Below, one piece after another: positions 1 through 64,000 of a stretch of 64,000 nt of DNA. This stretch comes from Chiloscyllium plagiosum (lineage: Eukaryota), in assembly GCF_004010195.1 (NCBI RefSeq), contig NC_057755.1, positions 3,681,462 through 3,745,461 on the forward strand, in the 5' to 3' direction. The translations under genes and the position numbers were made by a program. Below the pieces are notes generated by a model. That model was given only the letters and a program-made list of their open reading frames with translations. It searched no databases and was not told the origin of the DNA. The number at the start of each line of letters is the position of its first letter. The first letter of the stretch is position 1.

Positions 1-1602
1 ATTCAGTTCTCACTGCTGTCTCATAACCAGCACTGTGCACAAAACCGCAGCAGGGAGCCAGCCAGTGCCTTATGTAGTTCCAGTGTTACAGGTCGGGAAA
101 GTGTGCGGTATTTTTTTTTGTTGGCGCTGGTGCGCAGTGAGAGAGAAGTAATGTTGGGAGGAATAATATGTAATTACATCTCAATGTGAATCTCTGATCG
201 GGATCTGTGGCATATGATGGATCTGAACGGATATTCTTTGGGCACAATTTATTTGAGGTTTGGGTGTAGTTTATCAGTTTCAGACAGTCTAAGTGTTTAA
301 CAGACTCCCTTCTGTTTTGATATCAGGTGATTAATTACAGAGCACACCTCGATACTCGACAGAAATCCAAGCTGATGACACATGACCTTGTTTGTGTTGA
401 TTTAACAAAGTGATCTCTTGCTGTATCGTAAACACACAATGCTGTAAATATTACATCCTTTAAAAATGAAATTTATTGCTAAAGAAATGATGGTAAAGCA
501 GAATAAAGCAAACTACGTACGTATAAAACAGATTTAAAGGCAATGAACACACAGCAGAAGTATAATTGTCATTAATCTCAAAACAATGCATATATGAAAC
601 GAAAGGCCACGATTTTCACATTTTACACAAAACCCGACTCCCAGTTCCGTTCAAACAAAACAGCCCTCAAAACATATTCACACCAGAATCGTCGTATCTA
701 TCACTTGGCAAAATGACTTTTGACTGCCAATTCTCAACTGGAATTGCAGTCAATTTCTTACTGGAGCTACCGCACATCTGAGCATCAATATACTCAGCTT
801 AAAAAAAAATCTTCAGAGCTTTTCTTTGGTCACAACACTACAGTCTGTGGCTAACACAAAACCTTCACTCCAAGGTAATGCTATTTACGAAAAGTCTCGT
901 TTCGTTTGCATAGGCACAGGTCTATGCAGCCACTCAGTTCCAGGGTCTTACAGCAACAAAACTAAATGATAAAAATGATAAAATTGAAAGTAAAGCTTTC
1001 TCAGTAAGGATTTCTTCCTTAATTGAAAATTCCAGAACTCACCTACAAAGTTTTTGAGGCCCCATTATGCCATGTTGGGTTGCAACCATCAAAACTTAAC
1101 AAAAGCTCATTCGCACACAAAACCATTCAGCCCATCGCCAAACTTCAAACGCAATCTTTAAAAGAAACTGCAGCAACTACACAAATAAATCCAAGGCAAC
1201 TATAAACTTTAGATGCACAGAGAAGCCCACTGCTTATTCACTTCAACACCAGAACCAAACACAAACTCACTAATATTGCACTCTCTGCATATAATATCAT
1301 CGCTCTCTGTTTCCAAAGTGATTCCTTGCCTTAATTCCATTGAAACTCTCCGTAGTCTACGATTGAAATGGGCATTTCTGGAAGGTTTTCAGGAGAGATG
1401 AATAATATCCCAAGCAATTCCTGTGGAATCTGCGATGACACGGTTTCCATAGGGTCCCTGTAATCTGATGATAAATTACCGAGCTCCAGCCATTGTGTGA
1501 ATTTTGGGCACAACCTATCTATATATCATTGTCAGTGACAGAGTGAACCCGAAGCCCACCATCAGACAGATTGACACAATTTCAATGGTGTACTGCACTT
1601 AC

Positions 1603-1669
1603 CGGGGATTGTTACAATCGCAAGGGTCATATAAAATAATTTCCGCAAGTAATAAAGTGAAAATGTCAT
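1603..1669 (-). CDS. Coding exon 1 of GPR139-like orphan GPCR (unit 1); exon 2 expected left of the window
   Basis: ATG at 1669 gives MTFSLYYLRKLFYMTLAIVTIP+G (22 codons + 1 nt), then a GTAAG donor (1602-1598). Length, phase and the IP-G|GTAAG end match the exons at 35267 and 63125. Confidence 0.75.
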
Positions 1670-1743
1670 TTTCTGCCTGAAACTCTGTGCGCAGGCAATC
1701 TCTCTGTACTCAATGCGAGGTGATGTAATCTCAAAGCCTTTCA

Positions 1744-1749
1744 TTTATA
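1744..1749 (-). promoter_or_regulatory. TATA box of unit 1
   Basis: TATAAA on the minus strand ~75 nt upstream of the ATG, conserved in the duplicate at 17430-17435. Confidence 0.5.
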
Positions 1750-3527
1750 CCTGCTGGCATCGCCTGGGGGACAGTTACATTACAATGTGTTTCACTTCAT
1801 TTATTTAAGAATTTGAACAAACAGGTGACAGCGGTGAGTTAACTCCCAGTGGCAGCAGATTATTTTTACAACTGTGGTTTATACGAATATATCTATCGAA
1901 TTCTCATTTCATGTCAGTGTTGTCCTCCCCTTGACTTTGATCATTTGGAAATTAAATCCCAGTTGTTGAGTGTCTCTCTGAGAAACGTTCTCTTCAACAC
2001 TGGGATGTATTTTCCATGGTTATCAGCGACCATTCTGTGAAGGGATCATCGTTGGTTAATGGTTTCTGTCGGTCTCAATGAATATATCATCGCAATTCCT
2101 CTCCTTGTGCACAGACAGTGTCTGATTCGAACATAATTTCTCCACACAAGGCAGTAATTGAACCAGGTAAAAATAACTCAATGAAAAATGCCCTCAAATG
2201 TTACATAAGCTCCAATCAATACAGAACCTGCTACCAAGGTAAGAGCGCCCCGGACATGTCTCAGAGCTAACTCTGTATCACACATGATCCCTAAAGCAAG
2301 ACGTCGGGATGAGTTATTCTCTGTCACCTGCAGTGTATTACACATGTCCAGAGAAGAAACCTAACATCTTACGGATGATGGGATAGAACAGTTTCAAGCG
2401 AGATGGAGGAGTGAGGCCAAGGAGGGATTTGCAAATACAAGGATGTAGAAATGTACAATTCTGGAAATGATTGAGTGGGGTCAATGTTTTCAAATACGCC
2501 CGTTGAGGTGGGGAAATGGGACTTGGTGTGAGGACTGATAGAGGAGAAAAAACAGAGCAGGAGTAAATATGTCACTACCATAATGTCAGGCTGGTATTAG
2601 CGAGTGACACAATGATCTTTTCTTGCGACACTGACATTGATAATCTCTATCAATGACTTAGATAATGGGATCATGCATTACCTTTGATCGTAATACAATA
2701 TTAAGTTGACAGTAAAAAGCAAAGGAGGATGTAGGAGCGCTGAGAAGGGCAAGGGCAGGTTCAGTGAGTACAGGAGGACAAAAGAGTCTTGCAGTATAAT
2801 GGAGAGAAATGTGAGGCTTTGTTCATTCATTTCAGTCTTGGAATAGTTTCATGCCATCGACAAAATTTCAGGCGATTTTTCTCATCCTAAAGCAAGAGGC
2901 AACAAGAAGCCTTTCGGTCCATTCATCGCCAGACGTTTCCATGATTCTTGGAAAACTTTACTCATCTAAAATCCTTTTAAATCAAGGAATTGAACCACAG
3001 GGTTTGCGTCATCTCAGTCGCTCACAATTGAACCCTTGTTGTCCAGCTATCAATCTGGTGAATAAATGCTGCATTCAAATGGACACTGAGCCCCAGCTCT
3101 CCAGTATTTACTTTCTGTTTCTTTTTTCCCTTATTTATAAAGTTAATTCGGTGTTGTGTTAACTTCAAATGGCAGCATGCACAAAGCTAACATGACTGAC
3201 TGACTCTTTCAAAATCATCAGTTTTAACTAGCCAGAGTCCAGGATGGTATATAGTCTCAACAGTGCCGAGGGTTAAGAATATCACAGAACAACCGAAGGA
3301 CATCTTGGTGGGTGGGGTTTGCTGGAGTGGGACAGGGGCTGGAGTGGGAAAGTGTGGAACATGAAGAACCCAAGATTCTGATGCACATTGGCGCCAACAA
3401 TGTCTGGGAGTGAAATCGATGCTCAGAGTCTAGCATCTTGTCATTAATCACCCTTTATTTACAAATGCACAGTTTCTGACAGTGGCCGCTCACTGAGACA
3501 GATATTCAACATCTCAATTTCCCTGTT

Positions 3528-4185
3528 GTCCACTTTCACCAGGTCCTGGCCAATCAACTCCCACAGAGTCGAATACAACTCTGGCTGGTAAGCTATCACT
3601 TCTGCGAGGCTCTCTGTTTTCTAAGGAGTCGAGAGCCTTGGTCAGCATCTCCAGAGATAGCGGCTGGTCCAGCTTCTCCCGCATGTTGTCATTTTAAACC
3701 TACACAATTGGAAGTAATGACCGGAAGCTGCGCTATCTGTGAGATTCATGTCATGTAACATGGCGCAAATGGTTTTGCTTATCCTCAGGATGTCAGGCTG
3801 AGATAATGTTACAGAGTGATTTTTCTCTCTTTCAGGCTGCTGAGCATCCAGCTCTCCCTGTGCAATTTCTCGAAGACCAAACGTTAGCGCGTCCCGAACT
3901 GTTCCACAGTGTGGACCCCGGACCGGGAGATTATCTTGATGGCTTCGGAGGTAAAGAGTGAGGCTTTCTGGCTGTTCACCTCCTGCAAATCCTCCGTGGC
4001 ATTGACACCCATGGTCTGCACTTGGAGTAGATTCTGCACGCTTTTCTGTCGTTTTGACAGTTGTCCCCATTTCTCTCTCACATTTAGAGGACCTTAGAGA
4101 ATAAAGATCCGCTTCGTGTTCCCCTTGGCTATTTACTGCAAGTCTGAGGGAGCCAAAAAGAAGGTCTTTACGGTTCTCCAACCAT
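3528..4185 (-). mobile_element. Tx1-type (L1 clade) non-LTR retrotransposon ORF2 fragment, degenerate
   Basis: Frames give QKSVQNLLQVQTMGVNATEDLQEVNSQKASLFTSEAIKIISRS and VTLSQPDILRISKTICAML, resembling the EN-RT linker of Tx1-like ORF2. Homologous to 20920-21800. Confidence 0.65.
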
Positions 4186-4594
4186 TAATGTGGGAGAGTA
4201 TAAATTAGGCCACCTTTCTCCAGAACTTGGAAGCTCGGGTTTATAAGGATATCCACTGTATGAGGATTCAAACACAAAGGTATATAGTCTGCAATGCAGG
4301 ACCAATGTGTTCAGGAGAGATGTTAGGAAGCACTGCTACACAGAAAGGGTATTGGATGGTGGGAAGCCTCTTCCACAAAGGGCAGTGGATGCTGGATTAG
4401 ATGTTAATTTTATATCTGGGATATATTTCTTTTTCTTAAGCCTAGTTAGTAAGGGATAAGGCACAAACACAAATCAGGCACTGAATGCTGTGACCTGCTC
4501 ACGGGGGCTTAATGTCCTGTTATTTAGTTCCCATGACTACAAACCGCCTCTCCCAGCCTAGAATACGATCCCTAAAGTGTGGAATTAGACCCGT

Positions 4595-4870
4595 CAGCCT
4601 AACAAGACCATGCTTACCCTCTGAAGTGTAAACCACCCAGCCACATCCCCCTGCCCTATACTTACCCATGACGAATATACCTAACCTACACATCCTTGAA
4701 CACCATGAGCAGCTCAGCCTGGCTCATTTTTCTGACCTGCATATATTTTGGATTGTGGGAGAAAACCAGAACACCCAGAGAAAACCCACGCAAACATGGC
4801 AAGAACGTGCACAGATAGTCTCCCGAGGTGAGAATCAAACCCCGATCCCTGGTGCTGTGAAACAGCAGTA
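4595..4870 (-). mobile_element. HE1-type tRNA-derived SINE, degenerate
   Basis: Homologous to the well-preserved copy at 39304-39610 (gaaaacccacgca...cctggtgctgtga). Absent from duplicate copy B. Confidence 0.75.
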
Positions 4871-5732
4871 GAAATATTGAGAAAACGTGCCATTTCGAAG
4901 TATCCACTGCATTGACATCCTACCTAAAATTCGGTGTGAATGAATGGGCAGAGCTCAGGTTTAACGCATGCAAGTCATATGATATTCAAGAGTTCAAATC
5001 TGGGCTGTGTCCTCCAACTGTGTCTGAAGCGGTGATTTATACAGGTTAAATAACAATTCACTCTCCTTTGCATTCCATTCGACTTTGGACGGCGTATTTT
5101 TGACAAACCTTCTCAACCTTCCCAGTAACTTTCCAAAAAAAAAGTGTACACCTCCAAGTCTTGATATTAAGTCCCCACCAGAATTCAGCCACTTAATTTA
5201 TATTATCTCCACCGAAAAGAATGAAGCGTTCTTACTTCCAACATTATCTGCCATTTGCCTGCCTATTTCACTAGTTAAAGGGGTAAAATGCACATGAACA
5301 TATGGAGAACAAATAGGCAGAGACTTAGACATTTCATGGACTGATTTTTTAAAAAAATTCAGGGGATAAAGCATTGCTTAGTTTTCAATGATGAATGAGT
5401 CTGCTGTTGGCATAAACAGACCCAACAATACTGGGATGGAAAGAGGCCATTCAACTCCTTCTCTACTCTGTCCCACACGAACAGGATGAGGCTATTCAGT
5501 GCCTTCTCCAGTCTACCCCACTGGAAAAGGTTGGCCATTCAGCTCTACTCCGGCCTGTTACTCTGGTACAGGAGGCCATTCAGCTCTGATTTATTTGCAT
5601 AGATGCTGGCAGATGTGCTGATTTCTTCCAAGAATTAGCTTTTGCTTCTGATTAAGAGCATTAACAGTTCCTTCAGCTTTTATTCAGCCCCTTCTCGGGC
5701 CTGTTACACAGGACGAGATCTTCAGTGAGATA

Positions 5733-6070
5733 AAGGTGATGGCTTAGCAGAATTATCGCTCTCTATTCAGGCAGGCAACCAAATCAAGTTCTGGACACTC
5801 AAGTTCAAATATCGCTGTGGAAGATGATAAAGTTTAAACACAATGACTATTGAAAATTTAAGAGTCGAATGATGAATTCAAGTCGCTTGTTAATGAGTTC
5901 ATGCATTTCAGAGGGGGGAATCTGCATCCTTACTCGGTCAGAAGTGCACATGTCTCCAGACGTACAACAACGTGGTTGACACTTAACAGCGCTCAAAGTA
6001 ATTTTGGATGGCAATCAATGCTGGTGCTGGCCAGCGATGCCCTCATCCTGTGACGAAATTATAAAAAAAA
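5733..6070 (+). mobile_element. SacSINE1/DeuSINE-like SINE
   Basis: tRNA-like head (gttcaaat), central block ggaatctgcatccttac...gtggttgacacttaac, A-rich tail. Paralogue at 24410-24740. Confidence 0.6.
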
Positions 6071-6449
6071 CTCTTCTTGAGAACGATGCAGCGGAAGTAG
6101 AGGAGGCACTTTTGCTCATTCTGAATTGGTAAAGATGAAGAGCAGAAGGCCTTTCATTCCTACTCCTGAGCACAAGAAAAGCAGAAGGGCATAACGTCAG
6201 TCCACACTGTTCGACATGATAAAGCAAAGATAGGAGGGAAAGGGAAGGCACGAGGAGTAGGGTTGTATGGTGTGTAATGACAACTGGAATGGGAATGAGT
6301 GAGCAGTCGGTGAGATGAGAAGAGGTAGTCCCGGGAGACAGTGCAACACGGAGGCAATTGTTTGTGGGAATGGACGCAGTGAGAGCCAAGACTCAATGTT
6401 GATGTCTGGAAATTTGAAGAGAGGACTGTGCCCATCACCACCACTGCCG

Positions 6450-7570
6450 TCAAATTGATTAAAGCGAGAAATAGTCTCTATTTCCCTGTATTTATTCATT
6501 GCTATTGCCCTGCATTTTGCCACTCAATGTCCCTATATTTAAGCATTTATATTTCTCTGTATGCAAACCTTTCCCTGTTAATTTGCATTTACTTATATCG
6601 CTGTTCCCTTGTATGTAACCCACACTCTTCCCCATTGTTTAAATTTCTCCTGATTTCTCTTTCATCTTCTCTCTCTGTATTTGAAACTTTCCCTATTACT
6701 CTATATTTAAGACTTTATCTGCATTCAGTCCTCTCTATTCCCTGCGCTGTAAGTAATCCTCTTCTTCTTAGTCTGCTATGAGTACAACCCTAATAACTCT
6801 TCACTTAATCCTGTCTTCTCCTACGTTTAATCCTCTCTATTCCCCTCTATCAAAGCACCTCCCTCTTACCCTGTTTTTAATCCTCTCCATTTTTCGCTAT
6901 TTAATTATGCCCCTATTACTTGACATTTAATGCTCTCATAACTACTCTCCACTGACCCTGCTAAATTTAAACCCTACCCATCACAAACTTTGACAATCTC
7001 TGCATTCAGGTTACTCCCTATTGTTCTCTAATTAACCCTCTCACTACTGCTTTCTGTTTAACCCAGTACATTCTGCATTTAAATTCTCCTCTTCCCCTGC
7101 ACTGAATCCTCTTCCTGCTCTCATGTATTCAACCCTCACCTCATTGCTCTCTATTTAGTTCTCCCCCTATTTCTTAATATTAGATTCTTCCCCTTTTCTG
7201 CGTTCAACCGTATCCCAGTTGCTTTGTTTTCAATTTTCTCTCTATTATACTCCATTTTACCCTCTCTATTGCCTTCTATTGAACTCTCTATTTAACCGTT
7301 TTCCTGCTGCTTGAGAACAATTCCTCTCCCTTTTCCTGTAATTAACACTTTCCACCAACAGTTATATTCGAAACTCCATTTGAACCTTTTCGATGACGTT
7401 GTACGGAAGCCGATTTCCATATCCTCTGTGTAACCCTCCCGTTATTTTTCTCTGTGTAATCCTTTACTAATTATTGTCTATTTAATCCGATACCATTTAT
7501 CCTCCGTTGAATTCTCTCCCGATTACAATCTTTAGCCCTCTCCCTCACTCTCTCTATCTTCCCTGATGCT
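6450..7570 (+). repeat. Pyrimidine-rich degenerate low-complexity tract
   Basis: Recurrent tttaaccctctccctatt-like words over ~1.1 kb. Paralogue at 25140-26300. Confidence 0.8.
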
Positions 7571-7809
7571 CTTCAGAATGTGTGTTCTGCCCCACAATAA
7601 CCAGAGACCGGCTGTACTGTCCAAAGCATTCCATCAACCACAAACACGTATAAAGTGTTGCTGTTTGTTGCCGTCCCACTGCCGGGCGCTGGAACAGCAA
7701 ATTCATCCCACAGCACTGTGGGGGCTCAGCAGCCGATCCACTCATCAGATATAGTATTGCTGCCGGGAAGGATGCAGGCACACCTTCAAAATACACTAAT
7801 ACTTACATA

Positions 7810-7990
7810 TAAACAGAAACGGCTCCAGTACACAACTATATTTATATATCACCTGAAGCAGCTCCAACACAAAATAATATCTATACACATAAACTGGAAC
7901 AGCTCCAATTCACAACTTTTATATATAAACTGAAACAGCTCCAATTCACTACTTTGATATATAAACTGAAACAGCTCCAATTCACAACTT
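7810..7990 (+). repeat. Short tandem repeat, unit ~37 nt
   Basis: tatataaactgaaacagctccaattcacaactt-type unit, with 3 good and 2 degenerate copies. Confidence 0.85.
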
Positions 7991-8353
7991 GTAGTGAATT
8001 CTCCATTGGGTGTTCTTTGTACAATGGTACAGAGACTTCACTACAAGGGTATACAGGAAAGCCACACACACAGACCAAGTCCTAAACTATGAAAGTAACC
8101 ACCCCAACACACACAAACGAAGCTGCATCAGGACACTATTCAAAAGGGCCACAACACACTGCAGTACACCAGAACTGCAAAAAAAAAAGAAGAGGAACAC
8201 CTATACAAGGTATTCACCAAAAACGGATACCCGCGCAACTTCAACAACAGATGCCTAAGAGAAAGACCACGGAACGAGGACATACCACAACCAAAAGGAC
8301 TAGCCAAACTACCGGAGGAGACATCAAAGAAGCGCTTCGCAGGAGGCTCCCAA

Positions 8354-8393
8354 GCACTGATGATGTTGCCTAGCCAGGGGACGAAACGTTTGC
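8354..8393 (+). ncRNA. Minimal hammerhead ribozyme motif (Penelope pLTR)
   Basis: gca-CTGATGA-t-GTTGCC tagcca GGGGAC-GAAA-CG-TT-tgc: intact core, stems I and II, palindromic ACGT stem III. Confidence 0.7.
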
Positions 8394-8655
8394 AACAAAA
8401 ACTTCCAGCTCGGCGAACAGAACCACAACATACCCCTTGTTTCATTAGAGTCAGTCTCGGTACCAGAAACTTGGCTGCTCATGCTACATTCCCCTGAGAG
8501 TTCATCCACAAACTCCATCAACAAACACATCGACCTGGACCCAATATACCAACCATTACAGCGGACAGCTGAAACTGACAACTGGAAGCGGCAGGGACAG
8601 ACCACTATAAACACCGGAGGAAACATCAAAGAAGCGCTTCGCAGGAGGCTCCCAA

Positions 8656-8695
8656 GCACTGATGATGTCGCCTAGCCAGGGGACGAAACATTTGC
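8656..8695 (+). ncRNA. Minimal hammerhead ribozyme motif, second tandem copy (stem III mutated)
   Basis: gca-CTGATGA-t-GTCGCC tagcca GGGGAC-GAAA-CA-TT-tgc. Confidence 0.6.
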
Positions 8696-8984
8696 AACAA
8701 AAACTTCCAGCTCGGCGAACAGAACCACAACACCTAACAAGTATTGTAGTATTTGTGGAGAGAGAAACAGGGTGAATGGAATCATGCTTCATCAGAACAT
8801 CTTCATCTGAACATGGGTCACTGAACTCAAAACGCCATCTTAGATTTCTCCTTGCAAACAAAACGCTATAATTGCAACAAAAAGGCATGGATTTATTTCA
8901 AAAAGCGAAGTCAAATTTAAAGTGTTGATACTCAACTGCTATGGAACATTTGTTCGCTTGTTCTTAGCACTCTGGCCATGGTTA

Positions 8985-11900
8985 GACACATGGAGTAGTA
9001 TTGCACGGAAACAGACACTATAGTCTAAATTATCCATGCCGAACACAAAACCTAAATTAATCCAGTATTATTTACCCATGTACCCCTCTCAACTCTTTCC
9101 ATTTATGTACCCATCCAGATACCTTTTAAATTATGTAATTGTCCCAGCCACCACCACTTCTTCTGGTAATTCATTCCACAACCGCACCATGAAATAGGTG
9201 CCCATTCAATTCCTTTTAAATTTATCCCCTCTCACTGTAAACCTATCCCCTCTAGTTCTAGACTCCTCCATAACAGAGAAAAAGACTCTCTCTATTAATT
9301 CTTTCAATGCCTCTCACGATTTCATAAACTTGCATAAGGTTACACATCAGCCTACGATACTCCAGGGGAAACAGCCCCAGCATATTCAGCCTATTCCTAT
9401 ACTTCCAATATTCCAACCCTGGCAACATTTTTTCTGAAACTTTTCAAATTTTCTAACATTCTTGGAGGGAGAATAAAACTGCACACAATATTCTAAACAT
9501 AGCCTAACCAATGTCCTGCACAGCCACAATATGATCTCCCCATTCCTGGACTCAATGCTCTGATCAATAAACCAGAGTATACCAAACATCGTCTTCACCA
9601 ACCTCTCTATCTCAGAAATCATTTTCAATGATCTATGATCTTGCACTGTATGGTCTCTTTGTTCAGCAACAAAGCCCAGGACCTTATCAATAACTGTATA
9701 TTTCCTGCTCCGATTTGCCTTTCAAAGTGTAGCACCTCATATTCATCTAAATTAAACTCTATCTGGGACTCCTCGGATCATTGGCTCATGTGATCAACCT
9801 TCTTCTCTGTCAAATCTCACTTTATATTTGGTGTCATCTGCAAACTTACGAACTAGAATGTAAGTTGTTAATTTCAAACCATTTATATCAATGACAAAAA
9901 GCTGTGAATCTAGCATCAATTCCACTCACACCACTGGTCACAGGCCTCCAGTCTGAAAAGCGAGCCAACACCACCACTCTCTGTCTTCCACCTCCAAGCC
10001 AGTTTTGTATCCAAATAGCTGGGTCTCCCTGAGTTCAATGCCAGCTAACCTTACGAATTTGTCTATCATGACAAACCAGTTTGAACACCTTCCTGAAGTC
10101 CATATCGATCACGTCCACTGTTCTGCCTCATCAATCCACTTTGATACTTCTTCAAAAAACTCAGTTAAGTTGGTGAGACATGATAGCGCATGTACAAAGG
10201 CATGTCAACTGCCCCAAACAGTCCTTGCCATTCCAAATACATGCAAATCCTGTCCATGCAGATTCACTCTCACAGCTTGCCCACCACCAATGTCAGGCTC
10301 ACTAGTCCACACTGCCCTGGCTTTTCCTTCTCACCTTTCTTAAATAGTGGCACTATGTTCGCCAACCACCAGTCTTCCAGCGCCTCACCCAATTTTAATT
10401 GATACAAATTTCTCGGCAAGTCCCCTGGCAATCAGTTCCCTCGCTTCCCAAAGAGATTGAGAGGACACCTCATTAGGTCCTGGGGATTTATCCAACCTCA
10501 TGATTTTTAAGATATCCAGCATCACATCTGATGCAATCTCGGCATTTTTCAAGATGTCAGCATCTGTTTTCCAACATTCTGTATCAACCATGCCTTTCTG
10601 CGTAGTAAACAAAGATGCAAAATGCTTGTTTACTATTGCTCACATCTCCTGCATTTCCACAGACAGGCTGCCAAATGCTGCTTCAGGAGTTCTATTCTCT
10701 CCTGCGTTACAATTCTGTCCTTAATATACTTATGAAATCCGTTAGGATTCTCCTGAACACTTTCTGCCGAAGATATCTCACGTCCGCTTTTTGCCCTGCC
10801 GATTCCCTCTTAAGTTAACGAGTTTTGAGAAGATTTACCAAACCTTAAAAAAAGGAAATGACATTACTCTAGGAAATGATGTCACAACAGGAAATGACAG
10901 CACCCACCCAAGGAAATTCAAACAAATTCGAAAGCCAGAGAAAACACTAGTGCGAAAACACCAGTGTTTCATTCTGAGACTTATGGAATATGTTACCTTG
11001 TATGGTGACGAAATGTCTGAAAATGAACCTTCCAGCTCAGCAAGCAAACCTACATCCATTCCCTCTTAAGTATACTCCAACTCCCCTCATACTCCTGTAA
11101 GTATTGGCTTGATCTCTGCTATCTATCCCTGACATATGCATCCTTCTTTTTACCAAAACCTCAATTTTTCCCATCATCCAGCATTTCTACACCTACCAGT
11201 CTTGCCTTTCAGCCGAACAAGAACATACCATGTCTGGACCCTTGTTATCTCATTTTTGAAGGCTTCCCATTTTCTAACCATCGCTTCACCTACAAACATT
11301 TCCTTGCAGACAACTCTTGAAAGTTCTTGTCAGGTACTTTCAAAATTGGCCAATTTTTAAACTAATAGATTTATGGGCTGGCCCCCACTGACAATTCAGT
11401 CTCCTGGCCTGCCTTATTTGGTGAGAGCAAGTCAAGCTTTGAGCCTGCACGAGTATCTACATCTGCATACTGAATCAGAAACTTTTCATGTACACACTTA
11501 GCAATTTCCTCTCCAGCTCAACCCTTAACATTCTGGCTGTCCCAGACTGTGTTTGAAACGTTAAAATCCCCTGCTATTACCACTCTATTATTCTGACAGA
11601 TAACTGATAGCTTCTTTCGAATTTTGTTTCGACTTCCCACTTACCATCGTTTTCTTATTTCTCGGTTCCACATGAATATCTTCCCTGGACATAATCGCAG
11701 GAATATCCTGTCTAATTACAGCTGTAATGTTAACTACTATCAAAAACACAAATTCCCTCTTTTCTTAGCTCCCTTTCTTTCCTTACGACAGCCTTTGTAT
11801 TCTACAGCAATAAGCTGCCAGTTCTGTCCTGCCCTGAGCCATGTCTTTCTAAATGCTACGACATCCATATTCCATCTTCCTAACCATCTCGAAGTTCATC

Positions 11901-13370
11901 TGCCTTCCCTGTTGTCCGCTTGTATTGTAATAAACTTAGTTTAATTTCTCAGTTCTATCTCGTTCTCTGCTTTGCTCTTGCCTGCCCTGACTGTTTAACC
12001 TCCTCCATTTTGCAAATGCATCAACATCAGACTAATCTCGAACCTCACTATCTCCCTGGGTCCCAGACACTGCCCGAATTCCCAACACTCCACAACCTTA
12101 TTAGTTTAAATCTTCCTGGGCAACTCGAGAAAATCTCCCTGCCAGTGTAATAGTCCCCTTTTAATTCTTGTTCAATCCATCTTCCTTATACAGGTCACTT
12201 CTACTCCAGCAGAGATACCAATGATACCAAAGTGTGTATCCTTCTTTGTAACACCAGCTCCTCAGCCTCTATCCTCCCATTCCTCCACTCACTCGCTCGT
12301 GGCAGCGAGAGTAATCCAAAATCACTCCCTCCAAGCTCCTTATTTTAAATTACTGCCGAACTTCTTACATTCCACATTCTGACTGTTATCCTTTTCCCTT
12401 CGTAAATCATTAGTTCCACTGTGCACATGACCTCCTGCTGGTCCCTCTCCCATTTGAGAACATTCTGCACCCTCTCCAAGATATCCTTGATTTTGGCACC
12501 AGCGAGGCAACACACTCTTCTGATTTCTCAATGTTTGTCGTAGAAACGTCTGTCTGTGCCTCTGACTAAACAGTACCTTATCACAACTGATCACTTGTAA
12601 CCTGACGTACCCCTTTTATACATTAGAACCAGTCTTGGTGTCAGAAACCTGGCTGTTCATGCCACATTCACTAAAAGTCCATCACCCCCGACATTTTCCA
12701 AAGCAGCATACTTGTTTAAGATGGCGATAGCCACCGGAGACTCCTGTACTATCCACTTCTCTGTCCAACCTTTCCTGGAGGTGACCCAGCTACATGACTG
12801 TGTCTGGCGTATTCCCCTCTTCCTGTAAATGCCAGCCGTCACACCCCTTACCTTCTGTAATTTCCTCTTTACCTCCAACTGCTGCTCCAATCGATCCATG
12901 GCGACCTGATAGGATTCACAACCAAACACACTTACTGTAGACATAATCATCATTAAATGGAAGCTTTCCCTAACCTCCCACACCCGTCAGGAAAAAGTTT
13001 ATCAGTTCATTAAAAGTCATCTTTGTACCTCAATAATCTACAGACCCAGAAAATACCACAGCCCTACAGATATAAAAGACACTTCTCCGTGATAACTTAT
13101 TGCCAATACCTTATACTCTTGCACTTTAATCAAGACACAGATCTCAATATAACAAACAGCCAAAAAAAACTCGGTCTGTTCACTATTGTTGACTTACGCA
13201 AAAAAAAAACCTGCAACGTTACACTTAAAAACCATGCACTTAACTGGTCCTGTGCTGTGAGCTCTCACACACAAGCTTCCCCAAGGGAAGCTGTGATTTT
13301 TGCTGTTTTTTGCCCAGATGCGCTCCGGTGGCAAGAAACGCATGCACTCAAACAGCAAAGGCAGTAGCTG
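8985..13370 (-). mobile_element. CR1/HER1 LINE, long degenerate copy (ORF1 esterase, EN, RT)
   Basis: ORF1 remnants MWEVRES...NKYAALENVGGDGL and VHSGTND; ORF2 remnants DKSPGPNE and LVRLCLEYCVQFYSP; many stops and frameshifts. Confidence 0.85.
10816..11057 (+). mobile_element. Penelope pLTR fragment inserted in CR1 with a 14-bp target-site duplication
   Basis: Flanked by attccctcttaagt (10802-10815 and 11058-11071). Homologous to the pLTR at 14664-14830. Confidence 0.8.
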
Positions 13371-13407
13371 TGCAGATTCACTGCTGTGTCAGACAGCAGG
13401 AATGGTT

Positions 13408-13410
<3 letters not shown>

Positions 13411-13457
<47 letters not shown>
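13411..13457 (+). repeat. (CT)n microsatellite
   Basis: Perfect dinucleotide run. Confidence 0.98.
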
Positions 13458-13458
<1 letters not shown>

Positions 13459-14520
13459 CTGACCATGTGTTTTCCAATTTTGTCTATCTTCCTCCTTTTT
13501 AGTTTGCCTTGCATTGATATTTCTTTTTCCCAATTTTCCAAAATAATGGTCCAACTTATAAAACAATCGTCTTCCAGACATTCGTGACAGTAAGCTCTGA
13601 CACGTAAAATACCTCAACTAAGGGAGCAGCACTTACAGTCAGAGTCTTTCCCGTCCTCCATATACGTTTGCCTGGAATGTTCTGATTAACATATTACAAA
13701 AACATGAGTTGTTGCACTTGAGAAGATGGAATGATTTGATGGAGGATGCTAACAGAGCCGAGAAAGTTTGGTTTCATCATTGAAGGGACAAACCACAATC
13801 TGTGATGATAAAGTGAGGATCTGTTAACTCACTGAATCATGCAGAGTTTGTTTTGGGAAGTGAACAATTCCTTGTCACATTTAGCAAATGTTCTAATTTT
13901 GCTTGTACATTCAGTGAACAGACAATGCCAAATGCAAATCAGGAGATGTGACTATTTTATTGCGTTCTCTGCATTGTCTGACGGAAATAGCCTTGGCTTG
14001 TTGAAACTTTTTGAATAAGCTACATAATGCAAAACAAAACAGACAGTTCACTACTGCAAATACTGAATTTGGCGGCTCCAATCTATTGTGTAATAAAATA
14101 TGACGTTACAAAAGAAAAAAAAATCAGCTTACTCTGACTCTCTATTGTGTTCTAATCATGTCAGATGCAATTAACATGGGAGGTGATAATACAAATACTC
14201 AGCAGTTCATAGACAGAACAATACATCACAGCATGTCTTTAAAAAAATCTTTATTTTGTCGTGAGAATACCCAAATAAGCAATCTTAACCTAATGATTTG
14301 ATTAATTATTATATCCTAAACTTAGTGAATAATATTCCTCGCCATGCAAAATTGCTTCATGCATTGTAAAAATATGAAACCAAAAACGTCTTCAGGGAAC
14401 AAGTAGAAATTAACCACAGTCATCTGGAATTCAGTTTAACTCTCTACAGTGTTCCAATGTTGGAAATGGACAACGCAGAAACAGCCCAATCTGCCAACCA
14501 AGTGAATTCACTTTAACACT

Positions 14521-14830
14521 GGATGTACGTTTTCACGCTGAGCTGCAAGTTTCATTTCGAGACTTTTCATTCCCTACTGGGTAACATCGTGAGTGGGCCT
14601 CAGGCGAAGCCATGCTGAAAATTTCTGCTTTATATTTATATGTTTGGGTTTCTTTGGGTATATCCAAACATATAAATAGGAAGTAGGAATTTTCAACATT
14701 GCTTCGCCTGAGGCCCTCTGAAGATGTTACCTAGTAGGTTAAAGAAATGTCCAGAAGTATACCTTTCAGCTCAAAGAGCAAACCTACATCCAAAACCTCA
14801 ACCTGAGCTACAAATCTTCTCAAAACTCAC
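14521..14830. mobile_element. Inverted pair of Penelope pLTRs
   Basis: 14521-14648 is approximately the reverse complement of 14664-14791. The right arm has a decayed hammerhead core (CTGAAGA at 14718). Confidence 0.8.
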
Positions 14831-15089
14831 TATAACGATCCTCAGTCTTACTTCAATCCCACAGAACTGGAGTAAAGTTATGGCACTGAAAGAGGTGATT
14901 CACGTCTGAATCAATTGAGTAAACTGGCTTCCTTTCTGATTCCATTTTCCAACTCATGGTCCACAGCGTTCAAGGTTCCCAGACTTCGGGTGCAGATCCA
15001 AGTTCCCTTTAAATGAGTTGAGGGTTGCCACTTCAAGCCACCAACCAAACTGGGAAGTGAATTCCAAATATACCATCACCTTCTAAATG

Positions 15090-16118
15090 GAGTCATAGCG
15101 ATGTGCAGAATAGAAACAGACCCTTCAGTCCAACCTGTCCATGCCGACGAGAAATCCAAACCCAATCTAGCCCCATCTGCCAGCACCTGACCCATATCCC
15201 TCCAAACCCTTCCTATTCATATGCACATCCAAATGCCTTTTCAATGTTGTAATTGTACCAGACTCCACCACATCCTCTGGCAGCTCATTCCGTCCACGTA
15301 CCACCCTCTGTGTTAAAAGGTTGCCCCTTAGGTCCCTTTTATATCTTTCCATTCTCACCTTAAACCTATGCCCTCTAGTTCTGGACTCCCTGACGCCAGG
15401 GAAAAGACTTTGTCTATATTTCCTATCCATTGCCCCTCATAATTTTGTAAACATCTATATGGTGACCCCTCAGCATCCGACTCTCCAGGGATAACAGCCC
15501 TAGCCTGTTCAGCCTGTCCCTAAAGCGCAAATCCTCCAAACCTGCCAACATCCTTGTAAATCTTTTCTGAATCATTTCAAGTTTCATAACATCTTTCCGA
15601 TAGGAAGGAGACCAGAATTGCACGCAAATTCCAACAGTGGTCTAAAAAATGTCCTGCACAGCTGCAAAATGACCTCCCAACTCCTGTACTCAATACTCTG
15701 ACCAATAAAGGAAAGCATACCAAACGACTTCTTCACTATCCTATCTACCTGCGACTCCACTTTCGAGGAGCCATGAACTTGCACTCCAATGTCCCTTTGT
15801 TCAGCAACACTGCCTAGGACCTTACCATTAACTATATAAGTCCTGCTAAGATTTGCTTTCCCAAAATGCAGCAGTTCACATTTATTTGAATTAAACTCAA
15901 TCTGCCACTTCTCAGCCCATTGGCCCATCTGATCAAGATCCTGTTGTAATCTAAGGTAATCGTCTTTGCTGTCCATTACACCTCCAATTTTGGTGTCATC
16001 TGCAAACTTACTAACTGTACCTCTTATGCTCACATCCAAATCATTTATATAAATGACAAAAAGTTGAGGACCCAGCACCGATCCTTGTGGCACTCCACTG
16101 GTCACAGGCCTCCAGTCA
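15090..16118 (-). mobile_element. CR1/HER1 LINE 3' fragment (RT C-terminal half)
   Basis: ORF 15584-16156 WRPVTSGVPQGSVLGPQLFVIYINDLD...KFADDTKIGG, followed by the CR1 C-terminus RTRGHRFKV and 3' UTR. Confidence 0.95.
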
Positions 16119-16358
16119 TTTAACCCACCCAGACAGCCCCATTTCCCTCTGAACAATGCACCTAACCCTATTGGAAATTTAACATGGCCAAATCACCTGA
16201 CCTACACATCTTGGGACTGTGGGACGAAATCGCAGCACCCAGAGGAAACCCACGCAGACATGGGGAGAACGTGGAAACTCACAGACAGTCAACCGAGGCT
16301 GGAATCAAACCTGGGACCCTGGTGCTGTGAGGTAACAGTGCTTATCACTGAGCCACCC
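16119..16358 (-). mobile_element. HE1-type SINE
   Basis: gaggaaacccacgcagacatggggagaacg...ctggtgctgtgagg...cactgagccacc; sits at the left edge of duplicate copy B. Confidence 0.85.
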
Positions 16359-17299
16359 ATCAAAACAAAACAACCCTTCAAAATATTCACACCAAGATCC
16401 TTATATCTATCACTTGGTTAAATGACTTTTGACTGCCAATTCTCAAGTGGAATTGCAGTCAATTGCTTCCTGGAGATACCACACATCTGAGCATCAATGT
16501 ACTCAGCTTTTATCCAATTACTTCAGAGCTTTTCTGTCTGTGATCAACACTAAAGTTTCTCTCCTAGGTAATGTCATTGACGAAAACTCTCATTTCATTT
16601 GCATGAGCACAGATTTATATATCCACTCAATTTCAGGGTCTAACAGAAACAAAAAGAAATGACAAAAATAATAAACGTGAAAGTAAAGCTTACTCAGTCA
16701 GGGTTTCTTCTTTAATTGCAAATTCCAGAACTCACCAGCAATTTTTTTCAGGCTGCATTAATACCATGCTGGGTTGCAAGCATCAAAAATAAACAAAAGC
16801 TCATTCGTGCACAAAGGCATTCAGCTGATCGCCAAACTTCAAACACAACTTGTAAAAAAAAATTGCTGCAATTACACAAATAACTCCAAGTTAATTATAA
16901 AGTTCGGATGCACAGAGAAGGCTACTGCATATTCACTTCAACACCAGAATCCCAATTGAAATTCAATAATATTGCACTCTCTACATAAAATACTGCCACT
17001 TATACATTTCCAAAGCGATTCCTTGCCTTAATTCCAGTGAAACTCTCCGTAATCTCCCATTAAAATGGAAATTTCTGGAAGCTTCTCAGAAGAGATGAAT
17101 ACTTTCCCATGCAAGTCTTGCAGAATCTGCGATGATGGGGATTCCACAGGGTCCCTATAATCTGATAATAAATTACCGAGCTCCTGCCACTATGTGACTT
17201 CTGGGCACATTATGCCCATGTATCATTGTCAGTGACAGTGTGAACACGCAACCGATCATCAGACAGATTTACACAATTTCAATGGTGTACTACACTAAT

Positions 17300-17354
17300 C
17301 GGGGACTGTTACAATCGGAAGGGTCATGTAAAATAATTTCCGCAAATAATACAT
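17300..17354 (-). pseudogene. GPR139-like exon 1, orphan and disabled (unit 2)
   Basis: MYYLRKLFYMTLPIVTVP; 12 nt shorter than unit 1; donor G|GTAAG changed to G|ATTAG; no exon 2 recognisable downstream. Confidence 0.75.
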
Positions 17355-19242
17355 TTTCTGCCTGAATCTCTGTGCGCAGGCAATGTCTCTGTACTCAATG
17401 GCGAGGTGATATAATCTCAAAGCCTTTCATTTATACCTGCTGGCATCGCCTGGGGGACTGTTACATTACAATGTGGTTCACTTCATTGATTTAATAATTT
17501 GAACAAACAGGTAACACCAGTGTGTTAACTCCCAGTGGCCACAGATTATTTTTATTTTATTTATTTGGTTTATCTGATGATACATGTCTCAATTGGTCAG
17601 GAGCAAACAGAGGAAAATTCATATTCAATAAAATGATAGAATCCTTACAACGTGGAAGCAGGCCAATGGGCCCATCAAGTCCACACTGACCCATCCGCGC
17701 TCTCTGTCAGGGAGCAGGGCCTACCACTGAGTCACTGTTCTGCCCTCTATACAAGCATTGACACCACAACACTAGCTCTCGAACTTTAAACTCTCATTTC
17801 ATTTCAGCGTTGTCCTTCCCTTGACTTTGATAGTTTGGAAATTAAATTCCAGTTGTTGAGTGTCTCTCTGTGAAACGTTCTCCTCAACACTGGGATGTGG
17901 CTTCCCTGGCTATCAGACACTGTTTTGTAAAGGGATGATTGTTGGTTTATTAAATCCAACATCACAACAGAATTCCTCACCTTGTGCTGATTCAGTTTTT
18001 GAACGGAACAGAATTTCGCCAATTAAGGCAGTAATTGAAACAAGTAAATTAACTCACTGAAGAAAACACCCTCGATGGTTACATAAGCTCCAATCATTAC
18101 AGAACCTCCTACCAGGATAAGAGTGTCCTGGACATGTTTCAGAGCTGGCTCTGAGACACTCATGGTCTGTAAAGCAATTCACAGGGATGAGATATTCTCT
18201 CTTCCCTGCGGTGCACTGCACGTGTACACAGAAGAAACCTAAAACATTTGACTGATGATGGGATGGAACAGTTTCAAGCGAGATGGAACAGTGAGGCCAG
18301 GGACGGATTTGCACACACAAGGATGCAGAAATGTGAAAATCTGGAAATGTTTTGTGGGAGTCATTGTTGTCAAAGAGGCTTGTAGTGATGGGGAAATGGA
18401 CTTGGTGTGAGGACTGATAAAGGACAGAAAACAGAGAGCAGGAATAGATATGTCATCTTAATGTCAGGCTGGTATTACAAGGACTATTACTCGAGACACA
18501 GTCATTTATAATTTCTATCAATAGCTGATCATGTGTTATTTTTGCTGATAATACGATGTTAAGTGGCAGAATACAACACAAGCAGAACATACACACGCGG
18601 TGAAGGAGAAGGACAGGATCAGTGAGTGAATGAGCACAAAATAGTCTGTGCAATATAATGTAGAGAAATGTAAGACATTCTTCGTTCATTTCAGTCTTGG
18701 AAAGATTCAGACTATCAGTAAACTTTTAGATGCTTATCTTAGTACAAAATCAAGAAACCTTTGGTTCCATTTAGTGCCAGTAGTTTCCTTTATTCTCTTG
18801 AAACATTTATTAGTCTCAGACACTTCTCAATTTGAGGAATTCAGTTCTGGGTTTGCGTCATTTTGATCTCTCATCATTGAACCCTTGCTGTCCAGTATCA
18901 TTCTGGCCAATCGATAGTGTACTCAAATGAACATGTCCTCCCAACTCTCCATTTTTAGTCCCCCATTTATAAAGTAAGTATGGAGCTATTTTGATATCAA
19001 ATAGCAGCAGTGCACAAAGGGAAAATTATTGGCTGACTTTTTCAGAATGATCAGACCTAACTTCACAGAGTCCAGGATGGTATACTGCATCAAAAGTACA
19101 TCGGGTCAAGAACATCACGGAACAACTTAAGCATATCTTGGTTTGTGGGTTTGACTGGGGTGGGACAGGGGCTAGAGCGTCAAAGTGTGGAAAGTGAAGC
19201 GACCAAGGTCCTGATGCACATTGACGCCAAAATGTCTGGAAG

Positions 19243-19468
19243 TGTTATCACTCTTCAGAGACCAGCATCCTGTCATTAATCACCCTTTATTTGCAAACAC
19301 ATAAGCTTTCATTGTAGCCTGTTGTTGAGTCAGACATTTGACATCACAATATCCCTGTCATTCATCCTTTTATTTCAGACAGGGCTCCCTGATTGGATTA
19401 GATTAACTTCCCTAATCAGGGAACTTATATCCTCTGAGGTCCACCTGACCGACTTCATGACAATAACA
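19243..19468. mobile_element. Solo-LTR-like element
   Basis: TGTTAT...ATAACA inverted termini; interrupts a CR1 ORF1 remnant; related sequence at 3410-3525 and 25735-25987; no clean TSD. Confidence 0.4.
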
Positions 19469-20919
19469 GGTTGAAGCAGCAATGAATTCCCATACGTAAT
19501 ATTCGGCAAATCAGGGGGGAATTTGAAAACCTGATCCCCTCGTTACTCTGAGTATTCATTTATCCAATGACCATGTGGTTGGAAACAATGGTTCAAGGAT
19601 GATGGGCTTTGGATCTCTCGATTATTGGTGAGGTTTCTAGGGCTGGAGTGACCGACATATATTGGAAACGTGGGTTTTGCTTTAACTGGATGGGGATTGC
19701 TACTCTTCAGGGGAAACATACTATCGCCATTGTGAAATATTTACTCAAACCAGTCAGAGTGCCTTAAACCTGGGATAAGTCTCAGTTAGAAGGCAATTGG
19801 AGATGGCCACTTGAAGCCAAAAATCTGTGAGGAAAAGATAAAAACAACTAGCATGTGTTCTGGATCCATGCTTCAGAATCTTAACGTTCAGGATCAAATA
19901 CTTGCCTCACAGGTTCAGCAACAGGGTTCTTTCTGAAGCACTTTTTTTAATTTTAGGAAACCTCAATAGCAAATATGTTTCAGTAATGTGATACAATTAG
20001 TGCCGAAATATCACCTTTATATTTATTATTTGTGATGATGCTTGAGGTATTTCGTCAGCAATGACACAGTAAAAGGACTAGCTTATTACATCTCACAGGT
20101 ATGAATTGATACAAGAGAACAAATGTAAGCATGCAACAAGTTAATATACTTGCACCAAATATTGCAAACACAATGCAGTAGCATGAATTTACAATATTAT
20201 TGTATTGGGGAAGAGTGATCTTCAGATGCATGAAATGTTTATTCAGTTTGAGAATGAAGAATTTGAGTGTGAAACTCGGGTCCTAACTCTAAATAAAAAA
20301 ATTGATGCATGAATGAGCAATGATAGATTGAGGAAACTTAGTAAAGAAGATCTCGGTGGATAGATAATTACTAAAGAGGAAGAAGTGCCTGAATGATTTT
20401 GAACAATTGTATAGTTGCCTTCAGGTCAACAATAAGACAGGAAAGGTGAAAGTGTGCAACCCTGCCTGACCGTGGATCTGATCAGGAAGCTTTCTGATTC
20501 CCAACCATTGACTGAGACTGAACTGATAATGTTGGTGTAGAACAGTCAGATTCATTTGTGGAATCCTTTCCCAAAGATTGCTTTGGTGAGCACATCCCAC
20601 ATGAATGTGTGTGAGATCCTGTCAAAGACCTTCTGTTCTAGGCTGATGAGGGCGACTTCCAACCCCCCTGTCCTGCACATAGACGATTCTATCTCTGAGA
20701 AGTGTGAGGCTGACCGTACAGATCAGGTTTGCTCGGAGTGCATCACTGAGCAGAAAGCAGTTCTAAGTCGATTGGTGATGACCTTAATCAGATTATTTCA
20801 ATTTACATTCAGCAATGAAAATGGTGGTCAGTCGTCCCTCTTTTTCTTCTGATTGTAAATGCGGAGGAGGTCAACTTTCCTCATGGATTCACAAAGGCTA
20901 CCTGTTAGAAGCATGTTGT

Positions 20920-21800
20920 TATCCACTTCCAGCAGGTCCTGGCCAATCACGAGTCACCGAGTCACGAGTCACAACTCGTTCTGCTAAGCTGTCTCTTCTG
21001 CACGTCTTAATCTTTTTGAAGAACTCGAGGGCCTCGGTAGCAAATGCAAAGATAATGGTTGGTGCAGCCTCTCTCGTGTGCTGTCATCGAAGACCTACAT
21101 GACAGCAAGGAATGACCAGGAGGCTGCGCTTTCTGTGGGGTTCGTGTCGTACATTCTAGCACAAAAGGAATTGCTTATCCTCAGGATGTCAGGCTGAGAT
21201 AATGTTGCAGAGTCACCTTCTTCCTTCAGGTTCTGAGCACAGAGCACTCCCTGTGCAATTTCTGAAAGACCAAATGAGAGCATTGCTAATCCTAATCCAC
21301 GGTGTGGACCTTGGATGGGGAGATTACCTTGGTGGCTTCTGAGGTAGAGTGAGGCTAGCTATTCTTCACCTCCTGGTGATCCTCCATGACATCAACCCCA
21401 TCGCCTGCAGCAGGTGTAGGTGCTGCACCTTTTTCTGGAGTTTGGACAGTTCACTTCGTTTCAGAAGACCTTTGGGAATAACGACAGTCTTGAAGTTCCC
21501 TCCGTGGTTCTCCCTTTTCAGCTCCTCCATGTTTTCTAGGATCAGCTGTTATATGCTCAGATTCCACGTTCCCTTGCTGACCAACAGGAGATAGTGGTCA
21601 GAGAAGAACTCCAACTTCGCGCTGGTGGATTTGACAAAAAACAAATCCGAACCTCTCTGGTCTCACTTCACAGGAGAAGCACTGGAGCCTTGGTGAACGT
21701 CCCTCACCCACTTCCTCATGAAATCTTGTTTTAAGCTACCAGGCGTTGACGGGGTAGGCAGCGTTCAGTATTCTGAACCCATTTGATTCCAATTGCCAGG
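20920..21800 (-). mobile_element. Tx1-type retrotransposon ORF2 fragment (end of EN plus linker)
   Basis: FVKSTSAKLEFFSDHYLL (APE endonuclease SDH motif) and LKEEGDSATLSQPDILRISNSFCARMYD. Confidence 0.7.
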
Positions 21801-24409
21801 CCGGTCGCATCCTTCTGTCTTCTTTTCTTCCCCGTCTCCATCTTTATCTTCTCTTCCTTGTGGCAGTGATGGTAGAGGAAGATGGCATCAGTGGTGTCTA
21901 CAGCAGCAGCGTTGTGAACATGGAATAGGAAATCCTGGTGTCGGTCGTGACATTGGTGTGGTCGGCCCAGGTAGGCAAAACCATTATCTTGTTTGATTAC
22001 ACTGACCCGGTGTTAATGAGGCAATTAAACTGAGATATTAAAGCAAGAAGCGTGCAGCATTCACTGTCACATTCAATCAATCCGGTGAGATATGCAAGGC
22101 TTCAACTTGACTGAACATTGAAGTTATTGTTGCTGAGATATTGCAACAAGGTTTCAGGTGGAACAGTAGGCCTGAGTTTCAGTAGAACATTTTTTTGAGA
22201 CGGGTCAATTAAAAAGAGGAATATAAAATATCCAATTAAGGTTTTATGTAACACCCATTCTGAAATAGAAACTGAATTTAAAATATGACAACTACTTTGT
22301 TACATTATAATACTGTTTAGCCACTGCAGTCAGAAATGACCAAGATAACGAGATAAAAGCAGGTCAGACGTCCCACTAAAGCTTGTGATTTCAAATTAGC
22401 CTTTTGCACGATAACCTGGTGTCATGTGATGTCTGACATTGTCCACCCAGTCCAACACCGGCACCCCCACATTAAAGCTAAAAGAAGTCACTCAAATCAG
22501 GGAGATGCCACAGAGAACATCAGGACAACAAAGCAGGAACCTTGTGAGAATGAAGAACAGCCCAACTCCAGTTCGACAAGCTGTAATCGCGCATTTTAAT
22601 CTAGTTTGAGGACATAGATGTTTCAGAACTGTTATGTTTCTCGGGATATTAGAGGGAAAAAACTAGTTTTGTAAAGTTACATATTTATCAATCTTCTATT
22701 TCAAAAACCAAGTGTGATTATTGGTGTAAAACGAAGCCTATAAATTTTGCAATAGGTCAGAATATATGAAAACGAAGCCTACAGTAGATTTTGGCAATAT
22801 CTACAGGGAAATGGTCACCTCCTTGATTAATCATTTTCCCTTGGTATTTTTCATGAGAAAATAAATCAAAAACTAAAGTTTCACTCCATGTTCTTTAGGG
22901 AAGGAAACGGCCATCCTTACCAGGTCTGGCCTATATGTGACTCATGAACCACAGCAATGTGTTTGGCTGTTAATGGCCCTCTCGGAAGGCCATAATTGCT
23001 CTCCTAGATGGTGAGGCGCTCATCTCATGTATGGCCACGGGAGTTATGCTGCAGGTAGGAAATACCCTAATTAGATCTTACTGGGAGTACTGGGAGGAGA
23101 TACAAGCACCACATCTTTGGAAGGAAGAAGGAACACAGAGTAGATTTAAATGAATGATACCTCTACTTCCAGGGTTTAGGTATGAGGACAAACTGCGCAA
23201 ATTAGGCCTGCCCTGCTCTCTCTCGAGATTAGAACACAGGGTAGATAAAGATAAACCTGGTCGTCTATTCTCGAACAAAGGAAAATAGTTTGTGAATTAG
23301 GGACAGTGTGTTTTGGAGAAATGTTAAGAAGCACTTCTACACAGAAAAGGTTGTGGATATTTGGAAGGGCAGGTTTGTGCCATTTGGCATTTAATGCTGG
23401 ACCAGTTGTTAATTTTAAATCTGAAATATATTTTGTCTTTGGCATGCATACATATTAATGAATAAGTCACAAATACAGGGGTGTATGAAGTTACCTTGCA
23501 GATCCGCCATTGAACGGCAGAATATGCTTGAGGGGGCTGGATGGCCTTTTGCTACGTCTCTGTGACTACTAATCTCTTCCCAGGACCGATCCAAGGCATT
23601 GACATTTTTCCTGAAGTGTGGTACTGTGAAATTGGCAGAAATCAATTTTGACTCATTACAAGACTTCCACTTTTCAATGATTCAAAGCAGATCTGCTTCC
23701 CTCAATCGTGGCTGAAACAGTGAATTATAATGTTTCAGCAACATTTCCCTCACATTTGTACTCTAGCTGGATATTGTATGGATTTTTACAAACCCGCCCA
23801 ACCTGCCCAGTCAGTTTCCAAAAATAAAGTGTACACCTCCAAGACTTGACATTATGACATTCCCCCCAGAATTGGGCCAGTTAATTTATAGTGTCGCTCT
23901 TTACCAAAAAGATTAAACAATTCTCACGTCCTATATTATCCACCGTTTGCCTGCCCCTTTCCCTGGTTAATGGTATAAAATATACATAGAAATATCGCAC
24001 TAACTGACTGTGAAGAGTTGAAGTACTTAGAATACTGCTCGGAGCCTTTATTTAAGATATTCCTTAAGAGGAGAACAGATGGCCAGAGACTTGAAAATTT
24101 CATTGACAGATTTTATTTTTAATTCAATGGACAGAGCATTACTTCGTTTTCAATGACTAGATGAGTGTGCTGCTTCCATTGACACACCCTGCAACACTAG
24201 AATAGGAGAAGGCCATTCAGTTCCTTCTCCACTTTGTTTCACTGGAATAGGAGGCCATTCAGTTCTGATTACTCTTGACAGATGCTGGCAGACTTGCTCA
24301 GTTTTTCCAGCAATTTCTGTTTTTCTTTCTGATTGACAGCATCCGCAGTTCTATTGGGTTTCATTCAGCCCCTTCTCCAGCCTGCTTCAAAATGGAGGTC
24401 ATTTAGTAG

Positions 24410-24740
24410 GTGGAGGAGATAGCCTCGTGGAATTATTGCTGGACTGTTAATCAAGAGACCCAGGTACTGTTCTGGGGACCCAAATTCAATCCCAGCACTG
24501 CAGATGGTGCAATTAGAATTCAGTAAATGAGACTAATGATGCCCACAAATCCAATATTAGTTATTGATCCACTCAGGTCCTTTGGAGAGGGAAAACTCCA
24601 ACCTTAAATTGTCAGGAGCACATGTGATTCCAGGCTCACAACAATGTAGTTGACACTTAACTGCCCTCTAAGTAATTAGAGATGGGCAAAAATGCTGGCG
24701 CTCGACAGCAATGCACTCACACCATGACTGAATGAAAAAG
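24410..24740 (+). mobile_element. SacSINE1/DeuSINE-like SINE
   Basis: Paralogue of 5733-6070. A partial related copy lies at 22880-23030. Confidence 0.6.
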
Positions 24741-26589
24741 CCTCTTTTTGAGACTGATACAGAGGAAGAGGAGGACGCAATTTAGCTCATTTTGAGGTGG
24801 TAAAGAGGGGAGGTTGAAGGCCATTCATCCCCTCTCATGTGATTACAAGAACAGCAAAAGGGCACTTCGTCAATTTACACTGTTCTACATGAAAAAGAGA
24901 AGGCAGGAGTGAAAGGGAAGCTGTGAGTAGTGCGGGTGTGTGTGAGGTTCAACGACAACTACATGGAGAATGAGGGAGAGAAGGTGAGGCAGAAAGAGGT
25001 GATCCTGGGAGGCAAAGCAAAATGGAGGGAATGAATTGTGGTGATGGTTGGAGGGAGAGCCAAGGCTCAATATTGAGGTTTGCAAATTTGAAGGAATGAA
25101 ATGTTTTCTTGAGGTAGCTTCTCCCTATGAATCAATAATTAAGTCAATATCTGCATTCAGTCATCTCTATCAATTGCCCCGTATTTCATCCTTTCTTTAT
25201 TAGTCTGTATTTACTCCTGCCCTATTACTCTTTACTTAATCACTACTTTACCTATATTTGATCCTGTATATTCCATTGTATTTAACCATCTCTCACTCTC
25301 TTCTGCTCAGTTCAACAATCTCCCTATTACCCTCTGTTTACTACTGACCCTATTATTTTATATTTAAGCGTCTGACAAAAAATTTCCATTGAACCCGCTC
25401 TATTTAAATTGATGTTTGATTCTACAGTGTTTAACTCTGTCTTTGTTTTCAGTTTTCTCCCTACTGCTCACTAATTCGCCTTCTCATTATTAGTCTCCAT
25501 CAAATCCTCTCCACTCTGTATTTAACCCTCTCACTTTTCCTGTATTTTAGACTTTCCCAATTATCCTGCATTCAACTCTCTTGTCATGAGTCTCCATTTA
25601 GTTCTTTCTCTATTACACTGTATTAACTCCACTTTCTTTCCCCTTAAGTAATTCTCACTGTACTCCACTCTATTCAATATCCTCCCTGTTATTCTGGATT
25701 AAATCTTCTCACCTTCCACAAAGTTTGCTAACCCGTCATCAAGTTACTAATTTTATGCTTACAAAGTATGTCACACTGACCCAGCTGTCTCCAGGCTGAC
25801 ATGCAACAAGTCCTCTCACAAAACTGAGCTAGCTTGCTGATCGGATCTGAAGATAACAGACATTAATCTGAACATTCCTGTTTATAGCTGTCAGCCAGGA
25901 CCTCCAGATTAGAACAGGCTATCAGGCCCAATCAGGGAACTCATATTCAATGAGATCTATCTGGCTTGCCTCTTTATATTCGTTACATTTTCTTCTGTAT
26001 TGATCCTCTCCCTGCGTCCCTGTAATCAATACTCTTCCTCTTGCTCTCTATGTACTTCTCCCACTATTACTTTCTATGAAATCTTCTCCCTCTTCTGTCT
26101 TCAACATCCTGCTGCCATTCCTTGTGTTCAGCTCTCTCCCTCTTCGTCCCTATTTAACCCCTCCAATTGTATTTTAGTAATTTCCCCATTATTCTTGATT
26201 AAATTCTCTTTCAATTACAATCGTTTACCCTCTCTCTATCTGTATTTAGCCCTCTCTCTTTTCCCAGTGCTCTTCAAATATTGTCTCCTCCACACCCCTT
26301 CCAGAATAAGTGTTATACGCCAGAATAATGAGAGACTGGGTGTCCCAGCCTCATCACTGATCACTACACGTGAACGTGTGATCGCCGCTGCTCTGTGCTG
26401 CCGCCCCTCTGGCCGCCGCTGTGACTGCAGATCCATCCCGAAGTGCTGAGTACTCGAACCTGGTCCAGTCCATCGATTCCAATCAGTCCCGAGACAGTTT
26501 TCCAAAGCATCAGACCAGCATTGTACTTCATTTTGTGAAGAATACTCCCATTTCACCTTCTGCTCGTCAGCTGTTTCCACATGTAGGAG

Positions 26590-26900
26590 AGACTAGAACC
26601 TGAGAGCACAGCCTCAGAGTGAAGGATGGACCTTTGGAAAAGAGATGAGGATGAATTTCTTCAGTGTAATGATGGATAATCTGTGGAAATCATTGCCACA
26701 GAGGGTTATGGAGACGAAGACATTGAGCATATTTAGAACAGGGTTCTTTGGATTAGTGATTGGGGTGGGGATCAAATGTTATGGGGAGAATGCAGGAGAT
26801 TGGGACTGAGAAACAGACCATTCATGGTTAAATGCCACTGTTTGGCTCGATGGGCTAAATGGTCTAATTCTACTCCTAATTTGCATGGCCTGATTATACA
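26590..26900 (+). mobile_element. CR1 3' end, degenerate
   Basis: ctagaacc...cacagcctcagagtgaagg...atgggctaaatggtctaattctactcct. Confidence 0.7.
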
Positions 26901-26960
26901 ATGATGGAAATGTGTTCCTGGAGAAGCGCAGCAGGTCAGGCAGCATCGAGGGAACAGGAG

Positions 26961-26996
26961 AATCGACGTTTCGGGCATTAGCCCTTCTTCAGGATT
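26961..26996 (-). ncRNA. Minimal hammerhead ribozyme motif in a Penelope-derived repeat (26910-26996)
   Basis: aatc-CTGAAGA-a-GGGC taat GCCC-GAAA-CG-TC-gatt: perfect stems I and II, GUC cleavage triplet. Confidence 0.75.
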
Positions 26997-28589
26997 ATAC
27001 AATATATTACAATATTCATAGAGAGACACAAACAGGTCCAATACAAAACATTATTTATATTTTTCATGCTTGGTTCAAACATGCACAAAAGAGCTGGTGT
27101 CCAGACTTTCATTGAGTCTTCCCCAGCACTGCTTAGTTCATAATGCAGGCCTTTGAGCACAAGTAGCAGTTCACCTTTCAGCATTCAGGAGGTACAGATA
27201 CTGACATGCTGATCTTTCCCAGGTTCCCAGAAATACACGATTGTGAGCAATCTGTGCACCGTGCCCTGCTGTACGGTTCACTTGCCCATTTTCATTAGAA
27301 ACATTCTCATGCTGAGAAAGAAACATATCCACACCCAGAGGGATTCAGTAACACAACGAAACCCTCAGATATACAGATGCACATTGACGTACAAATACAC
27401 ACACACAGAAATACAGTCAAAGTGAGATATGGGAACACACCCACATACACTCTCATGTGCACGCACATACTTACAGACGCGCAAAAAAGTCAAAAAGAAA
27501 TATGGAACATTCTCCCACATCGACGTGGGTTTCCCCCGGGTAATTCGGTTTCCTCTCACAGTTCAACATGTCCAGGTGAGGTGGATTCGCGATGCTGAAT
27601 TTCCATAGTGTCCCTGGATGTGGAGTTTAGCTGGATTGGCCACGCAAAATTGCCCATCGTAACATTGCATATGCAGATTAGCTTTATTGGCCGTGGGAAG
27701 TGAAGGATTATATGGATTGCCTGCCAGAGTCAAGACCAGTGAGGGAATTGAAATATTGTCAACGAATTTGGAATTAATATAAGTACAAAAGATCAGGTAG
27801 GTTGGTTGTAGTTGATAAGAGATTGGAAAATTTCAATCTGATCGAACGTGCTTCCAAGCGACTTTCTCTTTTTTATGGCATCAGAACAAGAATTGGGATG
27901 ATGACTCGGAGATGAGCTGCCAATTTGAATGGCTTAAAAATTTGCACGTCTGTTTATTAAACAATCTTACAGGATTAAGTCTGCAGAGTATTTTCTGCCA
28001 GCAGAACCCACAACCCATATAGAGGCATGTATTTGTGTTTAATTCATTTTCTCATTTCTACTCCTCGATCCATGCACTACAACACGTCCTGAACTCATCG
28101 CCTTTCCCAATCCATGGCTTGAATTTGAACATAGCCAAAATACAGATCATATACCTTGTGCAGAGAGTCAATGCACGCACCCTCTGATTATCTCTCCTTA
28201 CCTTTCATTTAGAAATTTGACAAGATGGAAGTAAAAGCAAGATGGTAATTGTGGCAATATTAAAAGGCGAGATCTGAAGCACGAGACGAATTGCTCCAAT
28301 CTGTAGGTGAAGTTGTAAACTATCAGGTATCGTATCCCTTCCAAGAATGGTGGCATCATTGGACACATCTAAGTTTGTCACAGTTTGCCTTCTCAGAGTA
28401 ATTGGATCCAGCCTTCAATCTTGAGTCCCACAGTTGGGGTGGTGAAATACAAGGCTGAAAATTAGAAGCATTTGGGTCTGGAGAAAAAAAATATCACGTT
28501 AGAGATTTGGAGTCCGACAGTGAGAAACTCAACGCCTGACTGCACATTCCCCACCCCAGCCCCCAACCATAATAAGACTTCCCACCATC

Positions 28590-28990
28590 TACAAAGCAGG
28601 AGTGTGATGGAATAATCCCCACGTGCCTGGATGGGTGAAGTTCCAACAACACCCTAAAAAGGCTTGACACCATCCATAATAAAGCAGCACACTTTTGACT
28701 GACACCACATCCACAAGCATCCATTGCCTCCACCACCGAATCTCAGTAGCAGACATGTGTGCTATCTACAAGATGCACTGCAGCAATTCAACAAGGTTTC
28801 CTGCGAAAGCACCTATGAACTCCAGAACACAACTATCCAGGAGGACAAAGATAGCAGATAAATGAAAACAAAACCCCTTGAAAGTTGTCCTCCAAGCCAC
28901 TCACCATCCTGATTTGGAACTATATCGGAGTTCCTTAATTGCTGTTGGTTCACAATCCTTCAATTCAACCCCTGTGCATTGTGATAAGGC
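28590..28990 (+). mobile_element. CR1/L2-group LINE 3' fragment
   Basis: ggagtgtgatggaata...cttgacaccatcca...tctacaagatgcactgcagc, resembling a LINE ORF2 C-terminus. Confidence 0.55.
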
Positions 28991-29269
28991 TGTTGGTGTC
29001 AGAGATTATTTTGTGCTTTTTGTTTCAAAATTGTGGGTTTATGAGAGAGGTGAAGAGCTGTCTACTCGGCAAGTCAATAGATTAAATAATTTGTGAGGTC
29101 TTGGTTTATTTTAACGGTTGGAACAAGAGAAGCAGCCTAACTGGGGATGGCCAGCTGTCTCATACCAAGATTTTTAATCTCATCATTTTATTTTTAGATT
29201 TAGCTTTAAACAGTCACGGTTGTTGCATTGAATACATGAAAGCTTTTTTTCCAAATATATATATATATT

Positions 29270-29800
29270 GTCCTGCGCCTAATGCAGTCTTGATGTTAAG
29301 CGAGTCACACTCACCCATCTCTGGTATCATTTCTTTTTTCCATGTCAGAACCAAGTGTGTAATGAGGTCAAGAGTTGACTGGCCACAGTGGAACACAAAC
29401 TGGTCGTCACTGAGCAGGTTATTGCTGAGCAGGTGCTGCTTGTTGATGATAACTTCCATCACTTTACTGATGCTCGAGATAAGACTGATGGGGCGGAAAT
29501 TGACCATCTTGGCTTTTTCCTCCTTTTTGTGTATAGGATACAAGAGTGCAAAATTCCACTCACTCGGGTAGATGCCAGTTTTGTAGCTTCACAGGAACTG
29601 CTTGACTCAGGGCACCGCAAGTTCTGGAGCACATACCAACGATGCCATTGCTCTAATATCGTCAGGGCCGCTGCCTTTGCCCGCTAGAGAAGACCAAGAT
29701 GAATCAACCCTTTGGCAGTTCTGTCTGAAGGGTTTTGTGAACAGGTTCAGCCTCGCTTTTGTGCTGAGTCATTTGGATTCCCCATTGTGGATGATTGGAG
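29270..29800 (-). mobile_element. CR1/L2-group LINE RT fragment
   Basis: NFRPISLISSISKVMEVIINKQHLLSNNLLSDDQFVFHCGQSTLDLI (RT N-terminal motifs). Confidence 0.85.
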
Positions 29801-30954
29801 ATATATTTGGAGTCATGATCGCAAAGGACCGCATACCCTCCCTCAGCAGAGAGGGGTAACGGGTGGCGAGTTTAACCTGGGGGTCAGCACACCGTGCATG
29901 AATCCGAAAGGAAGAGTCCTTTATGGTGACATTCTGATCGACTGGTCGCCATTGTACGAACACTTGAAAATAATGTAATTTATTATGCCAGATATTTTGA
30001 ATATTCTCGGTGCTCTAACACTGACATGCTCAGGCTCTTATGATGAAAGTGGTAGTGACCTTACCTCTGAAATACAAGGACTGTGCTCAAGTATTACCGG
30101 TTTTGAGATGTGTCTGAACAGGCTGATGAAAATGGCTGTATTCGGTGAATTGTTACATTAGTGTTCTCATGGTATACACCTACTAAGGACCGAGTGTCTT
30201 ATTCCGAAATCTGATAGAACAGGTTTACAGTACTTGATGGAGTTCTGCACGATGAGATAGGATCCTTGACGGATTAGGCTCCATGGAGGGACCTGTACCC
30301 TCATCAGAACTGTGTGTAATCGTGCCAGCTCAATGAACACTGGAGAAACTCAACAGATCTGGCAGAATCTGGGTAGAAAGAAACAGGGTTAATGTTTCGA
30401 GTCCGGTTTGAGTCTTCTTCACAACGGCTTCAAGGAAATATGATCTAGGGCAGGCGTAGTGATTCTGAGGGGAATGAGATACTGGGCAAAATGAGATGGA
30501 TTCTGATATCCATTAGTGGAACCGAAAGAGAAAGTGTTTGATTCTGTTACTGAGCTAAGTGAGATCTCCAAATCTAGTCCTGTCATGCGTAGTTTCCAAC
30601 GCTCTCCAGGTTCTAATCCTGTCACAGGACCAGTCTTGGGCGGGTTATATCTTCAAGGAATGTTTGAGGCTGAAACTGACTCAATGTCGATGCGGCAAGT
30701 TTCCAGTAACCATTTACGGAGACTGAAAATGTGGAGGGGCATCATTCGTTGACGTTTTGAGGCTGTGTAGACTATTTAAGTGCTATCTTGAAATGTGTCC
30801 ATTATAAAATGTGTTTCCGAGTATCTGTCCACCCAAAATACACTAAATTAAACCCAAGAGCTTCTTATTTGTACTTAAACTGTACTGTTGAATATTGTGC
30901 ACAAATTTATTCAATCTGTAAATTACACTTTCTGTTCCCTTATTTCTTGTGCAG

Positions 30955-31862
30955 TTAATTCTCTTGGAATTGTGGTCATGCACTGAGGAAACTGTAGTCC
31001 CTCAAACTGCACCAGTCTTTACCTGCTGGACATGGGAACAGCAAATCTATTTGCTAGAATCACTGAAGATATTCTGTGACAGATTAAATATTATTATTTC
31101 CCCTATATTTCCTGGACCTCATCCCTGTGTGCAGTGTTAACAATGTTCTGCTTCATGCAGCGGTGAACTGTTCTATCCGGTTCACAGTCACCTTCTGATT
31201 TAATCGATTTATTACAATCTGCTTCCTGATCATGAAAACGAAATATTGCACCAAGAAAAATGCAGATATCATTTTCTCAATATGGTACACGTCGCTCTGT
31301 TTTTAAAAAATCCGGTTTTAATTTTGATATGAATAAAAAAAGGCCATTGCCCATGTAGCATGGTTCTGTTATCAAAAAACAAAATGCATTACTGAGCCTG
31401 GATAGGTGGGATTTAATTTGTTTGATAGGGTTTTATCTCCATTGTTTCCATTTGCTTCAATTTTGTTGATCAGTGCTCTGACATTAAGACACATTTTCGT
31501 TAGTAGTCGTCCATCAGAGACTGCAGGGTCAGAACAAAGGAGAGATTCCCAGTGACCCAGAGATGAAGGGCAGAAGAAAGTCTGTGATTTTACTTTTCAC
31601 CATATCCGGCACCTTCATAATTCTCTGGTCAGTGCATGTTATGGAATTATTTTACTATAACATTCGAGGAAAACACCTAAAACTTTGCAACAATACAGAA
31701 CATATATTTGTGACGGCTGGCCTTTCACTGGCGAATTTAAGTTGCTGCACAAATACATTTGTTTATATGGCAACCCAATCCCAGTTCAGACAGCAAGACC
31801 AGGAGATGATGAAGTATCCCATCACATTAATTATCCAGTTACTGAATGAACAAAACGGCTGA
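30955..31862 (+). pseudogene. GPR139-like GPCR exon 2 pseudogene (unit 3); exon 1 not found
   Basis: Intact polypyrimidine-CAG acceptor; (V)NSLGIVVMH*GNCSPSNCTSLYLLDMGTANL, PVCSV...FTVTF*FNRFITICF...KTKYCT, RRKSVILLFTISGTFIILW, LSCCTNTFVYMATQSQFRQQ. Several stops (first TGA at 30984) and frameshifts. Confidence 0.9.
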
Positions 31863-31879
31863 TAACAGTCCAGAGACAT

Positions 31880-32900
31880 GCTCCAGGAAGTACATGTCAT
31901 GAATGGGAAAAGAAATCACTAAAGCTATCGTGAATAGCCGGAATCAAAACACTGATCCGCATGGAAGACCAATGCTCATTGTTTTCCGGTTCAAAAAATA
32001 TACATTCTGCTTTCTGACACTGATAAATTCTCAATCCATTACAGAATACTGCCTGTATACCAATTGCTTTAATATTGCAAAATTAACCTTTAACATGAGA
32101 CTTTATGAAATAGTCTCAAAAAATCTAAATGCACTACATCCACTCCATGTCCCTTACCACACTCTGAGGTTATCTTCAAGGAATTCCTGTATGTTTGTAA
32201 AATATGATTTCACTTTCATCAGTGTGTGTTGACGTCATTCTCATAGTAACTTCAACATTTTCGCGATGTTTCATGTTAAACAGTCTGTGTGTCATGGTTT
32301 TCTCCATTCTGCAATTTTTAACATATTAGAGTGGCACTGTGACCCTCTAATCTGCCAGGGTGCTCCATTCTTCAGAATCTGCAGATTTTGGGAAGGTAAC
32401 AACAACACGTGCCGATTTCAACTTCAATACATCACATTCCACAAAGCCCACATCCCAACCAATGCTCCACCAAACGTGCGCGCGCACACACACACCACAC
32501 AAACACACATCCACTTCAGCGGCATGAATTTTCAATTAATCTCCTAGCTCCTGGATTAATTTGAATGAATTTCTCCAGAACTTTGGTAAACTAATGTTAA
32601 TTGTCTTCAATTCTCACCTACATTAGTGCCCTTCGGTTCACTGGCATTTATTTGCATCGTCTTGTGTAAAGATAGAGCTAAATGAGTTGTTTAATTGCAC
32701 TGCTATTTCCTTGAATCGTATGGTGTAATTTTGGATCGGAAAGAACGCACATTGTCTTCACATGCTCTCAGAAGCTCCTACATTCTGCATTTATATTCCT
32801 AGCGAGTTTAACCATTGGGGTCACAACATGTAGGAGAAGTAAGCCAAACACCCCGTCGAGACTCTCTGCCAACCAATGTGGTCACAGCTCAGGGAGATTG
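31880..32900 (-). mobile_element. Old CR1 RT remnant
   Basis: aacactgatcc...gga (reverse of GVPQGSV), aaatgcactacatccact (reverse of the DVVYLD region); heavily decayed. Confidence 0.55.
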
Positions 32901-32989
32901 TTAATGGTGAACGATTGTGTTTATGTGTGAGAGAGATACAGATACAGTGTGCTCATCATAGATACCCGACAATGCAGAAGCAGGCCATT

Positions 32990-33390
32990 CAGAGACCGGA
33001 CGGGAGGGTGAGAGAGATAAGGTGAAGGGCAGCGATAGGCTGAGACAGGGAGAGACTGAGACCGAGAGAGTAAGAAGCTCTGAGAGAGACAGGAAGAGAG
33101 GTGAGGGTCTCCAAGAGGCTGACGAAGAGAGAGAGAGGGAGAAGTGAATGACAGTGAGAGGCTGAGAGAAAGGGGGACAGGGATAGACAGGGAGAGAGCA
33201 AGAGGCTGTAAGAGAGAGCGAGAAATGAGAGGGCAGTGAGAGACTAACAGAGCTAGAGATGCGAAAGGCAGTGAGAGGCTGAGAGACCAAGAGAGGAGAA
33301 GGACAGTGAGAGACAGTGAGACAGCAAGAGGGTGAGTGAGACTAATAGAAAACATGAAAACATCCGTGAGAGTGTGAGACAGAGTAAAAC
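32990..33390 (+). repeat. GA-rich low-complexity tract
   Basis: Purine-rich gaga/gacagtgaga words. Confidence 0.85.
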
Positions 33391-34089
33391 AGAATGCTAT
33401 GCAATGCTCCAATCATGGGATCACCAATGACTTGTACAGCATAATATGATGTTCCGACTACACTGTACCAAACGGTCGACCAGTCATGCTACTTTCAAGG
33501 AACCAGACAATTGCAACCTTTGGTCTCTCTGATCGAGGGCTCTACCATTAATTGTGTATGTGCTGCCCTGTTTTGTCTTCTGTCAAACATTCATGTTTTC
33601 TTAGAATGGCAATCACCGTCAATCATTGTTCCATTTGACGCTTCTGGATAAAAAAAATCCACTTCACAGAATGTTAACATGACCATACAGCCAAAAATCA
33701 GGAGGACAGTTCTTGTGATGCCATGCGTTGCCATTGTTAGAAGTCAGGAAGTGAGAAAAGTTTGCTGTGACCATACAGGGCGTTTGGGGGTAACATACCT
33801 AACATTGATAAGCGGTTTTGAAATTCGGAGATAAAAAAATCATATCAATTTTGCATGCTGTAGCAGTCAACAGGATTAAAATGGTGTGTGTGTGTGTGTG
33901 CAGGTCTTATCAGGGATTGGAGAAGGACAGGACAGAAAAAAAAACATTAAATTATTGCAACGCTGGAATGAAAATTTAGAACTGAGCGAGGGTTAATAGT
34001 TCTCCCCTGACTTTGCTCCCACCTGACTTTGGCACCCAGCTTTGCCATCCCCCAATGTTCCTCCTTGTGATTATACGAGCAAGAAAATC

Positions 34090-34630
34090 CTGTTGAAGGT
34101 CTTCAGAAGTTTGTTTAGGCCATATTTAGTGCAGTTCTGGTCACTGCACCATAGGGAGTAATGATGCATTGGAGGGAGTGCAAAGGGATTCCCCAAATTG
34201 TTGCTACGTGTATAGCACTTTACCCAAGAGGAAGGAAGCTTGATCCACTCAGGCTGCTTTCTTTGGAGCAGAGATCGGGAGATGTAGGACTATGAGGTGC
34301 TGGACAGGCTGAATAGAAAGTAGCTGGTCTCGTTAGTCACAGGGCCAATAACAACGAGGTATAAGTTTAAGCTGAAAGGCTAGACGTTTAAAGGGACCAT
34401 GAGGATAAAGATTCTCACTGATATCATGGAGGGGTGTTGCACCTTTCTGTGTGGGACTGTCGGTGACCTCACAAACTTTAAAAGTACTTGGATGAGAACT
34501 TGAAATGTCATAACTTTCAAGGCTATGAGCCAGATGCTGGAGAATGGGACTGATACAGATATATTGTAACGTTGGTGACACAAGCATAATGGGCCGAAGG
34601 GACTCTTCTATTCCATAAGATTCTGTCATA
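34090..34630 (+). mobile_element. CR1 3' fragment, degenerate
   Basis: gtgcagttctggtcac (VQFWS)...tgggccgaagggactcttct...taagattct. Confidence 0.75.
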
Positions 34631-35266
34631 CTAGAATCCTGAAATTAAGCTTCTGAATTAGTTTCAAGTTTGTTTTGTATTTGTATCGAGAAAGCATAAG
34701 TTAGTGTAAGTGTCAGTTGTTGTTGTGATCGATATTAGCTTCAGGTTCTCTCTTGGAGTGCTCAGACACAAATAGAATTTCACAAATGAGTTGTAAACAT
34801 GAATTAATAAGAGCAACAGTGCCATACAGTGTGCAGTAATACAGCTCGCAAGGAGCGCTACAACATGAGGTATTGAAAGTCTGAAAAGCGTCAGCAAATT
34901 GAAGGTCATCATTGAAAAGAATATCAACAGATAGTTCGATATTGGTGGGACTGATAATGAGTGAAACCATGTTGCTGCTTGAAGACAGGTTGGAAATGAC
35001 ATTGAGACGTGATGGGATCAGATTATTCCAGTCTTTGGGGTACTCAATTACAGACATAAATCTCATTGAGATCACATCATTAAAATAAAGCTGTAGCTGT
35101 AATCTGTTCAGAAACAAAATAACAGTGCCTTCAATGTTTCCAGTGGACTTGTAACATCATACAAAATAAGGTTGTGGAAATATGTCAGCTCCAGTTAAGA
35201 GAGAATTCTCCAATTCTGACAGGTTGAAAGCAGCAGGAAGGGAGAGACTGTTTCATAAACAGCAAA

Positions 35267-36997
35267 ATGCATTTTCCGAGACAAACGGTGGAAAATCTGT
35301 ATGCCACTGTCCTTGCCACTGTTGGTATTCCTGGTAAGTCTTTTAACATGCTATGTTACATACATATATGCATTAAATCATACCTATTTCAACTTTATGA
35401 CTATAAATTATATTATTTTCATTTAGCAAGGCAAATTCCATTGGCAGGCGACAGTGCCCTCACCTATTGAGTTTAAAGTGAGCAGTTTGTCAATTATGAG
35501 CCTACTCAGTAATGTGTAGCATTGTCAGTTTGTTAATTATGCGCTGAATGGTATTTTAATGATAATGAATGGATTATTTTTGATTGACCACCGGCTCTGT
35601 CTTGCCCCAGAAAAACTATTTAGAAATCTCACTTTCTGTCTCTGTGATAGTTCAAAGCCTGCGATGGGTCAGATGAGTTTTGTAAAAATCCACCTATCAA
35701 TGACATCAGGCTTTTCCCATGTCTTGGTGTTAAGATATTTTGTTGGTGCATCTGACTCAGGCAGCTTGCTCCAAATGGGAGCACAGATGCAACGTTGTGA
35801 GGATGTTGTTGCCTTATTGGAAACTCCAGTCAGTCTGAGTAACTTATGAAGCAGATGAAATCAACCACTGCCGAGCCCAAAACAATGTTGAAGAAATTAC
35901 AATGCTTCTGTCAGCAATCAGCTACTTATGTTTTTCCCTTCATATCTTAAAACCTGCAAGTGATTCATCTGGAGAGTATTTACTGGTGTGGTTCAGATTG
36001 TTTAAAGTTTGTATGACACAGAACAACACTTATCTTTCTGTCATTACTTACAGCCTGGGTCCAGCCGCAGATAACGTTTGATCAGTAACTACTTTTTCCC
36101 TTTAATTCTCTTACCGTTACTCTAGTGCTAATTGTATTTCTGGCTCAGGGAAAGTGTGGTCTTTCGAAATGCAGCAGTCCTATCGACTGAACATGGCAGT
36201 GTCTGATCTGCTGTTCATTTTTTTTGCCGTATTCTTCAAATTTTCACGCTATTATTATGCACAATGTTTCCTGGGCATTACTCCTGTTTGTAGCCTTACC
36301 TATGCCCTGAGCTGCTTGACCATTGATTGTTTGGTCTGGTTCACTGTTGCATTTTATTTTGATCGATTTGTCGCCATTTGTTTTCATCAGATGAAGACTA
36401 AGTATTGCACAGAGAAAACTTCGATGAGAGTTCTAGCAGCAATCTGCATTTTCTTTGCTTTAAAAACATTCCCAACTACTTCCCATTTAAACCTGTAATG
36501 ATCAGCAATAATGTTCCATGGTACTGTTATACCACGTCCAGTTATTATAATGACCCTCAGTGGAAACGTTTTGAATATTTTGAACAATTTTTAACGCCGT
36601 TTCTCCCATTTCCTTTTATTCTCTTTATTAATGTTCTGCCCGTCAGACACACCTTCGATACTGTTAAGGTGCATAAGGGACTGATGGGTCAGAGAAAAAT
36701 AGACAATGATCCGGAGATAGAGAGCAGACAGAATTCCGTGGTTTTACTTTTGCCATATGTGCTAGCCTCATACTTCTCTGGTTGGTTTATGTCTGAATTT
36801 TATTTAATGTTGTTGATTCCTTGGATTTTGCTGCTTCTCCTCTCTTCCAACAAGTCAGGTAAATGCTACAGGACTTACATTTCTGCACAAACGCATTCAT
36901 TTATGTGGTGACGCAGAGAAATTTCAGAGACCAGTTGAAGGACGCTGTGAAATATCCAGTTATGAAAATAATTCAGTTGATGGACTCGAAACGTTAA
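35267..36997 (+). pseudogene. Complete two-exon GPR139-like GPCR pseudogene (unit 4): exon 1 35267-35333, exon 2 36117-36997
   Basis: MHFPRQTVENLYATVLATVGIP-G|GTAAG; 783-nt intron; the expected acceptor reads ttaccg instead of ttacag. VTLVLIVFLAQGKCGLSKC, MAVSDLL, VWFTVAFYFDRFVAICF, DPEIESRQNSVVLL, CTNAFIYVVTQRNFRDQL. Frameshifts near 36180, 36465 and 36750. Confidence 0.9.
35560..35800 (-). mobile_element. Vingi/ingi-like non-LTR retrotransposon remnant in intron 1 of unit 4
   Basis: AGFELSQRQKVRFLNSF; homologous to 48165 and 63476. Confidence 0.5.
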
Positions 36998-37199
36998 CTC
37001 TGTTTCTGTCTATCCAATGCTAGCTGATCAGGTGTACTTTATTTCAACGCATTTCCATTTTATTTAAGGTGTTTCTGCAGGAGAGAACGCACATAGACAA
37101 ATGGCTAACAGTAAAAGTTTAGAAAATGAAGTTGAACTAAATAAATTATAGCTATTAGACAATATTTTTCAACAGAATTATGAATTTGAAAATGAGCCA

Positions 37200-38085
37200 C
37201 CAAAATTCAAGATGCAGTCGACAGCAAAGAAGGTTAGCTCAGAGCACAACGGGATTCTGATCAGATGACCCAATGGACCGAGGAGTGACAGATGGAATTT
37301 CGAGGAGTGTGAGGTGCTGCACTTTGGATTGGCAAACCAGCACATGACTTATACACTTAAAGGTAAGGTCCTGGGGAGCGTTACTGATCAAAGAGACATT
37401 GGGATGCAATTTCGTAGTTCCTTGAAAGTGGGATCACAGATAAATAGGATAGTGAAGAAGGCGTTTGAAATGCTTTCATTCATTGGTCCGTGTATTGAAT
37501 ATAAAGGTTGGAAGATCATGTTGCAGTTGTACAGAACATTGGAATACTGCATGCAGTTGTGCTCTTCAAGCTATAGGAAGGAAGTTATGAAGCTTTTAGG
37601 GTTTCAGAAAGGCTTTACAAGGATGTTGCCAAGGTGGGAGAGATTGGCTGTAAGGAGAGGCGGAATTGGGTTGGTCTGTTTTTTTTTCCTGGAGTGTCAG
37701 AAGCTGCTGCGTATCCCAATAGAAGTTTATAAAAACTTGAGTGCCATGGATGTGGTGAAGAAACGACGTCTTTTCCTCTGGGTTTGGGAGTCAAAAGCTA
37801 GAGGACATCGGTTTAAATTGCGGAAGAAAGACAAAAAAAACAAAGCAAGTAAAGGGGCATCGTTCAGATATAAAGGATTGTGCGCGTCTGAAATGAGGTG
37901 CCAGAGGTATTGGTAGAGGCAGGTAAAACCATAATGACTAAAACGCTTCTGGATGTGTATGTGAATAGCAAGGGTTTAGAGTGGTTTGGGCCAAATGCTG
38001 GCAAATGACCCTAGATTAGTTGAGGCTATCTGATTAGCGTGGATGAGTTGGACTGAAAGGTTGTTTCCACAGTACATCTCTGACT
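37200..38085 (+). mobile_element. CR1/HER1 3' fragment
   Basis: ORF 37314-37916 LHFGLANQHMTYTLKGKVLGSV...ARGHRFKL, plus CR1 3' UTR. Confidence 0.92.
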
Positions 38086-39303
38086 GTATGTTGGTGCGGT
38101 TACAATTAAACATGTTTTCATCAAACTGGTTCGTATGTCCCACCGGAGTAAACTGCTGAAGAGACAAAGGTGTGCACAATCACCGTTAAACGCATATGTC
38201 CCGTTAATCACATTTACCAGGTAGAGGATACGCAGTTTGCCCGCTGTTTAAAGCAATGCTTCACTGACTGGCTATCTCATAAACCTCTCAGGGAACACTA
38301 TGTGTCAACGACCATACTAATATTGAATATACTTCAGATGGAATTTGTGCAAACAATCAGAATGAACCGTTCCAGCTGATGTCATTGCATCAGAAACGTG
38401 GAAACACAATAGGGTTAAACCAGGATTGCGAGAGCTTGCATAATATTGAAAATGTCTGTGAGCCTATCTCTGAACATTTATTTCTGTGTGTGTGTATGTA
38501 GGTGTGTGTGAGAGGGACAACAGCTCTGCCTTCAATGGGACACAATATAAATAAATTCAAATGTAATGAATGAAAGTCTCCAATTCTGTCTCTCTGCCTG
38601 TTTCTCTTGTCTTTAAAGTGATACAATGTCAGTCTCATGGATCACAAAGTGACAGGGTCATACAAATGTACAGCGTGGCAACAGGCCCTTCGGTCCAACT
38701 CGTCAATGCTGACCAGATATCCTTAACTAATCAAATCCCATTTGCCACCACTTGACCCATATCCCTCTAAACCCTTCCTATTCATATACCCATACAGGTG
38801 TCTTTTAAATGCGGCAATTGTACCAGCCTTCACCACTTCCTATGGCATACACACACCACTCTCTTCGTGCACCTTAGATACCTTTTAAATTTCTCCCCCT
38901 CACTTTCAACCTATACACTCTAATTCTGGACTCACCCACTCCGGGAAAAAGACCTTGTCCATTTACCTATCCATGCCCCTCTACAAGGTCAACCCTTAAC
39001 CTCTGACATTCCAGGAAAAACAGTATCAGCTGATTCAACTTCTCCCTATAGCTCAGACCCTCCAAGCCTGGCATCATCCTTGTAAATGTTTTCTGATCCT
39101 TGTCAAGTTTCACACCATCCTTCAAGGCGGAGAGAGACCAGCATTGCACACAATATCCCAAAAGTGTCATAACAGCAGGTTATAGTCCAACAGGTTTATT
39201 TGGAAGCACTAGCTTTCAAGGTGCTGCTCCTTCATCAGGTGATTGTGGAATATAAGATCGTAAAACACAGAGATTAATGCCTTACAACCTTATGATCTTA
39301 TGC

Positions 39304-39610
39304 TAGATTACATTACAGTGTGGAAACAGGCCATTCAGCCCAACAAGTCCACACCGACCCGCCGAAGCGCAACCCACCCATACCCCTACATTTACCCCTT
39401 ACCGAACACTACGGGCAATTTAGCATGGCCAATTCACCTGACCTGCGCATCTTTGGACTGTGGGAGGAAACCGGAGCACCCGGAGGAAACCCACGCAGAC
39501 ACGGGGAGATCGTGCAAACTCCACACAGTCAGTCGCCTGAAGCGGGAATTGAACCCGGGTCTCCGGCGCTGTGAGGCAGCAGTGCTAACCACTGTGCCAC
39601 CGTGCCGCCC
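39304..39610 (-). mobile_element. HE1-type tRNA SINE, young full-length copy
   Basis: gggcggcacggtggcacagtggttagc (A box), ggttcaattcc (B box), CR1-like tail gtttccacactgtaatgtaatcta; CpG-rich. Confidence 0.95.
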
Positions 39611-39662
39611 ACTCGATGCTCTGACTAATAAAGGAAAACGTATCAAATGATGCGTGATCATT

Positions 39663-39765
39663 AGGCGGCATGGTGGCACACTGGTTAGCACTGCTGGCTC
39701 ACAGCGCCAGTACTTGTTGGGCTGAAGGGCCTGTTTCCACAATGTAAAGTAATCTAATCTAATCT
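39663..39765 (+). mobile_element. Internally deleted HE1-type SINE
   Basis: 5' head joined directly to the 3' tail, ending in (aatct)n. Confidence 0.85.
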
Positions 39766-39929
39766 TCACTATCCTATCTATCTCCGACTCCACTTTCAAG
39801 GAACTATGAACCTCCAGGGTATCTTTGTTTAGCAACACTCTCCAGTACCTTACCATTGCATCATGCAATTTTATGGATCGATCCTCCATCTCATTGATCA
39901 GCCAATCATCCGGGGCATGGATCTAAACT

Positions 39930-40160
39930 AATTTCAACTTGTTTGGATCAATGTCGATGGTTATGTTGTATGTGGAATCGAATGTTATTTATCTGCATGA
40001 CATTTTGCGGGAATTGGATTTCATGCTGAAGCTACTCAGTTGCTGTACAAACACCAAAGTTCATGTTGTGACTCAGACTAAATTCATACAGCAGCTGAAT
40101 AATGAGTTCAAATATTCATTTATCCAAATTAATCAATCAAGTATTAAAATTAATCAATCA
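39930..40160 (+). pseudogene. GPR139-like GPCR TM6-TM7/helix 8 fragment (unit 5)
   Basis: ILRELDFMLKLLSCCTNTKVHVVTQTKFIQQLNNEFKYSF matches the LSCCTN.FIYVVTQ..FR.Q.K..KYP pattern of the neighbours. Confidence 0.8.
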
Positions 40161-40684
40161 ATCCAGAATTTTCTCATTGCCATTCAGCTTTGTATCCATG
40201 AAGCAGCTTGTTGCTCTGGTAACATACCAAGGGTAGTGCTGGCATCTCCATCCTAACGGCACATTGTATATTTCAATGTTTCTCTCCATGCAAGGGATAC
40301 AGAGAAGATCTCAGAGAAACGTGGACGAGGGGCAACAAGAAAATGCATCCTTTTGAAGACAGTATTCTAATTATTTTTTCATAAAAATACATTGTAAATA
40401 ATTAAAAACAAAATGTTCATTAAAACACGCCAAGCAGCAGAGCTAAATAATTGTTTAGTACCTTTGTTAAAGAGGCCAGAGGTTCAGCCACAGGTTCCTG
40501 TAGTATCCCAGCGGGGAGAGAAACAGACTGGAATAACAAAACAGAAATTGATGGAAAAGCTCAGCAGGTCTGGCAGCATCTCGGGAGAGAATTCAGAGAT
40601 AACATTTCAGATTAGAAGTGAACACTTCTGCTGAATGTCACTTCATTTACAAAATTTCACACTTTCTGAAACGTTCTTCCCAGA

Positions 40685-41130
40685 GATACAGAGATAGGAA
40701 TGGTGTAGGGTCTGGATGAGGTTTTTCCCAGCACCACACCCCTTCCTTTCACTGCAATCTCTTGCAGCTCCGAAACACCTCCCTATTTCTGGAAACCTCT
40801 ACAGACCCTAAAACGCTCCATATCTCTAAAACCTCATCCAAACCCTACGGCATTCCCTATCTCTGTAACCTCAACCAGTCCCTACACCAATCCATATCTC
40901 TGTAAGCCCCTCCAGCCCTACACCCCTCCCTAACTCTGTAATCTCCTCCAGCGCCTACAACTCATCTTATCTCTGTATCATCCTACAGCCAATACACCCC
41001 TCCTTATGTCTGTAACCTTCTACAACCCTGCATTCCTCCCTACCTCTGTAACCTCCTACAGCCACTACTTCCCTCCCTATCTCTGTAATCTCCTCCAGAC
41101 CCTACACCCCTCTCAACCTCTGCAACCTCC
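40685..41130 (+). repeat. Degenerate minisatellite (~36-38 nt, tccctatctctgtaacctcctccagccctaca-like)
   Basis: About 9 imperfect units, plus one inverted unit at 40685-40730. Confidence 0.8.
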
Positions 41131-42885
41131 GCTGGTTTTTGTTGAACTCAGAGGTGTGGGATTAAACAGGCCACTGAGAGGAAGGGCCCATCGCAGAGAG
41201 GACATTTCCCACTGAATCTGGGCTGGATCGGAATTTCTGTGAACCTATGAATTTCTGAATTCAATCCAGGTCCGTTTACTGAAACAAGCTATTTTAAAAC
41301 TGAGAGTAACCTTCCATACGCGAGTAAATGATGAAAAACCAGACAGAGTTCATTTAGAGTCTGACAGTAACCGTGTATCTTGCAGATATTGTCGGTGATA
41401 TGACAGAATAACTCGCTTTGTTAACTGTGCTATCATTTTCTTTCATTCTCATTGCCTTCTGAATATAGTACTGACGATCTTGTCATTCACACTCCCATTT
41501 TTTGCTTCTTCTCTTCTCACATTTCCCAGTCTTTGCACACTTTTAATCATTATTGTCACACTGTCATCTAAGTCTCTCTGCCCTCTCCCCCATCACAGAT
41601 TTTCCCTTCTGTTCTTTGTTCCACATTCCACCTGAGATGCAAGGAGCAATGCAGGCAGTTCTTTCTCACACACAGTCGGTACATTATCATTCACTGAGAT
41701 GCAGAGACACAAAAGGATCATCAATCCTCAGACAGAGAGGATCAAACAGAGAGAGTCTTTGGTCCCACCCCGATCCCACGTTCCACTGTGATTTTTGTTT
41801 TATTTAAACTCAAAAACCGGCATGTAAAGCAATTCCAGCCTCCAAATCGCATCGACTATAAGATCGAAATGTACTGTGTTAATATCTCAATAATAACCCA
41901 TAGCAACCAACTGAATAGTACGTTACGGAAAGCCGTGTACTCCAGATGCTGTGAACATAAAGCAAAACAGAGATTTCTGGAAAAACTCAGTCATTTTCTC
42001 TAATGTTAGATCATCGAAATGAATTACTCATTATTTTTCTCTCCACAGGTGCTACGCGTCCAGCCGAATTTTTTGACACTTTCTTTTATACGTCCTGTTG
42101 ATTTGTCCCATGTTCAAAAAATGCAAGTTATTTAATTAAAATAGATATTCGCGCAAATTTCAAGGTATTTGTCATTGATGTACGACTTATAAAACGACTA
42201 GTACGTTATAATATTAAAAATCCAATTACAGAACTATTATGGAGATGAATATTAAATATATTAACATAATCCATCAGCCATACAATGAATAACAGAGATC
42301 TGAGTGCAAAGTGAATCTCCCTCTCATGTATAATATCAAAGACTGGGAAATAAACTCTACAAATAACACTCAGAGACTGAATGAACCCCAAAATCAGCAA
42401 CAAAACGTTTAACTTGTGGCACAGGCTTATCCTTTCAAATAACGTCTTTTTAAAACTGACAGAACTACAGTAAGTGCTCCCCCACTAATACCTCCGTCAC
42501 TTATCCTGCCTTATTCCCAAGAGAAGGTTGAGCTTTGCCTTTTGTCTTGAAGGGCCATCTATGTATTGATGAAGAAAGTTTTTGAATACATTTTCAAATC
42601 CCTCCTATGTAGTCCCAAGCTATGTTCCTAAAGTTGTTACAACGCCATGTTTCCGAAGACTATCTGTGATTTCCCTATGTATTTACTCTTCAATTTCCCG
42701 CTGACTATTGGGGTGGGGTTTGGGGGCTCTATAGTTCAATCTTATCAATGTACTCATAACCTTTTTTCACCGTTCACCCATGCAGAATCCATGGACGATC
42801 ACACAGGAATATTCTCTCGAACTACTGCCATGATGTTTGGCCGAACCAAACCATGACATATGGTCGGGGCGTGCTGGGACAGGTC

Positions 42886-43232
42886 GGAGTGACACGGTGG
42901 CTCAGTGGTTTGCACTATTGACTCACAGCGCCGGCGACCCGGTTCAATTCCCACCTCGGGTGACTGTCTGTGTGGAGTTTGCATATTCTTCCCGTGTGTA
43001 TGTCCGGGTGCTCCAGTTTCTTCCCATAATCCAAAGCTGTGCAGGTCAGATGAATTGGCCATGTTAAATTTCCCATAGTCTTCAGGGATGTGTAGGTTTG
43101 GTACATTAGTTAGCGGTAAATATAGGATAACATGGTTGGGGAATGGGTCTGGTTGGGTACTATTCGGAGGGTCAGTGTGGACTTCTTGAGCCGAAGGGCT
43201 TGCTTCCTCACTGTAGGGGTTCAGTGAATCTA
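42886..43232 (+). mobile_element. HE1-type SINE
   Basis: A box tggctcagtgg, B box ggttcaattcc, CR1-like tail gccgaagggcttgcttcctcactgtagg. Confidence 0.92.
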
Positions 43233-43429
43233 TGAAAAAAAACCACCTCTCCCGTTGTCTCTTGCCTGCCCTTCAAATTTCCCTGTGAACAGATCATCGG
43301 GGTCGACTTTGGAGTACTTCATCAAACTAAAGTGATGAAGTGTCACTGAACTTGAAATATTAACTCCGCTTTCTCTCAGAGGATGTTGCCAGACATGTTG
43401 AGTTTCTCTAGAAAGTCGACTTGTGCTCT

Positions 43430-44760
43430 ACCAACTTCCATGGTAAGTCATACACCAAGTTACTTCTTCATTCCCTTTCTCGTTCTGTGACTGTCATGTG
43501 AGGAAATTCCTGATATTGGCCCATTTTATTGGTTTCAATGACATCACTGTCCTATATGTAGTTGTCCCCAGATGTGATCTCCCCGTTCCTCTCTTCAAGG
43601 TTGGAGCTGAAGAATCACCGGTAGCTGTCTGGGGTTATTTCCAAATGACATTCCTTAACTGTTACAGAAACCATTCTTCAACACAGTGTTTATATTCTGA
43701 CCCACCTCCCGTTCATTAAGTTCTTTGGTCAAGGGATAATTTCTACTTCTATCCCAATTGATGAATTGCTACCCTGGACAAATCTTTCACATTGATCTTC
43801 ACCACAACAGCTTTATTTTCATCACAATAAATCACAAACACGGTTACATGATTCAAAATTATTAGAGTGATAAAATAACAAATACTGCATTGGATTATGA
43901 AGATTTGTGCTTCGTTAATTACCATGCAAATATGCATTGGCTTGCATTTATCATCATTACTTCTTCATCAGTCCTTTAATCTTCATAGTTAGCTTTTAGC
44001 TCTAAATCTACTGATAAAAAAACCTTTTTTGTCGATCTTACCCACTAATTATTTCCCTACGCTCGCTTGGCCTTTCTGATTTTCAATTTTAGCTTTCACT
44101 GCATCTGTGTAGATTCTTAACGAGGCTTGCTTTTGTTTTAGGTTGTTTTGCTATGATCGGAAATTCAATTTTCCTGTTTCACCTCACCATGTATGCTTAA
44201 GGATAACTATGGGGATCTAGACCTGCAGTATAACCACTCCTGTAGTTGGATCGTGTCTGCACTGTTTTCCTTCAATTTCACTTTTGAAATTCTCACAATG
44301 ATTCATCATTACGGTTTCTTCAAATATATGCTTCCAGGTCTACTTCCTCAGATCATCCCTCAGATTCATAGGATTTGTCGACATCTAACGTCAAAAGTTT
44401 GCCATTGTTGTCTTTGTCTTGTTCGATATTTGTGCTCAATGTAAGTATATTAACATGTCACGAGCTCAAAAAAAGAGTTTCTCTGGCAATTCATCTCAAA
44501 GACCAGCTTCATTGCAGAAGATTAAATCCAGAATTTTTCTCTCGCTCACTAGGCTCTTGTGCACTAAAGAATTCAGTGAAATATAGTTCAAGAATTTTGC
44601 GCTCGAAGTGTCTTTTGTTCTGTTCACATCCCAATTGATGTTTGAGAGATGAAATTCCAACATCACCTGCTATATTGTTTTAACATTCAGAAATGTACTG
44701 CATACTGGTCTTCTGTTTTCATCAGAGAGTTTGTCAGTCCACAGTAAACTACTAGCAGTG
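43430..44760 (-). mobile_element. Old CR1 ORF2 (EN region) remnant, also 42480-42870
   Basis: Decayed similarity to the CR1 at 11100-11700 (e.g. ctatgatcg...atttcc, aaattccaacatcacctgc). Confidence 0.45.
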
Positions 44761-47703
44761 GCGCTGCCAACCTTTCTAAAGTTCCCAGCTGAACATTTAT
44801 CGCCCTTTTTATTGGTTCATTTAGTGTATCAGTGCGTTCCATGTTAACCAGAGTGAAAGAGGAAATCCACAGTTGAGGATAAAGGAGCTTATGTTAGATA
44901 GACAGGGATGGGAGGGGATACCATCAGAACAGGTGGATATGGAGTAACAGGGATAATGGAGTGGAATTCTTGCAGGAAGCTGGATGTGAGGAAGTGTATC
45001 CGAGATAACCTTGGAAGTCAGGGCTTTGTCACAAATATTGGTTGACAACTTTTCTCCAAAAAGAAAGCATCGAGGTCAAGGAAGGGAAAGTCCAAAACAG
45101 GTGAGGAGGTCACGTGAGAATGATAGAAATTTGAGGCAAATTAGTGTTTTTCTTTCCAATTCCGGCAAAAACAGAGTCAGAAATAACCAGTTCACCGATG
45201 AATTGGAGAAAGTGAAGCAGTGAAGACCTTAAGAGTGCTGGAATAAGGGCCAGTCTACATTCACTAAACGGAGACATTTGACAACTGACACGCCCCTTCT
45301 CGCCCCGCCACCTCCTGCCCACACTACATTCCTGCACCACTCTCCGTGCAGATATCCAGAACCAAACCTTTCACTTAGAGAAAGTGAGATTAAGTTAAAG
45401 AAAACAAATTGCAAATGCACACAATCTGGCGAAGGTGGATTGCGATGGATGGTGACTGTTCAGGTCTATATTTGAGGAGGAAGCACAGAACCTTTAAAAC
45501 CATCCTGATGGGAGATACATATGGCAGAGTTATTGCACGTCCATGGTGAAGAGGAGGCAGGAAGGACAAAGGAAACAGCTAGCAACTTTACAACTAGCTA
45601 AGCCTCAGAAGAACCGTGCATGTAAGTTTTGCCTCCAATTGCTTTGTATTTCAATAAATCACAGTGCTCACATAAAATCATTTCCCCCTCCACCTCAAGC
45701 CTTCACTTCCTGCTATGACACTTGCTGTGTCACTGCATTTTTAAAAAAGCTAATCTCAGTGCATTTTCCTTGATCATTAATGTACGTTATATCTTTAAAG
45801 AAATTTAGCAGAATAAATAAACATCATTGACTCTGCCAAATTAACTTGAACTAATCATTGTGTCCTCCTATGTCTCGTTGAATAAAACCTTACAACAATT
45901 TCCTTGCGAAATATTAACCTAACTGGCCTATGCTTCATGTCTCCTGTATCCATTTTGTAATGCAGGACTTCCTCCTGCTACCTTCTAATACACTCAGGCT
46001 GGACAATGAATCACCAGGAAGAGCAACAGTTTGAAGAATTGGATAGTGAAGCTCTTTCACTGGCTGGATATTGGTATCCCATTTTCCATCAGAGTGGATG
46101 GATTTGTTGAATGCTAAAAGATTATATGAACAAGGCAATGGAAATGAATCTATACTTGTGAGACATCCAAAATGGTGCTTCATAATGGCAACTTTGTGTC
46201 CTCATGTATTCCTATACTTGGGTGCATATGACAATAAAACCTAATTAATATCTAATTTTAACATCAAACATTTAGGGAGTCAATTAGGTTTACTAAACGC
46301 TCACATTAATTACAGTCATTTCGCCATAGCACTCATGGATGGCTTGTTTTATGCACATCACGTTGAAAGCAATAAATCACAATGACACTAGATAACGCAA
46401 TAAGACAATATTTACATCTGGAATTTCAAGTTTTGAAGTACTAGCAGCGAGTTTATCTCAACCGGACAGGTGGTTGGAACTCTTCTCAGACTGATGGTTC
46501 TGAGATTGTTCTTAATCCAGGTCTCATTTCCCATCTCCTTCAGATCAGTATTTTTGATATCATGCCCTTACATTAATAGTATTCAAATATTGTAGGTTTG
46601 AATGTGAAACTACTCATTGTCGAAGTTACTGTATTCTCCTGACATTTGCGTTACCCAACAGTTGCAGGAGAGATGACAATACTCTTCTGATACAATTACA
46701 GCTTCAGTGGTAGTTGCAGAACACAATCTCGTTGCAATGACGGTAACAAATTTGCTGCACTTTTGACATAATCATTATGTTTTATAACGCTAAAACTGAC
46801 CAATTTGGGATCACAAGGGGTGCATGCATGTCTGGGACACAAGGAATGACCAAATATCAGACGATCATTCAGGTTTTTAAGACGTTATGTCTGTTTTTAA
46901 CAGCAGGGATTTCATAAACTTCTACATGGACTAACCACTTCCTGCTAGTGGTCTGAAAATGCTTCACTGTTCAGTAACGTTGCAAAGAATATTGAGCGAG
47001 TGCTTCTGTCTGCTCAATGAATTTCATGATGGTTAAAATATGATTTAACGGTCATCCACCAATTTGCTGAATTCCTTTGTAGCAATGGTGATGCCCCTTC
47101 ACAGCCAAGAACACACAGTGCTAACCATTCAAAAGTGCCTGCCAATAGTTTACATACCAAGCAATGTTGTTTTCACAGTTTTCTGAATTTTCTGGCAGCC
47201 GTAATCTTGTCAAAATGTTTTGTTCAGACGTGTTTCATAGATTAATTCAGGGCTCTTGGAGTTTGATGCCTGGACCAGAAATGCAGTTCACATGATGTAG
47301 AAACAATGGTTCGGTGGTATGTTTGTGTGTTGGGGGAGGGAGAGGGATTTTTCAGGACTTTGACAGAGACATACAAGAGACTCGCCCTAGTTCCACAGAG
47401 CTATTCTCACATGGAGAGAGAGAGAGAGAGAGAGTTGTTGACACGTTCAACCCAAGGATCACCTCACCTGTCTAAATCTTAGACCAGCCGTCCTGTAAGC
47501 TGTACTAACTGAGCACCTGCTGGATGGTTAGTTTCTGATGTAGAATGACACCAACAGAGAAGGTTCATTTCCAACGTTGGCTGAGATCACTATGAAGATT
47601 CCAACTTGTCAAGCAGGCCCCACTCCTGAGGTATGACGACCTTCAGGTTAAAATCATGACCAGTTGTGTCTTCATAATGAGCAAGCAGCCCTGTATTCCA
47701 CTG

Positions 47704-47735
<32 letters not shown>

Positions 47736-48159
47736 CCAAGTCAGGATTGTGAGTGGCTTGGAAAATAACATGATGTGGTGTTCTCTTGCATTTACTACCT
47801 TTGTCTTTAGTATCTAGGATTTGTAAGATGCTGTCCACGCAGCATTGGTAAATTTCTGGAGCACATGCCGTTTATAATGCAAAACCTGCAACCGAATAGC
47901 GGTTGTGGATGGACTGCATGTCTTTTTGATCTGGTGAAATCAACCTGGCGACTTTGTCATAAAATAAAAAATGCTGGAGAAAGTCACCAAGACTGGAGCA
48001 ATTGTGATTAGAGAAAGAGAGTTAATGTTTATAGTTCTACTTGACTCCTCTTCGTGCTCCTCGGATGCTGCCTGACCTGCTGTGCTTTGGAAGCACTACA
48101 CTTTCGATTCTGGTCTCCAGCATCTGCAGTCCTCCCTTTCACCTTGTCTGTAATGTGCC

Positions 48160-48900
48160 TAGCAAATTCACTCTCTCTCTCTGTGGGAGTTCAAAGCCTG
48201 TTATTGGTCAGATGTATTTTGTAACAACCTTCCTGTTAGTGACACCTGATGTTCCCCATTCTTTGATCTGAATGATCTTGTTCAGCCAACTTGCTCCAAA
48301 TGGTACAATGTGGTACAGACACAATGTTGAGCAGGTCATTATGGCGTGGTAAGTGAGTGTCAGCACAGATAGCTTCGAATATCCTATGTATTTTCATAGT
48401 CAGTAGATGTGTAGGGATTTGGTATTTGTGAGAACAGATCCCTGGGAGGGGTGCCGAGCACAGAATTCCAATTATGATGTGTATTGTTGAATTATTTGTT
48501 TGTCAAAAAGATGAGTGCGTTGTGTCATTTGTAAAATGATTCACAGTGCTTTGGTACAGAGTCTAATTGGACTGAGATCTGGAGTGTTGAGGCAGTAGCT
48601 CTCCCACAGAGGATCAACCAACTTTATAAAACAGTATGTTTCCCACCTTTCCCTTTGTTGCTATGATCTTTTTGATGTTCCCCGAAAGTTTATGTGAAGG
48701 TCCACCCACTGATGCTCATTGGGATTATCAATTAGTTGTTGACTATCAAGTTAGATTTTTTTGTGTGCTTGGTATTGACATTTTGGAGATGAATCCATTG
48801 GATATATTTTCAGATAAATTCTCTGTGAGGCGATGGAGTTACACCATAGATGCAGTGCTCCGACATATTTGTGAAATATTTGATATTGTACATGGTCCAG
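48160..48900 (-). mobile_element. Vingi/ingi-like retrotransposon RT remnant (intron 1 homologue of unit 6)
   Basis: Colinear with 63476-64000 over ~500 nt, and extends further toward the RT core. Confidence 0.55.
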
Positions 48901-49944
48901 ACGGTTCAGAACGGTGGAGATTGGATGGTACAACAGGACTTTTCACAATGGACTGAAGTTGGTTTGGAGTGACAGATGCATGACTCAGGATTTTTGATAT
49001 CGTTGTGTTGCTCTGAAATTTCAATCAGGATCAAGCACATCTGGCCACACAGAGTGAATCAGCCCTGCTGCTCTGCCCTCCATTTGACCTGATGTTCAGC
49101 AATGAGGGACTTGCTGAATTGGAAACTATATCAGTGTCGCCAGTTGATTCATTGTCCATCAGCAACACACTGCTGAAAGAATATGAATCTGTCATCCCAG
49201 AGAGAGCAGGATGTTCTCTGCCTCATGATGTGACGCTTCGTTGCACAGATTGTCATGTGCGATTTCTGTCCAAACAATAGTTGAGATTTCCACTGCAGAG
49301 ACAGTTTTATAAACCAAATAAATTCCTACAGTTACAACGTGACTTGTTACACTTATATTGATGTAATTCAATATCTTACTGGTCAATTAGAGTCAATCTG
49401 CCCATTAGGACTGTTGCCACATCTTCCTTGCACTCTGGATGACCGGGAAGCAGGGGTGAGTGGGAGTGTCTGCTCACCTGTGTTCACTTTGTCGGAAGTT
49501 GTTCATGACTAGACCCTGTGCTTGTTGAGAATGGCCACACAGGGGTAGCTCAGTATGTGCAGCTCGTTATGCTCAGCTGAAACGCTTCATGTAGTTCAAA
49601 TTGTTGTATCAGAGTGAGGTGGTTTACTGGAGGTCGCACTTCGGTACTCAGGAAGTTCCGACAGTTTTGTGACGATTGAGGGATAGAAAGTAAGTTGGGT
49701 GTGGGAGTGAGATAGTATTGCTGGCTAGGAGATAAATGGCACAATGTGTTTTACATCAGGGGAGTAACGCAGTGGGTCAAACTCTTTGATGCAATGACAA
49801 CTTGTGTCTTCAAATTTTAAAAATGGTCCACTTGAGAGAAAATGCTGTTGTTGGAGAGTTGAGAGACAAGGTACCTAATGAATTTGATTTGGTAGCTGAT
49901 AAGAGTTTGTAAGATTTAAAGAAGATGCAACAAGATCTGGACAA

Positions 49945-50240
49945 TGTCATAGGTTCTTAGAATCCTTGCAGAACAGAGAGAAGGTATTCAGCCGATTGCA
50001 TCTGCACTCATTCTCTGAAGAGCATCTCACCCTTACTCCCCACCCTATTACCATAACCCTGTAGATACCAAGGCTACTCCACATAGCCTGTACAAATTTG
50101 GACCATGAGAAGAAATCGGAGCGTCTGCTGAATGCCCACGCAGACATGGGGAGAACATGCAAAGTGCACATTCCCTAAAGCTGGAATCAGATATGGATCC
50201 CTGGCACTGTGAGGCATGAATGTTAAACACTGTGCCACAA
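49945..50240 (-). mobile_element. HE1-type SINE, degenerate
   Basis: cccacgcagacatggggagaacatgcaaa...ctggcactgtgaggc...cactgtgccac. Confidence 0.8.
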
Positions 50241-50326
50241 GAGGTGCTGGATATGGCAAGTAATGTTCATGTCACACAAATGCCACGCAATTACCATCGA
50301 CTAGAAGAGAAAATCTAACGTCCACT

Positions 50327-50826
50327 NNNNNNNNNNNNNNNNNNNNNNNNNNNNNNNNNNNNNNNNNNNNNNNNNNNNNNNNNNNNNNNNNNNNNNNNNN
50401 NNNNNNNNNNNNNNNNNNNNNNNNNNNNNNNNNNNNNNNNNNNNNNNNNNNNNNNNNNNNNNNNNNNNNNNNNNNNNNNNNNNNNNNNNNNNNNNNNNNN
50501 NNNNNNNNNNNNNNNNNNNNNNNNNNNNNNNNNNNNNNNNNNNNNNNNNNNNNNNNNNNNNNNNNNNNNNNNNNNNNNNNNNNNNNNNNNNNNNNNNNNN
50601 NNNNNNNNNNNNNNNNNNNNNNNNNNNNNNNNNNNNNNNNNNNNNNNNNNNNNNNNNNNNNNNNNNNNNNNNNNNNNNNNNNNNNNNNNNNNNNNNNNNN
50701 NNNNNNNNNNNNNNNNNNNNNNNNNNNNNNNNNNNNNNNNNNNNNNNNNNNNNNNNNNNNNNNNNNNNNNNNNNNNNNNNNNNNNNNNNNNNNNNNNNNN
50801 NNNNNNNNNNNNNNNNNNNNNNNNNN
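50327..50826. other. Assembly gap (500 N)
   Basis: N run; the round length suggests a placeholder size. Confidence 0.99.
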
Positions 50827-51549
50827 ATCACTTGTGTTTGTAGTGTTATCTATGTGCTGGCCTGTTTGACCATTGATTGCTCTGTCTGGTTCACTGCTGT
50901 CTTTACGTTTGATCGATTTGTTGCCATTTGTTTTCATCAGACGAAATCTCAGTATTGCACAGAGAAAACTGCAATCGGGATTCTAGCAACAATCTGCATT
51001 TTCTTTTCTATAAAGAACATTCCCAGCTACTTCCGATTTAAATCTAGAATGATCAGCAACAATATTCCATGGTATTGTTACAGCAAGTCCAATTATTATT
51101 ATGGCCGTCGGTGGGCAAGTTTTACATATTTGGAATAGATTTTTACACCAATGTTACCATTCACTTTTATTCTCCTTCTCAACATTCTGGCTATCAGATA
51201 TATCTTTGAGGCCATTAAAATGTGTGAAGGACTGACGGGTCAGAGAAAAACAGAGAATGACCCAGAGATAGAGAGCAGAAAGAAATCTGTAATTTTACTA
51301 TTTGCCATATCTGCCTCCTTCATACTTCTCTGGTTGATGTATATTTTACTTATTTTTCAAGTTGCTTATCATTTGAATTCTGTTGCATTTGGTCTCTTTG
51401 AACTAATCGCATTTATGCTGCGGAAACTAAGTTGCTGCACAAATGGTTTTATTTACGTGGTGACGCAGAAACATTTCAGAGACCAGTCAAAATATGCTGT
51501 GAAATGTCCAGTTATAAAAGTAATTCAATTGATGAATAAATCCAAGTAA
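50827..51549 (+). pseudogene. GPR139-like GPCR exon 2, TM3 to C-terminus (unit 6); 5' part lies in the gap; one in-frame stop
   Basis: ITCVCSVIYVLACLTIDCSVWFTAVFTFDRFVAICF...TYLE* (TAG 51136-51138), then the same frame continues PFTFILLLNILAIRYIF...ESRKKSVILLFAISASFILLW...LSCCTNGFIYVVTQKHFRDQ...MNKSK*. Confidence 0.9.
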
Positions 51550-51709
51550 CTCAGAACCAACATGAGATGCGGCAGATAATGGAATGACGAGTCCACGTGG
51601 GGAATGGACTGAAAGGAGAGGGAGGAGTTGCAACATGACAACCATCCTTTTCTAATAGGCAAGGAATGACTCGATCTGAGGATAACCATGATGCGGAGGA
51701 GCAGGAGTT

Positions 51710-52440
51710 GGACTGGGTGGATGAAGTTAAAAATCACACAACCTCTGCTTATAGCCGAACTGGTTTATTTGGAAGCATTAGCTTTCGGAGCGCTTCTCCT
51801 TCATCAGATGTTTGTGAAACAGGACCATTAGATACAGAATTGATAGCAAAAGATTACAGTGTCATACAAGTAAAACTATATATTTAACAGACCTCAATTG
51901 TTGTTAAGTCTTTCATCTTGTGGAATGGGTTACAGGTTTTGGTTCATTGACATGTAAATCCCAGAACTCTATTATCTGTCTCATTCTTGGACAAATGCAT
52001 CTCCATCAAGGATGCGCAGCTCAGCACTTCACTCTATTGCAAACGCACGGATAAACACACGATGCTACACTTTGCTAGCTTCCATCCTAAATATATTAAA
52101 ACAGCCATTCCCCACAGACAAGCGTACACAGGATCTGTTCAGATGAGGAGGAACATAACTGGCACTTGGAAGTACTCAAGGATGCTGATAAGAACGGGGT
52201 ACGATCCTCAGCCCATCAGTCGCCAGTTCTGACATGCCACACCTCAATGAACTCCTCAGAAGATAGACATGGGCTGCGATCGATAAGGTACCCTTTGTTT
52301 TCTAGCACTTCCCGGGAAAATCTGTGTCTTATGGTCATGCTTCACAACCACCTGATGAAGGAATAGCACTCCAAAAGCTAATATTTCCAATTAAACGTGT
52401 TGAACAATAACCTGTTGTGCTATTTTTAACTTTGTTCATT
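51710..52440 (+). mobile_element. Penelope-like (Neptune-type) fragment flanked by inverted pLTRs
   Basis: FLDKCISIKDAQLSTSLYCKRTDKHTMLHFASFHPKYIKTAIP (RT thumb); 51720-51815 is inverted relative to 52340-52438. Confidence 0.85.
51776..51810 (-). ncRNA. Minimal hammerhead ribozyme motif
   Basis: cat-CTGATGA-a-GGAG aagcg CTCC-GAAA-GC-TA-atg: intact core, palindromic AGCT stem III, CUA triplet. Confidence 0.75.
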
Positions 52441-53149
52441 TGAGGAGCTGAATGAAAGGATCAAAGCTAGTGTATGGTGCAGTCAGCAATAAGTTAGTAG
52501 AAAGCTGAACAACAAAAGCAAATCAGAAGGACGAATTAGTCACGGATGAAAACAAAGATCATCCCAAGCAAGCAGTTGTCAACTAATGAACAGGACATGA
52601 ATAACAATGAGCTGGAGGAAGGGACCATCGTTCACTGCAGGCACAGAGTGGGAGAAACAATGACAGGCTCCTGACCACTCTTCCTTGATTCATGCATCTG
52701 AACAAATGGACAAAAGAAATGAGAAAATGAGAATATTATAAAGATTAAATAATGTGCTGTAAAAATTCTGCCTTTTGATTAGAAATGCATTTACAGTAAT
52801 ACTTGTATCCATTCAGCTCCCCCGCGGTCTGATGCTGACATCACTCGCTTTCTTTGTTCCTTTTCTTTTGCACCAATCAGCTGCTGTGTTGATGGGGAAT
52901 CCAAGGCCCAATCAGAGGGCTCGGTGACAGACGTGCTCCACATCCTGGGAATGGGTTTGAATGTGGCAGATAAGCCATTGTCCTCAGTGTTTCTATGAAT
53001 ATGTTTTGTGATTCTCACTGACTCTATCAAGCTCAGCAGGAAGTGACTCTGGAAAAACCCTGTTTCCTTTGTGGTGTCACACCGAAGGGTGTGGTCATTT
53101 CAAAAAGATATTTGCGTCATCATAAAGAATTGTTTCATTTTTGCAAAAC

Positions 53150-54155
53150 AGCTCCCACATCCATTCCGGCTCCTCACCTTCCTACTGAGGTCTTTGTCAC
53201 CAGCATGGACCATATCCCCACCTTCCTACTGAGGTCTTTGCAACCGACATGGACCACGTACCCACCTTCCTGCTGAGGTCTTTCTCACCAACATGGACCG
53301 CATCCCCACGTTTCTACTGAGGTGCTTGCAAACAGCATGAACCACATCCCCATCTTCCGACTGAGGTCTTTATCACCAACAGGGATCACATCCCCACCTT
53401 CAAACTGAGGTTTTTGTAACCAACATGGACCACATCCCCACATTCCTGCTGAGGTCTTTGTCACCAACATGGAACACATCCACACCTTTCTACTGAGGCG
53501 CTTGCAACCAACATGAATCACATCCCCACCTTCCTACTGAGGTGTTTATAACCAACATGGATCATATCCCCACCTTCCTACTGAGGTCATTGTAAACAAC
53601 ACAGACAACATCCGCACCTTCCTACTGAGGTCTTTGTATCCAACATGGACCATATCCCCACCTTCCTATTGAGGTCTTTGTACCCAACATGGACCACATC
53701 CCCATCTTCCTACTGCGGTCTTTGATACCAACACGGACCACATCCTCACCTTCCTACTGCTCTCGTTGTACCCAACATGGACGATATCCCCACCTTCCTA
53801 CTGAAGTCTTTGTACCCAACATGTACCACATCCCCCCCTTCCTACTGAGGTCTTTGTAAACAACATGGACCACATCCCCACCTTCCTACTGCTGACTTTG
53901 CACCCAACATGAACCATATCCCCACCTTCCTACTGATGTCTTTGATACCAACACGGACCACATCCTCACCTTCCTACTGCTCTCTTCGTACCCAATATGG
54001 GCATTATCCCCACCTTCCTATTGAGGTCTGTACCCAACATGTACCGTATCCCCATAAACCTACTGTAGTCTTTGATACCAACATGGACCACATCCCCACT
54101 TCCTACTGCTGTCTTTGTACCCAACATGGACCACATCCCTACCTTACTATTGAAG
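53150..54155 (+). repeat. 44-nt minisatellite, ~23 copies
   Basis: Unit ccaacatggaccacatccccaccttcctactgaggtctttgtac; period 44 (53641 to 53685). Confidence 0.95.
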
Positions 54156-54794
54156 TCACTATAGAAGGGCTGTTGTATTGTCTCAGCAATTAAAATCAAG
54201 GACCCCGTGTGTTCCCTCAGAGTAATCTGAACACTCTCACTATTGAAAGAAAAACTGTGGAAATATCGCTGCTGTCTTGTATCCAGCAATTCTTCCTCAC
54301 AATGCAGCACTTACATAAATGAAAAATGACCTGGTTTTGATGATATTATTGTCTGTGGAAGCTTGGTCTTTGTAATGTAGTTGCCATTTACCTACTTGCA
54401 ATAGGGACCACATTTCACTGTCTGTATACACTTCATATTCTGTAAATCTATTTGAGATGCATGAAAGGATGTGGATTTACAGACGTACATATACTCTGGA
54501 AGGCGTTTCTCGACTTTTGTGATTAAATAACATGGGTGGAAATGCAACGTAGTTTGAATTCAGGTTGATGTGATGTCTTCTTTTCATGGGTTACTAAGTG
54601 TATGTGGAACGTATCCTTTTAGATGACAATGGTCTCTTTATTTATGGAAGTTTACTGCTACAGTGCTTTGGTCTGGAGCCTAAGCAGCAACAACATCTGA
54701 GAGAAGCTCAAACTGAGACTGAAAGTTAGTATCCAAACTTAACCCTAAACTTTGGATAAAAGCAAACTACTGCTGATGGTGGAATCTGGTCCCG

Positions 54795-55480
54795 GACCTT
54801 CCCGTGGCTTGCCACTTCAACACACAATCCTGCTCTCCTGCCCACATGTCTGTCGTTGGCCGGCTACAATGTTCCAGTGAAGCTCAATGGAAATCGGAGG
54901 AACAACATCTCATCTTCCGACTAGGCACGTTACAGCCTGCCGGTCTTAACACTGAATTCAACAACTTCAGATGATTATCGCATCTCGACCCCTCTGCTTT
55001 CATTCTGCTCCGTAATTTTATTTCATGTATTTTATTTATCATTTTTATATATTTTTAATATTTTTGACTATTCTGTACCTCTTATTTCTTGATTGTCTCT
55101 CTTTCTCTCGTTCCCCACTCTTTCATCACCTTTTTACTCTCCTCTTCCCCGTTTGCTACCCTTCTCCTCTGTTTTCCACTTTGCCTCTGCTTCACCCATT
55201 CCCACCATCCCCCACATATTTACTGCCTTCAGCCTTGGTCATTCACAGCTCCGAATCTCCTTATTATCCCTTCATGCACTGTCACTATCACCTCTTTGTT
55301 GATGCATTTGATTCTGGAGCCATGACTCACCTTCTCTCAGCCTATTATAACTACCTCCCTATCTCTCCCCCTTTTTTATCTTTGACAAAGTGTCAGTTCG
55401 ATTCGAAACGTCAGGTTTTTTACCTCCTTGCAGATGCTGCCAGAGCTGCTGAGATTTTCCAGCATTTTCTCCTTTGGTTT
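54795..55480 (+). mobile_element. Penelope-like element 3' end (GIY-YIG C-terminus plus pyrimidine-rich pLTR)
   Basis: LPVACHFNTQSCSPAHMSVVGRLQCSSEAQWKSEEQHLIFRLGTLQPAGLNTEFNNFR*; decayed ...cgaaacgtc motif near 55405. Confidence 0.85.
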
Positions 55481-55524
55481 TAAACCCAAACCTTGTTGGG
55501 GCAGATCCAGGAGCGAGCAACAAT

Positions 55525-56955
55525 TTGATGTTAGATAGTGAACATGGTTTCGTCAAGGGCAGGTAATATCTCACAAACCTTATTGAGCTTTTTTTAGAAG
55601 ATGACCAAACATGTAGATGAAGGTAGGGCAGTTGACATAGTGTACATGGACTTCAGTAAAGCTTTTGATAAGGTTCCACGTGGTAGGCTGTTGGAAAAAA
55701 TGCAGAGGCATGGGATTGAGGGTGATTTAGCAGTTTGGATTAGAAACTGGCTTTCTTAAAGAAGGCAGCGAGTGGTGGTTCATGGAAAATATTCAGCCTG
55801 GAGCCTAGTTACTAGTGGTGTGCCTCAAGGATCTGTTTGTCATTTTTATAAATGACTTAGACACAGGCATATGTGGATGGGTTAGTAAGTTTGCAGATGG
55901 CACTGAAGTCGGTGCAGTAGTGGACAGTTTGGAAGAATGTTCCAGGTTGCAGGGGAACTTGGATAAACTGCAGAATTGGGCTGAGAGTTGAAAAATGGAG
56001 TTCAATGCAGCTAAATGTGAGGTGATGCACTTTGGAAAGAATAACAGGAAGGCAGAGAACTCGGTCAATGGAAAGACTCTTCGTAGTGTGGATGTGCAGA
56101 GGGATCTTGGTGTCCATGTACATAGATCCCTGAAGGTTTCCACCCAGGTAGATAGTGCTGTTAAGAAAGCATTTGGTGTGTTAGGTTTTATTAAATGTGA
56201 GGTGATGCACTTTGGAAAGAATAACAGGAAGGCAGAGAACTCGGTCAATGGAAAGACTCTTCGTAGTGTGGATGTGCAGAGGGATCTTGGTGTCCATGTA
56301 CATAGATCACTAAAGGATTCCACCCAGGTAGATAGTGCTGTTAAGAAGGCATTTGGTGTGTTAGGTTTTATTGACAGAGGGATTGAGTTCTGGAGCCACG
56401 ATGTCATGCTGCAACTGCACAAAATGTTAGTGCGGCCACCCTCAGAATGTTGTTTACAGTTCTCGTCGCCCCATTACAGGAAGGATGTGGCAGCATTGTA
56501 AAAGATGCAGAGGAGATTTACCAGGATGTTGCCTGGTCTAGAGGGAAGGTCTTATGAGGAAAGGCTTGGGTGTGTTCTCTTTGGAAAGAAGAAGGCTAAG
56601 AGGGGATTTGATTGAGACAGAAATGATGATCAGAGGATTAGGTAGGGTAGACAGCGAAAGTCTTTTTCCGAGGATTATTATATAGGCTTGAATGAGGGGG
56701 CATAACTACAAATTGAGGGTGATAGATTTAAGACAGATGTCAGAGGCAGACTCTTCACTCAGAGAGTGTTAAGGGCATAAAATGCCCTGCCTGTCAATAT
56801 AGTTAACTCAGCCGCTTCAGGGACATTTAAACATTCCTTAGATAAGTGCATGGATAATGATGGGGCAGTGTAGGGGATGAGTTTCGATTAGATCATAGTT
56901 CGGTGTAACATCGAGGGCTGAAGGGCCTGTTCTGCTCTGTTTTGTTCTATGTTCT
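55525..56955 (+). mobile_element. CR1/HER1 RT plus 3' end, with an internal 180-nt tandem duplication
   Basis: DIVYMDFSKAFDKVP, SGVPQGS, MEFNAAKCEVMHFGK; duplicated 56012-56191/56192-56371. Confidence 0.95.
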
Positions 56956-58569
56956 AAGCAGCTAGAGACATGGTGAGAAAGACAGACAGAAAGAGAGAGA
57001 GGGAGAATTTGGCCTGTGAGCAAGGACACCAGACAGATAAGGTGCTTGGACTGAGATAAAGGGAGAAATCACAATGTGGACACTGATCATAGATTAAAGA
57101 TAAACTGGAGTCTGAGTCTGGGATAATGAAACCAAGTGGATAGCAATTGGAACTTCATGATAGATATTCATGATCTATCCTCAAAGCATCAATGTTGAAT
57201 CAATGAAAGCTCAAGATGAACTACTCACGAGACAAGGCAATGAAATTGAGCCTGCTTTTGGAATTGTGAAAGAGAATATGGAAAGATGGAAAATAACCTT
57301 GTGTTCGGGGTAAAAAAGAAGATGGCGGTAAGCTTCTATGTTTCTTATTTAACAAAGAGAAGAGAAAATGTTCCATGTTGAGTAAGAATCTTCGATTTGA
57401 CTGAGAGGCAAGTCGAACCAGAAACATCCAATACACGGTGGAGGCATTTGACTGATTAAAGTGAATGAAGTTTTGGGAAGGCCAGTGCAGATGTGAGTCT
57501 TTTACTTCACCACTGGAAGGTACTTCACAGTACCCAAGCACAATGGCAGTGAGGTGGGAGTTCACTTACAGCAAAGAGTGAACATGATGAGACAAAAATA
57601 ACACAGTATCTGAATCGATTCCACAATTACACATTCTTATTCATCCTGGGCAATACCACATTCAGGCAATCCCAGGAAATAAATCTGCCCTGAATAATGG
57701 GGGCGGGGTGGGGAGAATATTTCCTGACACTGGAAATGTCATTCTCTATTTAAGTGTTCCTGTAATTTCCCCTGTCGCGACTGTGAACTGCGTCTGCAGG
57801 AAGAGTTACAAGAGAGATTGTAGACTTTAAAATCCACTTACAACTTCATCCAATTGAATAACAAATCTCGAGATTGGGATGAAACGCTTCTTTTAAATCT
57901 GATGAGAAGTATTGGGAACATGACCACACACTTGACCACATAGTTAGCATTGGGTTTGAGATCCTTGGTGACATTGGTGGAATTGAGGGCAATGATGATG
58001 CGAAGCAGGTCATCATCTGTGTACCACCAACAATGCCCTTCCCTCTAAGGCTCATCATCAGATTTCTCTCCCACCCTAATCTCTCACATCGAGCTCCACC
58101 TCAATCAAACCCTCTCCACCTCAATTTCTGCTTCATCTTTCTCCCTCTCACGTGCTCTGTAATTGGATTGATCCTCTCCTTAAGTTAATGCCATGTCAGT
58201 TCTCCAAAGTACATTTTTTTACCACATGTGATTCTCTTCAATGGTAAGTGTATCACGATTGGCTAGGTCAGAGGAATACAGTGACATTTGGAATTAAAGT
58301 TTTTTTTCCCCTGTTAAGAAACAGTTCCGCATGTCTTGCCAATTTAAATAAATTTTAAATGTCCTCAGAATAAATATCTAGAGCATTAGTTCCACATTTC
58401 ACCCAAATGCCCAGTCATTACATGAGGAAAAAATTTAGATGAACCTTTCCAAACTCATCATCTTCTGTCTAATCACTTCGCTGATGGTCTTTTCATATTA
58501 TTTGAAAAGTGCAGCAGTTTTGATTTCTCCTTCCCTGTGTTTACTCATGCAGCTTCTTGCCTCAGACAA

Positions 58570-61500
58570 AGCCAAGTTACAAACCTCGGCTCGAGGGAGG
58601 AGCGAAGGACTTCTGGGAAGGTGAATACAACCGCTTAAAAGACTCACTTCAGGCGTGGGGGCTTCCACTTGCCGAGAGTTGCGAGGGAGGAGCGAAGGAC
58701 TTCTGGGAAGGTTTTTAAGTCGTTAAGATTATGGACGTTAGGGCAGTTGCATGTTCCTCCTGAAGAATGTGGCAGGTGATAGACACTTCACATGTCTCTG
58801 CCGACTACATCTGCAGGAAGTGCACCTAACTCCAGCTCCTGAAAATCGAGTTAGCGAACTGGACCTGGATTAACTTTGAATCATCCGGGAGGCCGAGGGG
58901 TTAATTGAGAAGATATACAGGGAGGTGGTCACTCCCCAGTCACAGGATAAGGACAGCTGGGTGACTGTCGGGGGAAGAAAGGGAAGCGACTGTCAGAGCA
59001 GGGATCCCCTGTGGCCGTTCCCTTCAGCAATAAGTATACCATTTTGGATACTGCTGGTGGGGACGGCCTACCAGGGGTGAGCCACAGTTGTCAGGTCTCT
59101 GGCACTGAGCCTGGCATTGTGGCTCAGGAGGGAAGGGGGCGAATAGAAAAGTGCTAGTGGTAGGGGACTCAATAGTTAGATGTATTAACAGGAAAATGTG
59201 TGGTCAGGAACGGGACTTCTGGAAGATATGTTGCCTCCCTGGTGCCAGGGTCCATGATGTTGCGGATCGGGTTTGCAAGATTCTGAAGGGGAAGGGGGAG
59301 GGGGAGCAGCCAGAAATCGTGGTACATATTGGCACCAATGATATAGCCAGGAAAGGGATTGAGGATCTGAAAAGTGACTACAGACAGTTAGGTTGGATGC
59401 TGTAGAGCAGGACCAATTGAGCAGTGATTTCAGGTTTGCTACCGATACCGATAGTGAGATGAGGAACAGTCAGCAAATGCAGCTTAACATATGGCTGTGA
59501 GGCAGGAGCAGGAGGGAGGGCTTCAGATACCTAGACCATTGGGATATCTTCGGGAGGGCTTCAGATACCTAGACCATTGGGATATCTTCTGCGGAATGTA
59601 GAACGTATACATGAAGGATCGGTTGCACCTGATCTGGAGGCGTACAAATGCCCGGGTGGGAGATTTGCTCCTGTGATTCGAGAGGGTATAAACTAATTTA
59701 GCAGGGGGGGGGGGGGAATCAGAGCCACATGTCTGAGAGATGGTCAGTTGCAGACGTGACAATGACAGGATATCTTGAATCTAAAAGGAAGGTTTCTCAC
59801 ACGATGAAACAAAGGGATCTGTTAAAGTGTGTCTGCATTAATGCAAGGAGTGTCCGAAATAAGAGTGATGAACTTAGAGCATGGATCAGTACTTGAGACT
59901 ACGATGCTGTGGCCATAACGGAGACATTGGTTTCACTTGGGCAGGAATGGTTGCTTGATGTTCCATTGTTTAGAACGTTTAAAAAGAACATGGAGGGTGG
60001 AAAAAGAGGAGGGGGTGTAGCATTGCTAAGCAGAGTGTGCATCACGGTTACAGAATCAAAGGTTGTTGAGGAAGGTACGTCAACTGAGTCAGTATGGGTG
60101 GAAGTTATGAACAGCAAGGGCACAGCCACGGCATTGGGGGTTTTCTACAGATCACCTAATAGGAGTAGAGAGATTGAAGATCTCAGGTGGGCAGATTCTG
60201 GAAAAATGTCAAGTAGCAGGGTTGTTGTTATGAGAGATTTCAACTTTCCCAATATCGATTGCAACCTCCTAAGTACAGATGGTTTAGATGAAGCCAATTT
60301 TGTAATGTGTGTTTCCTTACTCAGTATGTCGACAGACCAATGAGGGGAGAGGCCATTTTGGATATGGTGCTTGGTAACGAGCCAGGACAGGTGTCAGATC
60401 TCGCGGTGGGAAAGCACTTTGGTGACAGTGATCACAACTGCCTCACATTTAGAGTAGCCTTGGAAAGCGAAAGGAGCAATTACTGAGGGAAGATATTTAA
60501 GTGGGGTAAAGGAAATGATGACGCTCTCAGACAGGAGTTGGGAAGTACAGCCAGGGAGCAACTGCTCCACAGAAAGGGCACAGCAGATATGTGGAGATTA
60601 TTTAAGGAGCAGTTGTTGCCAGTGATACACAAAATTGTTCCTCTGAAGCAGGTAAGAAGAGATAAGATTAAGGAACCTTGGATGACGAGAACAGAGGAAC
60701 GTCTCGTCAAAAGGAAGAAGGCAGCTTATGTAAGGTGGAGGAAGCAAGGATCTAGCACAGTTTTAGAGGATTACAGGCTTGCTAGAAAGGAACTCAGAAA
60801 TTGACTAAGGAAAGCCAGGAAGGGGCACGTAAAAGGCTTGGCAAGACGGATTAGGGAGAACCCAAAGGTCTTTTATTCATACGTAAGGAATAAGAGAATG
60901 CTCAGGGAGAAGGTAGGGCCGATCAGGGATAGCGGAGCGAACTTGTGCATGGAGTCGGAGCAGATAGGGGAAGCCCTAAATGAGTTTTTTGCCTCAGTTT
61001 TCATCAAGGAAAGGTAACTTGCAATAAATGAAAACTTAGAGGAGCTGGGATACAGTCTTGATCAGATCAAGATTGATGAAGTGGATGTGCTAGAAACTTT
61101 GGAAACATTAAGATTGACAAGTCCTCAGGGCAAGATCAAATTAATCCTAGGCTGCTCTGGGAAGTGAGAAAGCATGTTGCTAAGCCGCTGGTGAGAATAT
61201 TTGCTTCCTTACTCTCCACAGGAGTCATACCGGAGTATTGGAAGGAGGCGAATGTTGTTCCTCTTTTCAATAAGGGTAATAGGGAAATTTCTGGCAATTA
61301 CAGATTGGTCGGTCTTACGTCTGTGGACAGCAAAGTTTTGGAAAGAATTCTGAGGGATAGGATTTATAACTATTTGGCAAAGCATTGTGTGATTAAATGC
61401 AGTCAGCATGGCTTTGTGAGGGGCAGGTGAAGCCTCAGAAATCTTATTGAGTTCTTTGAGATGTCAAGATAGGTCAACGATGGAAGAGCAGTGGATGTGG

Positions 61501-62745
61501 TGTATATGGATTTCAGCAAGGCATTTGATAAAGTTCCCCATGATAGGCTCATTCATAAAGTCTGGAAGTATGGGATAAAGGGAGATTTGGCTATCTGGAC
61601 ACAGAATTGGCTGGCTGACAGAAGGTAGAGAGTGGTTGTAGATGGAAAGTATACTGCCTGGAAGGCAGTGTTGAGTGGGGTTCCGCGGGTCTCTGGACTT
61701 GGGCCTCTGCTGTTTGTCATTTTTAAAAATGACTTGGATGTGGAGGTGGGTTAGTAAATTTGCAGATAACACAAAGGTTGGAGATGTCGTCGATAGTATA
61801 GAGGGCTACTGCAGGCTACCACGTGACATAGGCAGAATGCAGAGCTGGGTTGAGAAATGGCAGATGGAGTTCAATCTGGATAAATGCGAAGTAAAGCATT
61901 TTGGAAGGTCTAACTCGAAAGCTGAATATAGGATTAATGGCAGGATTCTTGGTAGAGTGGAGGAACAGAGGGATCTGTGTGTGCAAGTACATAGATCCCT
62001 CAAAGTTGCCAGCCAAGTGGATAGCATTGTTAATAAAGCATATTAAGTGTTTTGGCTTTCATGAACAGGGGATAGAGTTTAAGAGCCATGAGGGTTTGCT
62101 GCAGCTCTACAAATCCCTGGTGATGCCTCACTTGGAATATTGTGCCCAGTTCTGGTCGCCCTACTTTAGGAAGGCTACAGATGCTAAGTGGATAGCATTG
62201 TTAATAAAGCATATTAAGTGTTTTGGCTTTCATGAACAGGGGATAGAGTTTAAGAGCCATGAGGGTTTGCTGCAGCTCTACAAATCCCTGGTGAGGCCTC
62301 ACTTGGAATATTGTGCCCAGTTCTGGTCGCCCTACTATAGGAAGGATACAGAGGCTTTGGAGAGGGTGCAAAGAAGGCTTACCAGGAGATGCCTTAACTG
62401 GAGGGCTTGCCTCATGAAGAAAGGTTGAATAGGCTCGAACGTTTCTCTCTGGAGAGAAGGAACAAGAGAGGAGACAATATGGAGGTCAAAAGCCAGAGAC
62501 TTTTCCCCAGGGCAGGATTGACTGATACGAGAAGTCATAGTTTGAAGATATTAGGAGGAAGATATAAAGAAGACGTCAGAGGTAGTTTTTTTTTTAACAG
62601 AGAGTTGTGAATGCATAGAATGCGTTACCAGCGCTGGTAGTGGAAGCAGAGTCATTGGGGACATATACGCGACTGCTGGACATGCACATGGATAGCAGTG
62701 AGTTGAGGGGTGCGTAGGTTGTTACTATATTTTACATTAGGATTA
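58570..62745 (+). mobile_element. Near full-length CR1/HER1 LINE (ORF1 zinc finger + SGNH esterase; ORF2 APE + RT), disabled
   Basis: VVGDSIVR...CCLPGARVHDV...VVHIGTNDI; NARSVRNK, AITET, DFNFPNID, SDHNCL; WKEANVVPLF, KFADNTKVG. Stops and frameshifts; internal duplications 59514-59589 (38 nt x2) and 62015-62356 (171 nt x2). Confidence 0.96.
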
Positions 62746-63124
62746 ACTGAATAGCCTCAGCGAAATGAAGGGAATCACTGAAAAGAATATCAGATGATGT
62801 TTAGACATTAATGGGACTGATAGTGAGTGAAATAATGTAAGTTTTGATCTTTGGAGACAAGTTATAATTAACATTTGAGACCCGAGAGGATCAGATTAAG
62901 CCAATCTTTGGGGTATTCAAACATGTCCTTAAATGTCAATGATGTTACATCATTAAAATAAACCTGATGTCATCATCCATTTGTTTGAAATGATTAAAAA
63001 ATAAAGAATGATCACAGTATCCCACTGGAGTTACCACACAACATAAAATGATATCCCTGGAACTATGTCAATTTCATTAGGTTGCCAGCAGAAGGAAGGA
63101 AGGGCTTGTTCAACAAACAAGAAA

Positions 63125-63191
63125 ATGCATTATGCTAAGCTAGTTTTTGCTAAAGTGTTCTACACGATCCTTGTAATGATTGGTATTCCCG
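63125..63191 (+). CDS. Coding exon 1 of GPR139-like GPCR (unit 7); exon 2 expected right of the window
   Basis: MHYAKLVFAKVFYTILVMIGIP-G|GTAAG (63192-63196); flanks are homologous to those of unit 4 exon 1. Confidence 0.8.
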
Positions 63192-63384
63192 GTAAGTCTT
63201 GTAAAAACTTATGCCATGAAAATCTCTGTATGTAAAGATAATTATTTCACTCTATGACTGATAATTGTTTTATTTCCATTTAGCAAGACAAATCCCAATG
63301 CCAGACGATGCTGTCCTCATTTACTGAGTTTAAAACAATTAGTTTGTCGATTAGAGGATTCCTCAGTAATGTGCAGCACTGCCT

Positions 63385-64000
63385 GTTCCTCTATACTTTG
63401 CAGAATGGGTATGCTCTGAGGCCACACTGATGGGGTTTGGCTGAGCTCTGGCCCTGGCTGGTCCAGACAGAGAGCACACTCTCTCTCTGTGGGAGTTCAA
63501 ATCCTGCTATAGGTCAAATGGCTTTTATAACAACCCATCTCTCAGTGATACCTGGTGTTTCCCATTCCTTGATGTGAAGGGATTGTGTTGGTGGATCTTG
63601 CTCAGGAAGCTCGCCCCAAATGGAAGCCTAGATACAACAGGTGGGCAATGGATGGATTAAGTATGTCATAATGGATGATATGTGAGGATCAGCAAGGATA
63701 GCTTAAACCATTTTGTGTGTTTTCTTTGGACAGTGGGATTCTGGTAACATGATATTTGTGATGACAGATCGCTGAGAGGGGTGTTGAGCACAGGGATACA
63801 GTTATGATGTGTATTGTTGAATTATTTAACCGTCAAAAACACTTGCGGGTTGAGTTACTTGTAAACATATACGCAATGCTGTGCTGCAGAGTTTAATAGG
63901 ACAATCTCTGAGATCTGGAGAGTACTGGCAGCTGCTCTCCCACAGAGGATCAAACACCTGTGGCCAATAAGATATTTCCTACTTTGCCCTTTGTTCCTGT
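63385..64000 (-). mobile_element. Vingi/ingi-like retrotransposon C-terminal remnant in intron 1 of unit 7
   Basis: Minus-strand peptides AAASTLQISEIVLLNSAAQHCVYVY, NSTIHIITVSLCSTPLS, GFELPQRE and WTSQGQSSAKPHQCGLRAYPFC resemble recalled Vingi motifs WGA..TLRTSALALCYSAAEYCAPVW, N.TMRIITG.L..TP and GF.LPR..W..LNR.RTGQG. Confidence 0.6.

Follow-up and report, generated by a model that had tools for sequence, protein, structure and literature searches.

The database label "probable GPR139" hides a large family of predicted G protein-coupled receptors (GPCRs) in cartilaginous fishes (sharks, rays, and chimaeras). Because the predicted ligand pocket of these receptors varies from copy to copy, they likely make up an overlooked set of chemical sensors. 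The window studied here (the whole 64-kb stretch of DNA that was analyzed) contributes chiefly to the decay side of the family history; none of its eight receptor-family pieces is a demonstrably intact gene. In current papers, sharks are portrayed as poor in smell receptors and comparatively poor in GPCRs (PMC10116579, PMC11979771, PMC8455134), with 2 canonical ORs, 3 ORA, and 3 TAAR in the catshark (PMC11979771). Whichever tissue it serves, a large family of GPCRs whose pocket is diversifying would alter this picture.

Family membership was assigned to 769 of the 966 candidate proteins at E ≤ 1e-10, and 130 clusters (50% identity) were obtained at E ≤ 1e-30. The best 120 of the matches all come from sharks or rays, and 58 of them belong to a single species, the horn shark, 29 of these being located on contigs of identical length. 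All 16 representatives looked up among those scoring above the first non-chondrichthyan match were from a shark, ray, skate, or chimaera, and open reading frames are plentiful throughout this range (sharks, rays, and a chimaera). In the sequencing runs X1 and X13, 774 and 760 contigs, respectively, matched one 891-nt stretch at a level of at least 82%, with up to 67 contigs per site. There are 41 invariant columns across 63 members, and the dN/dS values between the window copies (0.58, 0.48, and 0.41, with all bootstrap intervals below 1) indicate purifying selection. The lineage-specific, clustered, and pseudogene-rich receptor family suggested in the initial annotation is thus supported, as a class A GPCR family of high copy number with a diversified predicted pocket. 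No description of this family was found in the literature searched, which included few subscription papers.

The seven gene units that the initial annotation had placed in the window in both orientations are all present (Table 1), and its end points proved exact, with the minus-strand exon 1 of U1 finishing at base 1603 and the GTAAG donor of U63 at 63196. The single architecture ascribed to all seven units holds only in part. The 67-nt exon of the form ATG...IP-G/GTAAG was found in the window in three copies (U1, U36, and U63; none of 200 shuffles contained any such match), but the pair of exons is visible only in U36. Exon 1 is intact in U1 and U63, and their exons 2 are absent from the window; that of U1 lies to the left of it or has been lost, and that of U63 presumably lies past its end. 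U31, U40, and U51 consist of exon 2 sequence only, with no exon 1 found in the window. No minus-strand exon 2 was found anywhere in the window. An arrangement with a shared exon 2 and alternative first exons was rejected, since the three minus-strand exons 1 include two dead ones and one that is simply a duplicate. U46, overlooked in the initial annotation, is a probable eighth piece, weaker than the others (profile score of 6.1 versus a maximum of 3.5 in five shuffles; tblastn E of 0.002), which brings the broken or fragmentary pieces to six of the eight, in line with the earlier estimate of at least five disabled units.

Table 1. Receptor-family pieces and associated features in the window
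Feature	Position	Strand	Remarks
U1 exon 1, intact	1603..1669	-	67 nt (22 codons + G), GTAAG donor
U1 putative promoter	1742..1771	-	O/E(EBF)-like 10-mer, 2 mismatches, ends 12 nt before TATA box
Segmental duplicate of 653-7208	16363..26105		65-83% identity in blocks
U17, dead duplicate of the U1 exon 1	17300..17354	-	55 nt (12-nt deletion)
U31, full-length exon 2, old pseudogene	30955..31862	+	acceptor AG intact
U36 putative promoter	35138..35167	+	O/E-like 10-mer, 2 mismatches, 12 nt before degenerate TATA-like element
U36 exon 1	35267..35333	+	67 nt, GTAAG donor
U36 exon 2, pseudogene	36117..36997	+	65% identical to zebra shark XP_059494337.1
U40, exon 2 3' fragment	~39969..40148	+	TM7 + helix 8 region, 39.6 bits
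U46, frameshifted exon 1 of another subfamily (probable)	46015..46082	-	68 nt, donor GTGAT, no exon 2
Stretch resembling U63 intron	48169..48662	+	70% alike
U51 exon 2, TM3 to C terminus	50827..51549	+	71% identical to zebra shark XP_059494337.1
U63 putative promoter	63020..63049	+	O/E-like 10-mer, 1 mismatch, 12 nt before TATA-like element
U63 exon 1, intact	63125..63191	+	67 nt, GTAAG donor

The lesions in these units are of various kinds. U31, which belongs to a different branch than U36 and U51, carries 5 to 8 stops and 2 to 4 frameshifts, depending on the reference used, and has NRF in place of DRF. In U36, the 783-nt intron (35334-36116) ends in CG instead of AG, and exon 2 contains three frameshifts (at about 36179, 36455, and 36747) and two stops (at 36794 and 36860), the last four of these lesions being also present in contigs of the sequencing runs X1 and X3 from two other samples. 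The 5' part of U51 exon 2 is hidden by a 500-N gap (50327-50826), and the assembly sequence of the remainder shows an apparent in-frame TAG at 51136, the sole stop in 240 codons; the stretch that resembles the U63 intron is probably an intron remnant of U51. The flanks of U63 are 67% like those of U36. The segmental duplicate comprises the upstream region, exon 1, and intron start of U1 without exon 2, and in the resulting U17 the donor GT is changed to AT. Self-similar sequence makes up 39% of the window, which also contains LINE remnants and has no Rfam matches. The open reading frames at 3645-4184 and 18057-18452, considered as receptor candidates, were rejected, as they have no Pfam match and lie inside the segmental duplicate.

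Four of the seven window open reading frames submitted matched the PF00001 (7tm_1) domain, one of them above the cut-off, and two of the three that did not are non-receptor sequences. The predicted structure of the protein P0002 (pLDDT of 69) has seven long helices plus helix 8. D2.50, C3.25, the DRx motif, P5.50, W6.48, and NxxxY are each found in 57 or 58 of the 58 paralogues, and P6.50 and P7.50 are absent. The window pieces had no match to the Pfam models of ORs and V1Rs at E ≤ 0.1, matching 7tm_1 and, weakly, Srw, and position 3.32, which is Asp in TAARs, is variable in the family (most commonly Leu, Ser, or Ile). Judged by these sequence features, the family is not OR, TAAR, or V1R.

The designation "GPR139-like" in the initial annotation is fair as a distant likeness, in that human GPR139 matches the family profile best among solved structures (E of 3.7e-15; next, 2.2e-8), but non-mammalian orphans distinct from GPR139 are closer: the profile gives 59 bits for human GPR139 versus 176 and 167 bits for an amphibian and a coelacanth orphan, respectively. 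GPR139 is not among the 20 PDB matches listed for the U51 fragment alone, and a Foldseek search with the P0002 model placed the neurotensin receptor first and GPR139 23rd, a ranking that is uninformative below the fold level. The amphibian orphan lineage matches P0002 at 27%, and the conserved orphan lineage (coelacanth, fishes, amphibians, reptiles, and one gene in each of three sharks) matches it at 28%. In the tree, all 28 chondrichthyan rows lie on one side of a branch (92/80) with the amphibian lineage as sister (84/89, unstarred); the alternative grouping with the conserved lineage has a p-AU of 0.076 and is not rejected. An amphioxus-protein homologue search for true GPR139/GPR142 returned only eight amphioxus proteins.

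GPR139 binds Trp and Phe in a pocket formed by F3x33, H5x43, W6x48, R6x51, and N7x38 (PMC5430874). With the positions mapped by counting along the alignment of the profile with GPR139, these residues are kept in 9, 1, 58, 2, and 0 of the 58 paralogues, respectively; 47 of the 58 keep only one of the five, and the window copies keep the Trp alone. A carryover of aromatic amino acid ligands from GPR139 is therefore not supported. Instead, Asp3.37 is near-constant, Asp or Glu is found mostly at 5.42, 5.39, and 2.57, the disulfide between Cys3.25 and the loop is kept, a hairpin is predicted in loop 2, and the predicted model has a peptide receptor-like fold with an acidic pocket floor. The acidic pocket residues, the disulfide, and the hairpin point to cationic molecules or peptides, not Trp or Phe, as the probable ligands.

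Among the 58 horn shark paralogues (the best matches to one query), the entropy is 1.55 bits at 32 predicted pocket positions, which were located by counting along from anchor residues, compared with 1.19 bits for the remaining 59 outer positions and 0.43 bits for 105 inner positions. In the apparently single-copy relatives, the pocket is least variable (0.67 versus 1.12 for 102 sequences of the conserved lineage and 0.06 versus 0.51 for 18 of the amphibian lineage), and the reversal relative to these two lineages was reached in 7 and 0 of 10,000 permutations, respectively. Within the horn shark set alone, the excess of the pocket over the rest of the outer face is borderline (p=0.054), and the sawshark gives p=0.13; some of the signal therefore reflects general variability of the outer face.

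An O/E-like site, whose motif was picked post hoc after a lead, ends 12 nt ahead of a TATA-like box chosen by eye in four of the five upstream regions (all except U46), although these regions are not independent, those of U1 and U17 being duplicates and those of U36 and U63 being homologous. The motif is not enriched by count: it is found with at most one mismatch in one of the five regions (background, 6%) and with at most two in four of the five (background, 58%). Its fixed spacing is a weak indication of olfactory-type control; EBF is active in B cells too. A composite matrix combining homeodomain and O/E sites has been described for mouse olfactory promoters (PMC5608512). The RNA run X21 yielded 31 reads of 12.96 million, none of them 95% or more like U51 and 30 aligned only partly, and run X22 yielded none on U51, an outcome that carries no weight. 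For U36, at a level of at least 93%, there were one partial read in X21 and three short contig ends in X23, with no spliced joint. The top-50 list of a catshark "brain & olfactory epithelium" library contains no GPCR; sparsely expressed receptors would escape such a list. In the catshark, OR and V2R transcripts also occur in spleen, testis, and rectal gland (PMC11979771), which shows that genes of a repertoire-like kind are not necessarily nasal.

With modest confidence, the family can be viewed as a repertoire of chemical sensors, of which the window is a decayed cluster part, each copy having a different external ligand and all sharing the G-protein face. Such a repertoire would have multiplied by birth and death in sharks, rays, and chimaeras, its copies arising via segmental duplication in LINE-rich DNA and often dying. 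The variable pocket would let each copy bind another external ligand, and the conserved inner half would serve common G-protein signaling, the likeliest site being a chemosensory epithelium, e.g., the nose. An intriguing but more tentative possibility, which we hold to be somewhat short of probable, is that these proteins form a fifth, lineage-specific smell receptor family derived from the neuropeptide receptor branch, larger than the V2R set and recognizing amines or cationic peptides via the acidic pocket floor, which would overturn the view that the odorant receptor repertoire of sharks is tiny. A nasal role would bear on the good sense of smell of sharks despite the few dozen receptors known.

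Conservation of the inner half combined with variability of the pocket also fits an immune or barrier repertoire, in which leukocytes, mast-like cells, or sensory cells of skin or gut would detect microbial or host cationic peptides; mammalian FPRs and MRGPRs detect such peptides. The acidic pocket floor and the peptide receptor-like predicted fold agree with such a role, which would also be vacant, given that MAS1-related receptors are absent from cartilaginous fishes (PMC8455134). However, the O/E-like element with its fixed spacing points, if weakly, the other way, and this alternative appears unlikely, though far from negligible. If correct, it would mean that the oldest antibody-bearing lineage has a new family of innate sensors.

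Receptors for diversified own peptides of reproductive or neuroendocrine nature, akin to their deep relatives, the FMRFamide, MIP/sex-peptide, and proctolin receptors, are an improbable explanation: the pseudogene load (six of eight pieces) and fast turnover of the pocket are ill-suited to fixed own ligands, and we know of no matching expanded peptide family. In its favor, FMRFamide receptor-like clusters are found among the ESM Atlas neighbors, the invertebrate relatives of GPR139 are such receptors (PMC12208981), and the ~450 FMRFamide receptor-like genes of a snail have been interpreted in this way (PMC11589774). Mostly passive amplification, with repeat-driven segmental duplication of a few working genes and drift of most copies, would suit a window that has no demonstrably intact gene, is rich in self-similar sequence and LINE remnants, and contains a duplicate that copied only a promoter and exon 1. 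It is hard to reconcile with the wealth of open reading frames, the invariant columns, dN/dS below 1, and variation biased to the pocket; passive growth may account for the state of the window and for some of the copy number but not for the family, and as the main explanation it is improbable. Finally, true GPR139/GPR142 duplicates still sensing aromatic amino acids, as the best solved match, the database name, and the universal W6x48 might suggest, are highly improbable in view of the lost pocket residues and Pro6.50, the Cys3.25 in place of Asp, and the far higher scores of the amphibian and coelacanth orphans.

Compared with known systems, the proposed chemosensor family resembles GPR139 and GPR142 (human GPR139: PDB 7vug and 9m42), the source of its automatic name, in its short N terminus and the Trp residues at 3.41 and 6.48. 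In contrast to GPR139, which is one conserved gene with Asp at 3.25, the shark family consists of numerous divergent copies that have Cys3.25, lack Pro6.50, and have four of the five ligand residues changed; as far as sequence can tell, it is not GPR139. The closest non-chondrichthyan relatives found are orphans of the kind described as GPR210A/B (PMC6504862) and "Orphan 139-like"/NMOGPR (Furlong and Seong 2017, PMC5207463, Table 1), with a probable match to GPR210; the main text of Rinne 2019 (PMC6504862) does not contain the word "shark." These orphans differ in being apparently single-copy, with a frozen pocket, and sharks retain that gene apart from the expansion. The name "Orphan 139-like" likely stems from Yun et al. 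2015. Like the OR, TAAR, V1R/ORA, FPR, and MRGPR repertoires, which are clustered, near-single-exon, and pseudogene-rich, with a variable pocket on a constant signaling face, the shark family combines clusters, near-single-exon coding, pseudogenes, and such a pocket. It also has the Asp/Glu at 5.42 in common with teleost TAARs, which use Asp5.42 for amines (PMC4695389). Unlike these vertebrate repertoires, it appears to be separately derived, from the neuropeptide receptor branch, and its sensory role is putative. Nematode srw genes are an invertebrate expansion within the FMRFamide/MIP receptor branch, and the window and family sequences include weak Srw matches. The Lymnaea FMRFamide receptor-like set (~450 genes; PMC11589774) is a similar lineage-specific mass expansion in the same broad branch, but the shark family is independent of these, arose inside jawed vertebrates, and has a two-exon layout of its own.

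The receptor pieces in the window belong to an expanded class A receptor repertoire of cartilaginous fishes; to our knowledge, no other expanded repertoire from their receptor branch has been recorded in vertebrates. When U51 (the pieces are named by their approximate kb position) was translated through its stop and used as the query, 769 of 966 candidate proteins reached E ≤ 1e-10. The best 120 of these 769 matches all came from sharks or rays and mostly bear the automatic name "probable GPR139"; 58 are horn shark proteins, 29 of which map to a contig of the same length. With a 63-sequence profile (A1), 130 clusters defined at 50% identity reached E ≤ 1e-30; many of their representatives are fragments or chimeric gene models, and all 16 representatives looked up above the first non-chondrichthyan match came from sharks, skates, rays, or Callorhinchus. 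In two public shark models (P0194 and P0209), a family exon is joined to a model resembling a sodium channel or an integrin; both are probably annotation chimeras. Two public sequencing runs of unrecorded kind contained 774 and 760 contigs matching an 891-nt U51 stretch at at least 82%, figures that indicate many copies and are not copy numbers.

In the PDB, A1 matched human GPR139 best (59 bits, E = 3.7e-15; runner-up, 36.7 bits), a score far below those of the nearest non-chondrichthyan proteins, from a salamander (176 bits) and the coelacanth (167 bits); the latter protein scored only 70 bits against human GPR139. Among the best 120 of 184 matches, there were two lineages, mostly with one entry per species: an amphibian lineage of 18 proteins and a conserved lineage of 102 proteins from the coelacanth, ray-finned fishes, amphibians, reptiles, and three sharks. 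In a 48-row tree, which lacks true GPR139 and GPR142, a single branch (92/80) separated the 28 expansion rows from all others, the conserved lineage (100/99) included the sharks' conserved gene, which fell outside the expansion, and the amphibian lineage was a weakly supported sister of the expansion (84/89); an alternative sister grouping was not rejected (p-AU, 0.076). The amphibian receptor (P0230, P0350, P0362, and P0370), apparently single copy and found only in amphibians in these data, has a near-invariant pocket and retains W-x-P-K in helix 6 and N7.39; as the weakly supported sister of the expansion, it could possibly give a view of the ancestral ligand. The conserved non-mammalian orphan (P0233, P0320, P0361, and P0371) lacks W6.48 and carries R6.51 in 102 of 102 proteins. 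Two of its models, from zebra shark and a frog, are named as transmembrane protein 183A isoforms, hinting at a conserved neighbor gene usable for synteny.

Public annotation already contains the family proteins, misleadingly named, and their single-copy cousins have been cataloged before. In Rinne (2019), GPR210A/B appear alongside GPR139/142 for coelacanth, gar, and fishes, and Table 1 of Furlong and Seong (2017) enters "NMOGPR" and "Orphan 139-like" as unclear; the single-copy lineages probably belong among these groups. The accessible parts of shark chemoreceptor surveys deal with OR, TAAR, ORA, and V2R only (PMC10116579; PMC11979771), and those of the whale-shark paper mention a relative paucity of GPCRs (PMC8455134). 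No description of the expansion was found in the literature searched; subscription papers or a supplement could contain one.

The window itself (41.7% GC, one 500-N gap, no long receptor open reading frame) displays only remains of the family. A profile of 69 full-length relatives located exon 2 sequence at four sites, all on the plus strand, and a profile of 51 exon 1 peptides yielded five candidates (maxima of five shuffles, -1.0 to 3.5). The gap, at 50327-50826, conceals the 5' part of U51 exon 2.

Receptor gene pieces detected by profile searches
Piece	Feature	Position	Strand	Exon 1 profile score
U1	exon 1			14.6
U17	exon 1			9.3
U31	exon 2	30955-31862	+	
U36	exon 1			15.6
U36	exon 2	36117-36997	+	
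U40	3' fragment of exon 2	near 39969-40148	+	
U46	probable frameshifted exon 1, further subfamily, no exon 2	46015-46082	-	6.1
U51	exon 2	50827-51549	+	
U63	exon 1			19.3

All seven units that the initial annotation had described with a shared two-exon architecture exist; the exact 67-nt exon 1 layout occurs only three times (0 of 200 shuffles), and both exons are visible only in U36. U46, absent from that list, is probably an eighth unit. U31 contains 5 to 8 stops and 2 to 4 frameshifts, the counts varying with the reference used. U36 is interrupted by 2 stops and 3 frameshifts, and its acceptor AG reads CG; the 240 visible codons of U51 include one TAG, and U17 has lost 12 nt and its donor. 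The exons 1 of U1 and U63 are intact, and their exons 2 were not found within the 64-kb window. Two other samples yielded contigs (499 and 510 nt) that cover 36436-36934/36945 and differ from U36 by 8 substitutions, with no gap and no change at the stops, so two frameshifts and both stops are not assembly errors; the first frameshift and the acceptor lie outside these contigs. At the U51 stop, most of the aligned depth comes from paralogs with C, and the TAG is that of the assembly.

The segment 653-7208 is duplicated at 16363-26105, with only the U1 upstream region, exon 1, and intron start copied. LINE remnants lie between the units, and self-similar sequence makes up 39% of the window. U31 branches apart from U36 and U51, which are placed with a zebra-shark protein (100/100), so the cluster mixes subfamilies. 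The dN/dS values among window copies (0.58 [0.40-0.87], 0.48, and 0.41) indicate that most divergence occurred under constraint, before the copies died. Tandem arrays occupy 53171-54157 (44-nt unit, 22.5 copies, 78% matches), 40736-41130 (37 nt), and 7803-7990 (36 nt). Near-exact (97%) head-to-tail doublings within LINE remnants, at 56012-56372 (180 nt) and 62015-62356 (171 nt), may be recent duplications or assembly artifacts. A broken non-LTR retroelement (59897-62425, plus strand) retains below-cutoff endonuclease (PF03372) and reverse transcriptase (PF00078) remnants; further reverse transcriptase remnants lie at 15587-16192 (above the cutoff) and 29217-29588.

O/E sites were not enriched by count upstream of the exons 1. 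In U1, U17, U36, and U63, and not in U46, the end of an O/E-like 10-mer (1 or 2 mismatches) lies 12 nt upstream of a TATA-like box; in a 25-nt stretch, a site with ≤2 mismatches has a background of 4.6%. With boxes picked by eye and nonindependent upstream regions, this arrangement is only suggestive of a putative promoter. The mouse Lhx2/Ebf composite is a motif of enhancers, in which it is enriched over OR promoters (PMC5608512). A single-cell RNA run (∼2% read) gave 31 reads 82 to 95% identical to U51, 30 of them aligning only partly, and none above; these fit low-level paralog transcription but could be DNA or unspliced RNA.

The 58 horn shark paralogs retain D2.50, C3.25, DRF, P5.50, W6.48, and N7.49/Y7.53 in 57 or 58 sequences, and lack P6.50 and P7.50. 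With pocket positions assigned from a position list mapped by counting, and paralog sets chosen by similarity to a query, their mean entropy was 1.55 bits in the pocket (32 positions), 1.19 at other outer positions (59), and 0.43 at inner positions (105); the corresponding values were 0.96, 0.73, and 0.21 in sawshark (18 proteins). The order was reversed in the single-copy sets (0.67, 1.12, and 0.89, conserved; 0.06, 0.51, and 0.49, amphibian), a difference of 0.8 bits matched by 7 and 0 of 10,000 permutations; against this reversal, horn shark alone gave P = 0.054 for pocket versus outer nonpocket positions. New copies would arise by duplication in repeat-rich DNA, selection would hold the G-protein side and leave the pocket free to change, many copies would die, as in the window, and the functional members would together serve as receptors for many external ligands. 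We lean slightly toward a chemosensory role of the family. Immune or barrier sensing is rather unlikely; reception of the animal's own peptides and passive growth of copy number are each improbable.

Sensing of amino acids in the manner of GPR139 is very unlikely. GPR139 contacts Trp and Phe at F109(3x33), H187(5x43), W241(6x48), and N271(7x38), with R244(6x51) as a modeled partner (PMC5430874), and these residues occur in 9, 1, 58, 0, and 2 of the 58 horn shark paralogs, respectively, 47 of which keep just one. Of the initial proposal of a GPR139-like chemoreceptor cluster, the chondrichthyan lineage expansion is supported, and aromatic amino acid ligands like those of GPR139 are not. Acidic residues are kept at 3.37 (D, 57 of 58), 5.42 (D/E, 46), 5.39 (D, 45), and 2.57 (D/E, 45), and the predicted structure model contains a loop-2 hairpin. 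Such hairpins are typical of peptide receptors. From this hairpin, the acidic positions, and the teleost TAAR precedent, we infer that the ligands may be cationic molecules or peptides. In teleost TAARs, amines are held by Asp5.42 (PMC4695389), and the expansion resembles these receptors in its acidic residue at 5.42.
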